A stretch of 64,000 nt of DNA. Origin: an uncultured Acidimicrobiales bacterium (GTDB lineage Bacteria > Actinomycetota > Acidimicrobiia > Acidimicrobiales > UBA10347). Shown one piece after another: positions 1 through 64,000 of the stretch. The stretch lies in contig CALKPY010000028.1 in assembly GCA_937991435.1 (NCBI GenBank), forward strand, positions 15,924 through 79,923. The letters are read 5' to 3'. A model generated the notes under the pieces. That model worked only from the letters and a program-made list of their open reading frames with translations, was not told the origin of the DNA and ran no database searches. The position numbers and the translations under genes are program-made. Numbering within the stretch: the first letter of the stretch is position 1; every line of letters begins with the position of its first letter.

Positions 1-306
1 GAACCAGAATGGGCCTTGTTGCGCAAGCACGCCAGGTTGGTCAAGGGTCTCGATCAGTGCGTCTCGCGTGGCATTCCAACACTGCACTGGGTCACTCGAG
101 TCGGCAGGCGAAGTCGGCTTAGCCATCTGGCCGGTCGACGCCACCAGCTGTACGCCATTGAGTACCGAACACTGGTGCTCAACCACATCGTGGGCTGTCC
201 ATCCGTCGCAAGGACTCGGTTTAGACCACGCCGAAGCATCGACGCGTTGCACCACGGCGTCAAAGGCATACACAGCTTCGAGAAAAGTACGCAGGTTCTT
301 ACTCAT
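1..306 (-). CDS. DinB-fold / mycothiol-dependent maleylpyruvate-isomerase N-terminal-like protein (TIGR03086-type); N-terminal part only, gene runs off the left edge
   Basis: It is absent from the ORF track because it is open at the window edge. The reverse complement of 1..306 reads ATG(306) MSKNLRTFLEAVYAFDAVVQRVDASAWSKPSPCDGWTAHDVVEHQCSVLNG... with no stop. The W-x-x-PSPC-x-GW-x-x-x-DVV-x-H motif is typical of this actinobacterial family. Confidence 0.55.
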   Translation of the reverse strand, partial: MSKNLRTFLEAVYAFDAVVQRVDASAWSKPSPCDGWTAHDVVEHQCSVLNGVQLVASTGQMAKPTSPADSSDPVQCWNATRDALIETLDQPGVLAQQGPFWF

Positions 307-347
307 CGGGAACACCATTTCTGCAGAGTGACGATACGGGTCCGACC

Positions 348-1244
348 CTAACCGGCTCGATAGAACCCGACGCTGAAACGTTCAGGGCCGGGTGCTTCGC
401 TGACGATCCACATGCGGGTCATATCGCGTGAAAAGGTGACACCCTCGGGCTGTTCAAACCCATTTGGCGGCGCGCCGAGATCGCGCGTACCAAGCACCTG
501 TATCGCGGTGAAGTCATCGTCGACAAGAAGGTGGACCAGCCGTCGCGATTCGTCGCTCAACACAAACAAGCTTCCGTCGGGTGCGGCCCATAGGTCGGAA
601 GCGTCAGTGATTCCAATCTCCGGCGCGTCAAGCGCAACCGAACCGACCTCACCGTCTGCACCGAACAAATGAAGCCTTGGCGGCTTTTCAAATACCACCC
701 AGAAGTCCCGCAGAGACCCATCGTTGCCGTTCGTCGCCGCGGCTGCCACCCCTTCAAGACCACTTCCGTTGCTCTCACGCAGGCCCGTCGGAACGGTTTC
801 AAAAGTTGAAGCAGTCGTAATTGCGGTGTCATCGTCGGCGAGATCGAACACGATCACCGGACCGAAGTTCTCGGCCAGCACGGCGTAGGTGTTCCCTGCC
901 AGCCACGCGATGCCTTCGGTGTCTCCACCGCCGATTTCGATAGCGATTGAGCGCCGCGGTGGCGTGACGACCGTGCCATCGTCGAGAAGATCGAACTCAA
1001 ACACCACATCGGCATCAGACACGACGAGTAGGCGCTGCAGGTCCTCGTTTACGGTTACCCCTGAGAATTCATTCGACCCGGTACCGAGGTCCGTATCAAA
1101 TGTCGCGACCAGGCTAAGGGCCAGTGGTGTCGTTGCCGTTGCAGGCACGGGGCTCGTCTGCCCGCCGAGGCCTAAGCCCAAGACGGCAACTACACCAGCA
1201 ACTACAGAGGCTGCGAACTGCGCCACTGCTTGCAGATCGATCAT
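348..1244 (-). CDS. Secreted or membrane-anchored beta-propeller-like protein (SdiA-regulated/YjiK-like, tentative)
   Basis: ORF 348..1580 is trimmed to the internal ATG at 1244, which is preceded by GAGGAG (ttGAGGAGaattcaATG). MIDLQAVAQFAASVVAGVVAVLGLGLGG looks like a signal or anchor helix. Recurrent D/Q-x-EG(I/V) motifs (DTEGIAW, QPEGVTF) resemble SdiA-regulated-type propellers. Confidence 0.6.
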   Translation of the reverse strand: MIDLQAVAQFAASVVAGVVAVLGLGLGGQTSPVPATATTPLALSLVATFDTDLGTGSNEFSGVTVNEDLQRLLVVSDADVVFEFDLLDDGTVVTPPRRSIAIEIGGGDTEGIAWLAGNTYAVLAENFGPVIVFDLADDDTAITTASTFETVPTGLRESNGSGLEGVAAAATNGNDGSLRDFWVVFEKPPRLHLFGADGEVGSVALDAPEIGITDASDLWAAPDGSLFVLSDESRRLVHLLVDDDFTAIQVLGTRDLGAPPNGFEQPEGVTFSRDMTRMWIVSEAPGPERFSVGFYRAG

Positions 1245-1560
1245 TGAATTCTCCTCAACACACCAGGGCGCAATCAGCCGACGACCAAGGCAATCATGGC
1301 CTTGATTGGCGGTTGCTTTCGTGCACGCCCATAGGCAATTACCCCTGCCTGTTGTGCCGGGGCCAAGAAACAGCGACCATGGGGTAGTGACAAGAGGGCT
1401 CCGCGGCGACCAATCGCGCACCACCGGCAGCTCCGCGCCTACCCAAAAAGGTGCACACAGCGATAGCGGCTCTGCCATCAGCCCACTCAGAGCGGGCTCG
1501 GGGCCGCGGCGAATTCTCACTCGGTACATCAAGGAACGCAAAGGACTCTTTGGCGGCAAC

Positions 1561-4140
1561 TTGATAATTCGCCTCGTCAAAGATCTGCTTCCCTTTCAAG
1601 GACCAATCCTTGTTGGCGTCGCGGTCGACCTGCTGTCGGGAACCGACCGGTCGCTCTATGGCCTTGACCTGACGCCAAACGACACGCGCTCGATCGTGAT
1701 CATCGCCATCGGCATGGGTCTGCTGGCGATCGCCAAGGTTGTGATCGGGTACATGCACACCATCTCGTCGGCTCTTCTTGGCCGCCAAATGGTCGAGGCA
1801 GCTCGGCGGGATATGGCCGAAGCCACCATGCAAATGACGCTCGACGAGCGGCGGCGGTTCAACAGCGGCGACCTGCTCGATCGGTCGTTGGCTGACTCGA
1901 AGGGTCTGCGCAGCTTTGTGCAGAACGTCGTGATCCGGCTCGTCTCCAACACCTTGCGAGCGATCTATCCGGTGACGCTTATGTTCCTCATCGACCCGAT
2001 CATGGCATTGGTCGTTCTCGCTGTGATCCCCTTGCAGTCCGGGTTCAGTGGGCTACTCCAACGGCGACTGCACCGCCAAACCCGGGCAGCTCGCATGCGC
2101 GAAGCCGCTCATACGTCAGCAGTCAAGGAGTCAATCGACGGTTGGAACTCGGTCATATCAGTCGGCGGTCAAGACTGGGTCACCACTGAGCTCAAAGCCT
2201 CAGCCTCGGCTGCTGAAGACGCGAAGATCGAAAAGAAGCACACCACCGCCCAGATCAGCGCGGTCATCAACTTGTGCACCAGTTTCGGCATCGCTGCCTG
2301 TTACGCGATCGGCGGCTGGCGCATCATCAACTCGGGCATTATCGGCAACGACACGGCAACGATCTCTGGCGCACTCACACTCGGCACCTTGACGACCTTT
2401 ATTGGCGTAGCTAAGAAAACGTATGCGCCGTTCCAGGCCTACACCAAGATCGTCAGCTCCTACCGAACCGGAATCGTCAACCTGGAACGCATCAGCGAAG
2501 TCCTCGATGCCCCAATGCAGGACCCTCGACCGAACGGGCCCGTGCTGAATCTCACTGACGGGAACATCGATATTGACGACGTTTCGTTCCGCTATGACGC
2601 CGAGGCAACTCGAGTGTTGTCAGGGCTCACCGGAAGAATCCCCGGCCGGGCCTTGACCGTTATCAGCGGGCCAAGCGGTACGGGAAAGACCACACTGTTA
2701 CGCATGCTTATGGGTCTTGACGTACCCGAGAGTGGCACGATCAGCATCGATGGGCAAGACATCAACACGGCTCGTTTGTCGAGCGTGCGATCGACCATGG
2801 CGCTCGTGCCTCAGGAACCGATGTTGTTCACTGGCACGCTCGGTGAGAATCTGCTGTTCGGCAACCCTTCAGCCTCGACCGAAAAATTGCTCGACGCGTG
2901 CCACAAGGCTGGACTGCTCGAACTCGTTCGAGAACTCCCCAAAGGACTCGACACTGATGTAGGCAGCGGCCGCCACATGCTCTCGGGCGGACAGCTGCGT
3001 CGTATGGCGATCGCCCGAGCTCTCCTGCGCAACCCCGGTGTGTTGTTGCTCGACGAACCAACGACGGGCCTTGACCAGCTTCGCAGCGAACAGGTTCTTG
3101 ACACCCTTCGCTCCATCTCTGCCGAGACCACGGTGATCATGGTGAGTCACCGACGCGACCCCCTGGCTGCCTCGGATCATCACTTCATCCTCGCCGACGG
3201 AAGTTGGACTGCCGGTGCCGCGGGCCCCGCTACAGCCGTTAGGCACGGGGCCGAACCTTTGGCATCGACCATTGACGGTTCCGATCACAGCACCTACGCA
3301 CGGGTCACCGAACCACTATCTTCACCCGCGGCGTCGCACGCTGCGGTGGCGGCGAACGGTGCAGTCGGCGCTGTAGCGACAAATGGCGCAGGTCAGGTCG
3401 CTGCGCGAGCAGTAGCCGCCGCCAACGCGCCATCCGTACCGGCTCGAATTGGCACCCACGTCGGTCATCGTGTCATCGGGCTTTCGGCAATGGGCCGGGC
3501 AATAACGTTGAACTCCATCGACCGGGACAACACCACGACAAGCCTGGTGCTGGTGGGCGGACATCGTGCTGAAATCGATCATCTTCGGGACTTCGCTCCG
3601 CGGTTCCTTGCCGCGGTGGCTCCGATCGACAGCATTGCAGTAGGACTTGCGGCAATCGACAACCTGAATCCAGACGGCGCATGGACCGACGATGGGCGCA
3701 CTGTGCTCGGCATCGACCCATCCGCTGATCATCACCGACGGGCGGCCACCGAGACGTTGCTACTGCATCGCACGGTCGCCGAACACAGCGCTGCGCTCGT
3801 GATCGACGTCGGACATGACCCTCGCCCGAGCGACGGCTCGGCCGATGTGCGCGTCACGATTAGACATGGTTCAAACAGCGAGTCGGTCGCGTGGTTGGGC
3901 CAGCTCGCAAGCGATGTCGAACGTCGTCTTGCCGTTTCACGATTCAGCTTCGACGTCAAGCTCGAGGCCTGCGCAGCCGACAGTTTGACGGCCGCCCTGG
4001 GCGTACCCGTTATCGAACTGACGGCGATCAACGCACCAAGCGGTCACCAGGACGAACGGGTAACAACGGCCCTCGGCGAAGTCGGACTCGCGATCTACCG
4101 ATCGAGCGGTCTCAGCCAGCCGACGTTGGCAAGACCCTGA
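1561..4140 (+). CDS. ABC exporter (TMD-NBD half transporter) with an Ala-rich linker and a C-terminal M14/AstE-like domain
   Basis: This is ORF 1306..4140. Its first ~85 codons are low-complexity and lie in the divergent promoter region. The in-frame TTG at 1561 (LIIRLVKDLLPF...) is my preferred start, but it is uncertain. It has Walker A GPSGTGKTT, signature LSGGQLRR and Walker B LLLDEPT. A 309-aa tail follows (3211..4137). Confidence 0.85.
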   Translation: MIIRLVKDLLPFQGPILVGVAVDLLSGTDRSLYGLDLTPNDTRSIVIIAIGMGLLAIAKVVIGYMHTISSALLGRQMVEAARRDMAEATMQMTLDERRRFNSGDLLDRSLADSKGLRSFVQNVVIRLVSNTLRAIYPVTLMFLIDPIMALVVLAVIPLQSGFSGLLQRRLHRQTRAARMREAAHTSAVKESIDGWNSVISVGGQDWVTTELKASASAAEDAKIEKKHTTAQISAVINLCTSFGIAACYAIGGWRIINSGIIGNDTATISGALTLGTLTTFIGVAKKTYAPFQAYTKIVSSYRTGIVNLERISEVLDAPMQDPRPNGPVLNLTDGNIDIDDVSFRYDAEATRVLSGLTGRIPGRALTVISGPSGTGKTTLLRMLMGLDVPESGTISIDGQDINTARLSSVRSTMALVPQEPMLFTGTLGENLLFGNPSASTEKLLDACHKAGLLELVRELPKGLDTDVGSGRHMLSGGQLRRMAIARALLRNPGVLLLDEPTTGLDQLRSEQVLDTLRSISAETTVIMVSHRRDPLAASDHHFILADGSWTAGAAGPATAVRHGAEPLASTIDGSDHSTYARVTEPLSSPAASHAAVAANGAVGAVATNGAGQVAARAVAAANAPSVPARIGTHVGHRVIGLSAMGRAITLNSIDRDNTTTSLVLVGGHRAEIDHLRDFAPRFLAAVAPIDSIAVGLAAIDNLNPDGAWTDDGRTVLGIDPSADHHRRAATETLLLHRTVAEHSAALVIDVGHDPRPSDGSADVRVTIRHGSNSESVAWLGQLASDVERRLAVSRFSFDVKLEACAADSLTAALGVPVIELTAINAPSGHQDERVTTALGEVGLAIYRSSGLSQPTLARP

Positions 4141-4228
4141 CATCTTTGGTGCGCCGTATCGCCGCAGCGGGCCGACCCCGCAGGCGGCGCCCACGTCCAC
4201 GAGAGCTGGCCGCTTTCGACGCCAACCA

Positions 4229-7200
4229 TTGAAAACCAGCGGCGAACGCCGATGGGAACAGGTGTTGAGTAGCTCTCCGGCGCATGCCGATCGTCGCCTT
4301 TGGGCTGCTCTTGCCACTGCGTTCATGTGGCACGGCGGAATGTTGCTCGGCGGTAGCTACGAGCGCACGTATGACGCGTATATCCATATGTTCTTCGCAG
4401 ACCACTACGCACGCGATTGGTTTTCCACCTGGGAGACCCGTTGGTACACGGGCTTCACCATCACGAGCTATCCGCCCGGCACCCATCAGCTCATTGCGTT
4501 GCTATCAAAGATCTTCAGCCTCGAAACAGCGTTTGTTCTTGTTCAGCTAAGCGCAGTTCTGCTGCTCATAGTCGGTGTGTATCGGTTCAGCCGTATTTGG
4601 GTTGACCCGGTCTCGGCTGGCTGGGCGGCGCTACTCGCTTCGGTGTCGACGTCGCTGGCCGAGGTCGTGCACGTTTTCGGTCAGCTTCCGACCACGTTCT
4701 CATTGGCGATGCTGCTCAACACGTTGCCTTCGATCTTTGTGTGGGTTCGCGACGGTTCGCGTGGCGATCTCGTGCTCGCGTGCGCAGGACTTGCCGCAAC
4801 AACCGCGGCGCACCACGTGACGACACTCTTTGGCGCTGTGTTCTTCGTCGGCCCGGTGGTCGCCACCGCGCTACTCGACCAGTTTCGCTGCCCGCACCCC
4901 GACGAGAAGCCAGGACATTGCGCCCGCGTTGACAGGTATTCGCTATGGCCCGCAATCGCCCGCCGCAGCCGTCGCGTACTTCCGGGCCTGGTTCGTGCTG
5001 GCGTCATCGGTACAGCCGCGATAGCGATCTTGGTCATTGTTGTACTTCCGTACTGGTTGTGGTCAGCGAGCGACCCGATCGTGCAGATACCAATACCTCA
5101 CGCCACGCGAGACAGTTTCATCGAAAACGGAGCGGCGGGCATCGTGTTCTTCGTCGTGCCGTGGGGCCTCATGGTGCTGATGCTGCCGTTCGCGTTGATG
5201 CGGTCGGTGTTCACCCGTGCTCTTCCGCTCGCGGCGTCGGTGGCTTTGTTGTTCATCCTCGGCACCGGAGGCACCACGCCGATTCCGCGTTTGTTGTTGC
5301 GATCGGCCTTTGACATCTTGACCCTGGACCGATTCACGGTCTGGGCGACCATTGGCGTATTGCCGTTGGTCGGAGCGCTCGTGACAAGCATGACCGACGG
5401 TCGCCTCAACACGATTGCTACCTCGCTGCTCGGCCGACGAACATGGAAGGCTGTACTCCTTGGCGGAGCCTGCGGTCTGATGGTGGCCAGCGTGTTGGCT
5501 GCCAACTTTGCCCAGTTCCGTCCGCTCCAGCCCGATCGAATCGACCCCGAGCCCATCGCGGCATTTATGGACAAAGACCAGCATGACCGCTGGAGATACT
5601 TGACCTTGGGGTTCGGCGATCAGATGGCCCGAGTGGCCGCCGAGACCACGGCGACGACGGTCGACGGCAACTATCACTCCGCTCGACGATTGCCTGAACT
5701 GACAAGCCGCTCTGTCGAGCGGCTCGAGGGGGCCAAATTTCGTGGTGTCCCTGGCCTCGGTTCCCTTCAGCAATTCTTGGCTACCCCTGAGCGTTACAAC
5801 CTCAAGTTCGTTTTCTCTAACGACGTGTTCTATGACCCGCTGCTTTGGGCATCGGGGTGGCATCGACTCGATCGTTTACGCAACGGCATCGTTGTATGGG
5901 AACGTGAAGACATACCCCCGCTACCTGATTTGTTGCCGACCAAAGAGCTTCCGGACTGGCAGCGAGTCATGTGGGGCACCTTGCCGATGTCGGCGCTGGC
6001 TGCGGCTGCGCTGACTCAGCTGTGGAACTTCGTTGGTCGACCCAACCCGCAGTCAGCTCAATGGGCCGCTCGCCAGGTTCGTTCACTCGGCCCGACGCCC
6101 GTCGCCCGGATTCTGACGTGGATCGATCGACGACTCGCACGTGCTGCCCAACGCGCGTCTTCAGGGCACCCACGCCACCGCTGGTATCGAGACGTCACCG
6201 AGACCTATCTGCAGCGATTGGACAGACTTGCCGAGCGCCGTGCGCCGAGTCTCCGACTGCGTCTCGCGTGCTGTGCACTGATAGGCGCCCTCGGTTTCGG
6301 GCTATGGCAGATGACAAGCGCGGACCTCGGGGCGACCGATGCCGAAGCAACCGTCGAGTCCTGGTACGACGATCTTGATTTCCAACGGTTTAGCGACGCA
6401 TGGAACCGGCTCGACCCGCAGGCCCGACCACCGTTTGACCAGTTCAGCCTTGAGCGCTCGGTTGTTGACGGCCTTGTCGCCGGTTACAGCAAGCTCGATC
6501 GTGTCGACACGGCGCTGGTCTCATCGACTTCAGACCGAGCAACCGTGCGGGCCAGCCTCAGCTATGTCACGTCGCTCACTCGCTACGACACCGTCGTCGA
6601 CCATCAGCTACGTCGAGTTGACGGACAATGGTGGATTGTTCCGTTCCAAAGCGACGTGTCAACAACACCCGACCAGTTCTCGCGCTCGACCGAAGTGACC
6701 TATCTCAGTCAGGGACGCAGACAGGTGACAGCTGATCAAACCGGTTTCGGCGATGTCTTAGACCGCCCTCGGATCGAGACGCTGAGTGCGCAGGCCGTGT
6801 ACCGAGACGGCCGATTCGCCGTCGTCGGCGAAATTACCAATCTCGATGTCGACCCGGCCGACATTACGGTGACCGCTCGCTTTCTTGGCGAAGACGGGGA
6901 GACGCTCGTCGAACACAATGCAGCGCTCGTCACCGCTAGCAAAGTTCTACCCAGAGAAACCGTTCCGTTTCGAATCGATATCGAAGCGATCGCTGGAGCA
7001 GCCGATGCCAAAGACGAAGCCGCTGGCGAGTTTCAGCCAGATCTGTTTGCCACACCTGACCTGGGTCCACGCGACATCGCCAACATCGAACTCATCACCA
7101 AAGCGGTGGTCACAGGCCGAGATCTTCAACGGGACCTTCAGCCACAGCACCTGCGGGTCGTCGTCGACGACACGGTTACGTTGCTCGGCGAGCTTCGCAA

Positions 7201-7513
7201 TGATGGCGTCGAGACTGCAACCGTTCCGCAGGTGCTCATCACCTTGATCGATGAAGAGGGCAACGTAGGTTGGGTTGACTCTGTATGGATCGACCAGGCG
7301 ATTCGCCCGCAGCGAATCGGTTCATTCAGCGTCGAGCTGACCAAACCCGATGTGCTCACCGCTCTCGATGTCCCGCTGATTGTGTACGGCAACGGCATCA
7401 CCCGGTCGGAGGGAAACCCGTTCAGTAGCGACGCCGTTATCGAGTTACCTCCCGAAAGTGGCTGGGCCTCGGCCCGCATCACGGTTCAGTCGTTCTATCG
7501 AGCATCGTCATGA
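4229..7513 (+). CDS. Large polytopic membrane protein, GT-C-fold-like (PTPS-related/PMT-like, tentative), with a C-terminal extracytoplasmic NTF2-like domain plus two beta-sandwich repeats
   Basis: The ORF is 1094 aa, starting at TTG 4229 (alternative GTG 4262). The first ~560 aa contain many hydrophobic helices, with a loop YDAYIHMFFADHY...WETRWYTGFTITSYPPG after the first helix. The soluble tail has an NTF2-like part ending ...RRVDGQWWIVPF and two repeats (DGRFAVVGEITNLD..., VTLLGELRNDG...). Confidence 0.75.
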   Translation: MKTSGERRWEQVLSSSPAHADRRLWAALATAFMWHGGMLLGGSYERTYDAYIHMFFADHYARDWFSTWETRWYTGFTITSYPPGTHQLIALLSKIFSLETAFVLVQLSAVLLLIVGVYRFSRIWVDPVSAGWAALLASVSTSLAEVVHVFGQLPTTFSLAMLLNTLPSIFVWVRDGSRGDLVLACAGLAATTAAHHVTTLFGAVFFVGPVVATALLDQFRCPHPDEKPGHCARVDRYSLWPAIARRSRRVLPGLVRAGVIGTAAIAILVIVVLPYWLWSASDPIVQIPIPHATRDSFIENGAAGIVFFVVPWGLMVLMLPFALMRSVFTRALPLAASVALLFILGTGGTTPIPRLLLRSAFDILTLDRFTVWATIGVLPLVGALVTSMTDGRLNTIATSLLGRRTWKAVLLGGACGLMVASVLAANFAQFRPLQPDRIDPEPIAAFMDKDQHDRWRYLTLGFGDQMARVAAETTATTVDGNYHSARRLPELTSRSVERLEGAKFRGVPGLGSLQQFLATPERYNLKFVFSNDVFYDPLLWASGWHRLDRLRNGIVVWEREDIPPLPDLLPTKELPDWQRVMWGTLPMSALAAAALTQLWNFVGRPNPQSAQWAARQVRSLGPTPVARILTWIDRRLARAAQRASSGHPRHRWYRDVTETYLQRLDRLAERRAPSLRLRLACCALIGALGFGLWQMTSADLGATDAEATVESWYDDLDFQRFSDAWNRLDPQARPPFDQFSLERSVVDGLVAGYSKLDRVDTALVSSTSDRATVRASLSYVTSLTRYDTVVDHQLRRVDGQWWIVPFQSDVSTTPDQFSRSTEVTYLSQGRRQVTADQTGFGDVLDRPRIETLSAQAVYRDGRFAVVGEITNLDVDPADITVTARFLGEDGETLVEHNAALVTASKVLPRETVPFRIDIEAIAGAADAKDEAAGEFQPDLFATPDLGPRDIANIELITKAVVTGRDLQRDLQPQHLRVVVDDTVTLLGELRNDGVETATVPQVLITLIDEEGNVGWVDSVWIDQAIRPQRIGSFSVELTKPDVLTALDVPLIVYGNGITRSEGNPFSSDAVIELPPESGWASARITVQSFYRASS

Positions 7514-8790
7514 GCGCACCTACGCCACAAAATCGGCGACGCGGACCGTCTGTCTCATCGCTCGCGTTGGCGGCGCTCGTGGCGGCCGCACTGTTGGGAT
7601 TGTTGAGCGCAGTACTCGTCACTGGTGGCCCTCGAGGGGCGACCCCAGTTCTCAAAGGGCAGTTGGGTACGCGGCTGACCATCAACGCCCCGATCGAGAG
7701 CCGGGCAGGCCAAATTGTCACGCTGCAAATTGCCGGTGCACCGATCGCCAGTGACCAGGTGCAACTTGTGCAATTCGGTTCGCTGTCGACGACAACCAGC
7801 GTGCACAAACTCGACGCAGGGTCCGCGAGCATCACCATCGACGCCTCGCACACGACTCATGCAGGCCTGATTCATTGGGTCGCTGTTGCAGGTTCCGCCA
7901 GCGGTAACGCGTCGACAATGATCACTCCGGGCAATGCCGTCGACCCGGTGACTCCTTTGGTCGGCCCGAGAACAGTCATAGCCGACGGCGATGACTTCAC
8001 CATGGTTGTTGCATCACCAACCGACGAATTCGGAAATCCCGTTGCCGATGACACCCGGCTCATGACAACGGTCGAACGGCCAGATGGCACGAGAACACGA
8101 GATGACATTTCGGTGAATGCTGGGATCGCCGCTCAAGTCATCGCCTCACAAACACGCGCTGGGCGCGTCACGGTGTCGGTCACCGCCGGCGACGCGATCG
8201 GCCCCACAACCAGCTTTGACCAGGTGGCCGGCGTACCGGCCGCGTTCAGACTCTCCGCTGACGACACACCCAAAACTGCCGACGGATTTACTCTGCACAC
8301 GCTCGAGACTGGAACGCTCCTCGATCAGTACGACAACCTGCTGCCCGACGGCATCAATGTCGTTTTTGGCATCGAGGGTCCACAAGGACGAACGCAAATC
8401 GACTCGACGGTGCAATCGGGAACTGCGAGAGCCAACTTCGAGGCGCCCGGACTGCCAGGCGTAGTCGAAATCACGGCGCGAGTGAGCGGGCGCACAGGCG
8501 AGCCGCTGCGAATCGACTTCGATCCGGCGGTTTCAGAAGTGTCGGCCGCGGCCATCGTCGATGGAAGCGACGTGAAGCTTTCGATTGGGCCCGTACGCCT
8601 CATCGCAGGCGGTTACGTACCAGATGGAACCGACGCAATCGTGGTCGATGCCGACGGAGCGGTCGTGGCTAAGACTGGGCTCTTTCGCGGCGAGTCGACG
8701 ATGACGGTTCCTGGCGAAGTAGGCGACTCGTTCGAGATCTACGTGTTGGGGAAGCTCGTTCGTGTTGTTGTCGCGGCTGGCGACTCATGA
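7510..8790 (+). CDS. N-terminally anchored protein with invasin/intimin-type Ig-like (Big_1-like) domains
   Basis: The start overlaps the upstream stop as ATGA. The TM anchor is LALAALVAAALLGLLSAVLV. Repeated patterns ADGDDFTMVVASPTDEFGNPVADD and ADGFTLHTLETGTLLDQYDNLLPDG are typical of Big_1 repeats. Confidence 0.7.
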   Translation: MSAPTPQNRRRGPSVSSLALAALVAAALLGLLSAVLVTGGPRGATPVLKGQLGTRLTINAPIESRAGQIVTLQIAGAPIASDQVQLVQFGSLSTTTSVHKLDAGSASITIDASHTTHAGLIHWVAVAGSASGNASTMITPGNAVDPVTPLVGPRTVIADGDDFTMVVASPTDEFGNPVADDTRLMTTVERPDGTRTRDDISVNAGIAAQVIASQTRAGRVTVSVTAGDAIGPTTSFDQVAGVPAAFRLSADDTPKTADGFTLHTLETGTLLDQYDNLLPDGINVVFGIEGPQGRTQIDSTVQSGTARANFEAPGLPGVVEITARVSGRTGEPLRIDFDPAVSEVSAAAIVDGSDVKLSIGPVRLIAGGYVPDGTDAIVVDADGAVVAKTGLFRGESTMTVPGEVGDSFEIYVLGKLVRVVVAAGDS

Positions 8791-9401
8791 GAACCCGAAG
8801 TGTCAAACAAGCTCTTGGCGCCACCGTTGCGGTTGCTATCGCGGCGCTGATCGCCGTCGGGCTTGTCGCGTTGGCTCTCGTAGTACAAAGGACCAACACT
8901 GGCGCCGACCCAATGGCGTCGTTCACACAAGTTCCTGCTGTGCCAGACGATGTGCAAGCGCTAATCACGTGGCTCCCTGACGGGGAGCTCGCACGCCGGG
9001 TTGAACCAACGACCCGAGAAGCAGTAGGGGCCGCATGGGCTCGCGGGTGGCACCGGCTCGACGTTGCGCAGCGCACGCACGACTCTGCCGGAATTGAGAC
9101 CTGGTTTGTCGGCGCACTGCCAGAGCAGATCGCTGCTTCCGTCGGCGAGACCCAGGTGCGGTCGAGCGTGACGCAGTTTGGCCACACCATGCAGATCACC
9201 TTCTATTCGCTCGACGGATCCATCATCGGGCTGGAGTCGATGAGCGACATCGAACGCGCAGTCGAATCCGGACCGAGTCGTCGGTCGGTCGAACGGTTGC
9301 AAGCAGTACTGGTACTGTCAGACGGCAACTGGAGGGTGCGCCACCTCACTGCCCTTCCTACTTCGTCAACCGACAAGCCAACATTCTCGGAACCTACGTG
9401 A
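8787..9401 (+). CDS. Membrane-anchored hypothetical protein, NTF2/SnoaL-like extracytoplasmic domain (tentative)
   Basis: The start overlaps the upstream stop as ATGA. The TM helix is ATVAVAIAALIAVGLVALALVV. The C-terminus ...AVLVLSDGNWRVRHL resembles the NTF2-like segment in the tail of the 4229..7513 protein. Confidence 0.6.
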   Translation: MRTRSVKQALGATVAVAIAALIAVGLVALALVVQRTNTGADPMASFTQVPAVPDDVQALITWLPDGELARRVEPTTREAVGAAWARGWHRLDVAQRTHDSAGIETWFVGALPEQIAASVGETQVRSSVTQFGHTMQITFYSLDGSIIGLESMSDIERAVESGPSRRSVERLQAVLVLSDGNWRVRHLTALPTSSTDKPTFSEPT

Positions 9402-10972
9402 CCACGCCCGAATCTTCGTCGCTCAACATCGAAGCCTTTGCCTCGGTCAGTCACGAGCTGCGCGCACCGCTGCACGCCATCGTGGGATTGTCTGAGCTTC
9501 TTCTCGACCGAGAGCTCAGCGACGAAAACCGAGAGCTCGCCGAAGGAATCCATCGCGAGGGCGAAGCTCTGCGAATCATCATTGACGACCTGCTGGACCT
9601 GTCCAAAATCAACGCCGGACAGATGCGCCTCGTCGTTCAACCACTCGCACCTCGCGCTGTCGTCGACGAAGTGCTCTCGATGTTTCTGCCTCAGGCCCAA
9701 ACACGCGGGCTTGCGCTGCAAACAACCGTCGACGAACGAGTTCCACGGTCGGTTCGCGCCGACCGATTTCGGCTACGCCAAGTCGTCGTCAACCTTGTCT
9801 CCAACGCTGTCAAATACACCACCTCGGGTGGGGTGCAGATTCATGTTGACGCTCCCGAATCAGATCGCCTGACCTTCGAAGTCGCAGACACCGGACCGGG
9901 GATCCCCGACGGTGCACTACCCGGACTGTTCGACCCCTTTCAGCAGGCACGTGATCGAGACCGAACCCAAGGCACAGGTCTTGGGCTCTCGATTTGTCAA
10001 CGGTTAATCGACCTCATGGGCGGAACCTTGACTCTCGACACCTCGCCAGCTGGCACCACGTTTCGTATCGAGATACCTGTCGAACCAACCGCGACTACCC
10101 CTGTACAGAAACGAGACCTTCTCAGCAGCGGACCGCATGGGCGCGTTCTCGTAGTTGATGACACGCAGGTCAATCGACTCGTAGCCATTTCACAACTCGA
10201 GCGGCTCGGACACCACGCCACGGCCGTGTCGAGCGGACACGAGGCACTCCAGAAACTCGAAAACGAGCACTTCGACGTTGTGCTCATGGATTGGCATATG
10301 CCAGATCTCGACGGGCTCGATACCGCCCGTGAATATTTTGAACGAGCCCGCAGCCGAAAGGCCGAGCCCATCCCGTTGATCATGATGACAGCGAGCGTGT
10401 CAGCCGAGGCCCGCGAAACCTGCCTCAAGGCCGGCATGTCTGACTTCCTCCCGAAACCGGTCAACCTCGACAGCCTCGCGACCTGTCTCAGCCAATGGAT
10501 CACCGGGGTCCCGACCGAGCCAGCCGAGACCTCGACTGACATCGATGGGGTGTCGCAACCTGCGTCGGTCGACCGTTTGGTCATCGATCGCATGATCAGC
10601 GACCTCGGGTCCGATGCGCCAGTTATTGCGGTCATCGACGCCTTTATTGCTGACTCCGCAGTGCGACGATCAGATTTGACCCGAGGCGACAACACAGAAC
10701 TCGCCGCCCGTGCCGCCCATACGTTCAAGTCGACCGCCGCTCTTCTCGGAGCAACCGGCCTATCCGAAACCTGCGCCGAGATCGAATCTCACTACCGAAA
10801 CGGCGAGGCCGCAGCCGCGGCAGCCCCCGCGATCGTGAGCTTGTTCGAAGGTCAGCTCGATGCTGCCGTGACAGAACTGAGGCAGATTCGCGACGGGCTC
10901 GCTAACGCTTCGAGCAGCTCAGACGCTGACCAAGAACCATCAACGTCAGAGACAAACGAGGAAATTCTATGA
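9398..10972 (+). CDS. Cytoplasmic hybrid histidine kinase (DHp-CA-REC-HPt) with no recognisable input domain
   Basis: The start overlaps the upstream stop as GTGA. The H-box SHELRAPLHAIVGLSELL sits at residue ~18. CA motifs are NLVSNAVKYT, DTGPGIP and GTGLGLSI. The REC domain shows VLVVDD...DVVLMDWHMPDLDG...LPKPV. The HPt motif is AAHTFKSTAALLGA. There is no TM or PAS segment. Confidence 0.9.
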   Translation: MTTPESSSLNIEAFASVSHELRAPLHAIVGLSELLLDRELSDENRELAEGIHREGEALRIIIDDLLDLSKINAGQMRLVVQPLAPRAVVDEVLSMFLPQAQTRGLALQTTVDERVPRSVRADRFRLRQVVVNLVSNAVKYTTSGGVQIHVDAPESDRLTFEVADTGPGIPDGALPGLFDPFQQARDRDRTQGTGLGLSICQRLIDLMGGTLTLDTSPAGTTFRIEIPVEPTATTPVQKRDLLSSGPHGRVLVVDDTQVNRLVAISQLERLGHHATAVSSGHEALQKLENEHFDVVLMDWHMPDLDGLDTAREYFERARSRKAEPIPLIMMTASVSAEARETCLKAGMSDFLPKPVNLDSLATCLSQWITGVPTEPAETSTDIDGVSQPASVDRLVIDRMISDLGSDAPVIAVIDAFIADSAVRRSDLTRGDNTELAARAAHTFKSTAALLGATGLSETCAEIESHYRNGEAAAAAAPAIVSLFEGQLDAAVTELRQIRDGLANASSSSDADQEPSTSETNEEIL

Positions 10973-11502
10973 AGGGCATCATTTTCAACGCTGTCGAGTC
11001 GGCAGTCACCGATCTGTACTCGGCTGACACTTGGGACGACCTTCTCGACGCGGCTGGCCTCGATGGCGACTACACATCGATTGGCACCTACGACGACGAA
11101 GAGTTGCTCAAGCTTGTCGGCGTCGCGGTAGAAGCGACCGGCGAAGACCCAGCAACCCTGATTCGGACCCTCGGGACCAAAGCGTTTACGCACCTTGCGA
11201 CACGCCACCCAGAGTTCGTCGAAGGGGTTTCCGATACACGCTCGTTCTTACGAACGGTCGACGAAATCATTCATCCTGAGGTCATGAAGCTTCATCCCGA
11301 CTCGACTCCGCCGCGGTTCCGCTATGAAGACCTCGAAGACGGCACGCTGCGAATGACCTATGAATCCAAGCGCAAACTCGGTCTACTTGCCGAAGGCCTA
11401 ATCTTGGGTGCCGGCGACTGGTTCGGAGAAAAGGTCTCGATCGCCACCGTCTCGGGCTCGGGCGAAGAAGTCACCGTGTATGACTTGTCGTTCGAGCCGT
11501 AG
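10969..11502 (+). CDS. H-NOX (haem nitric oxide/oxygen binding, HNOB) domain protein
   Basis: The start overlaps the upstream stop as ATGA, and GAGGA lies 7 nt upstream. The N-terminus is MKGIIFNAVESAV. The proximal-His region is VDEIIHPEVMKLHPDSTPPRF. The haem-propionate motif Y-x-S-x-R appears as MTYESKRKL. At 177 aa it is the typical stand-alone H-NOX size. Confidence 0.85.
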   Translation: MKGIIFNAVESAVTDLYSADTWDDLLDAAGLDGDYTSIGTYDDEELLKLVGVAVEATGEDPATLIRTLGTKAFTHLATRHPEFVEGVSDTRSFLRTVDEIIHPEVMKLHPDSTPPRFRYEDLEDGTLRMTYESKRKLGLLAEGLILGAGDWFGEKVSIATVSGSGEEVTVYDLSFEP

Positions 11503-11507
11503 TCGAC

Positions 11508-12419
11508 GTGACCAAACGTGACGACGGCGATGATGCCGATCAGCGTCTAGAGCGCTTAGAGCGTCGTCTCAAACGGGCTCAGAGCGCTCGGCTCGAAGCC
11601 GAGACTATTGCCGACCGACGCATGCGCGAGCTCTACCTCAGCAACCTGGAACTCGACGAACGCGTCGCGGCCAGAACAAGGGACCTTGAGCTGGCGGTAG
11701 CCGAGCTCGAATCCACCTCGTCGGCCGCCGCAGGGTTCCTTGCGAACCTGAGCCACGAAATGCGCACGCCGCTCAATGGCATTATCGGCATGCTCGAGTT
11801 GCTGCCCAGCCATGTCAACGGCGAGCAAGGCCGTCAATACCTCGACACTGCGCTCGAATCGAGTCGCACTCTCAACGCCCTCGTCTCGCGACTTATCAGC
11901 GCCGCTGAGGTCGGAACCACGAGCGCCCACGACCGATCACCGTGGCCACTTGGCGTCATCGCGGAGTCGATCGACGATTCGTGGAGGTTGCCGTGCCTGT
12001 CCAAAGGACAGCTTCTCACTATTCGGGTGGTCGGCTCTGACGGCACGACTGTCAACGTTCCTTCGGTACTGCTGCTGCAGACGGTTCGGGAATTGATGAG
12101 CAACGTCGTCACGCACGCAGATGCCGGTGTCGTGACGATCGACATACGACTTGAACCGCCGACCGACACAGAACCAGCACCGATGCTGCACCTAACGATC
12201 ACTGATCCGGGACCAGGCTTTGACGTCACGCACGAGGCCGACCTACTCGAATCTGTGGCGCGCGCCGACACCACATCGACACGTGCAGGTGGCGGGCTCG
12301 GCTTGGGGCTCTATCTCGCTCACGACAGCGTGCGGCGGTCCGGGGGTCGAATGGAGATCGTGAGCGGTACAGGACAACCAACCGCGATTGATATACGAAT
12401 CCCAGCCACAAACAGCTGA
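11508..12419 (+). CDS. Cytoplasmic histidine kinase (coiled coil-DHp-CA), candidate H-NOX-associated kinase
   Basis: The GTG start lies 5 nt after the H-NOX stop. The N-terminus is a charged coiled coil (LERLERRLKRAQSARLEAE...). The H-box is SHEMRTPLNGIIGMLELL, and CA motifs are DPGPGF and GGGLGLGLYL. There is no TM or sensor domain. Confidence 0.88.
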   Translation: MTKRDDGDDADQRLERLERRLKRAQSARLEAETIADRRMRELYLSNLELDERVAARTRDLELAVAELESTSSAAAGFLANLSHEMRTPLNGIIGMLELLPSHVNGEQGRQYLDTALESSRTLNALVSRLISAAEVGTTSAHDRSPWPLGVIAESIDDSWRLPCLSKGQLLTIRVVGSDGTTVNVPSVLLLQTVRELMSNVVTHADAGVVTIDIRLEPPTDTEPAPMLHLTITDPGPGFDVTHEADLLESVARADTTSTRAGGGLGLGLYLAHDSVRRSGGRMEIVSGTGQPTAIDIRIPATNS

Positions 12420-12479
12420 TCGACCCTCAAAATTGGGGGCAATGTATCAACTTGTGCTGTTAGCTGCCGAAAGTAACAA

Positions 12480-13694
12480 GTGTCCGTACCGAACCAACTG
12501 CCCCGTCGAGTCGGCCTGATTACCGCATTCCCGCCCGGTCGAAACAGTCTCAACGAATTTGGCTTCCACCTCGTGAGCCATATGGCCGAGAACCCGCAAC
12601 TCGACCGCGTGGTTGTGTTTGCCGATGAGACCGACGCCGGTCCCCCGCAGCCGATTCCCGGCACCGAGGCTGTCGTCTGCTGGAAGTTCAACGATCTAAC
12701 GAATCCACTTCGTCTGATTCGAGCAGTACGACGATCCAAGGTCGACGCGGTTCTCGTCAACCTGCAATTCGCAACCTTTGGCGACAGCAAGGTCGCCGGC
12801 GGTCTGGGACTTCTGGCTCCCGCCCTACTCAAGCGAATGGGCATTCCCACCGGGGTGATCTTGCACAATCTGGTCGACAACGTCGATATGCAAGATGCCG
12901 GATTCGCATCGAGCAAGTTGATGGCCAAGATCATGAACACCGCCGGTGAAATGCTGACCCGCACGATTCTGCAAGCCGACTACGTCGCCCTCACGATTCC
13001 TCGCTACGTCGAGTTACTCCGGGACAAGTACGGCGCTACTAACGCACTGCTGACGCCCCACGGGAGCTTTGAGGAGATCGACGAACCGTCATTCGGTGTT
13101 CCTGCCGACGGCCCACGTCGCATTTTGGCATTTGGCAAATTCGGCACCTATAAGACCGTCGACATTCTCGTCGAGGCCTACCGCCTGCTCATCGAACGGG
13201 GCTACCACGACCTTGAACTCGTGATTGCCGGGACCGACAGCCCGAACTCACCCGGCTATCTCGCCAATGTCGCGAGCGGTTGCGCCGACCTCGAATCTGT
13301 CACGTTCACCGGATACGTCGAAGAAGCGGACGTAGCGGGGCTGTTCGAGACTTCGGCAATCACCGCGTTTCCGTATACGAGCACGACTGGGTCTTCAGGC
13401 GTCTTGCACCAAGCCGGTTCGTATGGCCGCGCTGCTGTGCTTCCTCAGATCGGCGACTTCGTTGAGGTCATCGAAGAAGAAGGCTTTGTGGGCGTCTACT
13501 TTGAGCCGGGAAGCGCCAAAGGGTTGGCTGACGCGCTGGCCGCGGCGCTCGATGACCCCGAAATGATTGCGGAACACGGTCGACGCAACTATCTGGCCTC
13601 GACGGGTATCCCCATGAGTGAAGTCATCGACTGGCACCTGCTGCATCTTGGCGAAGCGATGAGTTCTCAAGTTCGCACGACCGCGACCCCATGA
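12480..13694 (+). CDS. Glycosyltransferase, GT4-type (GT-B fold)
   Basis: The 404-aa ORF has a GTG start. The C-terminal half carries the typical GT4 pattern (TSTTGSSGVLHQAGSYGRAAVLPQIGDFVEVIEEEG). Confidence 0.8.
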   Translation: MSVPNQLPRRVGLITAFPPGRNSLNEFGFHLVSHMAENPQLDRVVVFADETDAGPPQPIPGTEAVVCWKFNDLTNPLRLIRAVRRSKVDAVLVNLQFATFGDSKVAGGLGLLAPALLKRMGIPTGVILHNLVDNVDMQDAGFASSKLMAKIMNTAGEMLTRTILQADYVALTIPRYVELLRDKYGATNALLTPHGSFEEIDEPSFGVPADGPRRILAFGKFGTYKTVDILVEAYRLLIERGYHDLELVIAGTDSPNSPGYLANVASGCADLESVTFTGYVEEADVAGLFETSAITAFPYTSTTGSSGVLHQAGSYGRAAVLPQIGDFVEVIEEEGFVGVYFEPGSAKGLADALAAALDDPEMIAEHGRRNYLASTGIPMSEVIDWHLLHLGEAMSSQVRTTATP

Positions 13695-15028
13695 CGGTGA
13701 ACACCCGCGACGACGGAACGGAAACCGCTCCCGGGTCAGCGGCGCCAACGACAGACGCCACTGGATCACGGGCGTTGATGGCCGGCGGGTCGGTGCTGGC
13801 ACTGGCAATGTTTGCGGCCAACGGCGGCAATTACCTGCTCAACGTCGTGCTCGGACGATGGCTTGAACCAGCAGAGTTCGCCGATGCGAATCTGATGGTC
13901 ACCCTCATGCTGCTCGTCACTGCAATCGCGGTCAGCCTGCAGCTGATTGGCGCCAAGTTCACCGGGCAATATGAAATCAGCGGCACCGACGATCAGACCC
14001 GTGCCCTCGCTCGGGGCCTTAGCCGACTGGCGATCGGCTCAGGCGTTGTCCTCGCCGCGCTCTTGGCTGTAGGCGCCCCCGTTTGGCAGAACCTGTTCAA
14101 CACCGAATCATCGTGGCCGTTTGTGATCCTTGGCATCGGCATGCCCGCGTATCTTCTTCAGGCCGTCGGGCGAGGCGTGTTACAAGGGCAACTCGCCTTT
14201 TCGAAACTGGCGTCGACGTTCATCTCCGAAATGGTCGTGCGAGTCGTTCTGGGAGTGGCTCTCGTCGCGATGGGTTATGGCGTGATCGGCGCTACAGCAG
14301 CGCTCACTGCGTCGTTCGTTGCTACCTGGTTAGCCGTGCGTCGAGCTCTCGGCTGGAAGAAATCAACCGTGCAAGCTGATGTTCCCGCGGCGGTCCGTTC
14401 GTACGCAGGTCCCGTCGGCGTGCTGCTGCTCGGGCAAATCATCATCAACAACGGTGATGTACTCATCTCGAAGAACGGACTCGACCCAGAGACGGCTGGC
14501 ATCTACGCCGCAGTGGCTCTCGTCGGCCGAGCGGTGTTCTTCCTCAGCTGGTCAGTAGCGACGACCTTGTTTCCCGCAGCCGCTCAACGCAACGAAGCTG
14601 GCGAAGACTCCAGTGGCCTGCTGCATGCAGGCCTGGGTGTTGTCGCAGTACTCGGTGTCGTCGCAGTGCTCGCCGCTCACTTTCTCGGTGGAACGGTTCT
14701 GGGTCGAGTCTTTGGACCCGAGTACGCCGGCGTTTCGGGGCACCTGAGCCGATACGCACTCGCAACTGCGGTCTTTGCCATGGCAAACCTCGTCGTGTCG
14801 CATCACCTTGCACTTGGTCGGCTGCGTGAAGCGCTGATCATGGTGGCCGGAGCGGTCGTTCAGACCGTGCTACTTCTCACCGCCGCCCAGACAATCGAAG
14901 CTCTTATCGAAGCGCAGGTGTATGCCATGGCCATCTTGTTCATCGCTGTTGCTGCGAGCCACGCTGATCGGCTACGCGCTGGCCACCCGAAATTCACCGA
15001 CCCCACGAACTCGAGAATGACATCGTGA
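13691..15028 (+). CDS. Polysaccharide/oligosaccharide flippase (MOP superfamily, Wzx-like)
   Basis: The start overlaps the upstream stop as ATGA. The 445-aa protein is very hydrophobic with many TM helices. The N-terminal pattern ...GNYLLNVVLGRWLEPAEFADANLMV is typical of polysaccharide biosynthesis flippases. Confidence 0.75.
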   Translation: MTVNTRDDGTETAPGSAAPTTDATGSRALMAGGSVLALAMFAANGGNYLLNVVLGRWLEPAEFADANLMVTLMLLVTAIAVSLQLIGAKFTGQYEISGTDDQTRALARGLSRLAIGSGVVLAALLAVGAPVWQNLFNTESSWPFVILGIGMPAYLLQAVGRGVLQGQLAFSKLASTFISEMVVRVVLGVALVAMGYGVIGATAALTASFVATWLAVRRALGWKKSTVQADVPAAVRSYAGPVGVLLLGQIIINNGDVLISKNGLDPETAGIYAAVALVGRAVFFLSWSVATTLFPAAAQRNEAGEDSSGLLHAGLGVVAVLGVVAVLAAHFLGGTVLGRVFGPEYAGVSGHLSRYALATAVFAMANLVVSHHLALGRLREALIMVAGAVVQTVLLLTAAQTIEALIEAQVYAMAILFIAVAASHADRLRAGHPKFTDPTNSRMTS

Positions 15029-15810
15029 CCGCACCCACGTCTTCATCGACCTATCGCTCATGGGCAGACACGCCGAACACCGGTCCAATTGCTTGGTCGG
15101 TCGTGATACCGACATACAACGAATCAGAGCGTGTCGTTCCGACCATTGGAGCCATTGCCGCACATCTAAGTTCGCTCGGCTCCCCATGGGAACTCATCGT
15201 CGCTGACGACGGTTCAACCGACGACACTGTCGAAGTGCTCAACGCACTTGGGCTTGCGAACTTGCAGGTACTGGTCGCCGAACAAAATGGCGGCAAAGGA
15301 AGCGCAGTCCGCCGTGGCGTGCTGGCAGCGCAAGGCGATGTAATCCTCTTCGCCGACGCAGACCAAAGCACCCCGATCGAACAATTCGCATCGCTGCTGT
15401 CGTGCATTGAAGGTGGCGCCGACGTGGCCATTGGTTCGCGAGCAGCTGCAGGCGCACACGTGTCCAACAAGTCGATGGCGCGCAAGGTGTTTAGCAAAGG
15501 CCTGAATCTGCTGGTGCGATTCGGGTTCGGCGTGCATCACGCCGATACGCAATGCGGCTTCAAGATGTTCACCACCACGGCTGGGCGTCAGCTGTTCCAG
15601 AGGCAGCTGATCGACCAGTTCTCCTTCGATCTCGAAATCTTGTACCTGGCGAAGAAATTCGGCATGCGGGTCGACGAAGTTCCTGTTGAATGGATCGATG
15701 CACCCGGATCGACTGTCGACCCAGCAAAGGTCGCAGTCGAATTCTTGAAAGACATGGCAGTCATTCGCTGGAACGACCTGCGTGGCCGCTATCGCCGCGA
15801 CAATCGATGA
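15025..15810 (+). CDS. GT2 glycosyltransferase, polyprenyl-phosphate sugar synthase-like (DPM/DPG synthase family)
   Basis: The start overlaps the upstream stop as GTGA. Motifs are WSVVIPTYNESERV, ADDGSTDDT, GKGSAVRRG and FADADQSTP (DxD). Confidence 0.85.
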   Translation: MTAPTSSSTYRSWADTPNTGPIAWSVVIPTYNESERVVPTIGAIAAHLSSLGSPWELIVADDGSTDDTVEVLNALGLANLQVLVAEQNGGKGSAVRRGVLAAQGDVILFADADQSTPIEQFASLLSCIEGGADVAIGSRAAAGAHVSNKSMARKVFSKGLNLLVRFGFGVHHADTQCGFKMFTTTAGRQLFQRQLIDQFSFDLEILYLAKKFGMRVDEVPVEWIDAPGSTVDPAKVAVEFLKDMAVIRWNDLRGRYRRDNR

Positions 15811-15901
15811 GGCGCACCGAAGCACAGCCGCCACCGCTCCTGCATTTGCCAAAACAGCCCACAACAAACGTGATCAGGAAAGAATCTGGCAGGATCCAAC
15901 A

Positions 15902-16219
15902 ATGAATATCGAGACTCAGCACCATGACAACGACAGCGCTGGCCTTGTGCTGTCTGGGCGCTTCGATGCCTTCGAGACCGATGCCTTTCGCGCAACGATT
16001 GACCCGCTGTTGGCGAGCGAGTCGACGGCCAAGGTGAGGGTGACAATGGCCGACGTCAACTTCATTGACTCATCGGGGCTCGCTGAACTGGTGAGGTCAA
16101 TGAAGCGGGCACGCGAGGCCGGCGGCGATATCGAGCTGCATAACCCGTCAGACCCGGTGCGCGTCATTCTCGAGCTGACTCGGCTCGACCTGGCCTTTAC
16201 CATCACATCTGCCGAGTGA
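15902..16219 (+). CDS. STAS-domain anti-sigma-factor antagonist-like protein
   Basis: ORF 15782..16219 is trimmed to the ATG at 15902, with AGGA upstream. It carries the motif NFIDSSGLAELV, including the conserved phosphorylatable Ser context (DSSG). Confidence 0.8.
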   Translation: MNIETQHHDNDSAGLVLSGRFDAFETDAFRATIDPLLASESTAKVRVTMADVNFIDSSGLAELVRSMKRAREAGGDIELHNPSDPVRVILELTRLDLAFTITSAE

Positions 16220-17820
16220 CGACGGCCGATCCACCGTTCGATGCCCTGACGTCGGTCACCGGCGCGTTGGTCGACGCGAACGATCGGCTGCTTGAGCTCA
16301 TCACGCTTACCGGCACCGCCTCTACGTCACTTGACGAGGGCGAATTGCTCGACACTCTCATCGAACCCACGATCGCGCTCTTACATCTCGACGGTTGCCG
16401 ATTGTCGGCCAAGATCGAGCGAACCTGGGGCACCCCGCCGACCGTCGACCTTGAGTCGACCGCCCATCAATGGAAGTCAAACCGCAACGTCGCCGACGAA
16501 TCGATCGAAATGGTCGTTTGGCGCACAGCTGACCCATTTGGCACCGCCGACGCCAAGCTGCTCGAAGCGATTGCCAACCTTGCAGGCAACGCCATCGGCA
16601 TGGCTCGCATGCACGCCGAGGGGTTAGCCCAGGCTGCCATCGGCCAAGAACATGCCGCTGCCGCGAAATTGGCATCGGCAGCGCTTCCCGATCCTCTGAT
16701 TCCTCCGACCGTCCCCCACGCCACGATTTGGGCCGCCGCTCGACCGGCACGCACCACCGGCGGCGACCTGTTCGTCTGGGCTGAACTCGACAACCAGTTG
16801 TGGTTTGCGGTCGGCGATGTTTCGGGCAAGGGACTTCCGGCCGCAGTTCTGATGACGGTGTGCACAACATCGATTGAGACCGCTATTCAACGTCACGGTG
16901 AGCAGGGGCCTGTCGCAGTCCTCGACTCGGTGACCCGGTCAACGCACCGACGTTTGTCAGATGCGGGCATGTTCCTCACGATCGCTCTCGGGCGTTTCTG
17001 CCCAACGACACGCACCGTAGAGATGGCCAACCACGGGCATAGTCCGATCGTATTTCGACAAGCGCACGAGGTCCGAAGAATCTCGGCCACCGCTCCCCCA
17101 ATTGGTGTGCTTGTCGACGCCCGCGCTGAGCTTGAAAGCTTTGTGGTGCAACCCCACGACCTTCTCGTCATCGCCACCGACGGACTCACCGAACAAATAG
17201 ATGCAGCCGGGAACTTGTTTGGGGAATCGCATTTCGACGCGCTCGTCGCATCGTTGGAACTCAGTGACGCAGATCATGTCGGGACATCGATACTCGCCAC
17301 CGTCGACACTCATCGAGGCACGACAGCTCAGTCTGACGACCAGACCCTGATGGTGATCGGCTTCCATTGTGAACGAACACGGCCCCTTTTGATTGATGCG
17401 ACGAACCAAGGCGTACGAGCACTTGGTCCGTGGCTTTCTGAACACCTCGCAATCCTCGCCAACGGTCGATTCGAATCCCGTCTCGGCGAAATCGAATTGG
17501 CGGTGCACGAGATTGCGATGAACATCGTCGATCATGCGTTGGCCGATGCTCCAAGCTCTAGGTTCGCGTTAACACTGACCGTTGACGACGACGAGCTCGT
17601 GGCCGAATTTCGCGACCGGGGATCTGCGTTTGGGGTTGCGCCGTCGCGCCCCGACCCGGAACACCCGCAGGTCGGCGGCTACGGACTCATGATTGTTGAG
17701 CAGCTTGCGTCTCGCATCGAGCGCAGCCGTATCGACGATCTCAACATTTCTCGACTGTGGTTTTCGAGCCAAGGCTCTATTCCCGCCGCTTCAGGCCGAA
17801 AGGAAGCACATGACGCTTGA
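16216..17820 (+). CDS. GAF-like / PP2C (SpoIIE) phosphatase / RsbW-type serine kinase (GHKL) fusion protein
   Basis: The start overlaps the upstream stop as GTGA. The PP2C core shows GGDLFVW...WFAVGDVSGKGLPAAVLM...IATDGLTE...SDDQTLMVIGF. The C-terminal kinase shows HEIAMNIVDHA, FRDRGSAFG and GGYGLMIVEQL. Confidence 0.85.
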   Translation: MTTADPPFDALTSVTGALVDANDRLLELITLTGTASTSLDEGELLDTLIEPTIALLHLDGCRLSAKIERTWGTPPTVDLESTAHQWKSNRNVADESIEMVVWRTADPFGTADAKLLEAIANLAGNAIGMARMHAEGLAQAAIGQEHAAAAKLASAALPDPLIPPTVPHATIWAAARPARTTGGDLFVWAELDNQLWFAVGDVSGKGLPAAVLMTVCTTSIETAIQRHGEQGPVAVLDSVTRSTHRRLSDAGMFLTIALGRFCPTTRTVEMANHGHSPIVFRQAHEVRRISATAPPIGVLVDARAELESFVVQPHDLLVIATDGLTEQIDAAGNLFGESHFDALVASLELSDADHVGTSILATVDTHRGTTAQSDDQTLMVIGFHCERTRPLLIDATNQGVRALGPWLSEHLAILANGRFESRLGEIELAVHEIAMNIVDHALADAPSSRFALTLTVDDDELVAEFRDRGSAFGVAPSRPDPEHPQVGGYGLMIVEQLASRIERSRIDDLNISRLWFSSQGSIPAASGRKEAHDA

Positions 17821-18148
17821 GACCTCTTCGCACGAGATTCGCATTGACACGATCGTGTTGGGTGACCGGCTCGACGCGCTACGGGCGGTGGAATTGCGTG
17901 AACAGATCACCGCGGCGGTCGCCGGCGGCACCGTTCGCATCATCGTCGATTTGTCGACCACCCAATTTGTCGACAGTGCAGGGCTTGCAGCGCTGGCCAA
18001 AGGCATGAAGGACTGTCGCTCAGGCGGCGGCGATCTGAGGGTTGTTTCGTCGCAGCACCCAGATGCCGCCCGCGTGTTCGCTCTCACGCGCTTCGATCAA
18101 GTGTTCGTGATGGCCGAATCCGCCGATGACCTGTTGCGAACCTGGTAG
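17810..18148 (+). CDS. STAS-domain anti-sigma-factor antagonist-like protein (second copy)
   Basis: ORF 17693..18148 is trimmed to the ATG at 17810, preceded by GAAAGGAAG. It overlaps the upstream gene by 11 nt. It carries the motif QFVDSAGLAALA. Confidence 0.8.
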   Translation: MTLETSSHEIRIDTIVLGDRLDALRAVELREQITAAVAGGTVRIIVDLSTTQFVDSAGLAALAKGMKDCRSGGGDLRVVSSQHPDAARVFALTRFDQVFVMAESADDLLRTW

Positions 18149-18154
18149 TCCGCA

Positions 18155-18529
18155 GTGGCTCACCTTCTCGTCATCGACGATGACCCCGTCAGCTTGCTTG
18201 TGGCTGAACATATTTTGCGCGGCGCCTCTCATGATGTCAGCACAGCAACAGGCGCACAGTCCGCGCGTGCAGCGCTGCGCGATGCCAACGCCGTGATCGA
18301 TCTCGTTGTGTGCGACGTGCATATGCCGGGCGAGTCCGGCTTCGACCTGCTCGATTCGTTGACCCGAAGCGAAACCCCAGTGCCACCTTTTCTTATGCTT
18401 ACCGGTGTTCGAGATGAGGCCGAACGAGGTAATAGCCGTGCCGATTCCGCCGCTGGCTACTTGACCAAGCCAGTTCGGTCAGAAGATCTTCTCAACGCGG
18501 TCGAGTCAATACTCCAAAGCTCGTTCTGA
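18155..18529 (+). CDS. Single-domain response regulator (CheY-like receiver only)
   Basis: The GTG start lies 6 nt after the STAS stop. Receiver motifs are LLVIDDD, DLVVCDVHMPGESG and YLTKPV. At 124 aa it has no output domain. Confidence 0.85.
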   Translation: MAHLLVIDDDPVSLLVAEHILRGASHDVSTATGAQSARAALRDANAVIDLVVCDVHMPGESGFDLLDSLTRSETPVPPFLMLTGVRDEAERGNSRADSAAGYLTKPVRSEDLLNAVESILQSSF

Positions 18530-18607
18530 GTCGAGTTGCCGGGAACGGTCGCAACCCTGCTCGTCTCGGACTGTTCCCGTCTTCGATCCGCGCAGTAGCG
18601 TCACAGC

Positions 18608-19363
18608 ATGGATCTTCGACTTGATGGCAAAACAGCACTCGTAACGGGCGGTTCGCGTGGCATCGGCAAAGCCATTGCCAAGTCCTTCGTCGACTCTGGA
18701 GCTCGGGTCATGATCACGAGCCGCAAAGCCGAAAGCTGCGAAGCGACCGCGAACGAGATTGGTTGCGACTACGAAGCTGGTCACGTGGGCAAGCCCGAAG
18801 ACGCCGAACGGGTCGTCGATGCTTGCTTGGAGCGTCTCGGCGGGGTCGACATTCTCGTCAACAATGCCGCTACGAATCCGTATGCGGGTCCAACGATCGA
18901 CGTCGATGTTCCGAGGTGGAACAAGACACTAGAGGTCAACCTGACAGCGCCGCTCATGTGGAGCCAGCTGACATGGAACAAGTGGCAGAAACAAAACCCG
19001 GGCGGCTCGATCATCAACATCTCATCGGTCGGTGGACTCAGCACCAACCCAGCACTAGGCGTGTACGACGTGACCAAGGCTGCGCTTATTCATCTGACCA
19101 AGCAGCTCGCCGCCGAACTCGCCCCCAACGTACGAGTCAACGCCCTCGCTCCGGGTCTCGTAAAAACCGATTTCGCCAAGTACCTGTGGGAAGACGGCAA
19201 GGGTGACGAGGTCGCCGAGATCTATCCCCTCAAGCGTCTCGGCGAGCCCGAAGACATTGCGTCGGCCGCGACCTGGCTCGCCGCCGACAGCGGTCGCTGG
19301 ATCACTGGGCAGACAATCGTGCTCGACGGTGGCGGATTGATCGCCTTCCCCCGCGGCCAGTAG
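18608..19363 (+). CDS. Short-chain dehydrogenase/reductase (FabG-like)
   Basis: Motifs are TGGSRGIGKAIA, NNAA and YDVTKAA (YxxxK). The protein is 251 aa. Confidence 0.88.
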   Translation: MDLRLDGKTALVTGGSRGIGKAIAKSFVDSGARVMITSRKAESCEATANEIGCDYEAGHVGKPEDAERVVDACLERLGGVDILVNNAATNPYAGPTIDVDVPRWNKTLEVNLTAPLMWSQLTWNKWQKQNPGGSIINISSVGGLSTNPALGVYDVTKAALIHLTKQLAAELAPNVRVNALAPGLVKTDFAKYLWEDGKGDEVAEIYPLKRLGEPEDIASAATWLAADSGRWITGQTIVLDGGGLIAFPRGQ

Positions 19364-19367
19364 TCGA

Positions 19368-19392
19368 GCGACGCCCCGCCGCGTCGTTAATT
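19368..19392 (+). terminator. Possible weak intrinsic terminator after the SDR gene
   Basis: The stem is CGACGC (19369-19374) paired with GCGTCG (19381-19386), with loop CCCGCC, followed by TTAATT. The stem is short, so this is tentative. Confidence 0.3.
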
Positions 19393-19430
19393 GACGCGTC
19401 AGCACTACGTCGGGTCCATAGGCTCTGGCA

Positions 19431-22337
19431 ATGGCCGAACCCGCATCGACCGACATCCCCGAGTGGCGCTATAACGCTGACCTCGCGCAAGGCATCGAAC
19501 GCAGGTGGCAAGACCACTGGGACGAGCACAAAACGTTCGAGACGCCGAACCCATCAGGTCCGCTCGCCGACCCCGAAGCTCTGGCCGCTCGCGGCGAAAA
19601 ACTATTCGTGCTCGACATGTTTCCGTACCCCTCGGGAAGCGGACTACACGTCGGCCACCCGCTCGGCTACATCGGCACCGACTGTTACAGCCGGTTCGAG
19701 CGCATGCGGGGCCGCAACGTGCTCTACACGATGGGCTTCGATGCCTTTGGCCTGCCCGCAGAACAGTTCGCGGTACAGACCGGCCAGCACCCGGCAATCA
19801 CCACCAACGACAACATTGCCAACATGCGTCGCCAGCTTCGCCGGCTGGGGCTCAGCCACGACAAGCGCCGCAGCATTTCGACCACTGATCCGGCCTACTA
19901 CCGCTGGACTCAATGGATCTTCAGGACCGTGTTCGAAGCGTGGTACGACCCCGACGCACAAAAAGCGCGACCCATCTCTGAACTGATCGACGAGTTCACC
20001 GAAGGAACCCGCGCTCTACCCTCAGGCGGGCAGTGGAGCGACCTCGACAGCGCGGAACAAGCAGCGGTGCTCGACGACTACCGGCTCGCGTACGCAGCAG
20101 AAGCGCCCGTCAACTGGTGTCCGGGCCTGGGCACCGTTGTCGCCAACGAAGAAGTCACCGCTGACGGCCGTAGCGACCGCGGGAACTTCCCGGTATTCAA
20201 ACGCAACATGCGCCAATGGATGATGCGCATAACGTCGTACGCCGATCGTCTGCTCGATGATCTCGAGCTGCTCGACTGGACCGACGCAATCAAGGCAATG
20301 CAGCGCAACTGGATCGGCCGCTCCGAAGGCGCCGCGGTTACGTTTGCATCTGAAGCAGGCCCAATCAGCGTCTTCACGACCCGACCCGACACCCTGTTTG
20401 GCGCCACGTTCATGGTGCTGGCTCCCGAGCACGAACTCGTCTCGGCGCTGACCACCGCCGACCGGGCCGAAGCTGTGGCCGCGTATCAGGCCGCTGCCGA
20501 CGCCAAGAAAGACATCGAGCGCCAAGACGAAACGCGCGAAAAGACCGGCGTATTCACCGGAAGCACCGCCACCAACCCCGTTACCGGCGAGCAGATCCCG
20601 GTATGGATCGCCGACTATGTACTCATGGGCTACGGCACCGGCGCCATCATGGCTGTGCCGTGTGGCGACCAGCGTGACTTTGAGTTCGCTCGCAAGTTCG
20701 GGCTCGACATTCCGGCCATTCAACAACCGCCAAGGACGTGGTTCGAAGAACACCACATCGCCCCCAGCCTCGACACGGCCACATGGCCAATGGCCTTTGT
20801 CGGCAATGCCCCGTACGTCAACTCGAGCAACGCAGGCTCATTAGAGCATGCCAAAGGCGCCTTGACGACTTGGGTCGAAGGTTCACCACCGCCCAACGTT
20901 CTCGATCTGAATGGGCTGGCCGACGTACCCACCGGTGTCGCCACCACCAATGCCTGGTTGAGCGCCAACGATCACGGCGAAGCGACCATCAACTACAAGT
21001 TGCGCGATTGGTTGTTCAGCCGTCAGCGTTACTGGGGCGAACCGTTCCCGATCGTCTATGACGAGAACGGGACCGCGCACAGCCTGCCCGAAGACATGCT
21101 TCCGGTGCTGCTGCCCGAGACCGACAACTTTTCGCCGCGGACCTTCGACGCTGACGACGCAGCTTCCAACCCAGAGAGCCCACTCGACCGGCTCGATGAT
21201 TGGGCAAACGTTGAGCTCGACCTGGGCGACGGGCCAAAGATGTACCGCCGCGACACCAATGTCATGCCACAGTGGGCCGGCTCTTGCTGGTACGAAATGC
21301 GCTACCTCGACCCGACCAATGAAGAACGATTCGTCGACCCCACAGTCGAGCAGTACTGGATGGGACCACAGACCGACGTGCGCCCAGACCATCCCGGTGG
21401 CGTCGACCTCTACGTCGGCGGCGTTGAACACGCCGTTTTGCACCTGCTCTACGCCCGTTTCTGGCACAAAGTGCTGCACGACCTGGGCCACGTCAGCTCG
21501 CGCGAACCGTATGCCCGACTGTTCAACCAGGGCTACATCTTGGCGGCTGCGTTCAAAGATGAACGTGAGATCTATGTCGAAGCGACCGAGGTCGACGAGC
21601 GCGATGGCGAGTGGTTCCTCGGCGATGTACCCGTCAGCCGCGAGTGGGGCAAGATGGGCAAGAGCCTGAAAAATGCTGTCTCGCCCGACGACATGTACGA
21701 CACCTACGGCGCCGACACCCTGCGTCTCTATGAGATGGCCATGGGGCCGCTCGACGCGTCGCGACCGTGGGAAACCCGCGACGTCGTGGGCATGTACCGC
21801 TTCCTTCAGCGAGTGTGGCGCAACGTCGTCGATGAAGACACCGGCGAGTTGTGCACAACCGACGACGAGCCCGATGCTGAAACGACCCGCCTGTTGCACG
21901 TCACGATCGACTCGGTCAGCACCGAGATGTCGCACCTGCGTTTCAATACCGCCATCGCCAAGCTCATCGAGCTCAACAATCACCTCACCAAGCTCGACGC
22001 TGTCCCCAAGGCCATCGCCGAGCCGTTGGTTCTCATGCTGGCGCCGCTTGCCCCTCACGTTGCTGAAGAGTTGTGGTTGCGCTTGGGTAACACTGAGACA
22101 CTGACCTACGAGTCGTTCCCTGTCGCCGATCCTGCGCTTCTCATCTCTGATGAGGTCGAATACCCCGTGCAGGTCAACGGCAAGGTTCGCGCTCGCATCG
22201 TCGTCGCTGCCGATGCACCGAGTGACGCAATCGAAGCCGCTGCTCTCGCCGAAGAAAACGTGGCCCGCACCCTCGACGGGGCGACCCCAAAGAAAGTCAT
22301 CGTTGTACCCGGGCGCATGGTCAACATCGTCGTGTGA
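19431..22337 (+). CDS. leuS: Leucine--tRNA ligase
   Basis: The 968-aa protein has a HIGH-type motif (HVGHPLGY), a KMSKS-type motif (KMGKSLKN), and class I LeuS signature stretches ([17 protein letters not shown]). Confidence 0.97.
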
Positions 22338-22406
22338 TCTCGGCGTTGAATCTCAGACGAAACTGAACTTCGATCTAATCGTCGCGGCACCGTAGGGTTA
22401 GACGTC

Positions 22407-23264
22407 GTGTCACCTTCGCCTCACAATCCCGAGCTTCATCGCGTGGCTTCCACCCACGACGTCGACCTGGCACTTCACCATTTCGGCGGAAGCGGACCCA
22501 CGCTGATGCTCTGTCACGCAACCGGGTTCAACGCCACGACGTACCGACCGCTCGCCCAGTCGTTCGTCGAACATTTCGATGTGTGGGGCCTGGACTTTCG
22601 CGCCCACGGACAGTCGACGCCACCCGCAAACGACGAGTTCGACTGGACCAACATGGCAGACGACGTACTCGCCGTCGTCGACTACATGGGCGTGTCGGCG
22701 ATGAACGGCTTCGGACACTCGATGGGGGCCGCCGCACTCATGATCGCCGCAGCAAAACGGCCAGAACTCATCGCCTCAGCCTGGATCTATGAGCCGATCA
22801 TCTTCCCGCCTGACCTCGTTCCTCACAACAGCACCCTGGCCGAAGGCGCTCGCAAAAGACGCTCAGTTTTTCCTTCAAAGGCCGAAGCCCTCGCCCGCTA
22901 CGCCAGTCGACCACCATTCGGTTGGGTTCGGGCTGATGCGTTGGCCGCCTATGTCGACGGCGGTTTCATCGAGCAGGCCGATGGCACGGTGACGTTGGCC
23001 TGCACCGGCGCACACGAGGCGATGACCTTTGAACGAGCTGGCACACCGGTGAGCGATATCGCCACCGTGGCGGCGCCGGTGGCGGTAGCAGCCGGTCTCG
23101 ACACGCCGCTTGCGGACCACCCCGGCACTTGGAGCCCGGCGATCGCCGACGCACTGCCAAACGGAACCTATGTCGAGTACGCCGAATACGGACACTTCGG
23201 GCCGCTGCAAGACCCTCGCATCATCGCCCGAGACGCAATCGAGTTCTTTGCTGCTGTTTCATAG
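22407..23264 (+). CDS. Alpha/beta hydrolase
   Basis: It has the nucleophile elbow GHSMGAA and HGQS after strand 3. The protein is 285 aa with a GTG start. Confidence 0.8.
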   Translation: MSPSPHNPELHRVASTHDVDLALHHFGGSGPTLMLCHATGFNATTYRPLAQSFVEHFDVWGLDFRAHGQSTPPANDEFDWTNMADDVLAVVDYMGVSAMNGFGHSMGAAALMIAAAKRPELIASAWIYEPIIFPPDLVPHNSTLAEGARKRRSVFPSKAEALARYASRPPFGWVRADALAAYVDGGFIEQADGTVTLACTGAHEAMTFERAGTPVSDIATVAAPVAVAAGLDTPLADHPGTWSPAIADALPNGTYVEYAEYGHFGPLQDPRIIARDAIEFFAAVS

Positions 23265-23404
23265 TCTCGATGAAGCGAGTCAGCCTATGGCTTGAAATTT
23301 CAGATCGACGAGCACGTGAACGAGCCCATCGGTGGCACCCCCTCGTCGCGCTTCCAAGCTGAGGTTCCACGGCCCGCGCCGATCGTGGTTAGGTACGCTG
23401 CGGC

Positions 23405-24025
23405 GTGTCCGCCGTGCTGCTTCTGGCCGCTCTGATAGCCGCCGTCTGCGACTGGTGGTCGGTCAGTACGCAACGCCAAAATGTCGAACAGCTCGCCAAG
23501 CCGCTGGTAATGCTGTGCCTGATCGCCGCCGTGCTTGTCAGCAGCGATCTCGATTTTCTGGTCAGGGTGTTCGTGCTGGGGGCTCTCTCACTGGGCCTGG
23601 CGGGTGATGTCTTTCTGCTTCCTCAATACGACCGATTCCTTGCCGGGCTGGCATCGTTCGCGGTTGGCCATGTGCTGTTCATTGCAGCATTCCTTCAGTA
23701 TTCGCTCGAGCGGTCAGGCCTGTTTTTGGGGGCTGCAGTTGGTTTAGTACTTGTTTCAACACTCGGGCGGCGCATCGTCGCAGCTACCCGGGGCTCAGCT
23801 CTGCATGTGCCAGTGATGGCGTATATCGCGATCATCGCCGTGATGGTTCTAACCGGTATCGGAACACCATCACGGGTCATTGCCGTTGGATCTGCGTTGT
23901 TCGCAGCGTCAGACGCACTGCTTGGATGGGATCGCTTTGTCGCTGTTCGCGACGACCGGCGAGTCTGGGTTCACGTGATGTATCACCTGGGACAGACAGC
24001 AATCGTTGCCGGACTCGTCACGTAG
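23405..24025 (+). CDS. YhhN-family (lysoplasmalogenase-like) membrane protein
   Basis: The 206-aa protein has about 7 hydrophobic helices. Motifs LAGDVFLL and SDALLGW are typical of YhhN. Confidence 0.7.
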   Translation: MSAVLLLAALIAAVCDWWSVSTQRQNVEQLAKPLVMLCLIAAVLVSSDLDFLVRVFVLGALSLGLAGDVFLLPQYDRFLAGLASFAVGHVLFIAAFLQYSLERSGLFLGAAVGLVLVSTLGRRIVAATRGSALHVPVMAYIAIIAVMVLTGIGTPSRVIAVGSALFAASDALLGWDRFVAVRDDRRVWVHVMYHLGQTAIVAGLVT

Positions 24026-24207
24026 ATCCTCGGTTCACTCATCGGCCGGCAGGAGTCAGACTTACCGCGGCGCGAAGCCGTGCTCATCGCTGACCGTCCG
24101 CGAAGGCTCGCCACGTTCGGATACTCGCGCTTGATCGACGAGTGACATCACCGTTGAACCAACAACTTGGTCACACCATCGCCTAAGGAGACGTCGGCGC
24201 ACCTACC

Positions 24208-25968
24208 GTGTTCGACGTGAGGGCGCTGAAATTGATCTGGCCATGGGCGCGCCCCTATCGCCGCTACGCGATTGGTGCCGTGCTGGCCTCGGCAGTTGGC
24301 GTACTTATCAATCTGTCGATTCCGCTCCTTACCTCTCGCATCATCGACGATGGCATCGCCGTCGGGAACCAAGGCCTTGTCACGAGCCTTGCCGTGACAA
24401 TGATCGTGCTGATACTTATCGCAATCACAGCCTCGGCATTGTCGAGCGTGCTCGCGGTGCGAATTGCGTTTCACACCACCACCGATCTTCGCCGCGACCT
24501 GTATGCGCACACCCAGAAGCTGTCATTCGCCAACCTTGACCGACTGAGCACCGGCGAAATTCTCACGCGTCTCACCAACGACATGACCAAAGTCACCCAG
24601 CTGCTCGGCATGACCTTCTCGTTCTTCACCCAGGTTCTGGTGATGTTCGTTGGCGCACTCAGCGCCATTGTGCTGATCGACGCGTCGCTCGTGGTCATCG
24701 TTGCGGTAATGATTCCTGTTATTGGCGTGCTGGTTGCCTTTGTTGTGTCGCAATCGAATGTGCTTTACGACGCTGTTCAGCGGCGTATCGATCGGCTCAA
24801 TACCGTGTTGCAAGAGAACATTCACGGTGCCGAAGTCATCAAGGCCTTTGTGCGCCAGGACCACGAGCGAGAACGCTTCGACGACGTCACTGACGACCTC
24901 GCTGGCCAGGCTGTCAAGGTCAATCAACTCGTGGCGTCACTGTTCCCAACACTGTTACTCATTTCCGGCCTAGGTGTCGCTGCGGTGTTGTGGCTCGGCG
25001 GCATCAAGGTGATCGACGGTGACCTCACCGAAGGCCAACTTGTTGCGTTCATCAGCTACATGACCATGGTCAGCATGCCAATGATGATGTTCGCCTTTCT
25101 GCAACCGACTATCTCGGCTGCGACAGCCTCAATGGCCCGTATCCATGAAGTTCTCGACGAGGTTCCTGCTGTTAGTGACGCTGACGCCGGAATCGACCTG
25201 AGCACGCAAGCCCGACCAGGCGACATCTCGTTTCGAAACGTTTCATTCGCGTACGAGGCCACAGACGCACACAGCGAACCCGAGGCTGCACTTCTCAACG
25301 TCACCTTTGACATAGCGCAAGGTTCAACCGTCGCTGTTCTTGGAGCTACAGGATCAGGCAAGTCCACCCTCGCTCATCTGATTCCCCGGTTCTACGACGT
25401 CACGGGCGGAAGCCTGTTCATTGGCGGAGTCGACGTGCGCGAACTCAGCAAAGACTCGCTGCGCCAGTCGATCGGTATCGCGCTGCAGCAACCCCAACTG
25501 TTCAGTGGCACGGTGATTGAGAATCTGCGCTATGCGCGGCCCGAAGCCACGCTCGAAGACATCGTTGCCGCGGCACAAGCCGCTCAAGCTCACGACTTCA
25601 TTGTGAATATGACCGAGGGCTATGAATCCCGAGTTGAGCAAAACGGCGCCAACTTGTCCGGTGGACAACGCCAACGAATTGCTATTGCCCGCACACTCGT
25701 AGCAAATCCGCAGATCCTGATCCTTGATGATTCCACCAGCGCTGTCGACCTCGAAACCGAAGCACGAATTCAACAGGCCTTATCAGAATTCGATAACCAA
25801 ACGGTGGTGATCGTGGCTCAGCGCATCAGTACCGCGCTTGGAGCCGATGAAATCATCGTGCTCGACGAGGGCCGCCTCGTGGCGCACGGCACCCACGCAA
25901 ACTTGGTGCAATCGAGTGAGATCTACCGAGACATCTTCCGTTCACAACTCGGCGAGCCCGTCCAGTGA
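24208..25968 (+). CDS. ABC exporter, fused permease/ATPase (first of a pair)
   Basis: The protein is 586 aa, with Walker A GATGSGKST, signature LSGGQRQR and Walker B LILDDSTS. Confidence 0.92.
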   Translation: MFDVRALKLIWPWARPYRRYAIGAVLASAVGVLINLSIPLLTSRIIDDGIAVGNQGLVTSLAVTMIVLILIAITASALSSVLAVRIAFHTTTDLRRDLYAHTQKLSFANLDRLSTGEILTRLTNDMTKVTQLLGMTFSFFTQVLVMFVGALSAIVLIDASLVVIVAVMIPVIGVLVAFVVSQSNVLYDAVQRRIDRLNTVLQENIHGAEVIKAFVRQDHERERFDDVTDDLAGQAVKVNQLVASLFPTLLLISGLGVAAVLWLGGIKVIDGDLTEGQLVAFISYMTMVSMPMMMFAFLQPTISAATASMARIHEVLDEVPAVSDADAGIDLSTQARPGDISFRNVSFAYEATDAHSEPEAALLNVTFDIAQGSTVAVLGATGSGKSTLAHLIPRFYDVTGGSLFIGGVDVRELSKDSLRQSIGIALQQPQLFSGTVIENLRYARPEATLEDIVAAAQAAQAHDFIVNMTEGYESRVEQNGANLSGGQRQRIAIARTLVANPQILILDDSTSAVDLETEARIQQALSEFDNQTVVIVAQRISTALGADEIIVLDEGRLVAHGTHANLVQSSEIYRDIFRSQLGEPVQ

Positions 25969-25975
25969 TCGCCAA

Positions 25976-26052
25976 CCAGATGACCGTCCACCAGATGACC
26001 GCCCACCAGATGACCGCCCACCAGATGGCTGGCACCAGATGACCGCCACCCA
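25976..26052. repeat. 15-bp tandem repeat (CCAGATGACCGCCCA), about 5 copies, between the two ABC genes
   Basis: Copies lie at 25976-25990, 25991-26005, 26006-26020, 26021-26034 (degenerate, 14 bp) and 26035-26049, plus a partial copy. All were read directly from the sequence. Confidence 0.9.
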
Positions 26053-27877
26053 GTCGACACGCGGCTCAGCTGACCTTGCGGCTCGTCGTGGGCCGGGTTC
26101 ACACAGCAGCGGCCCTGTCGAACGCGACGCGCAATCACGCGAAACGATGAAGCGCATCGTGGCCTATGTCAGGCCATGGCGACCGCTGCTGGTCATCTGC
26201 GCTGTGTTCATCGTTGTGTCTTGCGTCGCCAGCTTGCTTGCCCCGTGGCTTCAAGGTCTCGCCATCGACGAATTCGTCGCCACTCGCGACCGCTCGGGGT
26301 TGCGAACCATCGTGGTGTTGCTGGTCGCTGCCTATCTGATTTCGTGGGCGGCTTCGCTGTTCTACAGCCGCACCGTGGCGTCGATCGCGCAAAAGGCGAT
26401 GGCCCAGATGCGCAAGGATCTGGCCGGACGGCTGCAGACCCTTTCGATGAGGTTCTTTGACCGGAATCGCACCGGCGATCTCATGAGTCGTGTCACCAAT
26501 GATGTCGACGCCATCGATCAACTTCTTAGCCAGAACCTGATGACAGTGGCCTGGTCGATCGTGCAGATCGGCAGCCTGCTCACGATCATGACCGTGCTCG
26601 ATTGGCGGCTCACGCTCGCAGTTCTGATTCCTGTGCCATTGTCGATGTTCCTCGTTGCCACGCTCGGCAAAAAGTCAGGGCCGCGCTTTGGGGTCTACCA
26701 GCGGTCGCTTGGCCAACTCAACGCCGAAGCAGAGGAACGGCTCGCCGGGCAGCGCGCCGTTATTGCGCTGCACCGCCAACAAGCCGCCGAGGCCCAGTTT
26801 GAAGGGCTCAACGAAGCGACTCGACTCAGCGGTATTCGGGCTCAGACACTTACCGCGGCGATGATGCCGATCATGTGGGGTTTGGGAAACCTGAGCGCCG
26901 TGTCAGTGGTTGGCGTCGGCGGTTGGCTGGCGGTTAGCGAACGCGGCGTAACCGTCGGGCTCATCGCATCGTTTGTGACCTATGCCAGCCGTGTCGGGCA
27001 GCCCCTCGGCCGCATCTCACAATCGCTGACGGCGGTATACACCGCCCTAGCCGGCGGGCGACGCGTGTTCGAGTTGCTTGACGAAGAAACCGACCTGCCT
27101 GATGCTGCGTCGGCCATCGAGCTACCCGCAGTGCAGGGTCGAGTCGTATTCGACCATGTCGACTTCGAGTACGTCGACGGCGAGCCAGTGCTGCGCGATG
27201 TCAGCTTCGTTGCCGAACCCGGCCAGATGGTCGGCCTGGTAGGGCCAACCGGCGCAGGCAAGTCGACGATCATCAATGTACTCAACCGCTTTTACGACAT
27301 TTCTGGTGGGCAGGTCACGGTCGATGGCCACGACATCAGCCATGTCACAAAGGATTCGCTGCGTGACCAACTCGGCATTGTCCTGCAACGCACCTATCTG
27401 TTCACCGACACGGTGCGCGAGAACATTCGATTCGGCCGGCTCGATGCCACTGACCAAGAAATCCAGGCCGCCGCAGAACTGGCCAACGCGCACCACTTCA
27501 TCAACGCTCTTCCTCGCGGCTATGACACCGTCGTCTCCGAGGGCGGCACGAATCTGTCCCTCGGCCAACGTCAGCTCATCGCCATTGCCCGGACCGCCCT
27601 TGCTGACCCCCGCATGCTTGTGCTCGACGAGGCGACCAGCTCCGTCGACACACGGACCGAGCGCGCACTACAAGCTGCGCTCCTTAACCTCATGCGCGGC
27701 CGCACGAGTTTCGTCATTGCCCACCGCCTGTCAACGGTGCGAGACGCAGACCTGATTCTGGTGGTCGAAGACGGCCGCATCACCGAACGAGGCACCCACG
27801 AGCAACTTGTTGCGTTGGGCGGCTTCTACAGACAGCTCCACGCGGCACAATTTCGCGGGCAGGCCGAATCCGCGTAA
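26039..27877 (+). CDS. ABC exporter, fused permease/ATPase (second of the pair)
   Basis: ORF 25838..27877 is trimmed to ATG 26039, the first in-frame start after the upstream stop. ATG 26147 (MKRIVAYVRPWRP) is an alternative. It has Walker A GPTGAGKST, signature LSLGQRQL and Walker B LVLDEATS. Confidence 0.9.
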   Translation: MTATQSTRGSADLAARRGPGSHSSGPVERDAQSRETMKRIVAYVRPWRPLLVICAVFIVVSCVASLLAPWLQGLAIDEFVATRDRSGLRTIVVLLVAAYLISWAASLFYSRTVASIAQKAMAQMRKDLAGRLQTLSMRFFDRNRTGDLMSRVTNDVDAIDQLLSQNLMTVAWSIVQIGSLLTIMTVLDWRLTLAVLIPVPLSMFLVATLGKKSGPRFGVYQRSLGQLNAEAEERLAGQRAVIALHRQQAAEAQFEGLNEATRLSGIRAQTLTAAMMPIMWGLGNLSAVSVVGVGGWLAVSERGVTVGLIASFVTYASRVGQPLGRISQSLTAVYTALAGGRRVFELLDEETDLPDAASAIELPAVQGRVVFDHVDFEYVDGEPVLRDVSFVAEPGQMVGLVGPTGAGKSTIINVLNRFYDISGGQVTVDGHDISHVTKDSLRDQLGIVLQRTYLFTDTVRENIRFGRLDATDQEIQAAAELANAHHFINALPRGYDTVVSEGGTNLSLGQRQLIAIARTALADPRMLVLDEATSSVDTRTERALQAALLNLMRGRTSFVIAHRLSTVRDADLILVVEDGRITERGTHEQLVALGGFYRQLHAAQFRGQAESA

Positions 27878-27947
27878 CGGTCAAGTTTTGCCGAAGGTCT
27901 TCGGTGGTTCACGCCAATTTCTTACCTTTTGCGGCAAGGCTGCCCCC

Positions 27948-29225
27948 ATGACATCGAAGACAACGCCACATGGTTTCATCGGGCTGGTAGTCGCCGGGCT
28001 GTTCTTAGTCGCCGCATGCGGAAGCACCGCAACGACTTCCGACGCCGTAGGGCGCGAGGAACAGCAACCAGAAGATGTCGCAATAACCGCTGAAGCTGAC
28101 CCTGAACAGCTCGCCACGCCGCCAGCGACCACCACATTCGACGAGCCCGAACCAACGCCAGAACCAGATCCAACCGCTGTACCGACACCGGCTGACGAAC
28201 CTACAGAAACCGAAGGGTCTGCCACCTCGCTTGAATTGGTGAGCCGATTGGGGTCCTATGAAATGACCGACGCAGACTTCGGAAGCTCAGTCACGGTCAC
28301 CGTCGATGGTGCTATTCGCACAATCGTCTCGAACGCTCTGCCTGATCACGCGACCGGCGACTTCCCGAATTCGGGCAACCCAAACACGATCAGCGAACAG
28401 AACCTGGTGCGAGAGTTCACAACCAAACCACTCTTTACTGGCGATGCGACCGGTGCCCGCGAGATCGGCATCGCTGTCAACGGTGTCAAGTTCGAACCGG
28501 GTACAGCCGAGACCGTTACCTGCGCTTCGGGCGAGGTTTACCGAATCGAGGCGATCCAGGACCTCTACAACCTTGGCCTCGACTTCAACAATGCGCACGT
28601 ACAACCGACCGGTGAATACCACTACCACGGAGTCTCTGAGCTGCTCGTCGCCATGTACGGCGACCAAGCCGCCGACGACACCGACCTCGTACATGTCGGC
28701 TTCGCCGCTGACGGCTTTTTGATCTACTACTCCAAGTCAAATGCGTATCCATCAAGCTTCCGGCCTTCAGCCGAGCTTCGAGTCGGCGCTGACTGTGTCG
28801 CGAGCGGGCCAGCAGGCGGCACAAGCATCGAGATCCAAGACTCAACTCCTGATGGCACCTACACATCTGATTGGGTCTTCGACGAAGACGCTGGAGTTCT
28901 CGACAACTGCAACGGAACGATCGTCGATGACAGTTACGTCTATTTCGTGACCGACGCCTACCCGTATATCTCGCGATGCCTCAATGGTGAAGTCGCCGCG
29001 GGCCAGGGTGGCCCAGCGCAAGGCCAAACCGCACCCGGAACCGCACCCGCAGGAGCTGCACCCGCCAGGCCCGACTTCACCGACGCTGCGTCAGCTCTCG
29101 GCATCAGCGTCGAGGAGCTTCAGTCGGCACTAGGCGGACCACCACCAGATTTCGACGCAGCCGCCGCCAAGCTCGGAGTGACTGTCGACGAACTTCGCTC
29201 GATCATGCCGGCGCCTCCAGGCTGA
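27948..29225 (+). CDS. Lipoprotein with a YHYH-motif domain
   Basis: ORF 27807..29225 is trimmed to ATG 27948. The signal peptide ends in the lipobox LVAAC. A Pro/Glu/Thr-rich linker follows. It carries the GEYHYHG motif and a C-terminal duplicated PDF-x-x-AA-x-x-LG(I/V)(S/T)V(E/D)EL motif. Confidence 0.75.
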   Translation: MTSKTTPHGFIGLVVAGLFLVAACGSTATTSDAVGREEQQPEDVAITAEADPEQLATPPATTTFDEPEPTPEPDPTAVPTPADEPTETEGSATSLELVSRLGSYEMTDADFGSSVTVTVDGAIRTIVSNALPDHATGDFPNSGNPNTISEQNLVREFTTKPLFTGDATGAREIGIAVNGVKFEPGTAETVTCASGEVYRIEAIQDLYNLGLDFNNAHVQPTGEYHYHGVSELLVAMYGDQAADDTDLVHVGFAADGFLIYYSKSNAYPSSFRPSAELRVGADCVASGPAGGTSIEIQDSTPDGTYTSDWVFDEDAGVLDNCNGTIVDDSYVYFVTDAYPYISRCLNGEVAAGQGGPAQGQTAPGTAPAGAAPARPDFTDAASALGISVEELQSALGGPPPDFDAAAAKLGVTVDELRSIMPAPPG

Positions 29226-29366
29226 AGCCCTAACGAAAGACAGACCCGACAATACGTCGCAATATTGGCATCCGAGGCGACTTGGGTGCTGCGTGGTTCG
29301 GCTGAACACATCGCAGCCGGTTCAAATTACCTGCACCGCCCCACCAGACCCGCAACAATCTCAAGC

Positions 29367-29846
29367 ATGCACATCCGCCCTGCGGAGCCACCTGATCTGG
29401 GACAGCTGTTCTCGATGCAACGCGCTGCGTTTGTTGATGAGGCATTTCTCTATGGCACACCCGAAGTCCCAGCGCTGCTCGACACTCGGGATGACCTGCA
29501 GGCGAGGCTCGCCGCATCATCGACCTGGGTATCGGTCGACAACGATCGGTTGATCGGCGCGATCAGTGTCCGAACGTGGCGAGAGCCAGGACCCGATATC
29601 GAACGATTGATGGTGGTTCCCGACCGCCGAGGCGAGGGGGTCGCAACGGATCTCGTCAGGTGCGTTGAGACCTACCTTGTGCAGACTGGATGCACAGCGG
29701 TTCAGCTGGTTGTCGGCGGCATCGCCGTCGACAACCAAAGGCTGTACCAGCGACTCGGCTTCGTCGCGACGTCATCAACGATGCTCGACGGATATCCGAG
29801 CGTCGAAGTCATAACGATGACAAAACAACTCCGCACGAATACCTGA
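29367..29846 (+). CDS. GNAT-family N-acetyltransferase
   Basis: ORF 29265..29846 is trimmed to ATG 29367. The acetyl-CoA motif is V-x-P-x-x-RGEGVATDL, followed by YQRLGF. Confidence 0.8.
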   Translation: MHIRPAEPPDLGQLFSMQRAAFVDEAFLYGTPEVPALLDTRDDLQARLAASSTWVSVDNDRLIGAISVRTWREPGPDIERLMVVPDRRGEGVATDLVRCVETYLVQTGCTAVQLVVGGIAVDNQRLYQRLGFVATSSTMLDGYPSVEVITMTKQLRTNT

Positions 29847-29851
29847 AGAAT

Positions 29852-32161
29852 TCATTGTGCGTCCTCGATTGCCCGCCAAACTCGCTGGGCAGTGCATGGC
29901 AAGTCAATGTGTTCGATCCCAAGGTGTGCCACCGCGTCGATCACTGCGTTATGAAGCGCAGGTGTTGCCCCAATTGGGCCCGACTCGCCGACAGCTTTCC
30001 AGCCGCGTGGGTTCACGCTCGTTGCTGTCTCATGTGTCTCAAGTTCGAACTGGCAGAGCTGATCGATCGTGATGATCGGGTAGTCGAGCAACGTGCCATT
30101 GAGGGGGTTGGCGTCATCGTCAAACTCGCTCACTTCACCAAGCACCTGAGCGACACCGAGGGCAATCCCACCGTGTAGCTGCGCTGTGACGCTCGCCGGG
30201 TTGACCTGTACACCGGCGTCGTCGACGGCCACGAAACGCTTGAGCAGCACTTCGCCGGTCGAGATATCGACATCAACAACAGCGATATGGCAGCCCGACG
30301 GATACACGTCGAGCCCGTCAGGGTCATAGGTGTTGTCGCAGGCCAGCTCCCGGGAATGAGCCAGCCCGAATGAAGCGAGCTCGGCCCAGCCAACCGACCG
30401 GGCGGGAGAACCAATCACGTGAAAGGCCCCAATGGCACGGTCGAGAACAATGTCGGCCTCGGCGGCTTCGAGGTGATCAGCCGCCAGGCCAAGTGCCTGG
30501 TTCACAACGTCTACTGAAGCAACCTGTACCGCCATACCCGCGGTCTGGACAGAGCGCGAGCCGATCGCTCCAATGCCCGTCGCAATCTCGTCGGTGACGC
30601 CTTCGATGACCGTGATCAGTTCGGGGCTAATGCCGAGTTCATTCGAGGCAATCGTGGCCCACGTCGAGGCGTGCATCTGGCCCTGGTCGGTCGTACCCGT
30701 CACGATGGTGGCGCCGCCGTCGGCGGTGATTTTGACGATCGCCTGCTCGCTACTGCCCCCGTTGGTGCGGTGCACGTAGCTCGCAACGCCTATGCCCATC
30801 TGCAGTGACTCGCGGGCGTCGCGACGGCGCCGCTGCTCGGCCCGCAAGGACTCATAATCAGCAAGGCGAACCGCGGCATCAAGTGCAGCGGGATAGTCAG
30901 CTTCGTCGTATATCGCCCCCGTAGGGGAACGCCACGGCATGTCGGTTGGCTGCACGAGGTTGCGGCGTCGCAGCTCAACCGGATCAAGGCCGCATCTGGC
31001 GGCGTACATATCAATGCAGCGTTCTAACGCCGCAATTATGGGCGAACGGCCTGCGCCGCGGAGCGCTGATACCGGCGGCTTGTTTGTGATAGCCACCACC
31101 GCATCGAACTCGACATGGCCGATGTCATAAACGCCATTGGCGACCGCACGACTCCACGCGTTAGGCAAGCCAGCGCCGCTGCTCGGATACGCGCCGGCTT
31201 CCTTGCGTAATTCGACCCGAACCGCCTGAAGATCTCCGTCAGAAGTACCGGCCAAGGTGATGTCGAGTTCTTCGGCTCGCCCCTGAGGCGCGCTGGTTAG
31301 ATTCTCAGAACGCGATTCGATCCATTGCACCGGGCGGCCCACGAGACGGGCGAGCTCCGGAACGAGCTGCTCCTCAGGCCCAGGTGCACCCTTGCCACCG
31401 AATCCTCCGCCCACAGTTGGCCCGGCGATCACATGAATCGACGAGAGAGCAAGGCCGTATATCGGTGAAATTCGTCCGCGGAACGAATGCGGTGTTTGAG
31501 TGCTCAACCACACGTGCAGGTCGCCGTTGGGTGTCCACACAGCAGCCGCGCCGCGACATTCAATTGGTGCTGCCAGTTGGCGAGGGTTCACGAACGTTTC
31601 ACGCACGACAATCTGCGCACCTTCGAAGCGTTCAGGCTGATGGGTCGTGTCGAGCCCGCCCGCTGTCGCCGAGGTGACCACGTTGGTTCTTTCGCCAGTA
31701 GGAAGATCGCGGCCAGCACTATTCCTGGTGGCGAGGTCACCATCGCCAAAGACCTCGACCTCGTCGCGAACCGACTGGGCAACGGTCAAAACCGCGGGTA
31801 GCGGCTCGTAGTCAACAACGACGTACTCCGCGGCATCGAGCGCTTGCGCCAGCGACTCAGCGACCACCACTGCAACTGGTTCACCGACGAAGCGCACCTT
31901 GTGTTCGGCGAGAAGTGGTTGCGCAAACCGGGCCGAGAGCTGAGCGCTGTACGCCGTTGTCGGCCAGGCCGAAATGTCTTCTGCCGAGAAGACACCGATC
32001 ACGCCTTCGCCCAGCCGAGCTTCGGTCAAGTCCACCGTAAATGTCGCGTGCGCGACCTGCGAACGCACAAAGACGGCCCTGGCGCAGTTGGCGAGCAAGG
32101 GGTCGTCGAGATCAGCCACATAGGTCGCTGCGCCCGTTAGCAGGCGAGAATCGGAAAGCAC
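29852..32161 (-). CDS. Molybdopterin-dependent hydroxylase large subunit (xanthine dehydrogenase / CoxL form-II-like family)
   Basis: The 769-aa protein starts with N-terminal LTGAATYVADL and has an active-site-loop-like ALRGAGR (compare form II AYRGAGR). No FAD or 2Fe-2S subunit gene is adjacent. Confidence 0.85.
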   Translation of the reverse strand: MLSDSRLLTGAATYVADLDDPLLANCARAVFVRSQVAHATFTVDLTEARLGEGVIGVFSAEDISAWPTTAYSAQLSARFAQPLLAEHKVRFVGEPVAVVVAESLAQALDAAEYVVVDYEPLPAVLTVAQSVRDEVEVFGDGDLATRNSAGRDLPTGERTNVVTSATAGGLDTTHQPERFEGAQIVVRETFVNPRQLAAPIECRGAAAVWTPNGDLHVWLSTQTPHSFRGRISPIYGLALSSIHVIAGPTVGGGFGGKGAPGPEEQLVPELARLVGRPVQWIESRSENLTSAPQGRAEELDITLAGTSDGDLQAVRVELRKEAGAYPSSGAGLPNAWSRAVANGVYDIGHVEFDAVVAITNKPPVSALRGAGRSPIIAALERCIDMYAARCGLDPVELRRRNLVQPTDMPWRSPTGAIYDEADYPAALDAAVRLADYESLRAEQRRRRDARESLQMGIGVASYVHRTNGGSSEQAIVKITADGGATIVTGTTDQGQMHASTWATIASNELGISPELITVIEGVTDEIATGIGAIGSRSVQTAGMAVQVASVDVVNQALGLAADHLEAAEADIVLDRAIGAFHVIGSPARSVGWAELASFGLAHSRELACDNTYDPDGLDVYPSGCHIAVVDVDISTGEVLLKRFVAVDDAGVQVNPASVTAQLHGGIALGVAQVLGEVSEFDDDANPLNGTLLDYPIITIDQLCQFELETHETATSVNPRGWKAVGESGPIGATPALHNAVIDAVAHLGIEHIDLPCTAQRVWRAIEDAQ

Positions 32162-32269
32162 GCCGCAACGCTACGAGACCAGAGACTAGCCGCGCTCAGA
32201 TTTGCGCCTGCCGACCCATCGGCCGGCTCAAGTAGCCCGTGGCCGGGCCCCGGCCGGCAATGAATTCAG

Positions 32270-33397
32270 CTAAGCCTGGCTGTCAAATGCACGGTCTCGA
32301 GTGGCGTTGAACGCTTGGGTGAGGTCGGCCCACAGGTCATCAACGTGTTCACAGCCGACCGAGAATCGAATGAGTGTTGGTGGAATGGTCTCTTGACCGG
32401 CTACGGCAGCACGACGTTCCATCGTGGACTCGACGCCGCCAAGGCTCGTGGCGTGATTGATGATCGCAACCTGCTCGCAGATGGCCGCGCAGCGGGCTGG
32501 GCTTCCGATGGTGTCGAACGAGATCATCGCTCCCCAGCCCTGCATGAATGTGCGAGCGACCTCGTGGGTCGGGTGCGTCTTCAGCCCCGGGAATCTCACT
32601 TCACCAACGTCGGTCGAATTCGCGAGTCGCTGCGCGAGTTCGGCAGCATTTGCTTGCGCCTTTTCCATGCGCATTGACAGTGTGCGGGCGCCGCGGGTGG
32701 CCAGAAATGCTTCGAGTCCGCCGATGGTGGCACCATGAAGCAGCCGACGGGTATGGAATTCGTCAAAGAGCGAATCGTCGGTGACGATAAGCAGGCCGGC
32801 GAGCAAATCGCTGTGGCCGCCGATGAACTTGGTGGCCGAGTGCATGACCACATCTGCGCCCAAGTCGAGCGGCCGCTGCACGAATGGTGTTGCGAACGTC
32901 GAATCGACGGCGACGATCGTGCCGAGCTTACGCGGAGCGGCACAGATGCGAGGCAGATCAGCGACGGTGAGCAGTGGATTCTCAGGTGTTTCCAGCCACA
33001 GCAGGTCAGCTACCAGAGCGGCGTCAACCCAGGCTTGGGTGTCATCAAGCTCAAGGCGCATGATTGTCCATCGACCCTGAGCTTCGGCTTCGTCGGCTAG
33101 GCCACGTACCCCGTGATACGGGTCGACGGGGATCGCCAGTATGGCGCCCGCGTCGAGTCTGTTGAGCACCGTGGCCGCCGCGGCCATGCCAGATCCAAAG
33201 CTGAGCGCACGCCCGCCTTCGAGTGTGCCGAGCAGCAGTTCGAGCGCTTCGCTAGTTTCGGTGCCTTTGGCCCGGCTGTAGTCGCGCTCAGCAGGTAGGT
33301 AGAAGTTCGACGCCAGCTGGGGGGCTACGTTGAGCGGCTGGCCTGGTTGGCGCGAGCGAGCGCCCGAGATCAACCAGGTTGCAGGATCTATTGCCAT
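32270..33397 (-). CDS. Cys/Met-metabolism PLP enzyme (cystathionine gamma-synthase/lyase family, MetB-like)
   Basis: The 375-aa protein has the PLP-lysine motif HSATKFIGGHSD. Confidence 0.85.
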   Translation of the reverse strand: MAIDPATWLISGARSRQPGQPLNVAPQLASNFYLPAERDYSRAKGTETSEALELLLGTLEGGRALSFGSGMAAAATVLNRLDAGAILAIPVDPYHGVRGLADEAEAQGRWTIMRLELDDTQAWVDAALVADLLWLETPENPLLTVADLPRICAAPRKLGTIVAVDSTFATPFVQRPLDLGADVVMHSATKFIGGHSDLLAGLLIVTDDSLFDEFHTRRLLHGATIGGLEAFLATRGARTLSMRMEKAQANAAELAQRLANSTDVGEVRFPGLKTHPTHEVARTFMQGWGAMISFDTIGSPARCAAICEQVAIINHATSLGGVESTMERRAAVAGQETIPPTLIRFSVGCEHVDDLWADLTQAFNATRDRAFDSQA

Positions 33398-33442
33398 GCC
33401 GCGACGCTAGTCCCGCCGCCGACGAGCCCCGGCAGAGCTCGA

Positions 33443-33448
33443 TAGGTT
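33443..33448 (+). promoter_or_regulatory. Candidate -10 box (TAGGTT) for a leaderless phosphorylase mRNA, inside a 7-bp inverted repeat
   Basis: TAGGTT fits TANNNT and ends 7 nt before ATG 33456. No Shine-Dalgarno sequence is present. AGCTCGA (33436-33442) and TCGAGCT (33449-33455) flank it. Confidence 0.3.
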
Positions 33449-33455
33449 TCGAGCT

Positions 33456-34232
33456 ATGGCTGAGCCGGGCGTCGCTCCAATTCTCGAGTTCGACCCCGAT
33501 CGAGAGGCAATTATCGAGCCGTCGAGCTGGTTCCAACCTGTCGATGGCATGCCTCGCCGCGCAGTCATGACCTGGATGCGCGATGCGCACGACACGTTGC
33601 TCACTGAGTACGCAGCCGTCGAGCTGCTGCGCTTCGAGCTCGAATCGACCGACAGTCCTGTGTGGCGCATCAACGTCGACGACACGCCGATTGCGATCGT
33701 GCTTGCCCCGGTCGGCGCAGCAGCATCGGCTGTGCTTCTCGAAGCCTTGATTGGTTTCGGCTGCGACACGGTCATCACGGTCGGTTCATCGGGCGGACTC
33801 GTTCCTCACCTGCCGCCGGGCACCGTCGTGGTTCCTGAAGACATCATCCGCGACGAGGGAACCTCCTATCACTACGCGCCAGCGCAACGTGTTGTGCGCG
33901 TCGACCCGGCTATGCAAGACCATCTCAGGACTTCGTTGACCGCAGCCGATCTGACTCAGACCGCAGGAAGCTTGTGGACAACCGATGCATTTTTCCGCGA
34001 AACAGCGGCGCGTGTTGAACGTCGGGTGGCCGAAGGTGCAGTGGCGGTAGATATGGAGGCCTCAGCGCTTGCGACCGTTGCTGACTTCAGAGGAATTCGC
34101 AGCGGCCACGCCGTCTACATGGCTGACACCTTGCACGGTGACGCTTGGGATCCCCGGCAGTTGATCTCACGAGACACTCCCTTTCGCACACGACTGCTGC
34201 AAGCCGCAGTCGTGGCGTGCGCCACAGCCTGA
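33456..34232 (+). CDS. Nucleoside phosphorylase-family protein (PNP/UDP fold)
   Basis: The 258-aa protein has the motifs TVGSSGGL and AVAVDMEASALATVA, which are typical of the PNP_UDP_1 fold. Confidence 0.7.
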   Translation: MAEPGVAPILEFDPDREAIIEPSSWFQPVDGMPRRAVMTWMRDAHDTLLTEYAAVELLRFELESTDSPVWRINVDDTPIAIVLAPVGAAASAVLLEALIGFGCDTVITVGSSGGLVPHLPPGTVVVPEDIIRDEGTSYHYAPAQRVVRVDPAMQDHLRTSLTAADLTQTAGSLWTTDAFFRETAARVERRVAEGAVAVDMEASALATVADFRGIRSGHAVYMADTLHGDAWDPRQLISRDTPFRTRLLQAAVVACATA

Positions 34233-34244
34233 GTTCTGCCGTTC

Positions 34245-35519
34245 ATGCTTGGTCCGCGCGCAGCGCGTCGCCCGCGGGCGTTCTATGGCTGGTGGATGGT
34301 GCTGTTCTGCACGATCGTGCGCGGTATCACCGCGCCAGGCCAGACCATTGGCGTGTCAGCGTTCACGGATCACCTGATCGATGCGCTCGAAACAAGCCGC
34401 TCTGCGGTGTCTACGGCGTACATGGTCGGCACCTTGACCGGCGCCGTCGCTCTTCCGTTTGTCGGACGCTGGATCGACCGAGCGGGGGTCAGGCACACCC
34501 TCAGCATCACCGGTATCGCTTTCGCAGCAGCGGTCATGTTCGTTGGATCAGCCCAGAACATCATCATGTTGGCCATGGCTTTCGTCGGGTTACGCATGCT
34601 CGGCCAGGGTTCACTGTCACTGATAGGGACAACCGGCATCGTTGTCTGGTTCGAGAATCGTCGCGGATTCGCGCTTGCGCTGTCCGGCATGGGAGCAATG
34701 GCGATGATGGCACTGTCGCCGCTCGCCTTTGGCGCGCTAATCAATGCGGTCGGATGGCGAACCACCTGGCTAGTACTCGGGCTCATAATCGCAACCGTGC
34801 TCGTGCCGCTGGCCCGCTTCGCGATTGTCGACCGCCCTGAGGTACTTGGCCAGCTTCCTGATGGCGTCATCGTTTCGGGTGCGGACCCGTATCGCCAACG
34901 GTCGTTCACCGTCAGCGAAGCCCTTTGGACGCCGGCCTTTTGGACTCTCACCAGTCTGACGATTTTGATGGGAGCGGTAAGCACCGGTCTCACATTTCAC
35001 AACACCGACCTGCTCGGCGAGCGCGGCCTGACCGAGACTCAAGCAGCGACAGTCTTTGTTCCGCTGCTCGTCGGAAGCGTGTCAAGCAGTTTCGTCGTCG
35101 GCTGGCTGACCGACCGTGTTCCATCACGGCCGCTCATGTTCGCCGGCGGCGGGTTCTTGGCGCTTGCATCGGTTCTCGCAACGACCGCTTCGCCCGGCGT
35201 GATGGCCGCAGCGTATGGGCTTTGTGCAGGTCTGGCAGTGGGCGCAATTTCTGCGGCTAACGGAGCGCTGTTGCCCAAATGGTTTGGAGTAGACCATATT
35301 GGATCGATCAAAGGGGTCTCCACGACGATGACTGTCGTTGGGTCAGCTGTTGGCCCGTTGATTTTGTCGATCGGCAACGATGTATCCGATTCCTACACGC
35401 CGGTGGTCGTCGGCACCGCCATCGCGTGTGCAGCAATGGCCGTTATTGCTGGTGTCGTGCCTACGCCGGCACCTGAACCGGTCGCAGTTTCGCGACGCTC
35501 ATCGACTGGCCCGGGCTGA
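34245..35519 (+). CDS. MFS transporter
   Basis: The 424-aa protein has about 12 hydrophobic helices and an MFS loop motif GRWIDRAGVR. Confidence 0.8.
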   Translation: MLGPRAARRPRAFYGWWMVLFCTIVRGITAPGQTIGVSAFTDHLIDALETSRSAVSTAYMVGTLTGAVALPFVGRWIDRAGVRHTLSITGIAFAAAVMFVGSAQNIIMLAMAFVGLRMLGQGSLSLIGTTGIVVWFENRRGFALALSGMGAMAMMALSPLAFGALINAVGWRTTWLVLGLIIATVLVPLARFAIVDRPEVLGQLPDGVIVSGADPYRQRSFTVSEALWTPAFWTLTSLTILMGAVSTGLTFHNTDLLGERGLTETQAATVFVPLLVGSVSSSFVVGWLTDRVPSRPLMFAGGGFLALASVLATTASPGVMAAAYGLCAGLAVGAISAANGALLPKWFGVDHIGSIKGVSTTMTVVGSAVGPLILSIGNDVSDSYTPVVVGTAIACAAMAVIAGVVPTPAPEPVAVSRRSSTGPG

Positions 35520-35978
35520 CAGGTTCTCAAGCGCTTGGTCCAACCCCTTGGCAGCGTTTTTGACGAGAGGTCCTTTGAGAAGTTTCGCGGCAGTCCGCAT
35601 TTCGACGCCGATACGCCAGTCAACCTCAGTTGCGCCGTTGCCTACGTCCCGCAACTCCACAATCTCGGCCATGCTCTTGAGCACCGGCACGTTCATCTCA
35701 ATGACAGACATGCCCCATGACTGCCCCGGCTCCCAAGCGGTGATGAGTTCCCTCACTTTGAACTGATCCTGGCGCAGGGCGCGTATCGACCCGGCGTGAT
35801 GAGGTGCCGGACCTTCAAAAGCACACGATTTGAAACCGGGGAACCACTCTGGCCAGCCTTCGTTGTCGGCAATAACGTCCCAAATCTTCGTAGGCGATGC
35901 TTGCATCGTTACCTTGCGATTGATTTGAATCGGCGCTGTTGCAATCCAGCTCGCCGACTGCTTCTTGACCTGAGCCAT
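35499..35978 (-). CDS. SRPBCC (START/polyketide-cyclase-like) family protein
   Basis: The 159-aa protein has motifs SPTKIWDVIADNEGWPEWFPGF and ...W.PG.SWG, which are typical of SRPBCC ligand-binding proteins. AAGAGG lies upstream of the ATG. Confidence 0.7.
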   Translation of the reverse strand: MAQVKKQSASWIATAPIQINRKVTMQASPTKIWDVIADNEGWPEWFPGFKSCAFEGPAPHHAGSIRALRQDQFKVRELITAWEPGQSWGMSVIEMNVPVLKSMAEIVELRDVGNGATEVDWRIGVEMRTAAKLLKGPLVKNAAKGLDQALENLSARASR

Positions 35979-35996
35979 CGTGGCCTCTTTCTATCG

Positions 35997-36034
35997 TTAT
36001 GAATGTGTTCATTTATAACTGAACACATTCATAA
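35997..36034. promoter_or_regulatory. Perfect 15-bp inverted repeat, candidate TetR operator
   Basis: TTATGAATGTGTTCA (35997-36011) and TGAACACATTCATAA (36020-36034) are separated by an 8-nt spacer, TTTATAAC. This AT-rich island in GC-rich DNA lies 19 nt upstream of the SRPBCC start and in the gap to the divergent TetR gene. Confidence 0.65.
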
Positions 36035-36188
36035 CCGCAACCAACCAGCTACGATCACCCAAACAACAGATCCAACGACCTACACCGCGATGGAACGCAC
36101 CTCAACATGAAACACACGCCGCCTCAAATCCCGATACGCAAGACGAACCCCTGCACAGCTGGCACGGCCGCAGCGGGCCGGACCCATC

Positions 36189-36767
36189 ATGGGTAAGGCC
36201 GAGGCGACTGCTTTGCGAATCGTGACCGCAGCAGCGAAACGCTTTGCCACCCATGGCTTCGACGCCACAACGATTGCGCAGGTGGCGCAAGACGCCGACG
36301 TGGCAACGGGCACGGTGCTGTTGCACTTCGGCTCGAAGTCACAGCTAGCCACCGCCGCATTTGCCTCAGAAATTCAGCAAGCGGTTCGAGTCGCTGCGGC
36401 CGGTGCCCAACCAGGTGACGCGGTCAGCGAACTCACCCACATCGCGGAATCGTTGTACCGGTGGTACAGCGATCATCAGTCGATGCGCTCGACCTTGCTT
36501 CGCGAGGCGCTGTTCTCCGACGGGCCGTGGGCAGCCCGATACAACGAAACGGTAGAGGCCACGGCGGCGTTGTTCGGTGAAATCATCGCTCGCCATCAAC
36601 AGGCCGACACCCTTGATCGAGCTCTCGACACGCAGCTCCTCGCTCAAGGAACCCTGGCGGACTACCTGTTGGTGCTGATTCAAGGCCTGCGTGGCAGTTT
36701 CGCGGATGCTGCCGAGCAGACAGAACGTTTCCGTTCACTCACAGCGCAGCGCCTGCGTGTGAGCTAA
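36189..36767 (+). CDS. TetR-family transcriptional regulator
   Basis: The N-terminal HTH is AAAKRFATHGFDATTIAQVAQDADVATGTVLLHFGSK. The protein is 192 aa. Confidence 0.88.
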   Translation: MGKAEATALRIVTAAAKRFATHGFDATTIAQVAQDADVATGTVLLHFGSKSQLATAAFASEIQQAVRVAAAGAQPGDAVSELTHIAESLYRWYSDHQSMRSTLLREALFSDGPWAARYNETVEATAALFGEIIARHQQADTLDRALDTQLLAQGTLADYLLVLIQGLRGSFADAAEQTERFRSLTAQRLRVS

Positions 36768-36781
36768 CACGCGTAAGGCTG

Positions 36782-37609
36782 TCAGATCCGACGCTCGCGT
36801 AGAAGCACTTCCTGGGCTATCGAAGCGACGTGGGTGCCGTCTTGGCTAAACAGGTTTCCTACGGTCATGCCCCGCGCGCCTTGCAACCCGCGGCATTCCC
36901 ATTCATAGAGATGCCAATCGTCGGCCCGAACTGGGCGATGAAACCACATCGCGTGATCGAGGCTGGCCCCCACGAAAACCTCATGGTGGTCAGCTTCGGG
37001 AGCACGCAGGGGATGAAGCGACCGTGCCGCGGGAAACTGCAACGTGTCCGACGTAAACGCCAGCCCACACACGTGCAACGAGGGGTCGTCGCCAAGGGGG
37101 TCCGAAAGGCGCACCCATCCGATCGACTTGCTCGCGCCAGGGTAGATCTTCATGGCCCGGCGCTCCATGATCCACGGCCAACCGTCGGTGGGGTCTTGCA
37201 TATCTTCGGGCGCAGGCACCAACGGCATACGCGCGGTCTGCACATCGGCTTCTGCCTCGGTGCGTTGGAACGAACATGACAGGTGCAAGATCGCCCCGCC
37301 AGATTGACGGGCAACCACAGCGCGGGTGCAGAAGCTGCGCCCGTCACGTAAGCGATCGACCTCGAACCGGATTGGTTCGTCGTAGTTGCCCCCACGAATG
37401 AAATAGGCATGCAACGAATGAGGATGGAACTCTTCGTCAACCGTCTGAAGCGCAGCCCGCAACGCCTGGGCTACGACCTGTCCTCCGTAGACCCGCCCCC
37501 ACCGATACTTCGGGCTGCGACCAACCCACGTGTCGGGACCATGAGACTCGAGGGCAATCACCGCGGGGAACGTTGTCGGATATTCAGGAAGTTCTCGCCT
37601 GTCGGTCAC
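36782..37609 (-). CDS. tesB: Acyl-CoA thioesterase II (double hotdog, TesB-like)
   Basis: The 275-aa protein has motifs HSLHAYFIRGG and FEVDRLRDGRSFCTRAVVARQ, which are characteristic of TesB. Confidence 0.8.
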   Translation of the reverse strand: MTDRRELPEYPTTFPAVIALESHGPDTWVGRSPKYRWGRVYGGQVVAQALRAALQTVDEEFHPHSLHAYFIRGGNYDEPIRFEVDRLRDGRSFCTRAVVARQSGGAILHLSCSFQRTEAEADVQTARMPLVPAPEDMQDPTDGWPWIMERRAMKIYPGASKSIGWVRLSDPLGDDPSLHVCGLAFTSDTLQFPAARSLHPLRAPEADHHEVFVGASLDHAMWFHRPVRADDWHLYEWECRGLQGARGMTVGNLFSQDGTHVASIAQEVLLRERRI

Positions 37610-37737
37610 GCCACCAGCCTAGAACGCTTCGCACGCAGCAGCTTTCGCCCGGCGACAGCCACACGAACACCATCACTTTGTCGCAACCGCGTGCGAGTAT
37701 CTGCTGACAACACCCCGACCATGGGCCGTTTCTTCCT

Positions 37738-40700
37738 ATGCCAGTTCACATCACCACCGCCGAAAACATGCACAACCTCGCGCATGCACTTGCCGGCTCT
37801 GTTGGCGGGGTGCGCTCTGATCCGTTTGTTGAGGAACTCATCGTCGTTCCTTCTGCGGGATTGCAACGCTGGCTAGAGCAGCAACTCGCCGTCGAACTTG
37901 GCGTTGCTGCAAACCTGCGCTTCCTTTTGCCAGGTGCTTTGACTGCAAAGCTGCGGTCGATGAGCGGCGCAACAGAGAGCGACAGCTGGCGCCTCGATGC
38001 CATCACCGGGCAGGTGTTCAGACTCGGCAACCCATACGCCAGCGAAGACGCCACCGACTGGACAGGTGAACTTCAGGGGCCAGGTTCATGGATGGCTCGC
38101 GCCCGGTATATCGCTGACCTCTTTGACCGCTACGGCATGCACCGCCCGCACATGTTGCGTAACTGGGCTATCGGTAATGACGTCGGCGGTGACAGCGAAC
38201 CTCTTGCCGATGCGGCGGTCTGGCAGCCGAGGCTATGGCGAGCCGTTCGCGAGCAGCTCGGACCCGCTCCAGCTGAACAACTCATGAGCTTTCTGGCCGA
38301 TCTGGCGACGCACGACATGGCCCTGACCAAAGCAAGTCGGGTTCATGTGTTCGGGCTATCGGCCATGTCTGTCGAATTCGTGCAGGTACTGCGCGCACTC
38401 GCTGTTTCGACTGACATGCGCTTGTTCGTACCAGTCACATCAGATACCCGCGCGGGCTCAGTCCTGCGCGGCCAGGGCGAAGACCCAACACACCCGCTAC
38501 TCGCCACCTGGGGCCGAACCGAACGCGACGGGCTCGGACTACTACGCGAGCACCTTCCCGAGCCAGCGGCCGCCGCCGATCGACTCACCGTCGAGCCCAC
38601 TCTGGTATCGCTGCTCGGCCAGTTACAACAACAGATTCGCCTCGACGCGACGCCGTCGAACGCCGACGTCACTGCCGACACTTCAATGCAGTTCCACGCG
38701 TGTTCCGGCGAGTCCCGCCAAGTCGAGGTGTTGAAAGATGCGATCTTGCATCTGCTCAAGGCCGACGCCTCGCTCAACGAGTCTGACATCTTGGTCATGT
38801 GCCCGCAGTTGCGTCGTTATGCGCCGCTGATCGAAGCGAGTTGGGGCCTATCTGCGCGCCACGATGAATCGACGCCCGGCGATCGCGTGCCTTCTCTGCG
38901 CTATGCCATCAACCAAGGGTCGCTCAATCAGGCCGCTCCAATCATCGAAGCTCTTCAGCGACTCCTCGCTCTTGTTCGGGGGTCGGTTACTCACTCGGAA
39001 CTCGCGGCATTTCTTGCGCTCGAACCCGTCCGACTCCGATTCGGGTTCAGCGAGGACTACGACCTCGCTACTGCGACCGAGTGGCTTGGTCGCACCGCGA
39101 TGCGCTGGGGCCTCAACGTCGACCACCGGCAACGACGCGCCGATCTACCGACCCACTATCAGGCGCATACGCTCAAGCAATCGAGCACGGCGATTGTCGG
39201 CTCCATGGCATTTGACGAAGCCGAAATTATGCCTGCGGGGCCAGCAGCGATCCGTCTCGACCTGTCGCAGTTTGAATTGGCCGCGCAGCTGGGTGACCTC
39301 ACCACAACGCTCGAACAAATCGATCGAGAGTGGGTCGCCGGTCGACCGGCCGATGCCACGGTGTGGGTGCAGCGCCTCGACACGGCCTGCCGTCAGCTAT
39401 TCGCCGTTGCCGACACTGAACGTTGGCAGCTCGATGCGTTGCGCACCGTTATCGAATCGATACACACAGTTGCGCCTGACGACACCTTGTTGAGCATCGA
39501 TGACTTGGCCGATGCAATCGACGATGCGGTCGCCACCCGTTCTGGCTGGCGCCACTTTGGCACCGGCGCCATCATCATCGATCAACCACAAGCCCTGCGG
39601 GCGGTGCCTCACCGTGTCATTTGCCTGCTCGGCTTTGATGACGACGCCATACCCAGTCCTGGCACTTCAGGTGACGACCTGATTGCGTCCCATCCGCTGC
39701 CAGGTGATCGAGATCGCCGCCTCGAATCCAAGCAGCAACTTCTCGAGGCAGTGCTGAGCGCAACCGACACCTTCGTCGTGACCTTCTCGAGCCACAACAT
39801 TCACACCAACGCAGAAATCCCCCCATCGGTAGCCCTTCAGGAACTTCTCGACGCGGCCGCGACAGTTGCCGGAGTGCGACCGGGCCAGTTGATTCGTCAA
39901 CACGCGCGCCACAGGTGGGCGCCGTCCAACTTTGAATTGAGCAACCCATGGTCCTTCGACGGCTCCGCACTCGAAATCGAAGTTGCGCGACGAGCCCGGT
40001 CAAACGAACGTTGGGGGCCTGCTGATCCTCTACCCGCAGAGCAAATCGACGCGGTCAGCCTGCGCGAGTTGGTGTTAGCTGCGAGCGACCCAAGTTCCAT
40101 TTATGTTCGTGACCGCCTGGGCGTTTCACTCCCCCGCCCGGCCGAGCAACCTGGCGACCTATTGCCAGCATCACTCTCCACCCTCGAACGATGGTCGGTC
40201 GGCAACGGCCTGTTACATGCGCGAGCCAAAGGGCAATCAGCACAACAATGGGAACAACATGCACGTTCAGCAGGTCATCTGCCGCCAGGCGCACTTGGTA
40301 AGGCCGAGGCTGCCGACGCCGAAGAGAATGTCGACACGCTCCTCGACGCCGTGCGCCAGATCACCGGAGTTGACTACACCTCGGTGACATCTTCGTTGCA
40401 ACCGATCAGTCTCGAAATACGCGGTACAAAAGTGCTTGGTCTCGTCGAGCTGTTGAACGACCAGGTTCTGAGGGTCAGATGGTCCAGCCGCAAAGGAGCC
40501 GACGATCTCGCGCTCTGGATCGACGCTCTTGTTCTGTCCCAAATCGGCCATTTCGAGCCGGCATTTTGGTTCTCAAGAAAGTCCAAGTCACTGCAGGTAC
40601 TCCGGTGTCGAATCAATCCCGATGCCCAAGCCGCTTGCCAGACCGCTCTTGCATACCTGTGCGACCTCCATCGCCAGGCGCGCCGCGAGCCGATTGCATT

Positions 40701-40929
40701 GTTCCCAAACACCACGCGCGACATTGCGAACAATGACCTCAAGTCGGCCAGACAAAGCTGGAAACACCGCACGTTCTCTTCAGGCGACAGCGATCGCGCC
40801 GAAATCGCCACCATGTTCGCTGGCGTTGCCTTTGACGACCTATTACGTGATCCAATCAATGCTCAAGACCAAGCCGCTGAGCTTCACCACCACATCGCCG
40901 CAACAACCTCAGACTGGTCCGACTCGTGA
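37738..40929 (+). CDS. recC: Exodeoxyribonuclease V gamma subunit (RecC)
   Basis: The 1063-aa protein has the N-terminal stretch ELIVVPSAGLQRWLEQQLA, typical of RecC. It is followed by recB and recD with overlapping stop/start codons. Confidence 0.88.
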   Translation: MPVHITTAENMHNLAHALAGSVGGVRSDPFVEELIVVPSAGLQRWLEQQLAVELGVAANLRFLLPGALTAKLRSMSGATESDSWRLDAITGQVFRLGNPYASEDATDWTGELQGPGSWMARARYIADLFDRYGMHRPHMLRNWAIGNDVGGDSEPLADAAVWQPRLWRAVREQLGPAPAEQLMSFLADLATHDMALTKASRVHVFGLSAMSVEFVQVLRALAVSTDMRLFVPVTSDTRAGSVLRGQGEDPTHPLLATWGRTERDGLGLLREHLPEPAAAADRLTVEPTLVSLLGQLQQQIRLDATPSNADVTADTSMQFHACSGESRQVEVLKDAILHLLKADASLNESDILVMCPQLRRYAPLIEASWGLSARHDESTPGDRVPSLRYAINQGSLNQAAPIIEALQRLLALVRGSVTHSELAAFLALEPVRLRFGFSEDYDLATATEWLGRTAMRWGLNVDHRQRRADLPTHYQAHTLKQSSTAIVGSMAFDEAEIMPAGPAAIRLDLSQFELAAQLGDLTTTLEQIDREWVAGRPADATVWVQRLDTACRQLFAVADTERWQLDALRTVIESIHTVAPDDTLLSIDDLADAIDDAVATRSGWRHFGTGAIIIDQPQALRAVPHRVICLLGFDDDAIPSPGTSGDDLIASHPLPGDRDRRLESKQQLLEAVLSATDTFVVTFSSHNIHTNAEIPPSVALQELLDAAATVAGVRPGQLIRQHARHRWAPSNFELSNPWSFDGSALEIEVARRARSNERWGPADPLPAEQIDAVSLRELVLAASDPSSIYVRDRLGVSLPRPAEQPGDLLPASLSTLERWSVGNGLLHARAKGQSAQQWEQHARSAGHLPPGALGKAEAADAEENVDTLLDAVRQITGVDYTSVTSSLQPISLEIRGTKVLGLVELLNDQVLRVRWSSRKGADDLALWIDALVLSQIGHFEPAFWFSRKSKSLQVLRCRINPDAQAACQTALAYLCDLHRQARREPIALFPNTTRDIANNDLKSARQSWKHRTFSSGDSDRAEIATMFAGVAFDDLLRDPINAQDQAAELHHHIAATTSDWSDS

Positions 40930-43900
40930 CCGCCCCACTCCTCGACACCGCAATCGCCTTGCCACATACTGGGCTCCACTTCATCGAAGCGAGCGCTGGC
41001 ACCGGCAAGACCTACACCCTGGCAACCTTGGCGGCCCGCTGGATTGCTCAGACTGAAATCCCAACGTCACAGCTGCTAGTGGTTACGTTCACCCGCGACG
41101 CTGCAGCCGAACTTCGGAGCCGCGTCAGGAACCGCCTCACCGACCTTGATCGCTCACTCTCTAGCGACGACCAACCAACCAACGACGATCTCGCCGCCTA
41201 CTTGCGGCAGTCACCCGACTGCAGATTGCATCGCGCACGTATCGCAACCGCTATCCGCGACTTTGATCAAGCGACGATCACGACAATCCACAGCTTCTGT
41301 CAGCAGTTGCTCGCACGTTCCGGACTTGAAGGAAACCCCCGTTTCCGGTTGCGCAGCGACGTCGCAAGTATCGAAGCTGACGTGCTGATGAACAGCCTGA
41401 CGGCTCGGTCCTTCGCTATCGATGACGCTGGTGTTCTACCCACCGCAAATCTTCTCGTCAATGGGTTGGCTCAGGCTCGCAACCACCCCGACACGCCGTT
41501 GGCTCCGGGCGACCGAGAGTTCAACGAGCGACGTGCTGCGCTTGACCGCGTCATGGAGATCCTTGACTCTCACGGCGGCCAACCCCAAGACCTGAACAGC
41601 GCTGAAGCGCTCGAAGCACTCGATCTTTGGCAACAGCACGGATCCGCCGAGACCCTGATGTCGAACCGCACGAAGGTCGACCCACGTACCAAAGTCGTCA
41701 ATGCCATGACCGAGTTGCGCAAAGCTGCAATCACCGCCCAAGTGATCGCGTCGTCTCGCGACACGCTCGAACATCGACTCGCAGACCAGGGTGAGCTCGG
41801 GTTTGCTGACCTATTACTTCAGGCTCGTTCGCTAATCACCGGGTCAACCGCGACGCAGGCAGAGTTATCAGCGCGATGGTCGGTCGTGTTCATCGATGAA
41901 TTCCAAGACACCGACCCCACGCAATGGGACATCATCGCATCGATGCTCGAGGCATCGAATCCATCACGTCCGACAGCAGTCGTCGTGGGCGATCCGAAAC
42001 AGGCGATTTACCGCTTTCGCGGTGGTGACATCAATACGTATCAGAGAGCTAAAAACACGCCCGATTCAACGTTGACGACCCTCGATGTCAATTGGCGATC
42101 TTCGCCAGAACTCATCGCAGCGACGAACACACTGTTGGCCGACACCACCTACGGGCCGGGGGTGACCTACGGCTCGATCCGCGCTCCCAAAACACCGCTC
42201 GACATCGAACGGTGCGTTCCCGACGGCGCCCCGATCCAAGCCCGATTGATTGCCCAAGGTTCTGCTGATGACCGCAAGCGCTCAGTAGCGCACGACCTCG
42301 CGATCGAAATACGCAACCTCGTAGCCGACTCAGCACTTGGCTACCGCGACGTTGCAGTGCTTTACAAGGCGCACGCAGACGCACCGGCACTGCTTCGTTC
42401 TCTTCGCGATGTCGGTATTCCTGCGACGATTGGCCGTGGCGAAAGCGTGCTCGATTCACCGGCCGTTCGGCTGTGGCTCACGCTGCTGACCGCGATCGAG
42501 CGCCCGACCGACGCTCGTCGAGTTCGCGCCGCTGCACTGTCGGCCATGTTCGGACACACCGCCGAGCAACTTCTCGACCCTGAGAATGTTCGCAAGCTAC
42601 AGGGTCGACTCCAAACCCTCGCCGCCACCCTTGAGCACCATGGCGTCGCTTGGCTGACCTCAGTTTTGATGCGCTCAGACAACATGGCCATCCACCTCAT
42701 GGGTGCTCCCGACGGCGAGCGCCTTCTGGTCGACACAGAGCACATCGCGGAGCTCCTACATCTCGCGACAGACGGAGCGGCCACCACTGCGACCACCTTG
42801 ATCGCAACGCTCGGCGAACTCGTTGTCTCCGATCCCGACGACGTCGACTATGCGGCAGACCTGATGAAACGCCGGCTGACGACCGACACCGACGAAGACG
42901 TCGTACGTCTTATGTCGATGCATGCCGCCAAAGGACTTGAATTCGAAGTCGTCTACTTGCCCACACTTTGGACAGCGACAATTCCCACTGCGCCGCATCA
43001 CTACATCGACGACGACAGTCGGCCCGTGCTTCGATTCGGCAAGAAGATGCTCGACGAAGCCGCATACGTTCTCGCTGCACGTGAAACGCTCGACGAGAAC
43101 TGCCGACTCGCGTATGTGGCTCTGACCCGTGCACGCCAGCGAGTCGTGCTCTGGTGGCCAGAGCAACCAGCTAATGCCAAGCCGCCCAAGCCCAATGAGT
43201 TCAAGAACGGGTTCGAGCGGTTAATGGCCGAACGAGCACACGCACTTGGACTCGCGGATCCCCACCCAGAGCGCGTGCTGCAACGCATCGCCGAACTTCA
43301 TCCCGAGTCGCTGCAGGTGACAATCGCTGCAGCCGCCGCCGATCTAGGTTCTATCGAAAAGTCAGCGCCTCAGGTCGATTTGGTGACAGACATGCGAGCG
43401 GCGCAGCTCGACCGCGAACTTGACCGAAGCGCTTCGCGCTTGTCTTTCTCGCGCATCTCGGGCGTTGCCTTTCCCTATGACGACCGGGCCCACATCGCAA
43501 CCGACCCGCAACTTGGCGACGACGCAGGCAGCCTTGACGAAAACCCCGACGAAATCCTTGACCCCGTCGTGGTCCCGAGCACCAATGAGGTGCCGCTCGC
43601 CGTTCTTCCCGCCGGCAAGCAGGCAGGAACGCGCTTGCATACCATCTTCGAACACATCGACTTTGGCCAACCTCAGCCGGTGCTCGCCGATCAGGTCGAG
43701 CGCGAATTCAGCAACGAACTCGAACCCGACGACCTGCTAAGGGTGCAACGCGGAATTGCTGCAGCGCTACAGACCCCATTGGGGGCGGCGATAGACCAGG
43801 TGCGTCTGGCCGATATTCATTATGACGACCGGCTCGATGAAATGCAGTTTGACCTGGCACTTCGTGGTGCAGCCTCAAGCCCGGCCACACTTCCGCTGCT

Positions 43901-44408
43901 TTCTGACATCATCGTCGCTCACCTCGACCCCGATGACGCTGACGACGATGTCATCAGAGCCTGGGCGTTGGGGCTCCGCGACCCGGCTCGCACGGTTCGA
44001 TTCGCAGGCTTCCTCACGGGTTCAATCGACCTGCTGTTTCGCGTGCCGACAAGCGACGGCGACTTGAAGTACGTGGTGGCCGATTACAAGTCGAACAAGG
44101 TCGCCCGGTGGCCCGAGCAGATGACTCCTGAGGTGTACCAACGTGAGCGACTCGGCCATGAAATGGTGCACGGGCAATACCTGCTCCAGGCATTGTTGTA
44201 CCTGGTCGCAGCCAATCGGTTCCTCAAACAACGCGTCGAAAACTATGACGCCGACAAGCAACTCGGACCCGCGTTGTATCTGTTCGTTCGTGGCATGACC
44301 GGCGCCCAAGGCAGTGACGGCGCCCCATTTGGCGTCTTCTCATGGCGTCCGGCGACAGCAATGATCGAAGCTGTCGACACCGCTCTATTGGCACCGGTGA
44401 CGTCATGA
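40926..44408 (+). CDS. recB: Exodeoxyribonuclease V beta subunit (RecB helicase-nuclease)
   Basis: The start overlaps the upstream stop as GTGA. It has Walker A EASAGTGKTYTL and UvrD-type motifs (FIDEFQDTD, VGDPKQAIYRFRGGD). The C-terminal PD-(D/E)xK nuclease motif is GSIDLLFR...YVVADYKSN. Confidence 0.92.
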   Translation: MTAPLLDTAIALPHTGLHFIEASAGTGKTYTLATLAARWIAQTEIPTSQLLVVTFTRDAAAELRSRVRNRLTDLDRSLSSDDQPTNDDLAAYLRQSPDCRLHRARIATAIRDFDQATITTIHSFCQQLLARSGLEGNPRFRLRSDVASIEADVLMNSLTARSFAIDDAGVLPTANLLVNGLAQARNHPDTPLAPGDREFNERRAALDRVMEILDSHGGQPQDLNSAEALEALDLWQQHGSAETLMSNRTKVDPRTKVVNAMTELRKAAITAQVIASSRDTLEHRLADQGELGFADLLLQARSLITGSTATQAELSARWSVVFIDEFQDTDPTQWDIIASMLEASNPSRPTAVVVGDPKQAIYRFRGGDINTYQRAKNTPDSTLTTLDVNWRSSPELIAATNTLLADTTYGPGVTYGSIRAPKTPLDIERCVPDGAPIQARLIAQGSADDRKRSVAHDLAIEIRNLVADSALGYRDVAVLYKAHADAPALLRSLRDVGIPATIGRGESVLDSPAVRLWLTLLTAIERPTDARRVRAAALSAMFGHTAEQLLDPENVRKLQGRLQTLAATLEHHGVAWLTSVLMRSDNMAIHLMGAPDGERLLVDTEHIAELLHLATDGAATTATTLIATLGELVVSDPDDVDYAADLMKRRLTTDTDEDVVRLMSMHAAKGLEFEVVYLPTLWTATIPTAPHHYIDDDSRPVLRFGKKMLDEAAYVLAARETLDENCRLAYVALTRARQRVVLWWPEQPANAKPPKPNEFKNGFERLMAERAHALGLADPHPERVLQRIAELHPESLQVTIAAAAADLGSIEKSAPQVDLVTDMRAAQLDRELDRSASRLSFSRISGVAFPYDDRAHIATDPQLGDDAGSLDENPDEILDPVVVPSTNEVPLAVLPAGKQAGTRLHTIFEHIDFGQPQPVLADQVEREFSNELEPDDLLRVQRGIAAALQTPLGAAIDQVRLADIHYDDRLDEMQFDLALRGAASSPATLPLLSDIIVAHLDPDDADDDVIRAWALGLRDPARTVRFAGFLTGSIDLLFRVPTSDGDLKYVVADYKSNKVARWPEQMTPEVYQRERLGHEMVHGQYLLQALLYLVAANRFLKQRVENYDADKQLGPALYLFVRGMTGAQGSDGAPFGVFSWRPATAMIEAVDTALLAPVTS

Positions 44409-46210
44409 CCGAAACCAGTCTCGTCAGCTTCACCATGAACGATCTCATCAATGCAGGCCTGGTCAGTCGGGCCGGCGTCAACTTCGCTCACTACATCGCA
44501 TCCGATTCGTCACTAACGGTTCAGATAGCCGCGGCTCTCGCAGTTACCGCCACCCAGCGCAGCCATTCAAACCTCGACTTGGCGCGCATCGCAGATGATC
44601 TCGGAGATCACGTTGCCTGGCCCTCGATCGAGACCTGGGTTTCTGAGCTCGAACAGAGCCCACTCGTGCAGCGTCTCAGCGCAAGTCACCCGGCAACCCA
44701 CGACTTTGATCGCGCTGCGTTCGATCCCCCGTCGAGCGACGGGCCGCCGCTCACATTGCGTGGCACACAACTGTTCCTTCGACGGTTCGATCATGACGAA
44801 CAGCAGATCGCGCGAACTCTGAGCTACCTGTTGACGAGAGATGACGACGCAACCCGACCTCATAACCTGAGCGCTCTGTTCGCAACCTCCGAACGGGATC
44901 CCAGCAATACGTCACTGCAGGCCGCTGAACTACTCGTATCTGGCGCGTTATCGGTTCTGACCGGCGGCCCAGGCACCGGCAAGACCTTCACGATTGCCCG
45001 CACGATTGCCGCGATGTGGCAGGTGAACCCTGACACCACCATCGCGCTGGCGGCGCCGACCGGCAAGGCTGCGATGCGCATGAAACAAGCCGTGCTGCAG
45101 GCGATTCCATCGGTCGACGGGCAGCTGTCACAACAGTTACAGGAACTCGAAGCCCACACCCTGCACAGGTTGCTCGGACTCCGTCCTGGCCAACCCCCGC
45201 GCCACTCGAGGTACAGCCCGCTTCCTCACGACGTGGTGATCGTTGACGAGGTGTCGATGGTGTCGCTACCGCTGATGGCGGATCTCATGCAGGCGTTGCG
45301 ACCCGACGCCCGGTTGATACTTGTAGGCGACCCGCATCAGCTGGCAAGCGTCGAAGCTGGCTCCATTCTTCGCGACCTTGTGGATCATCGCGCACCCACA
45401 CGAACCCGAGTGGCCGAACTCACCGTCAATCACCGCTCTGTTCCGCTTCTCGAAACTCTTTTTTCAGCGGTCAACCGTGGCGATGGCGATGAGGTGGTCG
45501 AGATATTGCGATCCGCCGACCCAGCTGTCATCCAGTGGATCGAGACTGCTGACGACGCGACGATTCCCGAGATCGACGCGGCAACCGACGATCTCTTGAG
45601 ACGCGTCGTCACACCGCATGCTCTCGGGCTCATCGCTGCAGCTCGGGTCGAAACCATCGAGATTGCGCATGCGGAACTCGTCGACACGAAACTTCTCTGC
45701 GCCACTCGCAATGGCGCGCTTGGGTCCGGGCGGTGGCAGCTTCGAGTCGAGCGCATGCTGCGTCCGAAATCCGAGCGACATCGCACCTGGTATGTCGGTC
45801 GCCCCGTAATGGCCACGCGCAACGACTACATCACCGGCCTACTCAACGGAGACGCCGGCGTTTGTCTAGGCGACACCGTTTCGTTTCCGGACTCAGGCAA
45901 TTTCGGCATCGAGCAGCTGCATGACATTGAAACCTGGTGGGCAATGACGATTCACAAAAGCCAAGGATCAGAGTTTCGCCATGCCATCGTCAGCCTTGAC
46001 GCTGCGACTCGGCTGAACACCCGCGAGCTGCTGTACACCGCAATCACTCGAGCCAAAGAACAGCTCACGGTCGTGGCCAGCGAAGCAACGTTGCGCCAGG
46101 CGACCAAGCGACAAGCGGTGCGATCGTCGGGGTTGCTCGACAAATTGGCTGCGGCATCAGAAGCATCTATCGAGCCGAAGCCGGCGCAGCTCAGCCTCGA
46201 ACTCGGGTAG
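44405..46210 (+). CDS. recD: Exodeoxyribonuclease V alpha subunit (RecD)
   Basis: ORF 44342..46210 is trimmed to ATG 44405, which overlaps the recB stop as ATGA. Motifs are Walker A GGPGTGKTFT, VIVDEVSMV, MTIHKSQGSEF and YTAITRAK. Confidence 0.9.
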   Translation: MTETSLVSFTMNDLINAGLVSRAGVNFAHYIASDSSLTVQIAAALAVTATQRSHSNLDLARIADDLGDHVAWPSIETWVSELEQSPLVQRLSASHPATHDFDRAAFDPPSSDGPPLTLRGTQLFLRRFDHDEQQIARTLSYLLTRDDDATRPHNLSALFATSERDPSNTSLQAAELLVSGALSVLTGGPGTGKTFTIARTIAAMWQVNPDTTIALAAPTGKAAMRMKQAVLQAIPSVDGQLSQQLQELEAHTLHRLLGLRPGQPPRHSRYSPLPHDVVIVDEVSMVSLPLMADLMQALRPDARLILVGDPHQLASVEAGSILRDLVDHRAPTRTRVAELTVNHRSVPLLETLFSAVNRGDGDEVVEILRSADPAVIQWIETADDATIPEIDAATDDLLRRVVTPHALGLIAAARVETIEIAHAELVDTKLLCATRNGALGSGRWQLRVERMLRPKSERHRTWYVGRPVMATRNDYITGLLNGDAGVCLGDTVSFPDSGNFGIEQLHDIETWWAMTIHKSQGSEFRHAIVSLDAATRLNTRELLYTAITRAKEQLTVVASEATLRQATKRQAVRSSGLLDKLAAASEASIEPKPAQLSLELG

Positions 46211-46229
46211 CACGCGCACGCGGTCGCTG

Positions 46230-47450
46230 TCAGTCCAGTTTCGAGCCGAACAGTCGGGGCGCTGCTCTGACTGAAGTCTCGCCAATCGCCCCCAGAAGCC
46301 ACGCTCCGCCGATAGCCATCAGAATCGCCAGAGCGACCGATGCCGCTCCAAGCCCGAGCTGAGCACCGACGAGGCCAACGACTAGCGGTCCGGCGATCGC
46401 GCCCACATCTTCGAAGATGGCCAGACCCGCAAGGAACGGTCCTGGAGCATCATCTGGCGAGAGATCGCTGCCGTAGGTCATCAAGCCACCTGAACTCAAC
46501 CCGTTTCCCACGCCCATCATCGCGCCCGCTGCGACAACAGCGCTAGTAGATGCTGCCGTCCCCAGCCAAACGAGGCCGACCGACATGAGCGTGAACGACG
46601 GGATGAGTGCCCACAGTCTTCCGAATCGATCCATCACATACCCAGCGACGGGAAACAACGCCAGATCTGCCATCGTGCTCACGGTCACGATGGCGCCAAT
46701 ACCTGCAGGGCTCACCCCCAATTCGTCAGCGATCAGCGGAAGCACGACATAGCGCCCACGACGGGCTGCCGCCACATGCAGCGGAACCCAACCAGCGATG
46801 AGAAGACGCCGCCAATGAGTTCGCAGGCCAACGACCATGCCCCCGACCAGTCGCCGGGTCGATGATTGGTCGAGTAGAGGCAGACCGACGTCTCGCGAGA
46901 CAAGCGCCTGCGCAAGTCCGAGCCCCGCCGTTAGCGCCGCGACGATAAAGGTCGCCTTGTATCCGAATCGATCGAGTACGACACCGCCGACGACAGGGCC
47001 GAGCAACAAGGCGACCCGATTGGAACCTCCGATGTATGACATCGCCCTGCCCCGTTGATCGACGGGGACTCGGCGAGTGACATATGTCTGACGAGACAAA
47101 CGCAACGCGACGTGTGCTCCGCCAAAGAGCACCCGAAGCCCAACGAGCAGCCCGACGGAGTCAGTGAAACCCAGCGGAAGCCCAACCAATGCCATGACGC
47201 CAAAGGCAACCAACAACGCGGTGTACTCGCCACGCTTGGCGATCAAGCTGCCAACCGGCAACCCCGCGATCGAAGCACCGATGCCGACCCCAGCAAGCAC
47301 GACTGACGCCGACTCGAGAGACAGCCCTGCGTCGGTCAGATACAGCGGCATCACCGGAATGAGCATCGAAGAGCCCAGCGTGCCGAACAGGATCGGGGCA
47401 TAGACGGCCGGCACCAAGCGACGCAGTGTTACCCCAGTGCGGGCGGCCAT
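46230..47450 (-). CDS. MFS transporter
   Basis: ORF 46230..47534 is trimmed to ATG 47450, 2 nt after the upstream stop (TGAtcATG). It has about 12 hydrophobic helices. Confidence 0.8.
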   Translation of the reverse strand: MAARTGVTLRRLVPAVYAPILFGTLGSSMLIPVMPLYLTDAGLSLESASVVLAGVGIGASIAGLPVGSLIAKRGEYTALLVAFGVMALVGLPLGFTDSVGLLVGLRVLFGGAHVALRLSRQTYVTRRVPVDQRGRAMSYIGGSNRVALLLGPVVGGVVLDRFGYKATFIVAALTAGLGLAQALVSRDVGLPLLDQSSTRRLVGGMVVGLRTHWRRLLIAGWVPLHVAAARRGRYVVLPLIADELGVSPAGIGAIVTVSTMADLALFPVAGYVMDRFGRLWALIPSFTLMSVGLVWLGTAASTSAVVAAGAMMGVGNGLSSGGLMTYGSDLSPDDAPGPFLAGLAIFEDVGAIAGPLVVGLVGAQLGLGAASVALAILMAIGGAWLLGAIGETSVRAAPRLFGSKLD

Positions 47451-47452
47451 GA

Positions 47453-48613
47453 TCAGCGTGGACCCAGATAGCGGGCGATCGTGCGAAATCGCAGGGCCGT
47501 TTCGCCGTATTCCTCGAGTGCATGGGCGATCCACCCCACCGTTCTCGCAACGGCAAAGATTGATTCGCCGGCGTCGGCATCCATTCCAGAGAGCCAGGTC
47601 ATGGCCCCGAGAGCGAGGTCAACATTGGGCAACATGCCATGCCGATCACCGGCGACATCGCGCAGGCGATGTATGTGGGCCAAACGCGGGTCGTCGGCCC
47701 ATGCGTGCATAACCTGAGCCATCAAGGCCCCGTAGCGTGGGTCCTGCCTGCTGTAAACGGTGTGCCCAAACCCAGGAACCCTGCCGATACGCCGGACAAC
47801 ATCCCCGACGGCCGCAGCAATATCTCCGCGACTTTTGGCGTCGGCGATCAGCTCATGTACGGCTGCGCTTGCGGCTCCGTGTAGCAGCCCACCGACGGCG
47901 CCCATGCCCGTGGACACGACCGAATAAGGGTCAGCGCGTACCGAAGCTGCGACCCGCGCCGCGAACGTGGAGCTAGCAAGACCATGATCAGCGAGTAGGG
48001 CGAGCGCAAGGTCGAGCGTTGCCCGTTCCTCGATTGATCCCCGTCTCGGTGTCAGCCTTCGCCACAACATTTCAACGAGATCCGTTGAGCGGCCCTTTTG
48101 CTTTGGCGGCAGGCCACTCGCCATCGTCGTGATCATGCGGCGACCACAGGCTCGCACGGTTCGCTCCGAAAGATCATGACGCAGCGGGTCAGTATGCGAT
48201 GCCTGGGCAACGAGAGATCGCAGCCCGTCGAGTCCTGACATCGTCGTCGTCAATTCCGGTTCCACAGCAGGCCAAGTCTCGCCATCGCCGCCCTGCCAGA
48301 TGAGATCTGCAACCTCGACAAATGACGTTCCCTTGCGAACCAATTCGACAAGGTCCTGGCCGCGCACCAAAAGTTGATCATCATCGACTCGAGTGATCGA
48401 GGTCGCAATCAGTGTGCGAAGCTCACCGTCTTCGCGATCGGCTCCTCTCATGCGGAACTGTTCGACCTCGTGCGGATCGAACATGCTGGACCGACCGTCG
48501 AGGGCGACCGTGCGATGCAGTAGGCCGCGGCTCACGTAGGCGTACAACGTCTGACGCTTGACGCCTAGGCGGGCAGCCGCCTGGGCGGCCGTCATCAACT
48601 CGCTACTAGTCAC
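47453..48613 (-). CDS. Fusion of an excisionase/MerR-type HTH with a citrate-synthase-like domain (putative metabolite-sensing regulator)
   Basis: The N-terminal HTH is MTAAQAAARLGVKRQTLYAYVSRGLLHR. The rest aligns by eye with citrate synthases (LHGAASAAV, GFGHTVYSRQDPR, PNVDLALG, ARTVGWIAHALEE). The start is GTG. Confidence 0.8.
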   Translation of the reverse strand: MTSSELMTAAQAAARLGVKRQTLYAYVSRGLLHRTVALDGRSSMFDPHEVEQFRMRGADREDGELRTLIATSITRVDDDQLLVRGQDLVELVRKGTSFVEVADLIWQGGDGETWPAVEPELTTTMSGLDGLRSLVAQASHTDPLRHDLSERTVRACGRRMITTMASGLPPKQKGRSTDLVEMLWRRLTPRRGSIEERATLDLALALLADHGLASSTFAARVAASVRADPYSVVSTGMGAVGGLLHGAASAAVHELIADAKSRGDIAAAVGDVVRRIGRVPGFGHTVYSRQDPRYGALMAQVMHAWADDPRLAHIHRLRDVAGDRHGMLPNVDLALGAMTWLSGMDADAGESIFAVARTVGWIAHALEEYGETALRFRTIARYLGPR

Positions 48614-48670
48614 GATGTGTATTCATTTCTCACGCCTCGTCAGGGTAGATAGACCACCGAGTGCCCGGAG

Positions 48671-48710
48671 GTTGATTGCGTCAACGTTGACTTGATCAAT
48701 GTTGTCAACA
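48671..48710. promoter_or_regulatory. Array of GTTGA/TCAAC half-sites with 15-bp phasing (candidate operator)
   Basis: The array reads GTTGATTGCGTCAAC, GTTGACTTGATCAAT and GTTGTCAACA starting at 48671, 48686 and 48701. It includes the perfect palindromes GTCAACGTTGAC (48680-48691) and TTGATCAA (48692-48699). It sits between the divergent HTH-CS-like and citrate synthase genes. Confidence 0.55.
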
Positions 48711-48736
48711 TAGCGATTTGAACGCAGAGTGGAGCC

Positions 48737-49852
48737 ATGGATGAACTCATTGCCCCACCCGGACTCAAAGGTCTCATTGTCGCCGACACGACGATCGGTA
48801 GCGTGCGAGGCGACGAGGGCTTCTTCCATTATCGCGACCATGACGCCGTCGAAATCGCACGCCACCAGACGTTCGAGGCTGCAGCCTCGCTGTTGATTGA
48901 TGGCACGCTTCCGAGCGCCGCAGAAGAAAGTTCGATGAGGGCCCAACTCGCCACAAACCGCATGTTGAGCGCCGAGCTCATTGACGCACTTCGAGCAATC
49001 GTCGCGGTGACGAACAACCCTCTCCCGGCTTTGCGGGCTGCAATCTCCCTTGTCGTCGATGACACGGCAACGATCGACCTCACACCCGAGGAACGACGCG
49101 AACGGGCAATTCGCGTCGTTGGGGCGACGCCAAGCGTGCTAGCCGCCATTTACCGAATTGCAGCCAACAAGCCCGTCCTCGATGCTGACCCGAGTCTGAG
49201 CCATGCTGCCGACTATGTGCGAATGGTGACTGGAACCGCCGCAAGTCCAACGCTCGCTCGAGCGGTTGAGACGTATCTGCTCCTTACCGCGGACCATGGC
49301 TTCAATGCTTCGACGTTCACTGCACGAGTCATCACGAGTACCGGCGCAGGGGTTGGCAGCGCCTTTGCCGGAGCAATCGGTGCACTATCTGGGCCGCTCC
49401 ACGGCGGCGCGCCGAGCCGCGTGCTCGACATGATCAATGCAATCGGAAGCCCCCAGAACACCGAAGATTGGGCTCGCGACGAACTCAAAGCAGGTCGCAA
49501 GCTCATGGGCTTTGGACACGCGGTGTACCGCGCCGATGATCCCCGCTCCCTGCTGCTGCGCGAAACGGCGGTTGGGCTCGGCGGAGAACTCGTCGACCAG
49601 GCAATCGAGATCGAACAACGCATGCTTGCGTTTCTCGCCGAATGGCGTCCCGAAGCAACCATCGTCACCAATGTCGAGTTCTACGCGGCCGTCGTAATGC
49701 ATTTAGCGGGAATCTCCCAAGACATGTTCACGCCAACATTTACGACGAGCCGAGTCGTCGGCTGGGCCGCCCACGTACTCGAGCAAGCGGCGAATAACAA
49801 GATAATGCGACCCAAGGCCCGGTACGTCGGCCCTGCCGTGAAGGTTCCCTGA
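48737..49852 (+). CDS. Citrate synthase family enzyme (citrate or 2-methylcitrate synthase type)
   Basis: The 371-aa protein has motifs LHGGAPSRV, GFGHAVYRADDPR and SRVVGWAAHVLEQ. The usual NVDFY motif reads NVEFY here. Confidence 0.85.
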   Translation: MDELIAPPGLKGLIVADTTIGSVRGDEGFFHYRDHDAVEIARHQTFEAAASLLIDGTLPSAAEESSMRAQLATNRMLSAELIDALRAIVAVTNNPLPALRAAISLVVDDTATIDLTPEERRERAIRVVGATPSVLAAIYRIAANKPVLDADPSLSHAADYVRMVTGTAASPTLARAVETYLLLTADHGFNASTFTARVITSTGAGVGSAFAGAIGALSGPLHGGAPSRVLDMINAIGSPQNTEDWARDELKAGRKLMGFGHAVYRADDPRSLLLRETAVGLGGELVDQAIEIEQRMLAFLAEWRPEATIVTNVEFYAAVVMHLAGISQDMFTPTFTTSRVVGWAAHVLEQAANNKIMRPKARYVGPAVKVP

Positions 49853-49891
49853 CACACGGGTCACTCACGATTCAGCGCCGCCAGCCTCGGG

Positions 49892-50668
49892 CTACGAGCG
49901 GCGCCATCCGCCCTCGGAGTTGATGACCTGGCCGCTGATCCAATCGCCTTCGCCGCTGACGAGCCAGGCGACGATACGGGCGCTGTCGGTCGGCTGACCC
50001 CAACGGCCCTGCGGAAATGCGCTCCTCACATCTTCATAGTCCTGCCCGGTGGCCCAACCCGTATCAACAGGGCCCGGGTTGATCGTGTTGACCGTGATGC
50101 CCTTGTCGGCCACAGCGTTGGCCAACGAGGCTGTCATCTGGTGGATCGCCCCCTTTGAGACGGCATAGGCGATCTCTCCATCCATCGGTCCCAGATGTTG
50201 ACCGCTTGTAAACAGCACGAGACGACCGCCCGGGCGCTGTCCGTCATGGTGGCGGTCAAGCGCTTGTGCGAGTAGCACGCTCGCACGGGCGTTTACCGCC
50301 CAACAAGCGTCGAGCTCCTCAGCAGTCACCGTTGCGAGGCCGTTCGACGACGATTGGGCGTGGGCTGCTACGACGATGTCAACGGGACCAAATTCGTGGG
50401 CTGCGTCGTCGAGCAGTGTTGCAGGGGTTGTGGCGTCCGCGAGATCTGCGGGCTCCCAGCGGTAGCGCTCCGCGGGCAGGTCGCCGTCGTCTCGGGGCGT
50501 GCTTCCCCACGGCATCTGCTCATCGTGGCTCGGCCATCCGGTCGCGAACACCGAGGCTCCATCATCGACCAATCGCCGAGCAACCGCCATGGCGATACCG
50601 GCCGACCGCGACACCCCGGTGACGACAGCGACCTTGCCCTTCAGCGGAAGTGAACTCATGGCGCGCAC
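49892..50668 (-). CDS. Short-chain dehydrogenase/reductase
   Basis: The 258-aa protein has motifs VAVVTGVSRSAGIA and YAVSKGA (YxxxK). Confidence 0.82.
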   Translation of the reverse strand: MRAMSSLPLKGKVAVVTGVSRSAGIAMAVARRLVDDGASVFATGWPSHDEQMPWGSTPRDDGDLPAERYRWEPADLADATTPATLLDDAAHEFGPVDIVVAAHAQSSSNGLATVTAEELDACWAVNARASVLLAQALDRHHDGQRPGGRLVLFTSGQHLGPMDGEIAYAVSKGAIHQMTASLANAVADKGITVNTINPGPVDTGWATGQDYEDVRSAFPQGRWGQPTDSARIVAWLVSGEGDWISGQVINSEGGWRRS

Positions 50669-50727
50669 TCTATTCGAGAGACCGTGGCGGTGACGGTGTC
50701 ACATAAGTGTCGGTGGCAGGCAGATCT

Positions 50728-51480
50728 TCAACGACTGGCAATCACATGGATTTGAGAACCGAACCATCGGTACGGGTCCGTTCTCGATGCGAGGTCTTCG
50801 GCCCGCAGAATCAAATCGAGACGATCGCGAGATGGCGGAATCACGTCACCGTCGATTGCGTCGTTGAACACCCGCACGCCGTACCAGTTTCGCACCTCGA
50901 ATCCCGACGCTGCCAGGTGATCACGGATCTCGGCGAGCTCATGCGCCTGAGCCTGAATCCCGAGTTCGTTGTCGTAGACGGCGCTGGAAAATGCATCAAT
51001 AGCGCGCTGCCATTCGCCTCGCAACGCAGGCCGCATCGCTAGTCCATGCGCATTCTTGAATGTGATCGACAGCATTCCGCCCGGCGCAACACGATCCGCG
51101 AGGCTGGCTATCGGCTCAGCAACATCATCGAGATACATCAACAAGCCGTGGGCACACACAGCATCAAACGATCGTCCCGACAGGAGCGCCGGAACCTCGC
51201 TGATGGAGCCATCCATCAGCTCCGGGAGCAGATGCAGTTCCGAGGCGTGAGACGCGAATCGATTCCGTAGATCTTCCGAAGGCTCGATGCCGACAACAGA
51301 GCAACCGCGCCCCAAGAGTCGCAGGCCTTGCGTACCTTGCCCGCAGCCAACGTCGAGTACCGACACCCCGTCTGGTATGTGGGCATCGAGCTGGCTCCCG
51401 ATGAGTTCTTGCCGAATCACGTTGCGCAGATTGCCCAGCTTGGCAATCCACTGCGCTTCGCCCATATCGAAACTTCCCAT
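50728..51480 (-). CDS. Class I SAM-dependent methyltransferase
   Basis: Motif I is VLDVGCGQGTQG. The protein is 250 aa. Confidence 0.8.
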   Translation of the reverse strand: MGSFDMGEAQWIAKLGNLRNVIRQELIGSQLDAHIPDGVSVLDVGCGQGTQGLRLLGRGCSVVGIEPSEDLRNRFASHASELHLLPELMDGSISEVPALLSGRSFDAVCAHGLLMYLDDVAEPIASLADRVAPGGMLSITFKNAHGLAMRPALRGEWQRAIDAFSSAVYDNELGIQAQAHELAEIRDHLAASGFEVRNWYGVRVFNDAIDGDVIPPSRDRLDLILRAEDLASRTDPYRWFGSQIHVIASR

Positions 51481-51539
51481 AGCGACAACATCGCACAGAC
51501 CGGCTGACAGTGCTGCCCTGGGTGCAACTGAGATTTCAC

Positions 51540-51567
51540 TTGCATTGCGACTTGTTCTAGTTATAAT
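51540..51567 (+). promoter_or_regulatory. Near-consensus sigma-70-type promoter for a leaderless GntR mRNA
   Basis: The -35 box is TTGCAT (51540-51545). A 16-nt spacer precedes the -10 box TATAAT (51562-51567). ATG 51574 lies 6 nt after the -10 box, with no room for a Shine-Dalgarno sequence. Confidence 0.55.
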
Positions 51568-51573
51568 AAAACA

Positions 51574-51921
51574 ATGCTACTGCGAGTCGACCCCAGTTCG
51601 GGGCAACCGTTACACGAACAGCTCGCCGGGCAATTGCGTGCGGCAATTGCTGCGGGCGACCCCGGGCCTGGCGACCGACTGCCACCAGCGCGAGAGCTCG
51701 CTCGCACCCTCGACGTCAACGTCCACACCCTGTTACGCGCGTATCAGGCATTGCGAAACGAAGGCCTGCTCGAAGTACGGCGAGGGCGCGGCACGCTCGT
51801 GACCGCGACCGCGATTGAACGGGTAGACCTCGTTTCCAAAGTGCGAGAAATGGTGGCCGTAGCAAGAAAGAACGGACTAAGCGACAGCGACATACGTTCG
51901 CTACTGGAGGCACAACTGTGA
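51574..51921 (+). CDS. GntR-family regulator, short YtrA-like type
   Basis: The 115-aa protein is a winged HTH (LPPARELARTLDVNVHTLLRAYQALRNEGLLEVRRGRGTLV) with only a short C-terminal helix region. Confidence 0.85.
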   Translation: MLLRVDPSSGQPLHEQLAGQLRAAIAAGDPGPGDRLPPARELARTLDVNVHTLLRAYQALRNEGLLEVRRGRGTLVTATAIERVDLVSKVREMVAVARKNGLSDSDIRSLLEAQL

Positions 51922-52892
51922 AAAACCAAACTGCAAAGTTCCTACTCGGCATTGCGATGCCCGCTGCTCTAGCAACGCTCGCTTTCTTACCTTGGGCCCT
52001 GTGGGCAAGTGAGCTTCCTGACCCACTCGCCAGCCACTATTCGGGATTGAGCGGACCGCCCGATGGCTCCATGTCGGTCGTTGGGTTCGGTCTCATCTTC
52101 GGGCTCATTCTCGTTGCGTTTCTGACTGCGATGGCTTCGCTAGCGCGAGGCCACCTATCGCCACAGGGGGCGCTCGTTACTGGTGCAGTCGTTGGACTCA
52201 TGGCTGGACTCGCCGCAGCCGTGCTGGCGGAAACAGCCTGGACCCAGCGGGGACTCGACTCGTGGGAACAGGCCACGACATCGGGCTGGCATGTCGCATG
52301 GGTTCTTGGGGTTGCCCTTGCCGCCGCCGCGATCGGCGCCTGGTGCGCTGGGGCCCTGAGCACCCGCGAAAAGGCGATCATCGGCGACGCCGAGGCTCCT
52401 GTCCTGAACCTGAGTAAAAATGAGGTAGCGGCATGGAGCGGCGGTATGTCGAATGGGCTTCTCCTTGCCCTGGCTGCAGCACTAATTGTCATCGGCGGGA
52501 TCGTGGCGGTAGCCACAAACCCAGTGAGCGGGCTCGTGATGGCCGCCGCCGGATTGATTGCGGTCTCGCTGTCGTCTATCCGAGTTCACGCCGGGCCAGC
52601 AGGGTTGACCGTGAACTACGGACTACTGCCGTGGCCACGCACCCAGATCACTATCGATCGCATCGAAACGGCTTCGGCTATCGACGTCAGGCCAATGGAG
52701 TGGGGTGGCTGGGGCTATCGCGGCAGCGTGAAGCTGATGAAGCAAGCAGCAGTCGTCGTGCGGGGCGGACCGGGAGTTCGACTCGATCTCAACGGCAACA
52801 AAACCTTCGTCGTGACTGTTCCCGAGGCCGAGCTACCCGCCAGCGTCATCAACGGTTACCTGCTACGCGATAGTCACGTTGCGACTAGCTGA
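51918..52892 (+). CDS. Membrane protein with a DUF1648-like N-terminus and a PH-like C-terminal domain (tentative)
   Basis: The start overlaps the GntR stop as GTGA. The N-terminal pattern LPDPLASHYSGLSGPPDG resembles DUF1648. Several TM helices follow. The soluble C-terminus reads ...MEWGGWGYRGS...VVVRGGPGVRLDLNGNKTFVVTV. Confidence 0.6.
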   Translation: MKNQTAKFLLGIAMPAALATLAFLPWALWASELPDPLASHYSGLSGPPDGSMSVVGFGLIFGLILVAFLTAMASLARGHLSPQGALVTGAVVGLMAGLAAAVLAETAWTQRGLDSWEQATTSGWHVAWVLGVALAAAAIGAWCAGALSTREKAIIGDAEAPVLNLSKNEVAAWSGGMSNGLLLALAAALIVIGGIVAVATNPVSGLVMAAAGLIAVSLSSIRVHAGPAGLTVNYGLLPWPRTQITIDRIETASAIDVRPMEWGGWGYRGSVKLMKQAAVVVRGGPGVRLDLNGNKTFVVTVPEAELPASVINGYLLRDSHVATS

Positions 52893-52966
52893 AGACCGAG
52901 GGCCTGTAAGCAGTCGATACTTGAGCCGCTGATGGCCGGCAGGCGCACGAGAAGAATCTGACATGG

Positions 52967-54151
52967 TCACGGTGTAGCAGCATCGAGGGCACGATCGAGA
53001 TCGCGCCACAGATCTTCGATGTCTTCGAGACCGATCGACAGGCGTATCAACCCGTCGCCGATCCCAACGGCGGACCGAGCCTTGGGATCTAGCCGGCGAT
53101 GCGTTGTCGTCGCCGGGTGGGTTACCAGGCTCTTGGTGTCGCCGAGATTGTTCGAGATGTCAAAGAGCTGCAGCGCGTCGAGCACAGCGAAGGCCGAAGC
53201 TTTGCCGCCTGCAAGGTCAAGAGTCAGCACCGAGCCGCCACGACTCATCTGGCGTCGAGCGACCTCGAACTGCGGATGCGAAGCCACTTCGGGGTGGCGA
53301 ACAGCGCCAACACGAGGGTCAGCTTCGAGTCGTGTGGCGAGCTCCAGCGCCGCATCTGCTGCAGCATGCACACGTAGCCGCAACGTCTCGAGCCCTTTTA
53401 CAAATACCCAGGCGTTGAACGGGCTCATGGCCGGGCCGGTGTGCCGGGTGAATTGCTGCAGCGGTCCGTCGACAAACTCGGCGCTACCCAAGACAACGCC
53501 ACCGAGGGTGCGCCCCTGACCGTCGATGTGCTTAGTGGCCGAGTAGACAACGATGTCGGCGCCCAGATCCAACGGCTTCTGCAGCACAGGACTGGCGAAT
53601 ACGTTGTCGACAATCACGACCGCACCCGCCGCATGCGCTACTTCGGCCACCGCGGCGATGTCGACAATCTCGAGTCCGGGGTTCGACGGCGTCTCGAGGA
53701 ACACGGCGTCAGCGGGTCGCGCCAATGCTGCTTGCCAGGCATCGAGCGACGTGCCGTCAACGAGTTCCGTCTCAACGCCGAAGCGAGGCAGGATCTCGGT
53801 CAAAATGACATGACAGCTTCCGAACAATGCCCTTGAAGCCACGACACGCCCGCCGGCGCTCACCGAAGACATCAGCGCAGCGAAGACAGCAGCCATTCCG
53901 CTCGCGGTCGCCCGGCATGCTTGTGCCCCTTCGAGCAGCCGCATGCGCTCTTCGAACATCGCGACCGTCGGATTGCCATATCGGCTGTAGATATATCGTT
54001 CCGTTTCGCCCGCAAACGCCGCTTCTGCTTCGGCAGCAGTTCCGTACACATAGCCAGACGTGAGATAGAGAGCTTCGGACGTCTCATCAAAACCTGAGCG
54101 TTGCAATCCACCCCGAATCAGATTCGTTGCCTCGGCCAAGGGTTCGCTCAC
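52967..54151 (-). CDS. metZ: O-succinylhomoserine (or O-acetylhomoserine) sulfhydrylase
   Basis: The 394-aa protein has the PLP-lysine motif YSATKHIDGQGR. The N-terminal pattern RGGLQRSGFDETSEALYLTSGYVY...YSRYGNPTV is typical of MetZ. Confidence 0.85.
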   Translation of the reverse strand: MSEPLAEATNLIRGGLQRSGFDETSEALYLTSGYVYGTAAEAEAAFAGETERYIYSRYGNPTVAMFEERMRLLEGAQACRATASGMAAVFAALMSSVSAGGRVVASRALFGSCHVILTEILPRFGVETELVDGTSLDAWQAALARPADAVFLETPSNPGLEIVDIAAVAEVAHAAGAVVIVDNVFASPVLQKPLDLGADIVVYSATKHIDGQGRTLGGVVLGSAEFVDGPLQQFTRHTGPAMSPFNAWVFVKGLETLRLRVHAAADAALELATRLEADPRVGAVRHPEVASHPQFEVARRQMSRGGSVLTLDLAGGKASAFAVLDALQLFDISNNLGDTKSLVTHPATTTHRRLDPKARSAVGIGDGLIRLSIGLEDIEDLWRDLDRALDAATP

Positions 54152-54735
54152 GACGCGTCATCTTCGGAAGCTGCCGCCACAATCGTGGCTGCTCTCGGCG
54201 AGAGCGCAACAAGCGAAGATGCTTCGACAGCGGCATTGCTCATCTTGGCCAGCGTCTTGCGCACAATCCCGACAAGGTGATCCGGCTCGGTTCTGTCGAT
54301 CATCGGCTCGAACTGGGTTTCGAGAAATACCAGACACGCGACGTCTTCGATGAGCTGAACTTCTGTGTCGGTTCCCAACCCTTGCCGCAACAAAAGCTGA
54401 CTGACACGATGAGCGTCAATCAGCGGAGCATGCTCGCGGACGAGCTGAGCAGCTCGTTCCGCCTGATGGGCCTTGTTGTCACGCCGCCACCGCAGGTACC
54501 CAGCTCGCCCATCGGGGTACGAGCTGCGGGTAAGCACCCAGCGTTCGAGATGATGGGCTCGCGCTGCGACATGCACCTCCGCCGATGCGGCCGGTTCCAG
54601 TTCATCAACCCACAGGGTTGCGCGCTCCCCCTGGACCTGTGCAAGCGGACGGCCGTCGAGCAGGTTGGGGTCGGCGCTGTTTGCTGCATCAATGGCCGCC
54701 ACCACCAACTCGACTGCCGGAATCAGGTGGCGCAC
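54148..54735 (-). CDS. DUF4202-family protein
   Basis: The 195-aa protein has a GTG start. Motifs are AIDAANSADPN, AARAHHLERW, SYPDGRAGYLRWRRDNKAHQAE and DVACLVFLETQ. It overlaps the upstream stop by 13 nt and the metZ start by 4 nt. Confidence 0.7.
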   Translation of the reverse strand: MRHLIPAVELVVAAIDAANSADPNLLDGRPLAQVQGERATLWVDELEPAASAEVHVAARAHHLERWVLTRSSYPDGRAGYLRWRRDNKAHQAERAAQLVREHAPLIDAHRVSQLLLRQGLGTDTEVQLIEDVACLVFLETQFEPMIDRTEPDHLVGIVRKTLAKMSNAAVEASSLVALSPRAATIVAAASEDDAS

Positions 54736-56510
54736 TCAGACACACCGACTTCAGCAACGTAGGGACCGGTCTCGTCAAAGTCGACGTAGAACGACGGATC
54801 CTCTTGCGGGGTCGGAAAATGGTCGAGGTCTTTCAGTCCGGTTGCGACCGAACGAGCTCCCCCGCTGCGCTCAAGCCAGCCCCGAAAGTTCTCGCCAGCT
54901 TCACGCTCAGCAACAAACCGACGCACAACGCGCACGGTCGCCTCGGCGGCATTATGAGCCGGGAGCCTCAGTGCTTTGTCACCAAAGTGAATCTGCTGTT
55001 GGCCGACATAGCCGCCGAGGAGCATCTGGTAGCCCGGCGCCGATTGCCCGTGCGCTCGGCGCTCAGCGCCAAAGAACCCGATGTCCGCTACGTGGTGCTG
55101 GCCGCACGAGTTCGTGCAACCCGAGATATTGATTCGTAGGCCGCCAACCTCGCTGAGTCCTTCTGCTTCGAGCGCTTCAGAGATCGACTTGGCGAGACCA
55201 CGGCTTTGGGTGACCGCAAGCCCGCACGTGTCAGCACCGGGGCAGGACACGACGTCTTTGACGAGTTCGGCTCCTGGTTCGGCCATTCCGAGAGCCGTCA
55301 ACCGTTCGAAGAGCGGTTCAAGCTGCTCTTCGCGCAGCCCACGCAAAATGAAGTTCTGGCGGTTCGACGCTCGCACATCGATATCGAAATCGCGAACGAT
55401 TTGGGCGATGCCGCGGAACTGGTCAGACGTGACATCGCCAAGTTCACACCATGCATATGCCGACACCGTCTTCTTGGCGACACCGCGAACAACATTGGCA
55501 GACTCCCATCGACCAAACGGCGTTCGACCGCCCAGATTCACGGAAACGCCCTGCCCAATTGCAGTAGAACGAGCAGTCGGATCTTGTCCAGCAGGAGCAT
55601 CGCCATGGGCGAGGACCGTCGTCGGTATACCACCTGGCCAAGTTGCCGACGCCGGCAACAGATGACGTGTCGACAGCACTTGTCGTTGCACCTCTTCGAA
55701 GCCGAGTTCCTGCACGACCCACTTCATACGAGCTCGCAATTTGTTGTCTCGATTGCCGGTGCGGTCAAAGACTCGCAAGATTGCTTCCAACGTCGGAAGC
55801 AGGTCCTGCTTAGTCGTGAAGTCTTCGATGGCACGTGCGGCATGCGGATTTGCGCCGAGGCCACCGGCCACGAACACTCTGAATCCGGATTCGACGGTGC
55901 CATCGTCGAGGGTTCTCGTGACTGCGATGACACCGGCGTCGTTAAACATCGCCTGTCCGCAGTCTGTCTCACAACCCGAAAAATTGATCTTGAACTTGCG
56001 CGGCAACCGCTGACCCAGCGGGTTGCGTAGGAAGTACTCATTTGCCGCATCAGCCCAGGGACTGATGTCGAGCACCTCGAATGGGCAGGCGCCGGCGAGG
56101 TGGCAGCCTTGGATATTGCGCACGGCGTCGCCGCATGCTTCGCGGCTGGTCAACCCAACCGACCCAATCAACTCCAGCACCTCGGGAATCTGCTGCAGCT
56201 GAATGAAATGCATCTGGATGTTTTGGCGGGTGGTGATGTGCCCCCAACCCCGTGAGTACCTGTCAGCGAGTGTGGCCAACATGTCGAGCTGATCCGGCGT
56301 GATGCCGCCGTAGGGCATACGCACGCGGATCATTTGATTGAAGCCACCTTGGCGCTGACCGTAGATGCCGTTTGTGAGTCGGAACACCCGAAAGACGTCT
56401 TCTGACACAGTTCCGTCGAGGTAGCCCGCCAACATGACTTTGAACTTGTCGATGTCAGCTTGCTGGTCATCGTCAGGAACAACGATGGAAGGAAGGTCGA
56501 GAATGGTCAT
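54723..56510 (-). CDS. Ferredoxin-dependent sulfite (or nitrite) reductase, NirA/SirA type
   Basis: ORF 54723..57122 is trimmed to ATG 56510, which overlaps the cobA stop as ATGA. The sirohaem-4Fe4S Cys clusters are SCPGADTC and GCTNSCGQHH. It has two nitrite/sulfite reductase repeats. Confidence 0.9.
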   Translation of the reverse strand: MTILDLPSIVVPDDDQQADIDKFKVMLAGYLDGTVSEDVFRVFRLTNGIYGQRQGGFNQMIRVRMPYGGITPDQLDMLATLADRYSRGWGHITTRQNIQMHFIQLQQIPEVLELIGSVGLTSREACGDAVRNIQGCHLAGACPFEVLDISPWADAANEYFLRNPLGQRLPRKFKINFSGCETDCGQAMFNDAGVIAVTRTLDDGTVESGFRVFVAGGLGANPHAARAIEDFTTKQDLLPTLEAILRVFDRTGNRDNKLRARMKWVVQELGFEEVQRQVLSTRHLLPASATWPGGIPTTVLAHGDAPAGQDPTARSTAIGQGVSVNLGGRTPFGRWESANVVRGVAKKTVSAYAWCELGDVTSDQFRGIAQIVRDFDIDVRASNRQNFILRGLREEQLEPLFERLTALGMAEPGAELVKDVVSCPGADTCGLAVTQSRGLAKSISEALEAEGLSEVGGLRINISGCTNSCGQHHVADIGFFGAERRAHGQSAPGYQMLLGGYVGQQQIHFGDKALRLPAHNAAEATVRVVRRFVAEREAGENFRGWLERSGGARSVATGLKDLDHFPTPQEDPSFYVDFDETGPYVAEVGVSECAT

Positions 56511-57259
56511 AGCAGGGCTCCTTGCAGCTCGGCGGGGTTGGCCAGCAACGCTGGTTCCAAGACAGATTCGGCAGCAACGTCGCCAATGACGATCACAGCC
56601 GGGTTCTTGACAGGTGTTCGCTCGAGCTCGCCGAGCTCGAAGCGTTGGATTGTTTGCGATGGAGTGCTGGCGGCGTGCACGACCGCAACCGGGGTTGATT
56701 CGCTCAGGCCGCCGGCGACAAGCTCTCGACTGATGACGCCAGCAAGTCGAGCTCCCATGAGCACGACAATTGTCGAGCCGACCTCTGCGAGCGCCCGCCA
56801 GTTCACCGGCTTGCCGGTAGGTCCCCGCTGTGCTGTCACAACGGTAAACGCCGCCGACATACCTCGATGGGTCACCGGAATACCCGCTTGTGCCGGCCCG
56901 GCGATTGCCGAGCTGATTCCGGGAACGACGTGAACTTCTAGGCCTTGCGCTGCGAGTGCGATCGCTTCTTCTCCGCCACGCCCGAAGACGAACGGGTCGC
57001 CGCCCTTGAGCCTGACGACAGACGTAGCGACCTTTGCGCGCTCGATGAGAAGTGCGTTGATCTCCGCTTGGGTTGTGCGCTTGCCATTGGGGTCTTTGCC
57101 AACGTCGATCAGTTCGGCCCACGGCGGCACCATGGCAAGAATCTCCGCAGACACCAGACGGTCGTGAACTACGACATCGGCGTTGGCCAACAGGCGAGCT
57201 GCCTTGAGCGTCAAGAGCTCGGGGTCACCCGGGCCGGCACCAACGAGATGCACGGTCAT
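56507..57259 (-). CDS. cobA: Uroporphyrinogen-III C-methyltransferase (SUMT)
   Basis: The 250-aa protein starts MTVHLVGAGPGDPELLTLKA and contains VVRLKGGDPFVFGRGGEE. Confidence 0.9.
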   Translation of the reverse strand: MTVHLVGAGPGDPELLTLKAARLLANADVVVHDRLVSAEILAMVPPWAELIDVGKDPNGKRTTQAEINALLIERAKVATSVVRLKGGDPFVFGRGGEEAIALAAQGLEVHVVPGISSAIAGPAQAGIPVTHRGMSAAFTVVTAQRGPTGKPVNWRALAEVGSTIVVLMGARLAGVISRELVAGGLSESTPVAVVHAASTPSQTIQRFELGELERTPVKNPAVIVIGDVAAESVLEPALLANPAELQGALL

Positions 57260-57918
57260 GATGAGAGCTCCAATTCGCGGGCCGGCTCCAATTCGCGGAC
57301 AGGTAGACCAAGTTGACGTCGCAGCAGCTCACGGGCCGCTTGCACGTTTCCGTTCGCAACGAGGTCGAATGCACCGGCGTCGAGCGCTTCGCTCCAACCC
57401 CGCACCTCGCTCGTACCAAGCACTTCACGCGCTTCGGACCGAACCTCAGCGAGTACATCGAGCAGAGTCTCATAGCGTCCGTCAAACTCGGCCTCGAAGC
57501 GCTGGCGAAGCCACGTGGCCAATGCGGGGCTGCGACCGTGAGTGGCGACCGTCAGCTGCAGGTCCCCTCGTCGGGCGACAGCCGGAAGCGTAAACGCGCA
57601 GTTGATCGGATCATCAGCGGAGTTCGCCCAGATACCCAGTCGTTCGGCATCTCGGTAGACAGCCGCATTGACGTGCTGGTCGTCGGTACAGGTGATCACT
57701 AAGCGATGACCGTCAAGATCACTCGTCTCGTAGCGCTTGGTGACGCAGCGGATGCGGCTGTCGGCACTTAGCCCGGCAGCTATCTGTGGTGCAACCACTG
57801 TCACGTTGGCGGCGGCAGCTACGAGTCCGCCCGCCTTGCGAACTGCCACATTGCCACCCCCAACGATAAGGCACGAACGACCTTCGAGACGGAGATTCAC
57901 TGGGTACGAATGCACCAT
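57256..57918 (-). CDS. Precorrin-2 dehydrogenase / sirohydrochlorin ferrochelatase (CysG N-terminal-like, SirC/Met8 type)
   Basis: The 220-aa protein has the Rossmann motif LIVGGGNVAVRK. Its stop overlaps the cobA start by 4 nt. Confidence 0.8.
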   Translation of the reverse strand: MVHSYPVNLRLEGRSCLIVGGGNVAVRKAGGLVAAAANVTVVAPQIAAGLSADSRIRCVTKRYETSDLDGHRLVITCTDDQHVNAAVYRDAERLGIWANSADDPINCAFTLPAVARRGDLQLTVATHGRSPALATWLRQRFEAEFDGRYETLLDVLAEVRSEAREVLGTSEVRGWSEALDAGAFDLVANGNVQAARELLRRQLGLPVRELEPARELELSS

Positions 57919-58067
57919 TGTTGTTAAACCCGATCGGATTAGTCGTCTTTGGAAATCCTGACCTTAGACCCACCGCCCCCTAAAGGCAACCAATTTGGTC
58001 GGGATTAAGGATGAGACTTTGCGTGGTTAGGCAGCCACGTGACGCGAACTCTCGATACGCTGACGGC

Positions 58068-60860
58068 ATGGGTGGAGAATTCATATCGTCATTATTCGCG
58101 CGCAAATCCGGATCGGATTCGCCAAGATTGCAACGCTATTTACCGAAGGTCGTCTTAGGATTTTCGCTTGCGTTGATCGGAATTGTTGCGCTGTCGCTCA
58201 ACTCAACCGATGCCTCGGCGCAAGAGGGTCTGGCCGACGCACTAATCAACAAGAGAATGGCCGAGGGGTCTGCTATACCTGATGAGCCGTTTACCTTCTC
58301 GATCACGGCAACTCCAGACACCTGCACCGCACCCGCAAGCGTTCAGACGCTGGGCAATTCGAGTGTTGAATTCCAAGTATCGACAACCAGTGGCGAGACG
58401 CCCTGCACCTACACAGTCACCGAGGTTGATCTGCCCGAGGGATGCGTATTGCTCACTGAGAACAACCTGGTGCTAGACCGCGAAGTCAAGTATCGAGCGA
58501 CCTTCGGCAACGCCTGCGCAACGATCGAGGACGCAACCATTAACAAAGTTATGGCCGACGGTTCCGAGGTGCCAGATGCACCATTCCCGTTCACCTTGAC
58601 CCCGAGCTCAGACACCTGTACCGCACTGACAGCGTTTGATCTGCTCGGCGGCGAGAGCCTAGTGATTCCGGTCATCGTCAAAGACGTGGCTGGTGCGTTT
58701 TGCACGTACACCGTGACCGAAGGCGATCTGCCCGCCGGATGTTCTCTGGTCTCAGAGAACGATCAACTCGTAAACGTTGATTTCTTGTCGCTCACCTTCG
58801 TCAACTCATGTGTTCCGCTCACCCAATTCGGTGACGCCGTCGTCAGCAAGACTATGGCTGACGGTTCTGACGTTCCAGCTGAGCCGTTCTCGTTCACCAT
58901 CACGCCGAGTTCAGATACCTGTAGTGCGGCTGCAGAGTTTGACCTAGCCGCTGGTGCGAGCACCGAGATTCCCATCATCACGGTCGACGAGGCTGGCGTT
59001 GCATGTACCTACACGGTCACCGAAGGCGACTTGCCCGTCGGATGTTCGATCGTTTCTGAAAACGGTGTGGTACTGAATCGCGACAACAAATTTGCGGTGA
59101 CCTTCGTCAACTCGTGCATGCCGCTAACCGAGACTGGTGAAGCGACCATTGCGAAGGTGATGGCCGATGGCTCTGATGTTCCAGCTGAGCCGTTCCCGTT
59201 CACCATTACACCGAGCGCAGATACCTGTAGTGCTCCCGATGCGTTTGACCTCGCAGGCGGCGACAGCGTCGAGATGGCGCTCATTACCGTTGACGAGGCT
59301 GGCGTGCCATGTACCTACACGGTCACCGAAGGCGACTTGCCCGCCGGTTGTTCGATTGTTTCCGAAAATGGTCTGGTACTGAATGCTGACAACAAGTTTG
59401 CGGTGACATTCGTCAACACTTGTGACCTCACATCGCCGGTCCCCGCTCTCACAGCTAGCAAGGTTGCAGTTCCTGGCGACTCCGATTGCGCGGCAACGGT
59501 CGCCGATCCGATGCCCGTTGCAGCGGGCGATGTCGTGAAGTACTGCATCACCGTGACGAACTCCGGTGTCGGTCCTGCGTCAAACGTAACAATCGTTGAC
59601 GATGCGGGTACGCCAGCAAACACCACCGATGACACCACGTTCATCTACACCGACAACGGTGGAGTACTCGCAGAAGGGGCGTCATGGACCGTTGAATACA
59701 CGGTGACCGTTGAGGCTGGCAACGAGAACGTGACGAACACGGCTCAGGTCACTGCTGTAAACGACAAGGGAGAGCCGACGACGCCTGTCGAAGATACCGC
59801 GGTGACCGTAGGCGGGCCGGTTCCAGCGCTTTCAGCTAGCAAGGTTGCAGTTCCGGCCAGCTCCGATTGCGGTGCGGCCGTAGCTGATCCGCTTCCTGTG
59901 GCGGCTGGCGATGTTGTGAAGTTCTGCATCACCGTGACCAACTCCGGTGTCGGTCCTGCGCTAAACGTGATGATTGTTGACGATGCTGGTACGCCAGCAA
60001 ACACCGCCGATGACACCACGTTCGCCTACACCGACAACGGTGGAGTGCTCGCTGAAGGGGCGTCATGGACCGTTGAATACACCGTAACCGTTGAGGCCGG
60101 TAGCGAAGCCATTGTGAACTCCGCTTCAGTCACCGGCGAGAACGAGTTCGGTGATCCGACTGAGCCCGTCACTGACACGGCGACGACTGTAGATTCGCCG
60201 GCAGCGGGTCTGACCGTGAACAAGGTGGCAGTGCAACTTGGTGCTTCCTGCTCTGCAGGCGGCTCTGGCGCTCTCGTAGTTGCTGCTGGCGACATCGTGA
60301 AGTACTGCATTACGGTGACCAACAATGGCCCTGGCTCTGCCTACAACGTGGTCATTGCCGACGACAGCGGCACCCCTGGTAACGCCGCTGACGATATGGC
60401 CTTCACCTACACCGACAACGGCGGCGAGCTGATTCCCGGCGGCTCATGGACGATTGAGTACACCGTGGTCGTAGTCGCGGGAAATGAAGCGCTGACCAAC
60501 TCAGCGCAGGTGACGGCTGAGAATGAATTTGGGCGACCCGTTTCTGCAGCTGGCGACAGCGCAGTTACTACGCCAGCGACGACCCCAGTCGTCGTTGTTG
60601 AGATGTTCGAGTATCCAGTCATCACAAACATGCCTGCGGGGCCGAACGGGCCCTATGGGTTCGTCAATATTGAGAACCCAGGTCCTGTTGTCGGTGCACC
60701 TGCACCGGCGACAACAGCTCCTGTAGAGGCGGCTGCCGACAGCCAACTCGCTCACACCGGCAATTCCGCCAACGTCTCCACGTTCCTTGGTCTCGGCCTT
60801 GTTGGCTTTGGGGCCCTGGCTCTCGCAAGCATGCGGAAGCTAGACGAAGACGACGAATAG
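58068..60860 (+). CDS. Cell-wall-anchored surface protein built from two repeat families, with an LAHTG sorting signal
   Basis: This is ORF 58011..60860. The start is uncertain (ATG 58011, ATG 58068 or TTG 58128). The signal peptide ends ASA-QE. Four ~101-aa Cys-containing repeats are followed by three ~127-aa DUF11-like repeats. The C-terminus is LAHTG, then a hydrophobic helix, then RK. Confidence 0.85.
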   Translation: MGGEFISSLFARKSGSDSPRLQRYLPKVVLGFSLALIGIVALSLNSTDASAQEGLADALINKRMAEGSAIPDEPFTFSITATPDTCTAPASVQTLGNSSVEFQVSTTSGETPCTYTVTEVDLPEGCVLLTENNLVLDREVKYRATFGNACATIEDATINKVMADGSEVPDAPFPFTLTPSSDTCTALTAFDLLGGESLVIPVIVKDVAGAFCTYTVTEGDLPAGCSLVSENDQLVNVDFLSLTFVNSCVPLTQFGDAVVSKTMADGSDVPAEPFSFTITPSSDTCSAAAEFDLAAGASTEIPIITVDEAGVACTYTVTEGDLPVGCSIVSENGVVLNRDNKFAVTFVNSCMPLTETGEATIAKVMADGSDVPAEPFPFTITPSADTCSAPDAFDLAGGDSVEMALITVDEAGVPCTYTVTEGDLPAGCSIVSENGLVLNADNKFAVTFVNTCDLTSPVPALTASKVAVPGDSDCAATVADPMPVAAGDVVKYCITVTNSGVGPASNVTIVDDAGTPANTTDDTTFIYTDNGGVLAEGASWTVEYTVTVEAGNENVTNTAQVTAVNDKGEPTTPVEDTAVTVGGPVPALSASKVAVPASSDCGAAVADPLPVAAGDVVKFCITVTNSGVGPALNVMIVDDAGTPANTADDTTFAYTDNGGVLAEGASWTVEYTVTVEAGSEAIVNSASVTGENEFGDPTEPVTDTATTVDSPAAGLTVNKVAVQLGASCSAGGSGALVVAAGDIVKYCITVTNNGPGSAYNVVIADDSGTPGNAADDMAFTYTDNGGELIPGGSWTIEYTVVVVAGNEALTNSAQVTAENEFGRPVSAAGDSAVTTPATTPVVVVEMFEYPVITNMPAGPNGPYGFVNIENPGPVVGAPAPATTAPVEAAADSQLAHTGNSANVSTFLGLGLVGFGALALASMRKLDEDDE
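58230..59440 (+). repeat. Intragenic tandem repeats, type A (4 copies, ~303-307 bp each)
   Basis: Each copy carries KxMADGSxVPxEPFxFTxTPSxDTC...CTYTVTEGDLPxGC...TFVNxC. Copy starts are near 58239, 58533, 58836 and 59143. Confidence 0.85.
59441..60590 (+). repeat. Intragenic tandem repeats, type B (3 copies, ~381 bp each, copies 1 and 2 nearly identical)
   Basis: CAGCTAGCAAGGTTGCAGTTCC occurs at 59452 and again at 59833. The peptide is SKVAVP..SDC..VADP.PVAAGDVVK.CITVTNSGVGPA.NV.IVDDAGTPANT.DDTTF.YTDNGGVLAEGASWTVEYTVTVEAG. Confidence 0.85.
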
Positions 60861-60930
60861 CGTCCCGAACCTTTGGCGCCACACTTGAAGGATGAAGATC
60901 CTCAAGGAAGCGCCACCCGTGCGATTTAGA

Positions 60931-60962
60931 ACCCCGCCGCTCTCGGTTGAGCGGCGGGGTTT
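60931..60962 (+). terminator. Candidate intrinsic terminator after the surface-protein gene
   Basis: An 11-bp GC-rich stem pairs ACCCCGCCGCT (60931-60941) with AGCGGCGGGGT (60950-60960). The loop is 8 nt and the stem is followed by TT. It lies 70 nt after the stop. Confidence 0.55.
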
Positions 60963-61101
60963 GCGCGTTGAGACGGAGTGCGCAGCGATCGCACGCCACT
61001 CGATTGCGCGACTGTTATGCACGTCAGCGGGAGCGTCCTGTAGGGAACAGACCCCAACCGCGTAGGACATGCAGGCCCCGCGCGCCTGTCAAGCTGCGCA
61101 G

Positions 61102-62892
61102 ATGAAGTCGCGAACGATTCGATCAGCCTGCGCCATTTGTTGGCACCTCACCGCAGCGGCGATGATCATGCTCGGTGCGGCTGGCTGCCAACGAAGCGAT
61201 TCCGCTGCGATCACGAACAACCGTCCCCAAACTGCTCACGCAGCACCGTCTGCAACATCGGAAGTGGCTTCGAATGATGGGCTGTCGGCGGACATCGTCG
61301 CGCTGGGTCGCTCGCCTGACGGGTTTGAGTACTTGGTTGCATACCCCCCAGCAAACGGAGGCGGCAACGGACAGATCCTGGTTCAAACTCCCACTGGCGA
61401 TATCCCCGCGCTGGCCGACGAGGCCATGGTGCTCCCCAGACTGCGAGATATGCGATTCGGGCCCGACGGACTCGTTGGTTTCATATCAGATCATTACAAC
61501 TATGGTCCGCTCGTCTTTGTTGGCCGCATCGATCAGGTTGGGAAGATTCGCGATCTGCACAGGGTCGGCGACCACTTCTCTGAACGTCCGAGGACAATCG
61601 ACCGATTCGACGCAACCGGCAACTTGATTGCTGGCCACTTCACGCTCGATACGACGACAGACCCAAGGTTCGTCAACACCGCGACCGCACCGCCCAGAAT
61701 CGAAGGCCGGGCACTTATCCCTTCGGTCGATAGCGCTGGGGGTCGCCCAAGCGGTGCATGGCATCTCGGCGAAACGTTGAGCGGCGACCCTGCGTGCGGC
61801 GCCAGCACGGTATATCGAGTGGTGCCCGACGGATGGCAGCGTGTGCTCCACCCAGCAACCGAACTCGACACAATCGTCGCCGTCCATGCAACGGAATTGC
61901 GTAGCACCGGTGGTATTGAAACGACGGGGGTTGGCCGAGAAATGGTGATCGCTACCGAGTGTCCAGCCGACTACGACGGCCAACGCCTCTACTGGGGCTA
62001 CGACGGCGTCGACTACGGCGACGGCGGACCGCCTTTGGTAAGCGAAGTCTGGCCATTCCCAATCGACGACCTTGTCGTAGATGCGGTCATCAACGTCACC
62101 CCGATTTTGGACAGCGACTGGGGATTCGTCTCAGATCTCCTACTCGAAGTCCGGACTCTCGACGGCGAAACCATGACCCTGGGCGTTACTCGGATCTACC
62201 GACCAAAACGGCGGGCAACGTTCTCGGTTCGCCCCGTTCTTGGGCTTGACACGACCGAAGCAATTCCCATCGCCCGGATCGACGACGCAGCCTGGCTCAT
62301 CCAGTCGGCGAGTAGCCCCGACCAAGTGGTTCGGGTGGAACCGACAACTGGCGACATCGTCGACGTGATCTGGCAGGAAAACCGCGGACCCGGCATTCGA
62401 GGCCAAAAGCCTCTTGGTGGACAGAGTCTGAGCTGCCCAGGGCGCGACCCCGATGGACGGTTGCAGCTGATCGAAGTGTTCTACGAGCTGCGCGGCGACC
62501 TACTCGACCTGGTTACTGTCGCCGAGATTGTCGATGGCGAGATGGTCAACGGCTACACCGAACCGATCAGCGGGAGCAACATTCCGTTGGAAATCTCGCA
62601 TATTTGCGGCCGACCACGCGTGCCACCGCTGCTGGTCACATCAACGCAACTCGTGAACCTGCTCGAGGTTGCGGGGTTCGTTGAAATCGGAATCGACCAC
62701 CCGATTGACCCTGTCGCCACCGCCGGCGGCAGCTGGACGGGTCAGCACTACGTGTTTACCCTCGATCAAAGCCCAGATGCGGTGGACCGTGATCGCCGAA
62801 CGGCCATCGAGTGCCTCATGGGCGTGCTCGTCATCGACGAGTCATTGCCCGAAGAACCACGATCTGTTCTCGAAGAACTGTGCATGCCTTAG
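61102..62892 (+). CDS. Hypothetical lipoprotein, no recognisable domain
   Basis: ORF 61069..62892 is trimmed to ATG 61102. MKSRTIRSACAICWHLTAAAMIMLGAAGC has a lipobox (LGAAGC). I recognise no motifs in the remaining ~570 aa. Confidence 0.65.
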   Translation: MKSRTIRSACAICWHLTAAAMIMLGAAGCQRSDSAAITNNRPQTAHAAPSATSEVASNDGLSADIVALGRSPDGFEYLVAYPPANGGGNGQILVQTPTGDIPALADEAMVLPRLRDMRFGPDGLVGFISDHYNYGPLVFVGRIDQVGKIRDLHRVGDHFSERPRTIDRFDATGNLIAGHFTLDTTTDPRFVNTATAPPRIEGRALIPSVDSAGGRPSGAWHLGETLSGDPACGASTVYRVVPDGWQRVLHPATELDTIVAVHATELRSTGGIETTGVGREMVIATECPADYDGQRLYWGYDGVDYGDGGPPLVSEVWPFPIDDLVVDAVINVTPILDSDWGFVSDLLLEVRTLDGETMTLGVTRIYRPKRRATFSVRPVLGLDTTEAIPIARIDDAAWLIQSASSPDQVVRVEPTTGDIVDVIWQENRGPGIRGQKPLGGQSLSCPGRDPDGRLQLIEVFYELRGDLLDLVTVAEIVDGEMVNGYTEPISGSNIPLEISHICGRPRVPPLLVTSTQLVNLLEVAGFVEIGIDHPIDPVATAGGSWTGQHYVFTLDQSPDAVDRDRRTAIECLMGVLVIDESLPEEPRSVLEELCMP

Positions 62893-62974
62893 CCCGTGTG
62901 CTCACCATCTGGTCAGCCAATGACAGCGACGACGTATTCTCAAAAAGTCGGAAGATAACGGACACAAGACCAGG

Positions 62975-63547
62975 TCAGTGTCGACGGGCAACCGAAACCA
63001 AGTATCCAGACTCAGCGTCAAAGGCGTCGCCATTCCAGGTGGAATAGCGTTCGCTGGCGACAAGTCCCGCGCTGCCGATCCACGTCTCCCAGTCGTCAAC
63101 CGTCACGCCGCGACCGAGGCCGAAACCAGCGATCAGGCTTCCACCCGGAGCAACGTGGCGACAAGCTCCGGCCACAACCGCAGCTTCGGTTCCTGGTTCG
63201 ACAAACAGCACGATGTTTCCGGCCATTACCACTACGTCGAACTGGCGGCCTGCGTCGAGTTGCGCGAGATCCGAGGGAATCCACTCAACATCTGGAGCCT
63301 TTACACGGGCGACGTCAAGCATCTGCTCGTCGAGATCTGACCCGACGACGTCGATGCCGCGCGCTGCTAGCTCAATCGCGACACGTCCGGTGCCACACCC
63401 AGCGTCGAGTACTGAGGTCGGACTGAAGCGCTCAACGAAGTCAGCCTCGCCGTGAGGGTTCTGGCCCTGATCCTGCATGCGTTTCCAAGCCTCGTCGTAG
63501 GACCCGGCTCGTGCGCCATCCCACCGCGATCCCGGTTGATCAGCCAA
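62975..63547 (-). CDS. Class I SAM-dependent methyltransferase
   Basis: ORF 62975..63793 is trimmed to TTG 63547, which overlaps the P450 stop (alternative ATG 63478). Motif I is VLDAGCGTGRVAIELAARG. Confidence 0.75.
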   Translation of the reverse strand: MADQPGSRWDGARAGSYDEAWKRMQDQGQNPHGEADFVERFSPTSVLDAGCGTGRVAIELAARGIDVVGSDLDEQMLDVARVKAPDVEWIPSDLAQLDAGRQFDVVVMAGNIVLFVEPGTEAAVVAGACRHVAPGGSLIAGFGLGRGVTVDDWETWIGSAGLVASERYSTWNGDAFDAESGYLVSVARRH

Positions 63548-64000
63548 CGGGAGCGAACTTCGCGTCGAGGTGCTTGATTCCGTTGATGAAGTTCGACCGT
63601 AGGTAGTCAGGCTCGCCTGCCGCGGCAATATCGGGAAGCCGCTCGAACAGCTCACGGAACATCGCGGCGATCTGGCGACGAGCGAGGTGAGCACCGAGAC
63701 AGAAGTGAGGTCCCGGCCCGCCAAAGCCCAACTGGGCGCTGTTATCTCGGGTGATGTCGAAGTCATACGGGTTTTCGAAGACCGCCGTGTCACGATTGCC
63801 TGAGCCGTACCAGAGCACGACCTTGTCGCCTTGTGAAAATGTGTGACCGCCTAGTTCGACGTTGTCTTGGGTCACGGTTCGGCGGAAATGCACGACTGGA
63901 GAAGCGAGCCGCACGATCTCTTCGACTGCACCACCGATGTGGGCCTCGAAATCGCTCACCAGCAACGCACGTTGATCCGGATTGTCAGTCAGCAACTTGA
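63540..64000 (-). CDS. Cytochrome P450, C-terminal part (gene continues beyond the right edge); CYP124/125-like tail
   Basis: The haem-thiolate loop is FGGPGPHFCLGAHLARRQI. The tail LRSNFINGIKHL is typical of that P450 group. The reading frame is open to position 64000. Confidence 0.85.
   Translation of the reverse strand, partial: KLLTDNPDQRALLVSDFEAHIGGAVEEIVRLASPVVHFRRTVTQDNVELGGHTFSQGDKVVLWYGSGNRDTAVFENPYDFDITRDNSAQLGFGGPGPHFCLGAHLARRQIAAMFRELFERLPDIAAAGEPDYLRSNFINGIKHLDAKFAPVG

Follow-up and report, generated by a model that had tools for sequence, protein, structure and literature searches.

A conserved gene cluster of uncultured Acidimicrobiales that may place glycan synthesis under an H-NOX gas sensor and a partner switch

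Introduction

In Vibrio fischeri, the nitric oxide (NO) signal received by HnoX passes through HahK, the Hpt domain of SypF, SypE (kinase-REC-PP2C) and the STAS protein SypA to the Syp polysaccharide (PMC12369376, PMC4517449), and the STAS step acts after transcription (PMC12369376; PMC4517449; PMC3610818). In Anabaena PCC 7120, HenR (REC-PP2C) and the kinase Alr3423 switch the STAS-glycosyltransferase All4160; the phosphatase was predicted to be under histidine-kinase control, and the authors considered the arrangement cyanobacteria-specific (PMC13555669). The NosP-NahK/HptB/HsbR/HsbA system of Pseudomonas aeruginosa (bioRxiv 10.1101/2025.09.24.678285) also has an NO-responsive haem sensor that controls a kinase, followed by an Hpt relay to REC, PP2C and RsbW-type kinase domains and then to a STAS protein, in an operon without a sigma factor. 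Instead of glycan enzymes, FlgM and the diguanylate cyclase HsbD serve as outputs of this system.

Among actinobacteria, Rv1364c of Mycobacterium tuberculosis combines a sensor domain, an RsbU-type PP2C phosphatase and an RsbW-type kinase in one polypeptide. It carries a PAS domain and its own C-terminal STAS domain, and belongs to a sigma-F-linked system. In three-component glycosylation systems (GtrB/GtrA/GtrC, CsbB/GtcA/YfhO and ArnC/ArnEF/ArnT), a GT2 enzyme makes a polyprenyl-phosphate sugar, and a flippase and then an outer GT-C enzyme follow.

Here, we compare with these systems a locus from the window, by which we mean the whole 64,000-nt stretch of DNA analysed. Its host is an uncultured marine actinobacterium of the order Acidimicrobiales, and the source sequences of both the window and its relatives are metagenome assemblies throughout.

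Extent and organization of the cluster

Fourteen consecutive ORFs on the plus strand, to which all coordinates below refer, span 1306/1561-18529. The layout proposed in the first-pass annotation was reproduced in all its coordinates, including the exact 4-nt ATGA/GTGA overlaps at 7510, 8787, 9398, 10969, 13691, 15025 and 16216, an 11-nt overlap between adjoining genes (17810-17820) and three intergenic gaps (4141-4228, 12420-12479 and 15811-15901). Co-directionality and 4-nt overlaps alone are ordinary for high-GC operons, and the locus rises above chance because it is conserved in relatives. The gaps (60-91 nt, n=3) could hold promoters; consensus scans gave nothing above chance either way, and the gap between the histidine kinase (HK) and GT4 genes (12420-12479) was not conserved in relatives. 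In agreement with the annotation, which saw no DNA-binding regulator, sigma factor or GGDEF/EAL/HD-GYP protein, a Pfam domain search of the 14 proteins found no HTH, sigma, GGDEF, EAL or HD-GYP domain. Thirteen of its 14 domain calls were also upheld by Pfam, Foldseek or homology, the exception being an 'M14-like' tail proposed for gene 1.

Gene 1 (1561-4140) encodes an ABC exporter with TMD and NBD (Pfam ABC_membrane and ABC_tran) and a C-terminal tail of ~300 aa. Where it starts is ambiguous, since the open frame reaches back to 1306 and a GTG at 1387 would give 917 aa, equal to the length of the L169 orthologue. Searches of Pfam, NCBIfam and PDB sequences with the tail gave nothing at a cut-off as loose as E=10, and the putative M14 ligands varied among orthologues, which leaves only the motifs HRAE668, NPDG703 and DVGH749 for the M14 assignment. 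Full-length exporter orthologues were identified in L169 (63% identity) and L170 (58%), where three and seven unrelated genes, respectively, separate them from the GT-C gene, and none was found in the other cluster loci. Judged by this distribution, the exporter is a lineage neighbour only, and the conserved unit therefore comprises 13 genes (4229-18529) instead of the 14 genes from 1561 first proposed. These 13 genes, none of which encodes a transcription factor, are probably co-transcribed and form four modules: the GT-C enzyme with an Ig-like and an anchored protein; hybrid HK, H-NOX and HK; GT4, MOP flippase and GT2; and STAS, PP2C plus kinase, STAS and REC.

Genes for glycan synthesis

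The first module opens with a 1094-aa protein (4229-7513) that has ~10 N-terminal TM helices, C-terminal beta-sandwich domains and >2600 homologues. It had no Pfam match and the WWDYG motif was not found in it, and D49, D58 and H59 in its first outer loop are invariant. All 20 best Foldseek PDB matches of its AF2 model (pLDDT 79.5) were GT-C enzymes, among the matches being AglB (1.5e-7), STT3, PglB, ArnT (TMt 0.49) and AftA. The model thus bears out the earlier description of a GT-C-like giant membrane protein and indicates a GT-C-fold glycosyltransferase of an uncharacterised family. The two membrane-anchored extracytoplasmic proteins called after it each have one N-terminal TM helix. The gene for the Ig-like protein (Big_1/Invasin_D3 by Pfam; 7510-8790; TM helix 19-37) starts with a 4-nt overlap on the GT-C gene in the window and is paired with the GT-C gene wherever the downstream region is visible, Chloroflexi included. 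The 204-aa protein (8787-9401; TM helix 14-32) is homologous (tblastn and blastp) to the N-terminal portion of the products of third genes that are longer in relatives, namely in L004 (517 aa), L006 (434 aa), L113 (568 aa) and the Chloroflexi loci L086 and L088, whose versions carry a GH5 domain.

The calls of the GT4, MOP flippase and GT2 polyprenyl-phosphate sugar synthase-like genes were all confirmed by Pfam. GT4 (12480-13694) is the best-conserved cluster protein (70-80% identity in relatives), and the MOP/Wzx-type flippase (Polysacc_synt; 13691-15028) has multiple TM helices. The GT2 (15025-15810) is of the polyprenyl-phosphate glycosyltransferase type (DPMS/ArnC/GtrB-like), its best PDB match being P. 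furiosus DPMS (2e-19, residues 24-249), followed by ArnC and GtrB; NCBIfam matches to AglJ, ArnC and PpgS were sub-threshold. Together with the GT-C enzyme, these genes resemble the three-component glycosylation systems, but the flippase is MOP/Wzx-type instead of GtrA or ArnEF, the GT2 lacks TM helices, a GT4 is added, and the GT-C enzyme represents an undescribed ~1090-aa family paired with an Ig-like protein. The presence of GT4, which is fused to GT2 in some relatives (L011, L087/L110 and L102), suggests a lipid-linked di- or oligosaccharide, although any lipid-linked intermediate is a conjecture because no initiating phosphoglycosyl transferase is encoded in the cluster.

H-NOX sensor and histidine kinases

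The second module contains a soluble hybrid HK (HisKA-HATPase-REC-Hpt by Pfam; 9398-10972; H19, D298 and H441), which has no TM helix and no sensor domain of its own, a stand-alone H-NOX haem sensor (10969-11502), and a soluble HK with a coiled-coil N-terminus and no receiver (Pfam; 11508-12419; H83), which lies directly downstream of H-NOX as in hnoX-hnoK operons. The H-NOX call proved robust: the protein scored 127 bits against Pfam HNOB (cut-off 25.5 bits), its haem residues are intact, H102, P115 and Y131-x-S133-x-R135 are present, and key residues are invariant across 35 homologues. PDB matches included 6ocv (5.8e-28) and S. oneidensis H-NOX (2kii).

The distal pocket has Leu at position 140 (no distal Tyr) and Val at position 9, as read from an alignment with the T. 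tengcongensis sequence anchored on Y131-S133-R135 and G143-L144-I145, in place of the Tyr140/Trp9 hydrogen-bond network of O2-binding H-NOX proteins. Also absent from the clade of the window's H-NOX are the cysteines seen in related H-NOX proteins such as P0061, P0079 and P0114, which are implicated in haem-independent redox sensing. Both features make it very unlikely that the sensor reads O2, CO or redox state instead of NO and adjusts the envelope to oxygen tension, even though H-NOX proteins bind several diatomic gases, some of them respond to oxidation (PMC12329717), and for the analogous switch of Anabaena the authors suggest that oxygen is the signal.

The input module varies among relatives. 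In L077, the triad consists of the second type of HK (11508-12419), H-NOX and a separate REC-Hpt protein; L091 keeps both kinases and lacks H-NOX; a different 933-aa HK-REC-Hpt replaces the triad in L096; and L092 has neither H-NOX nor a replacement hybrid HK. H-NOX is one of several interchangeable inputs, and an accessory one, since L091 does without it and just 5 of the 36 loci anchored on GT4 have it.

Partner switch genes

The fourth module starts with a STAS protein (Pfam; 15902-16219) whose phosphorylatable S57 lies in DSSG and whose D-S site coincides with that of RsbV (6m36) in an alignment. The next gene (16216-17820) encodes a 534-aa polypeptide with a reduced GAF domain, a SpoIIE-type PP2C phosphatase and an RsbW-type serine kinase. 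The GAF-PP2C-kinase call holds, PP2C and kinase directly by Pfam (SpoIIE and HATPase_c_2) and GAF indirectly by transitive homology, residues 11-135 aligning to the Pfam-GAF region of homologue P0309. The catalytic residues D184, D201, D322, D374 and D375 are invariant, and the best sequence and fold match is the RsbU plus RsbW part of Rv1364c (3ke6; phmmer 4.8e-9; Foldseek 6.6e-21 for an AF2 model with pLDDT 88.8), to which no H-NOX, REC or glycan genes are linked. In the window and L008 one gene encodes both phosphatase and kinase; most relatives have two separate genes. A second STAS protein (Pfam; 17810-18148; phosphorylatable S56 in DSAG) and a single-domain REC (Pfam; 18155-18529; D9, D10, D54, T83 and K105) complete the module. 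The REC ends the STAS-PP2C-kinase-STAS block in relatives, also in those without H-NOX (L091, L092 and L096), and is likely to be the end point of the phosphorelay.

The phosphorylatable serine was kept in 27 of 27 STAS genes found with PP2C and kinase, compared with 6 of 14 found without them. Retention of this serine is tied to the presence of PP2C and kinase.

Conservation of the cluster in relatives

The modules recur together in ~16 Acidimicrobiales contigs and in at least five gene orders. The g05-g14 block is fully colinear in L002-L010, L090, L093, L169 and L170 (H-NOX 49-77% identical). The order in L011, L087/L110 and L104 is GT-C, Big, 204, GT2-GT4 fusion, two STAS, MOP, HK, H-NOX and HK; that in L077 is GT4, GT2, STAS, PP2C, kinase, STAS, REC, REC-Hpt, H-NOX and HK; and in L108 the genes for REC, GT2, GT4 and MOP follow ~5 kb downstream of the H-NOX triad. 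Fusions and fissions also join cluster partners (GT2-GT4 and PP2C-kinase). Lack of synteny between signalling and glycosylation genes had been named beforehand as grounds for rejecting the proposed cluster; these genes were syntenic in many relatives, in several gene orders, and the proposal thus stood. A functional relationship is suggested because the linkage survives rearrangement of gene order.

Alternatively, independent operons (GT-C trio; H-NOX and kinases; GT4-MOP-GT2; partner switch) might lie side by side through shared descent in one lineage, in which case H-NOX would signal to response regulators encoded elsewhere and other kinases would feed the single REC. The 60-91 nt gaps and the loss of H-NOX in L091 would fit this idea, and so would the modules that occur separately: the H-NOX/HK/HK triad alone in L048, glycosyltransferase genes with a partner switch but no H-NOX in L092 and L096, and the GT-C, Big and GH5 cassette alone in Chloroflexi (L086 and L088). 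However, H-NOX and the GT/STAS genes stay together in at least five gene orders at H-NOX identities from 44% to 100%, and translational coupling in the window crosses module borders (the overlap at 9398 couples the 204-aa gene to the hybrid HK, and only 6 nt separate the second STAS gene from REC). Moreover, every partner-switch block ends in a single REC and therefore needs a kinase with an Hpt domain, and no such kinase lies nearby except the hybrid one of the H-NOX triad or, in L096, its replacement. Mere juxtaposition is accordingly improbable.

A census within 8 kb of 36 loci anchored on the cluster's GT4 family (raw locus counts, shared ancestry included) found STAS in 29 of them, with or without H-NOX, PP2C or kinase, GT2 in 28, MOP in 25, PP2C plus kinase in 7 and H-NOX in 5. 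STAS was found in 10 of 69 H-NOX-anchored loci, mostly those with this same cluster. The deepest link in the cluster is that of STAS with this GT4 family.

These counts also bear on a classical partner switch, in which the kinase would act as anti-sigma factor on an unlinked sigma factor, STAS being the anti-anti-sigma factor, control transcriptional, and the glycan genes mere members or neighbours of the regulon. The HATPase_c_2 kinase domain with its sub-threshold RsbW and RsbA matches, Rv1364c as the nearest structure, and the ECF sigma genes of L002 (2.5 kb downstream of the block) and of the distant soil locus L159 (1.2 kb upstream of its STAS gene) are compatible with it. On the other hand, no conserved sigma or anti-sigma gene lies in or beside the cluster (window, L004, L006, L008, L090, L091, L169 and L170), 22 of the 29 STAS-positive loci are without any kinase and STAS is still linked to the GT4/GT2 pair there, and many kinase-less STAS proteins have lost the phospho-serine. 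Such linkage and serine loss are hard to square with STAS proteins that do no more than titrate an anti-sigma kinase, and we consider the classical scheme unlikely.

Discussion

Starting from direct observations (domain identities and catalytic residues, the fold of the GT-C protein, synteny and fusions, and the tie of the STAS serine to PP2C/kinase), we propose, with a probability of roughly 0.6, a route from NO and H-NOX through the kinases, Hpt, REC, PP2C/kinase and STAS to post-translational control of glycan synthesis. The input would be the stand-alone NO-type H-NOX between two soluble HKs without sensor domains. We infer that a ligand, presumably NO, on its haem alters, and most likely inhibits, autophosphorylation of a partner kinase, as in HnoX/HnoK and HnoX/HahK. 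Phosphate may then move from His to Asp to His inside the hybrid kinase (H19, D298 and Hpt H441) and from there reach D54 in the single REC, whose phosphorylation state could tip the balance between PP2C and RsbW-type kinase in the GAF-PP2C-kinase protein and so set phosphorylation of S57 and S56 in the two STAS proteins. A STAS protein, unphosphorylated or phosphorylated, would bind a component of the co-encoded glycan pathway, not an anti-sigma factor, and turn the pathway on or off at the protein level. On the cytoplasmic side, the DPMS/ArnC-type GT2 and the GT4 of this pathway might make a sugar or oligosaccharide linked to polyprenyl phosphate, which the MOP protein might flip; the 1094-aa GT-C enzyme, together with the Ig-like and the anchored protein, might then transfer it to an extracytoplasmic acceptor, for which cell-envelope glycan, exopolysaccharide or protein are candidates. 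Post-translational output onto the co-encoded glycan machinery, which the annotation had called plausible, is the best-supported reading of the genes, given that no transcription factor is encoded and that STAS lies near the GT4 family in 29 of 36 loci.

The annotation knew of no described system of this composition; the logic was in fact known from V. fischeri and Anabaena, whereas the novelty lies in wiring within one operon, in an actinobacterial host and in a GT-C payload. As in V. fischeri, an NO-binding H-NOX would govern an adjoining hybrid kinase (PMC12369376; PMC4517449; PMC3610818), an Hpt domain would act through a receiver, an RsbW-type kinase and PP2C on STAS phosphorylation, and STAS is encoded among glycosyltransferase and export genes. 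However, hnoX-hahK and syp lie on separate replicons in V. fischeri and everything is in one block in the window; SypE is one kinase-REC-PP2C protein, whereas the REC is separate here and the order is GAF-PP2C-kinase; and transcription there is also driven by the sigma-54 activator SypG. The window further has two STAS paralogues and two kinases, and its payload is GT2, GT4, MOP and a GT-C enzyme in Actinomycetota, compared with a Wzx/Wzy-type 18-gene locus in a Gammaproteobacterium.

The Anabaena switch is similar in that a partner-switch-like kinase and phosphatase acting on STAS control a polysaccharide-synthesis enzyme directly and not a sigma factor (PMC13555669). There, STAS is fused to a 'bacterial sugar transferase', the genes are scattered, and sensor kinase and signal are unknown, whereas the window has free-standing STAS proteins beside GT2/GT4 and an identified, co-encoded sensor. 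The P. aeruginosa system differs in using NosP instead of H-NOX, a separate Hpt protein, and REC, PP2C and kinase fused in HsbR.

Taken together, the cluster may be regarded as a variant, complete in itself, of a circuit whose parts are known separately from V. fischeri, and its conserved block suggests gas-controlled, protein-level regulation of the cell surface in these uncultured Acidimicrobiales.

Organization and extent of the gene cluster

ORF mapping of the window revealed 14 consecutive plus-strand genes running from 1306/1561 to 18529. Seven junctions are ATGA/GTGA overlaps (at 7510, 8787, 9398, 10969, 13691, 15025 and 16216), one is an 11-nt overlap (17810-17820), and only three gaps in the run exceed 20 nt (4141-4228, 12420-12479 and 15811-15901). 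This layout is exactly the one described in the first-pass annotation. In gene order, the first half contains the Pfam domains ABC_membrane and ABC_tran, Big_1/Invasin_D3, HisKA-HATPase-REC-Hpt, HNOB and HisKA-HATPase, and the second half GT4, Polysacc_synt (MOP), GT2, STAS, SpoIIE with HATPase_c_2, STAS and REC. Among the domain calls made previously, the sole failure was an M14-like tail assigned to the first gene. It had also been claimed that the cluster encodes no DNA-binding regulator, sigma factor or GGDEF/EAL/HD-GYP protein, and none of these domains was found by Pfam in the 14 proteins. The two proteins encoded after the 1094-aa gene, an Ig-like protein (7510-8790) and a 204-aa protein (8787-9401), each have one N-terminal TM helix, which is consistent with the membrane anchoring proposed for them.

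The G+C content is approximately 0.60 and flat throughout the window. An Rfam scan of the whole window identified no family, and therefore no riboswitch (for example, for c-di-GMP) ahead of the cluster. In a promoter and terminator scan of 1000-19600 the counts equalled the shuffled expectation and the three gaps were empty, and an alignment of six loci showed no conserved element in the gap between the second histidine kinase and GT4.

Comparison with loci of relatives (L-numbers below) showed that the real, conserved and modular cluster consists of 13 genes (4229-18529, plus strand) and not of the 14 originally proposed. The ABC exporter (1561-4140) falls outside: among cluster loci its orthologues occur only in the two closest relatives, where three (L169) and seven (L170) unrelated genes lie between it and the GT-C gene. 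It is a lineage neighbour paired with a divergent SdiA-regulated-family gene on the minus strand (348-4140 in the window for the pair, L169:3986-7727 and L170:1136-5091). Its C-terminal tail is cytoplasmic, comprises about 300 aa with HRAE, NPDG and DVGH motifs in the window, and matched no known domain. The idea that this tail is an M14 metallocarboxypeptidase had to be abandoned: no match was obtained in Pfam, NCBIfam or PDB (phmmer) at E up to 10, and the HxxE...H ligands are not kept in its own orthologues (the window has both HRAE668 and H752, but L170 lacks E671, and neither L169 nor L170 retains H752). Another ABC-exporter ORF of the window (25838-27877) opens, in its longest reading, with a PDDRP peptide repeated three times (DRQPDDRPPDDRPPDDRPPDG). 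This repeat lies upstream of the likely true start, and in that reading the ORF runs into the end of the ABC-exporter gene before it (24208-25968). At the other end of the cluster, an SDR gene (18608-19363) was considered as a further member and not counted; its product is 34% identical to an SDR abutting the GT-C gene in L169 and is absent elsewhere.

The predicted H-NOX sensor and adjacent histidine kinases

The product of 10969-11502 matched Pfam PF07700 (HNOB) with 127.3 bits (cut-off 25.5) over 161 of 163 profile positions, and its best PDB relatives are bacterial H-NOX proteins (6ocv, 5.8e-28; 2kii, 2.9e-19). The proximal H102, the distorting P115 and the Y-x-S-x-R propionate-binding motif (Y131, S133 and R135) are invariant in 35 homologues, so that the earlier H-NOX call holds with its haem residues intact. 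Altogether 725 homologues were detected at E<1e-10, and the nearest genome matches were all uncultured Acidimicrobiales MAGs. In an alignment anchored on the YxSxR and GLI motifs, with T. tengcongensis H-NOX for reference, positions 140 and 9 are Leu and Val. These are the positions of the O2-binding Tyr/Trp network of the T. tengcongensis protein; as this network is absent here, the window protein is predicted to be an NO-type sensor. Some related H-NOX proteins (P0061, P0079, P0103, P0109 and P0114) have a Cys after YxSxR and a C-x-x-R-G-D-x-x-C stretch and were also matched by Pfam V4R; their cysteines are missing from the window's clade (alignment A1, columns 140-175).

Kinase genes flank hnoX on both sides, with a 4-nt overlap upstream (hybrid kinase, 9398-10972) and a 5-nt gap downstream (second kinase, 11508-12419). 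HisKA begins at residue 12 of the former and residue 76 of the latter, and both lack TM helices. The same combination of adjacency and sensor-less soluble kinases characterizes the HnoX/HnoK, HnoX/HahK and HnoX/HqsK operons. All relay residues are present: H19, D298 and H441 in the hybrid kinase, H83 in the second kinase, and D54, T83 and K105 in the single receiver (REC, 18155-18529).

The putative partner-switch module

Both STAS proteins contain a phosphorylatable Ser in a D-S-x-G-L motif, S57 in STAS1 (15902-16219; DSSGL) and S56 in STAS2 (17810-18148; DSAGL), which aligns with the site of RsbV (6m36). Between them, the 534-aa protein encoded at 16216-17820 matched SpoIIE (129.7 bits) and HATPase_c_2 (56.4 bits) in Pfam. 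Its PP2C metal-binding residues (D184, D201, D322, D374 and D375) are invariant in homologues, and its kinase domain has an N-box (HEIAMN) and G-boxes (DRGSAF and GGYGL). The best match was Mycobacterium tuberculosis Rv1364c, which has RsbU and RsbW domains (4.8e-9 by sequence and 6.6e-21 by fold), and the SiaA fold was also matched. Thus, the PP2C-kinase fusion previously noted is well founded. The GAF domain assigned to the same protein has indirect support: its N-terminal 135 residues gave no direct Pfam GAF match, but residues 11-135 align to 20-170 of P0309, a 32%-identical homologue in which Pfam detects GAF_3/GAF at 40-164, and a reduced GAF is therefore likely. The AF2 model predicts two helices, four strands and one long helix for this region.

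The occurrence of the two enzymes was compared with the state of the STAS serine. The phospho-Ser is kept in 27 of 27 STAS genes from loci that have both PP2C and kinase, compared with 6 of 14 from loci (with at least 4 kb of flank) that lack both (Fisher p = 3e-5, kinship ignored). In many of the latter, for example, L087/L110, L101, L104 and L106-L109, Ala, Leu, Gln or Glu stands in its place. The STAS phospho-serine therefore tracks the enzymes that would use it.

What the switch acts on has two candidate answers. The kinase domain could hold a sigma factor encoded elsewhere, as in a switch of the classical type, and ECF sigma genes do occur near L002 and L159; against this, Pfam detected no sigma or anti-sigma domain in the 14 proteins or in conserved neighbours. 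The other answer, a target among the glycan genes, is taken up below with the proposed circuit.

Glycan enzymes and a family of GT-C proteins

The GT2 protein is closest in PDB to DPMS (5mlz, 2e-19, residues 24-249, the whole catalytic domain), followed by ArnC (6.9e-16) and GtrB (2.2e-10), and it has no C-terminal TM helices. Its earlier description as polyprenyl-phosphate sugar synthase-like agrees with these relatives, but the NCBIfam equivalog models AglJ, ArnC and PpgS all scored far below their cut-offs. More distant versions of the cluster encode GT2 and GT4 as a single protein of about 650 aa with GT2 at the N terminus (L011:3632-5590; L087:15253-17208, equivalent to L110:8768-10930; and L102:9236-11263), which implies that the two enzymes would act in consecutive steps. 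The GT4 gene of L170 (18319-19468) was recovered by tblastn in two pieces (residues 5-99 and 129-404) and is called as a 241-aa product. The gene is a frameshifted pseudogene or has been misassembled.

The 1094-aa protein (4229-7513) had no sequence match in Pfam or PDB and only a weak FxLYD-domain match (Pfam, NCBIfam and PDB phmmer). An AF2 model built from a 40-sequence alignment (pLDDT 79.5, pTM 0.77) was compared with PDB by Foldseek, and the 20 best hits were all GT-C enzymes (AglB, STT3, PglB, ArnT and AftA), with E values from 1.5e-7 (AglB) to 2.6e-4, a probability of 1.00 and a TMt of 0.49 for ArnT. In GT-C enzymes, catalytic acidic residues lie just after the first TM helix. The corresponding first extracytoplasmic loop of the window protein contains T47, D49, A50, H53, D58 and H59, directly after the first TM helix and invariant in 40 homologues. 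The initial suggestion of a GT-C-like giant membrane protein is therefore strengthened by both fold and acidic residues. A canonical oligosaccharyltransferase of the STT3/AglB/PglB type was ruled out by the missing WWDYG motif, as neither WWD nor W.DYG was found in the window protein or the 40 homologues aligned with it. On the predicted structure, the protein has a GT-C fold and is not a canonical oligosaccharyltransferase.

This family, for which there is no Pfam model, gave 2682 matches of about 1090 aa in Acidimicrobiia and Chloroflexi. Together with the Ig-like and 204-aa proteins it forms a GT-C trio. In the window, L090, L091, L169 and L170 the trio is located upstream in the same orientation; it is divergent in L004-L008 and L093, and absent within 10 kb in L002. 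Two Chloroflexi loci (L086:10001-16292 and L088:10001-16350) contain a three-gene cassette of the GT-C protein, an Ig-like protein and a GH5 protein of about 580 aa (cellulase/mannosidase-type), with no H-NOX, STAS, GT2/GT4 or other signalling genes nearby. The 204-aa protein of the window resembles the N-terminal part of the product of the cassette's third gene. Our analysis thus brings to notice a GT-C family that is large, uncharacterised and constantly partnered by an Ig-like protein.

Conservation and modularity among relatives

Loci were collected as exact-protein neighbourhoods, 80 H-NOX-anchored genome loci and 80 GT4-anchored metagenome loci, and were mapped by tblastn, blastp and locus-built HMMs; all of the sequences come from metagenomes. 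A ten-gene core (HK-REC-Hpt, H-NOX, HK, GT4, MOP, GT2, STAS, PP2C(+kinase), STAS and REC) is colinear in L002-L010, L090, L093, L169 and L170, with identities to the window of 49-77% for H-NOX and 64-81% for GT4. Other orders were also observed: GT-C trio, fused GT2-GT4, two STAS, MOP and HK-HNOX-HK in L011, L087/L110 and L104; GT4, GT2, STAS, PP2C, kinase, STAS, REC, REC-Hpt, HNOX and HK in L077; and an H-NOX triad about 5 kb upstream of REC, GT2, GT4 and MOP in L108. Hence the signalling and glycan genes, whose synteny in relatives the first-pass annotation had proposed as a check, are found together both colinearly and in rearranged form. PP2C and RsbW-type kinase form one polypeptide in the window and in L008:15311-16891, and two overlapping genes in L002, L004, L006, L009, L010, L077, L090 and L091. 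Such fusions and fissions (GT2-GT4 and PP2C-kinase) indicate that the partners are tied together.

The input of the cluster is interchangeable. In the metagenome contig L091 (7394-9898; GT4 78% identical) the cluster is colinear with that of the window and the H-NOX gene is missing between the two kinases, the hybrid kinase ending at 8947 and the second starting at 8960; L091 thus resembles a naturally arisen deletion of H-NOX. L096 has a different HK-REC-Hpt protein, which comprises 933 aa and has an N-terminal region of its own, both are missing from L092, and the H-NOX triad was found alone in L048. The H-NOX-less GT4-MOP-GT2-STAS-PP2C-kinase-STAS-REC block of L092 is preceded, 1.1 kb upstream, by a gene for a GGDEF-EAL protein (L092:6499-8874), with a PAC2-family gene on the other strand between them.

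In the GT4-anchored set, 36 loci comprised 8 kb or more. STAS was present within 8 kb of GT4 in 29 of these, GT2 in 28, MOP in 25, REC in 18, GT-C in 9, PP2C and kinase in 7 each and H-NOX in 5. Among 69 H-NOX-anchored loci, STAS occurred in 10, mostly ones with the window's cluster. The loci counted share ancestry. The association between STAS and the window's GT4 family is therefore the deepest in the cluster. A distant soil version (L159:5582-13099; GT4 37% identical) contains, in this order, ECF sigma, LbH-repeat, STAS, uncharacterised, thymidylate-kinase-like, GT2 and GT4 genes, and the opposite strand carries a GH71/GH99-like gene; a sigma factor is thus found in the neighbourhood of the STAS/GT pair.

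A proposed circuit and its relation to known systems

From the domain identities, residues, folds, synteny, fusions and serine/enzyme correlation, we infer that an H-NOX-fed phosphorelay acts on a partner switch, and that this switch regulates the synthesis of an envelope glycan at the protein level, a reading to which we assign a probability of roughly 0.6. The most economical reading is a modular one, with a glycan-assembly core (GT2, GT4, MOP and often the GT-C trio) that nearly always comes with a STAS protein. One branch may have placed its STAS proteins under a PP2C/RsbW-kinase pair and a single receiver, an arrangement that calls for an Hpt-containing kinase; for the window's lineage this would be the sensor-less hybrid kinase of the H-NOX triad. 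Binding of NO to the haem would change kinase autophosphorylation, presumably by inhibition if HnoK, HahK and HqsK are a guide, and less (or more) phosphate would reach D54 of REC via H441. REC would then shift the PP2C/kinase balance and, with it, phosphorylation of the STAS proteins at S57 and S56, and STAS binding to a glycan-pathway protein would switch synthesis. In that pathway, a sugar would be loaded onto polyprenyl phosphate by GT2 and extended by GT4. MOP would act as the flippase for the product, which the GT-C enzyme would then transfer on the outer side of the membrane. A more specific version is tentative, and we consider it rather improbable as a whole: the two free STAS proteins, gated by phosphorylation, might directly regulate a GT2/GT4 pair whose product is a polyprenyl-monophosphate-linked glycan used by an OST-like, always Ig-like-paired GT-C family.

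The closest known system is HnoX/Syp of Vibrio fischeri, in which NO-HnoX inhibits HahK (PMC12369376) and HahK signals via the Hpt domain of SypF to SypG and SypE, a kinase-REC-PP2C protein (PMC12369376, PMC4517449, PMC3610818). The phosphorylation state of SypA, a STAS protein, is set by SypE, and SypA acts post-transcription on Syp polysaccharide production (PMC4517449, PMC3610818). As in the syp locus, a STAS gene lies among glycosyltransferase and export genes, STAS1 following directly after GT4-MOP-GT2. SypE combines an N-terminal RsbW kinase, a central REC and a C-terminal PP2C in one protein, whereas the window encodes a GAF-PP2C-kinase protein and a separate 124-aa REC. In Anabaena, a 2026 study found that the partner-switch-like pair HenR and Alr3423 acts directly on a STAS-glycosyltransferase; its authors consider such direct control of glycan enzymes by a partner switch to be specific to the cyanobacterial lineage, and the sensor kinase has not yet been identified there (PMC13555669). 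The NosP-NahK-HptB-HsbR-HsbA pathway of Pseudomonas aeruginosa is a further analogue. Our literature search for an H-NOX gene in a STAS/glycosyltransferase neighbourhood found no description. The logic of the circuit suggested in the first-pass annotation is therefore sound, but its claim that no described system is known is too strong in view of the V. fischeri and Anabaena circuits. What is new is that sensor, relay, switch and payload are encoded in a single block with no transcription factor; that REC is separate, PP2C and kinase form an Rv1364c-type fusion, and there are two STAS paralogues and two kinases; and that the host is actinobacterial and the payload is centred on an undescribed GT-C family.

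Implications

To our knowledge, H-NOX proteins have so far been described as acting on c-di-GMP enzymes, on quorum-sensing relays or on DNA-binding regulators, and nearly always in Proteobacteria. The compact predicted operon reported here brings together, in an actinobacterium and without a transcription factor, the complete predicted route from gas sensing to glycan enzymes. As far as we know, the target of polysaccharide-controlling STAS proteins such as SypA has been elusive for more than 10 years. The tight linkage of STAS to GT4/GT2, which persists without the kinase/phosphatase and without the phospho-serine, gives concrete candidates for a SypA-type target. If the STAS proteins do act directly, the cluster would be a self-contained circuit from NO to cell-surface glycosylation with no transcriptional step, and would point to the long-sought type of target of SypA-like proteins. 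Our data suggest that direct partner-switch control of glycan enzymes is more widespread, extending to Actinomycetota, Chloroflexi-related contigs and soil lineages. Control of surface chemistry by NO could also matter for the attachment and particle association of marine Acidimicrobiia, a group that is both abundant and uncultured.

Follow-up and report, generated by a model that had tools for sequence, protein, structure and literature searches.

A predicted H-NOX haem sensor and two histidine kinases within a conserved gene cluster of Acidimicrobiales

Described systems and the layout of the locus

In Pseudomonas aeruginosa, the NosP-NahK-HptB-HsbR-HsbA chain leads from an NO-responsive hybrid kinase through an HPt step to a PP2C/RsbW-like kinase regulator and a STAS protein, and controls the biofilm-motility switch. 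Its sensor, NosP, belongs to the FIST family; the HPt protein HptB stands alone, the receiver is fused into HsbR, and the outputs are FlgM, HsbD and RpoS. In Vibrio fischeri, HnoX inhibits the kinase HahK, which signals via the HPt of SypF to SypE (kinase-REC-PP2C) and SypA (STAS), and in this way to the Syp polysaccharide (PMC12369376, PMC10120452). The stand-alone NO-type H-NOX proteins of Shewanella oneidensis and Vibrio cholerae are encoded with HnoK, a soluble, input-less HisKA kinase, and work (with HnoB/C/D) through c-di-GMP enzymes. In characterised H-NOX systems, the kinase is inhibited by the NO-bound sensor. The H-NOX of Caulobacter crescentus (SSN group 3) binds NO without kinase regulation by the NO-bound form; it contains a Zn/Cys site, the oxidation of Cys serves as its signal, and its HnoK is one hybrid kinase (PMC12329717). 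Actinobacterial homologues, including those of Acidimicrobiaceae, are known from sequence-similarity networks of 2020-2022 (PMC7108781, PMC8738867), so their taxonomic occurrence is not new. The novelty claimed for an actinobacterial H-NOX in a preliminary description of the present locus holds in that none has been characterised (PMC8738867).

The locus lies in a 64-kb stretch of DNA (the window) from an uncultured Acidimicrobiales actinobacterium. The closest syntenic relatives (60-77% identity) were all Acidimicrobiales MAGs, which supports the actinobacterial nature of the genome, as had been suggested. Three ORFs, coding for the hybrid kinase HK1, H-NOX and the kinase HK2, were found at the coordinates given beforehand. 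The stop TGA of HK1 overlaps the start ATG of H-NOX (ATGA), and 5 nt (TCGAC) separate the H-NOX stop TAG from the HK2 start GTG; both junctions were read directly from the sequence and agree with the preliminary description. The triad stands within a cluster of 13 genes in the order membrane protein, Big_1 protein, TM protein, HK1, H-NOX, HK2, GT4, flippase, GT2, STAS, GAF-like-PP2C-RsbW-kinase, STAS and CheY-like receiver, all on the forward strand. All these genes are joined by 4-nt overlaps or by gaps of at most 60 nt; this operon-like spacing suggests that they may be co-transcribed. The cluster encodes no c-di-GMP enzyme (no GGDEF, EAL or HD-GYP gene), unlike the Shewanella and V. cholerae systems, and no DNA-binding regulator, sigma factor, anti-sigma factor or other defined output.

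The H-NOX protein

The H-NOX gene (10969..11502) codes for a protein of 177 aa that starts MKGIIFNAVESAV. A profile search against PF07700 (HNOB) gave E=6.8e-37 and 127.3 bits (cut-off 25.5) over profile positions 1-161 of 163, and the best PDB match was 6ocv (E=5.8e-28). The AF2 model (pLDDT 83) matched the fold of solved H-NOX structures, with a TM of 0.87 to 4u9b, the S. oneidensis protein. Residues were mapped by BLASTP alignment to Tt H-NOX, whose sequence was confirmed to be identical to 1u4h. His102 and Y131/S133/R135 correspond to the same residues at the same positions of Tt H-NOX, and the distal pocket contains V9, A72 and L140 versus W9, N74 and Y140. H102, P115, Y131 and S133 were each found in 120/120 homologues and R135 in 119/120, while Tyr at position 140 was found in 0/120. 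Thus, the earlier identification of this ORF as an H-NOX with the proximal His and YxSxR kept and with Leu in place of the distal Tyr was borne out. The window protein has no cysteine and no Zn site, and the three Zn-ligand Cys are absent from its 60 closest homologues. Judged from these alignments, it retains all haem-binding determinants and has neither the Tyr network that stabilises O2 nor the redox site of Cys and Zn. This supports its assignment as a genuine H-NOX of the NO type (non-O2) by distal-pocket class, and we infer that it binds haem.

The protein shares 28-32% identity with the H-NOX of S. oneidensis and V. cholerae, which differ in having a 3-Cys Zn site and a single kinase where the window has no such site and two kinases. 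It is closer to the H-NOX of the genus Caulobacter (L044, L050; 42-47% identity, compared with 23-32% for H-NOX of solved structure). It is improbable, in our estimate, that the protein is not an NO sensor and instead reports O2, CO or the redox state of its haem, or works independently of haem, as in Caulobacter and in haem-free Vibrio proteins. Acidimicrobiales are mostly aerobes, which speaks for such a role. The same can be said of C. crescentus H-NOX, the nearest relative to have been characterised and the first such protein in the related group 3, whose regulation depends on the oxidation of Cys rather than on NO, and of HnoK from Shewanella and Vibrio, which is also inhibited by Fe(III) H-NOX (PMC12329717). 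The Caulobacter example means that a haem pocket alone does not guarantee NO signalling, and for this reason we infer NO sensing by the window protein rather than take it as given. However, the lack of Cys in the protein, together with the missing Zn-ligand Cys in its homologues, rules out the Cys/Zn oxidation mechanism, and L, V and A replace the Tyr, Trp and Asn of the distal pocket, without which no stable O2 complex forms. The invariant haem ligands argue for a haem-dependent function, in which haem oxidation could still be the signal.

The two kinases

HK1 (9398..10972, 524 aa) is a cytoplasmic unorthodox hybrid histidine kinase with the Pfam domains HisKA (12-74), HATPase_c (122-229), Response_reg (250-362) and Hpt (415-496), and its predicted phospho-sites are H19, D298 and H441. 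The H-box, the N, G1 and G2 boxes, the D/D/T/K residues of REC and the HPt His are conserved across 23 sequences. HK2 (11508..12419, 303 aa) is a cytoplasmic minimal kinase composed of a partner helix, a signalling helix, DHp (H83) and CA, with Pfam HisKA at 76-131 and HATPase_c at 188-301; its catalytic motifs are conserved across 24 sequences. The Pfam domains agree with the architectures proposed earlier, DHp-CA-REC-HPt and coiled coil-DHp-CA. Neither kinase showed a TM-like segment (maximum KD19 1.38 for HK1 and 1.05 for HK2) or a Pfam input domain, and neither ORF could start any further upstream, which leaves no room for a hidden domain there. Consequently, the statement that neither kinase has a TM, PAS or other input domain was upheld. 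The related claim that neither kinase has a visible sensor other than H-NOX stands for the window; it is not general, as a Pfam PAS domain is present at the N-terminus of two HK1 orthologues (L082, L084). About ten further orthologue ORFs are PAS-sized, by length only, and in about half of the loci with the triad the HK1 ORF is too short for a PAS domain.

The N-terminal helix of HK2 (aa 7-61, 11526..11690; core RLxRRLxRERxARxEAExIAERGxRxLY), a candidate H-NOX docking element, had no match among the Pfam or NCBIfam models. An HMM made from the sequences of the triad clade was run against 2925 ORFs. In about 52/55 other loci it picked out the gene lying 3' of hnoX (E 4e-17 to 7e-6), and the next unrelated ORF had E>=0.02. 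The matched genes span many phyla, with GAF-GGDEF-EAL, GAF-HK, hybrid-HK or REC outputs, and include the partner kinase of a Caulobacter-genus H-NOX (L044). In a set of 1.84e9 proteins, the motif was found in 2274 clusters, N-terminal in every case, and all four proteins picked by the motif alone (4/4) were encoded 3' of hnoX. The helix is absent from HK1, from its orthologues and from all window ORFs besides HK2. Since an element common to hnoX-adjacent effectors across phyla is carried by HK2 and not by HK1, HK2 is likely the direct H-NOX partner, and the two kinases are probably not equivalent H-NOX targets.

It is also conceivable, if rather unlikely, that one H-NOX regulates both flanking kinases directly as a 1:2 hub, with the relay and the simple-kinase outputs responding to NO in parallel. 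The absence of TM, PAS and GAF domains from both window kinases would fit such a hub, as would the HK1 ORFs without room for PAS and the order HK1-HNOX-HK2, kept in 25 Acidimicrobiales loci. The tight junctions on both sides of hnoX point the same way, and the HK1/hnoX overlap is equally compatible with HK1 as an H-NOX target. On the other hand, HK1 and all its orthologues lack a helix that is otherwise near-universal in hnoX-adjacent effectors, the PAS domains, found or allowed by length, suggest a separate input channel in some HK1 orthologues, and the partner in every characterised system is encoded by the gene that lies 3' of hnoX (PMC8738867). HK1 itself looks like a REC-HPt relay hub.

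Glycan and partner-switch genes and the proposed pathway

HK2 is followed by a GT4-family glycosyltransferase (12480..13694; Pfam Glyco_trans_1_4, Glycos_transf_1) with weak NCBIfam matches to EPS EpsE/EpsH; orthologues of 69-80% identity come after HK2 in at least 19 loci. Next are a MOP/Wzx-type flippase (13691..15028; Pfam Polysacc_synt, Polysacc_synt_3; ~9 or more TM by hydropathy) and a GT2 glycosyltransferase (15025..15810; Pfam Glycos_transf_2), both of conserved synteny. The GT2 resembles polyprenyl-phosphate sugar transferases; its NCBIfam matches to AglJ, ArnC, PpgS and dolichyl-P hexose transferases were below threshold. The generic GT4, GT2 and flippase matches, below NCBIfam equivalog cut-offs, suggest a role in polysaccharide synthesis.

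The partner-switch genes begin with STAS1 (15902..16219; at its longest, the ORF would start at 15782), of the anti-sigma-antagonist type with a phosphorylatable Ser (DSS). It matched Pfam STAS and STAS_2 and, above the cut-off, TIGR00377, and its D-S pair did not vary among 4 species. The next gene (16216..17820) encodes a fusion of a GAF-like region, a long helix, a PP2C (Pfam SpoIIE, 192-383) and an RsbW-like Ser kinase (HATPase_c_2, 402-505), with PDB matches to Rv1364c (3ke6) and the phosphatase 6k4e. It has no receiver domain; the best structural matches of its N-terminal model (pLDDT 85) were all GAF, though weak (E>=6e-3, TM 0.4-0.48). In the relatives L082-L084, phosphatase and kinase are two genes. 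STAS2 (17807..18148; Pfam STAS, TIGR00377; kept in the same three loci) has a conserved Ser (DSA). The last gene encodes a CheY-like single-domain receiver of 124 aa (18155..18529; Response_reg E=1.3e-19), the sole REC domain in the window besides that of HK1. D8, D9, D54, T83 and K105 of this receiver are invariant across the 4 species compared. By alignment, the kinases, the REC and HPt of HK1, the receiver and both STAS Ser keep their catalytic or acceptor residues.

GT4-flippase-GT2-STAS-PP2C continues after the triad in at least 19 loci. In the three loci with 10-kb flanks (L082-L084), the block ends with RsbW-like kinase, STAS and REC, the receiver always last, and unrelated genes lie beyond. 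The triad is not a stand-alone module; it is the sensory head of a conserved cluster of 13 genes, among them genes for glycan synthesis and partner switching. We see little likelihood that the signalling and glycan genes are merely neighbours and that the target of the H-NOX/two-kinase module is an unlinked regulon or the partner switch alone. Nothing visible connects the REC or STAS proteins directly, at the molecular level, to the glycosyltransferases; two loci (L021, L071) keep the triad without GT4-flippase-GT2 directly downstream, and in two others (L041, L077) these genes are rearranged upstream. Yet the gene order is shared by at least 19 species at only 35-80% protein identity while the genes outside the block vary, reading frames overlap throughout, and there are known cases in which a STAS module acts on polysaccharide synthesis directly.

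We lean somewhat towards the reading that the locus is a self-contained cytoplasmic H-NOX gas-sensing head for a surface-glycan/exopolysaccharide cluster. The ferrous haem would take up a diatomic ligand, most likely NO, and the HK2 helix would read the conformational change of H-NOX, altering HK2 autophosphorylation. HK2, which has no receiver of its own, would pass phosphate to the REC of HK1; alternatively, both kinases may act in parallel on the terminal receiver. HK1 would serve as a His-Asp-His relay hub, with an extra PAS input in some species, and its HPt would phosphorylate the CheY-like receiver, proposed as the terminal phospho-acceptor. Encoded beside STAS2, the receiver would shift the balance between PP2C and RsbW-like kinase and so the phosphorylation state of both STAS proteins, which would control glycan production post-transcriptionally, as do SypA of V. 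fischeri and All4160 of Anabaena. The Anabaena STAS/PP2C module acts directly on an EPS enzyme (bioRxiv 10.64898/2026.04.08.717354).

In its logic, the cluster appears to resemble the HnoX-HahK-SypF-SypE/SypA-syp system of V. fischeri. In both, the H-NOX gene adjoins that of a cytoplasmic kinase and a separate hybrid kinase supplies the HPt step. Receiver-controlled PP2C and RsbW-like kinase activities set STAS Ser phosphorylation, and glycosyltransferase/flippase genes form an output controlled below transcription (PMC12369376, PMC10120452); for the window, both features are proposed. The V. fischeri genes occupy two distant loci, whereas those of the window form one 14-kb block. HahK has a receiver (D506) that HK2 lacks, and the three SypE domains are divided differently, with PP2C and kinase on the GAF-like protein and REC as its own gene. 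The window also has two STAS proteins, no SypG-like sigma-54 regulator, an H-NOX without Cys and an actinobacterial host. The proposed chain of hybrid kinase, HPt step, PP2C/RsbW-like kinase and STAS is shared with P. aeruginosa, with H-NOX in place of NosP. If the proposed reading is true, the locus is a compact relative of known nitric-oxide-to-biofilm signalling with all parts in one cluster. The observation made in the preliminary description was thus confirmed, and its interpretation as a whole partly supported.

Three genes precede the triad. The first (4229..7513) encodes a polytopic membrane protein of 1094 aa with ~8 TM-like segments in its N-terminal 430 aa (hydropathy) and a C-terminal extracytoplasmic region. 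It had no Pfam or PDB match and, in that C-terminal region, one NCBIfam match (FxLYD_dom, residues 861-920, E=1e-5); its orthologue adjoins the triad in >20 loci (46-59% identity), and it may have a part in glycan assembly or be a GT-C-like enzyme. The second (7510..8790), kept beside it and overlapping each neighbour gene by 4 nt, encodes a membrane-anchored or secreted Ig-like surface protein of 426 aa (Pfam Big_1, Invasin_D3) with one N-terminal TM or signal segment. The third (8787..9401) encodes a 204-aa single-pass membrane protein with an N-terminal TM segment and no Pfam or NCBIfam family match; it has orthologues in L001, L021 and L041, and its stop overlaps the HK1 start.

The H-NOX protein and its haem pocket

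The 177-aa product of the ORF at 10969-11502 was compared with Pfam, where it matched the HNOB profile (PF07700) with an E-value of 6.8e-37 and a score of 127.3 bits (cut-off 25.5). The match covers profile positions 1-161 of 163; it is significant and nearly full-length, which bears out the H-NOX call of the preliminary description. The coordinates assigned there to the three ORFs of the triad, namely the kinase HK1 (9398-10972), the H-NOX, and the kinase HK2 (11508-12419), were recovered exactly. A search of PDB sequences with the window H-NOX returned only H-NOX proteins, the best matches being those of Shewanella woodyi (6ocv, E = 5.8e-28) and S. oneidensis (E of about 1e-19). The AlphaFold (AF2) model of the protein had a pLDDT of 83.4 and a pTM of 0.80, and its top 45 Foldseek matches were all H-NOX or sGC beta1 proteins. 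The S. oneidensis H-NOX 4u9b matched the model with a TM-score of 0.87 (E = 6e-14), and the modelled fold is thus that of an H-NOX.

The haem pocket was analyzed by alignment with the Thermoanaerobacter (Tt) H-NOX, the reference sequence of which was verified to be identical to 1u4h. The proximal His and the Y-x-S-x-R motif, first recognized by hand alignment, are H102, Y131, S133, and R135, and they coincide with the same residues of the Tt protein. H102 also aligns with H103 of the S. oneidensis H-NOX, the proximal haem-ligating His of helix F. Among 120 homologues, H102, P115, Y131, and S133 are present in all, and R135 in 119. The replacement of the distal Tyr by Leu was likewise found as described: Trp9, Asn74, and Tyr140, the H-bond network that stabilizes O2 in the Tt protein, correspond to Val9, Ala72, and Leu140 in the window, a pattern typical of the NO-selective, non-O2-binding subclass. 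Position 140 is occupied by L, F, or M in each of the 120 homologues, and by Tyr in none.

The window H-NOX contains no cysteine, and G138 takes the position of C139 of the S. oneidensis protein. None of the 60 closest homologues has the three Zn-ligand Cys residues that, together with His/Gln, characterize the Vibrio, Shewanella, and Caulobacter proteins; of the following 60, 32 do. The Zn/Cys redox-sensing class (SSN groups 2-3, with the V. cholerae, S. oneidensis, and C. crescentus proteins) was therefore rejected, as the required Cys residues are lacking. Judged from its sequence, the window protein is a genuine H-NOX, predicted to be of the non-O2, non-Zn type. The H-NOX of Caulobacter, the nearest characterized relative, binds NO, and its kinase is regulated only through Cys/Zn oxidation (PMC12329717). 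Since this route is unusable for a protein without Cys, haem ligation or haem oxidation are the possible signals left. The most likely ligand is NO, which would make the protein a putative NO sensor. Because it lacks cysteine, this natural H-NOX separates haem-based from Zn/Cys-based signalling, a question raised by the recent Caulobacter result.

The closest genomic relatives, 26 in number with 50-77% identity, are almost exclusively MAGs of uncultured Acidimicrobiales (Acidimicrobiia, Actinomycetota), and the taxonomic placement of the window is based on the nearest syntenic MAGs. Further H-NOX genes were found in Nitriliruptorales, Solirubrobacterales, Thermoleophilaceae, Micrococcales, and one Arthrobacter isolate. 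The occurrence of H-NOX in Actinobacteria is not new; homologues from Acidimicrobiaceae, Nocardioidaceae, Micrococcaceae, and Mycobacteriaceae are listed in a 2022 review (PMC8738867, citing the 2020 sequence-similarity network, PMC7108781). The same review notes that none has been studied from Gram-positive species, in agreement with the preliminary description, which knew of no characterized actinobacterial example; all H-NOX signalling pathways resolved so far are proteobacterial (PMC8738867).

The two kinases and the N-terminal helix of HK2

The gene junctions were read directly from the DNA. The stop codon of HK1 and the start codon of H-NOX overlap as ATGA, with a GAGGAA element upstream, and 5 nt separate the H-NOX stop from the GTG start of HK2. 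None of the three ORFs has a possible start codon further upstream, which precludes a concealed input domain there, and no TM-like segment was seen in the hydropathy profiles of HK1 and HK2. In HK1 (524 aa), Pfam identified HisKA (from residue 12), HATPase_c, Response_reg, and Hpt, which is the DHp-CA-REC-HPt order of unorthodox hybrid kinases of the ArcB/TorS/BarA/SypF type. Its H19, D298, and H441 are conserved in 23 sequences. All NCBIfam equivalogs scored far below their cut-offs against HK1, which is therefore not an orthologue of any named kinase. In HK2 (303 aa), Pfam identified HisKA (76-131) and HATPase_c (188-301); the phospho-acceptor H83 is conserved, as are the N, G1, and G2 boxes. 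HK2 is a soluble HisKA/HATPase_c kinase encoded directly 3' of hnoX in the same orientation, as are kinases of the HnoK/HahK/HqsK type.

The domain content of HK1 varies within the clade. An N-terminal PAS domain, absent from the window HK1, is present in its orthologues at two of the hnoX loci used for comparison, L082 (7916-9841) and L084 (8019-9983). About ten more HK1 ORFs (566-733 aa) are PAS-sized, as judged from maximal ORF length only. HK1 has the appearance of a REC-HPt relay hub that can take a separate input.

A conserved helix (aa 7-61, at 11526-11690) lies within the first 70 residues of HK2 and has the core RLxRRLxRERxARxEAExIAERGxRxLY. This segment of HK2 and 34 homologous segments gave no match to any Pfam or NCBIfam model, and the assignment of this N-terminus to Pfam HNOBA or to another known domain was rejected. 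An HMM was built only from the 24 HK2 N-termini of the triad clade and run against 2,925 ORFs from 55 non-triad hnoX loci, a set without Shewanella or Vibrio HnoK sequences. It matched about 52 ORFs with E-values from 4e-17 to 7e-6, and the next, unrelated ORF had E>=0.02. Each match is N-terminal and falls in the gene that directly follows hnoX, including the one in Caulobacter. The outputs of these helix-bearing effectors are diverse (GAF-GGDEF-EAL, PAS-GGDEF-EAL, GAF-GGDEF, GAF-HK, HK-REC-REC, and others), and the helix marks the gene 3' of hnoX in Actinomycetota, Alpha- and Betaproteobacteria, Verrucomicrobiota, Acidobacteriota, and other groups (L020-L080, L085-L088). It is absent from HK1, from all HK1 orthologues, and from every other ORF of the window.

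For a wider search, a profile was built from homologous fragments of 43-97 aa and compared with 1.84 billion representative proteins, which yielded 2,274 clusters at E<=1e-3. The match begins within the first 34 residues in all of the top 150 hits. A GAF domain directly follows the helix in 72 of 74 full-length hits, the later domains of which include HK (50), REC (27), GGDEF (20), and EAL (16). In the converse test, all four hits picked by the motif alone were located immediately 3' of hnoX or of a frameshifted hnoX remnant.

In the preliminary description, the H-NOX was regarded as the only visible sensor for both flanking kinases, which have no input domains. This interpretation is partly supported: the observation itself stands, and an equal role of the two kinases is improbable. 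The helix is present in HK2 and in neither HK1 nor its orthologues, and some HK1 proteins carry PAS; hence the two kinases are probably not equivalent targets. From its sequence, HK2 appears to be a minimal version of the canonical hnoX partner, in which the helix runs directly into the DHp domain.

The helix is the most interesting by-product of the analysis. The H-NOX/HK interface has reportedly been mapped by HDX-MS (by Guo in 2018 and Rao in 2017). According to the reviewed literature, H-NOX-partner complexes have yet to be resolved at high resolution (PMC8738867); the helix provides a specific interface hypothesis for this missing structure, and sequence would then suffice for predicting H-NOX partners.

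Other arrangements were observed among the compared loci. In an Actinomycetota MAG (L074, 5980-9546), hnoX and its kinase gene are duplicated in tandem as hnoX-HK-hnoX-HK. At L086 (2950-7234), hnoX is followed by genes for a hybrid kinase, a single REC, a HisKA fragment, and a REC-guanylate/adenylate cyclase (PF00211), a layout that could be a bacterial H-NOX-to-cyclase relay in separate genes. In a second locus type, found in Acidimicrobiales and Actinomycetota MAGs (L020, L023, L024, L029, and L049), hnoX precedes a single helix-DHp-CA-REC-REC hybrid kinase gene, and these loci have neither a kinase gene upstream nor glycan genes.

The conserved gene cluster and its partner switch

Synteny was determined by BLASTP of the window proteins against the ORFs of 81 loci. 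The HK1-HNOX-HK2 triad was found in 25 of them, all from Acidimicrobiales, including Ilumatobacter. In at least 19 of the 25, it is followed by genes for GT4, a Wzx-like flippase, GT2, STAS, and a PP2C phosphatase; upstream lie genes for a membrane protein of roughly 1,100 aa and a Big_1 protein. The trio of membrane protein, Big_1, and small TM protein genes (window 4229-9401) is codirectional with the triad in three cases, namely the window, L001, and L021; in most other loci (L003-L018 compared) it is inverted and divergent. At L082-L084, which have 10-kb flanks, genes for an RsbW-like kinase, another STAS protein, and a single-domain receiver come next and close the block; the genes past this end differ among the three loci. 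The window carries the same gene set as this extended block, and the triad is part of a larger conserved unit. Twelve genes of the window cluster overlap or lie within 6 nt of a neighbour, with a single 60-nt gap after HK2. This spacing suggests co-transcription; the counts from promoter and terminator scans were not above the shuffled expectation.

Both STAS proteins of the cluster have the invariant, phosphorylatable serine of the D-S motif, and together with a PP2C phosphatase and an RsbW-like Ser kinase they make up the component set of SypE/HsbR/CrsR-type partner switches. The PP2C-kinase protein contains SpoIIE and HATPase_c_2 (RsbW-like Ser kinase) domains (Pfam), a fusion similar to M. 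tuberculosis Rv1364c. The two functions are fused in the window (534 aa, 16216-17820), as well as in P0328 and P0378, and are encoded separately, by overlapping genes for products of about 407-418 and about 136 aa, at L082 (15607-17243), L083 (15331-16994), and L084 (15305-16938). No Response_reg was detected in the PP2C-kinase protein, even at E<=1. A receiver-phosphatase of the HsbR/SypE type was rejected for this protein, as it has no REC and its N-terminus models as GAF-like. In the AF2 model (pLDDT 85), this N-terminus has a GAF-like region followed by a long helix; the best Foldseek matches were all GAF domains and were weak (best E = 6e-3, TM 0.47), so the model gives weak support to a putative GAF assignment. 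The only REC domains in the 64-kb window are that inside HK1 and the 124-aa receiver encoded at 18155-18529, whose D54, T83, and K105 are conserved in orthologues.

The 1,094-aa membrane protein (4229-7513) has an FxLYD domain at its C-terminal end and otherwise gave no Pfam or PDB match; its identity as a GT-C protein is a guess. A glycan role of the cluster is suggested by generic family matches of the GT4, GT2, and flippase proteins. Outside the cluster, a gene at 58011-60860 (+) encodes a surface protein of 949 aa that carries DUF11, DUF7507, and isopeptide (FctA-like) repeats.

A possible relay to surface glycans and other genes of the window

In the mechanism that we propose, the binding of a haem ligand would alter the conformation of H-NOX, and HK2 would sense this change through its N-terminal helix. 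Phosphate would pass from the His of HK2 to the REC of HK1, then to the HPt of HK1 and the terminal receiver, and HK1 would also autophosphorylate. The receiver, whose gene adjoins that of STAS2, would tip the balance between PP2C and the RsbW-like kinase on STAS1 and STAS2, and the STAS proteins would gate glycan synthesis. The links from the receiver to the partner switch and from the STAS proteins to the glycan enzymes are conjectures.

The closest functional precedent is the HnoX-HahK-SypF-SypE/SypA pathway of V. fischeri. There, NO-bound HnoX inhibits HahK, which signals via the HPt of SypF to SypE and SypA (PMC12369376). SypE is a Ser kinase-REC-PP2C protein, SypA is a STAS protein, and Syp polysaccharide is controlled below transcription (PMC12369376, PMC10120452). 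In Anabaena, a STAS/PP2C module was reported to act directly on an EPS enzyme (bioRxiv 10.64898/2026.04.08.717354). In contrast to these precedents, all the genes of the window system lie at a single locus, HK2 lacks a receiver, two STAS proteins are encoded, and the cluster contains neither a transcription factor nor a c-di-GMP enzyme. The functions of SypE are split in the window, where the PP2C protein has the GAF-like region and long helix and REC is a separate 124-aa gene. Unlike in the HaCE and HnoB/HnoD H-NOX/c-di-GMP pathways, no GGDEF, EAL, or HD-GYP enzyme is encoded near hnoX; none was found in the Pfam-scanned ORFs of the window (the cluster genes and all others of at least 180 aa) or in the orthologous clusters of L082-L084. 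The arrangement varies known H-NOX/biofilm signalling in a new way: two kinases with probably distinct roles are combined with a proposed coupling, within one locus, to glycan genes and a split switch of the SypE/SypA type, and no c-di-GMP enzyme is involved. In the literature searched, no paper named H-NOX alongside Acidimicrobiia, STAS or partner switching, or a glycosyltransferase cluster.

Our most far-reaching reading has two parts, which taken jointly we consider possible rather than probable. In the first, the ~30-residue HK2 helix (RLxRRLxRERxARxEAExIAE) would be an undescribed portable H-NOX docking element, setting the H-NOX target in 2,000 or more protein clusters, the outputs of which are of the kinase, GGDEF/EAL, or HD type. 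In the second, it would wire a Cys-free, haem-only H-NOX of Acidimicrobiales into a two-kinase His-Asp-His-Asp relay, the output of which would be a post-translational surface-glycan switch, mediated by a split SypE-like STAS module and independent of both c-di-GMP and transcription factors. If confirmed, the cluster would link NO to cell-surface or biofilm behaviour in an actinobacterial order that is widespread in water and soil but little studied. The window cluster would be a clean test case for Gram-positive H-NOX signalling, and since the sensor, kinases, HPt, receiver, partner switch, and presumptive targets are co-encoded, the pathway could be rebuilt from one 14-kb fragment.

No other NO-related or c-di-GMP genes were found in the window. 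The sole gene conceivably touching nitrogen-oxide chemistry encodes a 799-aa NIR_SIR (nitrite/sulfite reductase) protein at 54723-57122 (-), which may be a plain assimilatory sulfite reductase. Three consecutive genes at 37738-46210 (+), of the RecC (Exonuc_V_gamma and RecC_C), RecB (UvrD-helicase and UvrD_C), and RecD (AAA_30 and UvrD_C_2) types, look like an ordinary RecBCD housekeeping operon. A divergent pair of citrate-synthase-family genes lies at 47453-48613 (-) and 48737-49852 (+), and in the product of the former, an N-terminal HTH_17 DNA-binding domain is fused to the citrate-synthase domain.

What the first reader, a model, noticed from the sequence alone, without database searches (positions are those of the whole stretch)
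15902..18529. Partner-switching module without a sigma factor: STAS, GAF-PP2C-RsbW-kinase fusion, STAS, lone receiver
Two STAS genes, both keeping the phosphorylatable D-S-x-G context (DSSGL, DSAGL), flank a single 534-aa protein. That protein carries the opposing activities that normally act on STAS proteins. One is a SpoIIE/PP2C phosphatase (GGDLFVW...DVSGKGLPAA...DDQT). The other is an RsbW-type GHKL serine kinase (HEIAMNIVDHA, GGYGLMIV). A GAF-like N-terminus precedes them. A single-domain REC follows 6 nt after the second STAS. No sigma or anti-sigma target is encoded nearby. Fused phosphatase-kinase proteins exist (Pseudomonas HsbR, Mycobacterium Rv1364c). This one has a GAF input, two separate STAS substrates, and a detached REC that could dock onto the HPt domain of the hybrid kinase 5 kb upstream.
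Basis: partly seen in the sequence, partly recalled or inferred. Interest (0 to 1): 0.6.

Follow-up and report, generated by a model that had tools for sequence, protein, structure and literature searches.

The report
Phosphorelay-linked STAS switch beside glycan genes
A marine actinobacterium carries a real serine-phosphorylation switch: two small STAS proteins, one enzyme that can both phosphorylate and dephosphorylate them, and a lone phospho-receiver, always next to surface-sugar genes. It is a new variant of known biofilm-type switches, not a new kind of system.

Summary
STAS1 (15902-16219), a 534-aa PP2C plus RsbW-type kinase protein (16216-17820), STAS2 (17810-18148) and a single-domain receiver (18155-18529) all pass Pfam cut-offs. 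The residues needed for catalysis or phospho-acceptance are intact and invariant in orthologues.

The N-terminal "GAF" is supported only at fold level, as a reduced GAF-like domain followed by a 47-residue linker helix.

New here:
- The fusion is derived. About 50 close relatives encode the phosphatase (~385 aa) and the kinase (~135 aa) as adjacent, often overlapping genes. The window's protein and one 49 %-identical fused relative form a clade nested among unfused forms.
- The cassette GT4–Wzx–GT2–STAS1–PP2C–kinase–STAS2–REC is conserved in uncultured marine Acidimicrobiales.
- The upstream sensor block is interchangeable: H-NOX plus two kinases, REC-HPt, HPt alone, or nothing.
- No sigma factor lies in the 64-kb window or in the relatives' flanks. 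The rest of the genome could not be searched, and two "sigma-less" precedents (HsbR, Slr1861) later proved to bind sigma factors encoded elsewhere.

Best reading: a phosphorelay-controlled partner switch that governs the adjacent surface-glycan pathway, analogous to SypE/SypA and HptB–HsbR–HsbA. I rate it a new variant of a known kind, of moderate interest.

The parts
15902..16219 (+). STAS1, single-domain anti-sigma-antagonist-type protein (105 aa). Candidate phospho-serine is Ser57 (codon 16070-16072) in FIDSSGL.
   Evidence: Pfam STAS and STAS_2 plus NCBIfam TIGR00377, all above cut-off. Aligns with RsbV 6m36_B and TM1442 1sbo across the D-S-x-G-L motif. F54, D56 and S57 are invariant in 14 STAS1/STAS2 orthologues.
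16216..16683 (+). N-terminal regulatory region of the fusion. It comprises helix 8-37, helix 41-55, a four-stranded reduced GAF-like sheet (60-103) and a 47-residue linker helix (110-156).
   Evidence: AF2 model has pLDDT 89.6. Foldseek hits are GAF domains but weak, E 5e-3 to 0.1. No Pfam hit. The helices are as conserved as the catalytic domain (0.63 against 0.58), while the sheet scores 0.33.
16693..17367 (+). PP2C/SpoIIE-type serine phosphatase domain (about residues 160-384).
   Evidence: Pfam SpoIIE E 1.6e-37. Metal-binding D184, D201, D322, D374 and D375 are invariant in 23 homologues. Fold matches are Rv1364c 3ke6 (E 4e-21) and SiaA 6k4e (TM 0.87).
17368..17388 (+). Fusion junction (residues 385-391, HCERTRP). 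In relatives the phosphatase gene ends here and the kinase gene starts.
   Evidence: Alignments. In L085 the junction is ...TFAP* with an ATGA overlap. An independently assembled contig with 7 SNPs and no indels covers the junction.
17389..17766 (+). RsbW/SpoIIAB-type GHKL serine kinase domain (about residues 392-517).
   Evidence: Pfam HATPase_c_2 E 4e-15. E432, N436, D439, H440, D467, G469, G488, Y489 and G490 are invariant in 7 orthologues. The profile aligns with RsbW 6m36_A (E 2e-7), Rv1364c and SpoIIAB.
17810..18148 (+). STAS2, a second single-domain STAS protein (112 aa). Candidate phospho-serine is Ser56 (codon 17975-17977) in FVDSAGL. It has a conserved C-terminal tail ending in ...SW.
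   Evidence: Pfam and NCBIfam above cut-off. Aligns with TM1442 and SpoIIAA. It forms an orthologous group distinct from STAS1, about 30 % identical to it. It is the most conserved signalling part, 59-74 % identity across loci.
18155..18529 (+). Stand-alone receiver (REC, 124 aa). Phospho-acceptor is Asp54 (codon 18314-18316).
   Evidence: Pfam Response_reg E 1.3e-19. D8, D9, D10, D54, T83 and K105 are invariant in 7 orthologues.
12480..15810 (+). GT4 glycosyltransferase (12480-13694), Wzx-like flippase (13691-15028) and polyprenol-phosphate-sugar-synthase-like GT2 (15025-15810). This conserved upstream trio is the likely output pathway.
   Evidence: Pfam. For the GT2, the best NCBIfam similarities are AglJ, ArnC, dolichyl-P-hexose transferase and PpgS, all below cut-off. 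The trio sits directly upstream of STAS1 in L003, L006, L007 and L085-L088.
9398..12419 (+). Optional input block: hybrid HisKA-HATPase-REC-HPt kinase (9398-10972), H-NOX (10969-11502) and a sensor-less histidine kinase (11508-12419).
   Evidence: Pfam. The block is present in L007, L085 and L088. It is reduced to REC-HPt in L006 and to HPt in L003, and it is absent in L086 and L087.

Best explanation
This is a working phospho-serine partner-switching module placed under two-component control and dedicated to the neighbouring surface-glycan genes.

Proposed mechanism, step by step:
1. The 534-aa protein is probably a dimer. A reduced GAF-like N-domain and a long linker helix control its PP2C domain. 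Its C-terminal RsbW-type kinase domain does the opposite reaction.
2. Both activities act on Ser57 of STAS1 and Ser56 of STAS2.
3. The stand-alone REC is phosphorylated on Asp54. The donor is an HPt domain where one is encoded: here, the hybrid kinase fed by the H-NOX-associated kinase.
4. The phosphorylated REC shifts the kinase/phosphatase balance in trans. In HsbR and SypE the built-in receiver does this in cis.
5. The unphosphorylated STAS protein(s) then bind a target. That target is most likely a component of the co-encoded pathway: GT4, Wzx, polyprenol-phosphate sugar synthase and the GT-C-like membrane protein.
6. Glycan output therefore follows the gas or redox signal after translation.

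Shown here:
- the domain identities and intact catalytic and acceptor residues;
- strict conservation of the eight-gene cassette;
- the derived nature of the fusion;
- absence of a local sigma factor.

Inferred only:
- who phosphorylates the REC, and that the REC acts on the fusion;
- the sign of the regulation;
- the identity of the STAS targets;
- that the two STAS proteins have different partners.
For: - Domain calls are above curated cut-offs.
- PP2C metal ligands are invariant in 23 homologues.
- Kinase N, G1 and G2 boxes are invariant and align with RsbW and SpoIIAB.
- The D-S motif is invariant in 14 STAS sequences. They form two distinct orthologous groups.
- The REC acidic pocket, D54, T83 and K105 are invariant.
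- The best structural match is the Rv1364c RsbU+RsbW pair, 3ke6, E 4e-21.
- GT4-Wzx-GT2-STAS1-PP2C-kinase-STAS2-REC is found in seven independent related loci with enough flank, while the sensor block varies.
- An HPt domain lies upstream in 6 of 8 loci with enough flank (5 of 7 relatives plus the window).
- Gene junctions overlap or are 6 nt or less apart, which suggests coupled translation.
- STAS2 (59-74 % identity) and STAS1 (54-64 %) evolve as slowly as the glycan enzymes (58-80 %). They evolve much more slowly than their own kinase and phosphatase (37-51 %). This fits a conserved extra partner.
- The N-domain's conserved parts are its helices, not its sheet. That matches the coiled-coil-linker control described for RsbU-type phosphatases, including GAF-PPM proteins and Rv1364c (PMC12143880).
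- Precedents for STAS switches that act on polysaccharide synthesis without a sigma factor: SypE/SypA (PMC8256260, PMC12369376) and HenR/All4160 (PMC13555669).
- Precedent for HPt passing phosphate to a receiver that flips a PP2C-kinase protein: HptB-HsbR-HsbA (PMC6482189).
Against: - There is no biochemical or expression evidence. The organism is an uncultured marine metagenome lineage.
- No test of any protein-protein contact was possible.
- Two loci (L086, L087) keep the REC with no HPt or kinase nearby, so the local phosphorelay is not obligatory.
- The PP2C already has its own N-terminal regulatory domain, so the REC need not act on it.
- RsbW-type domains fused to PP2C can still sequester sigma factors encoded elsewhere (HsbR/CrsR with RpoS, PMC6482189). 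The genome could not be searched for SigB/SigF-type sigma factors.
- Gene neighbourhood alone does not prove that the glycan enzymes are the direct targets.
Confidence: 0.55

Rival explanations
1. It is a canonical anti-sigma partner switch whose sigma factor is encoded elsewhere. The kinase domain would sequester a SigB/SigF-type sigma factor. Dephosphorylated STAS1 and/or STAS2 would release it. The glycan genes would merely be co-transcribed or belong to that regulon.
For: The kinase profile is closest to RsbW and SpoIIAB anti-sigma factors and to NCBIfam RsbA_anti_sig. Both STAS proteins pass the 'anti-sigma factor antagonist' model. Fused PP2C-kinase proteins do bind sigma factors encoded elsewhere: HsbR/CrsR bind RpoS (PMC6482189), and Slr1861 of the sigma-less icfG cluster binds SigC (PMC12329169).
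Against: No Sigma70-family gene occurs in the 64-kb window or in the 10-kb flanks of relatives. The module's only constant neighbours are glycan genes. There are two distinct conserved STAS paralogues and a REC in the position where canonical operons carry the sigma gene.
Confidence: 0.25
2. The information flows the other way. The GAF-like domain or another cue sets STAS phosphorylation. One STAS protein, probably STAS2, which is translationally coupled to the REC, then binds the REC or the HPt. That modulates the phosphorelay, so the partner switch is an input to two-component signalling rather than its output.
For: The STAS2 and REC genes overlap or lie 6 nt apart in most loci, and up to about 40 nt apart in the others. 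STAS2 has a conserved C-terminal tail that STAS1 lacks. The REC persists where no HPt is nearby. From general knowledge, RsbRST-type modules coupled to two-component or GGDEF outputs are known; this was not tested here.
Against: The REC has no output domain, and no DNA-binding response regulator is conserved in the cassette, so a downstream effector would be missing. The GAF-like sheet is poorly conserved, which argues against a conserved ligand input.
Confidence: 0.12
3. It is an annotation or assembly artefact, or a decaying module. The 534-aa ORF would come from a frameshift error that joined two genes, or one activity would be dead.
For: Relatives have separate genes that overlap by 4 nt, so a single indel would fuse them.
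Against: A separately assembled contig from a public run, differing by 7 SNPs per kb, has the same frame with no indel. A 49 %-identical relative from another sample is also fused, and the two form a 100/98-supported clade. All catalytic residues of both domains are intact.
Confidence: 0.03

Closest known systems
Vibrio fischeri SypE/SypA (with HnoX-HahK and the SypF HPt upstream)
   Same: A dual serine kinase/PP2C phosphatase sets the phosphorylation of a single-domain STAS protein encoded inside a polysaccharide locus. It acts below transcription and has no known sigma target. It is controlled by a receiver fed from a hybrid-kinase HPt, with an NO-sensing H-NOX and its kinase among the inputs (PMC8256260, PMC12369376).
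   Different: SypE's domain order is kinase-REC-PP2C, with the receiver built in. Here the order is GAF-like-PP2C-kinase, the receiver is a separate gene, and there are two STAS paralogues. The phylum is different (Actinomycetota). The glycan genes are a GT4/Wzx/GT2 set, not the 18-gene syp locus. No sequence-level orthology was shown.
Pseudomonas aeruginosa HptB-HsbR-HsbA (and Shewanella CrsR-CrsA)
   Same: The PP2C-then-kinase order in one polypeptide is the same. An HPt protein passes phosphate to a receiver, which flips kinase to phosphatase. The STAS protein is the switch output, with non-sigma partners (FlgM, HsbD) (PMC6482189).
   Different: HsbR carries the receiver at its N-terminus where this protein has a GAF-like domain. 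There is one STAS protein, not two. HsbR's kinase domain was later shown to bind RpoS. It has no link to glycan genes.
Mycobacterium tuberculosis Rv1364c (PDB 3ke6)
   Same: It is the best sequence and fold match. It is an actinobacterial sensor domain-PP2C-RsbW-kinase polypeptide with a linker helix before the phosphatase (PMC12143880).
   Different: Rv1364c has a PAS domain, not a GAF-like domain, and carries its STAS domain fused at the C-terminus. It has no receiver. It is associated with SigF. Identity is only about 26 %.
Anabaena HenR / All4160 / Alr3423
   Same: A receiver-controlled SpoIIE phosphatase and an RsbW-like kinase set the phosphorylation of a STAS domain that directly controls a polysaccharide glycosyltransferase, not a sigma factor (PMC13555669).
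   Different: There the STAS domain is fused to the glycosyltransferase, the receiver is fused to the phosphatase, and the genes are dispersed. Here every part is a separate, clustered gene apart from the PP2C-kinase fusion itself.
Two-STAS partner switches: Chlamydia RsbU/RsbW/RsbV1/RsbV2 and the Synechocystis icfG cluster
   Same: There is one kinase, one PP2C and two STAS phosphoproteins, with no sigma gene in the cluster (PMC8256260, PMC11619594, PMC12329169).
   Different: In both systems a sigma factor encoded elsewhere is the reported target (sigma-66, SigC). Neither has a receiver or a glycan-gene linkage, and the enzymes are not fused.

Membership tests
SpoIIE/RsbU-type PP2C (PPM) serine phosphatases (PF07228) | Profile match above the gathering score | tested here: met
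   129.7 bits against a cut-off of 25, residues 192-383.
SpoIIE/RsbU-type PP2C (PPM) serine phosphatases (PF07228) | Metal-coordinating Asp residues (GGD, GDVxGxG, DG, DD) | tested here: met
   D184, D201, D322, D374 and D375 are present and invariant in 23 homologues.
SpoIIE/RsbU-type PP2C (PPM) serine phosphatases (PF07228) | Phosphatase activity on a phospho-STAS substrate | not testable with these tools
   Needs biochemistry.
RsbW/SpoIIAB-type GHKL serine kinases / anti-sigma factors (PF13581) | Profile match above the gathering score | tested here: met
   56.4 bits against a cut-off of 27.4, residues 402-505.
RsbW/SpoIIAB-type GHKL serine kinases / anti-sigma factors (PF13581) | ATP-binding N box (E..N), G1 box (DxG) and G2 box (GxG) | tested here: met
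   E432/N436, D467/G469 and G488/G490 are invariant in 7 orthologues. They align with the same boxes of RsbW 6m36_A and SpoIIAB 1tid.
RsbW/SpoIIAB-type GHKL serine kinases / anti-sigma factors (PF13581) | Binds and inhibits a sigma factor | not testable with these tools
   No sigma gene is in the window or in the relatives' flanks. The whole-genome search was shut.
Anti-sigma-factor antagonists, single-domain STAS (PF01740 / TIGR00377) | Profile match above the curated cut-off, for both proteins | tested here: met
   TIGR00377 scores 59.7 and 57.8 bits against a cut-off of 53.45. Pfam STAS scores 51.5 and 47.7 bits against 22.6.
Anti-sigma-factor antagonists, single-domain STAS (PF01740 / TIGR00377) | Conserved phosphorylatable Ser in D-S-x-G-L, aligned with SpoIIAA Ser58 / RsbV Ser56 | tested here: met
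   Ser57 (STAS1) and Ser56 (STAS2). D-S is invariant in 14 orthologues. The G is replaced by A in two STAS1 orthologues.
Response-regulator receiver domain (PF00072) | Acidic pocket, phospho-acceptor Asp, and conserved Thr/Ser and Lys | tested here: met
   D8-D10, D54, T83 and K105 are invariant in 7 orthologues. The score is 70.8 bits against a cut-off of 30.2.
GAF domain | Profile match to a GAF family (PF01590, PF13185, PF13492) | tested here: not met
   No hit for residues 1-190 even at E <= 1. Some distant homologues do carry Pfam GAF domains.
GAF domain | GAF fold (five- or six-stranded antiparallel sheet packed by helices) | tested here: inconclusive
   Nearly all top Foldseek hits are GAF domains, but with E 5e-3 to 0.1 and TM 0.5-0.6. 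The model has only four strands.
HsbR/CrsR family (REC-PP2C-kinase response regulators) | N-terminal receiver domain in the same polypeptide | tested here: not met
   The N-terminus is a GAF-like domain, and the receiver is a separate gene. It therefore works like HsbR but is not a member.
SypE family (kinase-REC-PP2C) | Domain order: N-terminal kinase, central REC, C-terminal PP2C | tested here: not met
   The order here is GAF-like, then PP2C, then kinase, with no internal REC.
Stressosome module (RsbR-RsbS-RsbT) | An RsbR-type protein with an N-terminal sensor domain fused to STAS | tested here: not met
   Both STAS proteins are single-domain, at 105 and 112 aa.

The most novel reading that the evidence does not exclude
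The module is a truly sigma-independent, two-output partner switch. A free-standing receiver, charged by an H-NOX-controlled phosphorelay, acts in trans on a bifunctional kinase/phosphatase. The two anciently diverged STAS paralogues each have a different direct target. One would gate an enzyme or the flippase of a polyprenol-phosphate-sugar / GT-C surface-glycosylation pathway. The other would feed back on the REC/HPt relay. This would be a direct protein-level link from gas sensing to cell-envelope glycosylation in Actinomycetota.
Probability: 0.2. Interest if true: 0.65.

Novelty: new variant of a known kind. Interest (0 to 1): 0.42.

Why it matters
Partner switches that control something other than a sigma factor are known from only a few cases: SypA, HsbA, BtrV and All4160. 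In most of them the direct target is still unknown.

This cassette is compact, conserved and translationally coupled. The only constant neighbours of the switch are three glycan genes. That narrows the candidate targets to a handful of proteins and makes the question "what does a non-sigma STAS protein bind?" directly testable.

The cassette also shows natural variation in two respects. The kinase/phosphatase occurs both split and fused. The input ranges from H-NOX plus kinases to none. This is useful material for studying how such modules are wired.

It also adds an actinobacterial, probably marine, example of an H-NOX gene linked to envelope-sugar genes. The value is comparative and mechanistic. 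It does not reveal a new principle.

Tried and rejected
- **Own-genome search.** I tried to search the window's genome for sigma factors and further RsbW/STAS genes. The tool was shut. Earlier scan notes on this genome mention no sigma or anti-sigma pair.
- **GAF by sequence.** No Pfam hit. The fold search gave only weak GAF matches.
- **Promoter and terminator scan of 12300-19500.** Counts were at or below the shuffled expectation, so it gives no information on operon boundaries.
- **Assembly-artefact reading of the fusion.** Rejected.
- **Stressosome reading.** Rejected, because there is no RsbR-type multidomain STAS protein.
- **MlaB-like STAS accessory of the ABC exporter at 1306-4140.** Rejected. 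The mlaB model scores 22.9 bits against a cut-off of 90. tblastn also found no orthologue of the exporter in any related locus. However, only L086 and L087 hold the start of the cluster, and their first cluster gene is the 1094-aa membrane protein.
- **SiaABCD-type switch.** Rejected. The SiaA hit covers the generic PP2C domain only (51 bits against 700), and the substrates are STAS, not DUF1987.
- **Same five-part string in other phyla.** I searched 80 more distant PP2C loci. The order STAS-PP2C-kinase-STAS-REC was found only in the Actinomycetota loci. Bacteroidota, Ignavibacteriota and Proteobacteria relatives show other orders, such as PP2C-STAS-kinase-PP2C-PP2C or PP2C-kinase-STAS.
- **RNA evidence.** Only DNA runs of a marine metagenome hold the sequence.


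Full report
**1. What is there**

On the + strand, four tightly packed genes occupy 15902-18529.

| Gene | Coordinates | Size |
|---|---|---|
| STAS1 | 15902-16219 | 105 aa |
| PP2C-kinase fusion | 16216-17820 | 534 aa |
| STAS2 | 17810-18148 | 112 aa |
| REC | 18155-18529 | 124 aa |

- STAS1 overlaps the fusion by 4 nt.
- The fusion overlaps STAS2 by 11 nt.
- The REC starts 6 nt after the STAS2 stop codon.
- The start codons agree with the N-termini of orthologues.

Pfam and NCBIfam confirm every domain call above curated cut-offs:
- STAS and the anti-sigma-antagonist model TIGR00377 for both small proteins;
- SpoIIE on residues 192-383 of the large protein (E 1.6e-37);
- HATPase_c_2 on residues 402-505 of the large protein (E 4e-15);
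- Response_reg for the last gene.

**2. Are the parts competent?**

*Phosphatase.* The metal-binding aspartates D184, D201, D322, D374 and D375 are invariant in 23 homologues.

*Kinase.* All of the following are invariant in seven orthologues:
- the N box (H431-E432...N436...D439-H440);
- the G1 box (D467-R-G469-S-A-F);
- the G2 box (G488-Y-G490).

A profile of these orthologues aligns box for box with RsbW (6m36_A, E 2e-7), Rv1364c and SpoIIAB.

*STAS proteins.* STAS1 Ser57 and STAS2 Ser56 sit in F-x-D-S-x-G-L. They align with the phospho-serine position of RsbV, SpoIIAA and TM1442. The numbering of the reference serines is from my own knowledge of SpoIIAA Ser58. F, D and S are invariant in all 14 orthologues examined.

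*REC.* It keeps D8-D10, D54, T83 and K105 in all seven orthologues.

**3. The N-terminal region**

There is no Pfam hit on residues 1-190, even at E <= 1.

AlphaFold2 models are confident: 84.9 pLDDT for the whole protein and 89.6 for residues 1-160. They show two helices (8-37, 41-55), four strands (60-103) and a 47-residue helix (110-156) that leads into the PP2C domain.

Foldseek on the whole model gives the Rv1364c RsbU+RsbW structure 3ke6 first (E 4e-21). Foldseek on the N-terminal model gives almost only GAF domains: cyanobacteriochrome, phytochrome, PDE5 and 3p01. Those matches are weak, with E 5e-3 to 0.1 and TM 0.5-0.6.

Conservation across 61 family members is high in the first helix and the linker helix (0.63). 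That is as high as in the catalytic domain (0.58). It is low in the sheet (0.33).

I read this as a reduced GAF-like dimerisation and transmission module, not a conserved small-ligand pocket. This fits the coiled-coil-linker control described for RsbU-type phosphatases, including GAF-PPM proteins and Rv1364c (PMC12143880).

**4. The fusion is derived**

A search of 5.8 billion proteins found the following:
- a near-identical copy (P0001);
- one fused relative at 49 % identity (P0002);
- roughly 50 proteins of about 376-418 aa that cover only the N-domain and the PP2C.

In all five of their contigs that I opened, a separate 131-151-aa HATPase_c_2 gene follows. It overlaps the phosphatase gene by 4 nt in four contigs and starts 2 nt after it in L003. 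The L085 junction is shown.

In a maximum-likelihood tree, the window's protein and P0002 form a clade (support 100/98). That clade is nested inside a 99/98-supported group of 13 unfused proteins. Two much more distant fused forms, P0052 and a Microbacterium protein, branch elsewhere.

The junction is not an assembly error. A contig assembled independently from a public marine-metagenome run covers it with 7 SNPs and no indel.

**5. Conserved neighbourhood**

tblastn of the window's operon proteins against related loci, together with the precomputed Pfam tables, shows one recurring order: GT4-Wzx-GT2-STAS1-PP2C-kinase-STAS2-REC. It occurs in L003, L006, L007 and L085-L088. Record titles, where given, name these MAGs as uncultured Acidimicrobiales or Actinomycetota.

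The sensor block between the upstream membrane/Ig-like genes and GT4 varies from locus to locus.

| Sensor block | Loci |
|---|---|
| Hybrid kinase-REC-HPt + H-NOX + kinase | window, L007, L085, L088 |
| REC-HPt only | L006 |
| HPt only | L003 |
| Nothing | L086, L087 |

More distant Actinomycetota loci look like this:
- L008, a more distant Actinomycetota MAG, has GT4-GT2-STAS1-PP2C-kinase-STAS2-REC. An EEP-family gene, two receivers and a PAS kinase follow.
- L009, a Friedmanniella MAG, has PP2C-kinase-STAS-REC-EEP.

Among 80 more distant PP2C loci from other phyla, the five-part order never recurs.

Identity to the window's proteins across the seven full cassette loci plus L001:

| Protein | Identity (%) |
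|---|---|
| GT4 | 70-80 |
| GT2 | 63-76 |
| Wzx | 58-74 |
| STAS2 | 59-74 |
| STAS1 | 54-64 |
| REC | 41-54 |
| Kinase | 40-50 |
| N-domain + PP2C | 37-51 |

The two STAS proteins are thus conserved like the glycan enzymes and far better than their own modifying enzymes. STAS1 and STAS2 are separate orthologous groups, about 30 % identical to each other. STAS2 carries a conserved C-terminal tail.

**6. Sigma factor**

No Sigma70-family domain was found among the ORFs of 170 aa or more that I scanned across the window. None is in the annotated 10-kb flanks of the relatives either. The operon is bounded upstream by a minus-strand gene and downstream by an SDR gene and leuS, so no sigma gene hides just outside it.

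The rest of the genome could not be searched. The literature advises caution:
- HsbR and CrsR (REC-PP2C-kinase) bind RpoS, which is encoded elsewhere (PMC6482189).
- The kinase Slr1861 of the two-STAS, sigma-less icfG cluster is the anti-sigma factor of SigC (PMC12329169).

**7. Mechanism proposed**

Best reading (confidence about 0.55): this is a phosphorelay-controlled partner switch that governs the adjacent glycan pathway.
- The GT2 resembles polyprenol-phosphate sugar synthases such as AglJ, ArnC and PpgS, although below cut-off.
- Together with the Wzx-like flippase, the GT4 and the upstream 1094-aa membrane protein, this suggests a lipid-linked surface glycosylation route.
- By analogy with HptB-HsbR-HsbA and SypF-SypE-SypA, REC~P would favour phosphatase over kinase.
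- The dephosphorylated STAS protein(s) would bind their target.
- The sign of the regulation and the targets are inference only.

Direct precedents for STAS switches acting on polysaccharide synthesis rather than on sigma factors are SypA (PMC8256260, PMC12369376) and the STAS-glycosyltransferase All4160, which works with the REC-PP2C phosphatase HenR (PMC13555669).

Rivals:
- a remote sigma target (0.25);
- reversed information flow, with STAS2 acting on the REC/HPt (0.12);
- an artefact or decaying module (0.03).

**8. Comparison and novelty**

The module works like SypE/SypA and HsbR/HsbA. It fails the defining architecture of both families, because it has no internal receiver and a different domain order. 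Its nearest relative by sequence and fold is Rv1364c, which differs in sensor domain, has a fused STAS domain and is linked to SigF.

Sigma-less clusters, two-STAS sets, PP2C-kinase fusions and receiver control are each already known. The new elements are:
- this particular conserved combination;
- the trans-acting receiver;
- the strict linkage to a GT4/Wzx/GT2 trio;
- the interchangeable sensor block;
- its occurrence in marine Acidimicrobiales.

I rate it a new variant of a known kind, with interest about 0.4.

The earlier scan notes on the same cluster reached a similar picture for the H-NOX side. I re-derived the synteny and the domain calls independently. I add the derived nature of the fusion, the two-paralogue analysis and the caveat about remote sigma targets.

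Noticed in passing
L003:5281-5889, L006:5270-6115 (against window 9398-10972): The hybrid kinase seems to have been whittled down in relatives. L006 keeps only REC-HPt (281 aa) and L003 only an HPt protein (202 aa), at the same position upstream of GT4. The HPt is therefore the most persistently retained part of the sensor block.
   Followed up: partly
L008:12189-13262 and L009:3391-4425: In the two most distant cassette-bearing loci (an Actinomycetota MAG and a Friedmanniella MAG), an Exo_endo_phos (EEP) family gene directly follows the REC. This is a possible alternative output. The window has no such gene.
   Followed up: no
window 1306-4140: tblastn found no orthologue of the 944-aa ABC exporter (with its extra C-terminal region) that opens the operon in any related locus. 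Only L086 and L087 hold the start of the cluster, and their first cluster gene is the 1094-aa membrane protein. L003 has only a 34 % match to the ATPase domain on the other strand. The exporter may be a lineage-specific addition.
   Followed up: partly
L001:9077-12274, L003:2053-5250, L085:19681-21173: A roughly 1,060-aa CotH/LTD-domain protein recurs within 10 kb of the cassette in three relatives, on varying sides and strands. The window has no counterpart between 1 and 30 kb.
   Followed up: no
L085:6750-7475 and 16869-19653; L087:6324-7530: GT4 is truncated or split in L085 (241 aa) and in L087 (264 + 133 aa). leuS is split in L085 (235 + 689 aa). These are probably metagenome assembly frameshifts, or possibly pseudogenes, in otherwise intact cassettes.
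   Followed up: no
window 11508-12419: The H-NOX-associated histidine kinase gives a weak STAS_2 hit on residues 49-85 (E 5e-4, 20.6 bits against a cut-off of 29.2). It is probably spurious, because it overlaps the start of the HisKA helix.
   Followed up: no
L032, L034, L035, L038, L040 and others (Bacteroidota/Ignavibacteriota loci): Distant PP2C relatives in these phyla sit in a recurring, different array: STAS(-) ... PP2C-STAS-kinase-PP2C-PP2C. That is three paralogous phosphatases around one STAS/kinase pair.
   Followed up: no
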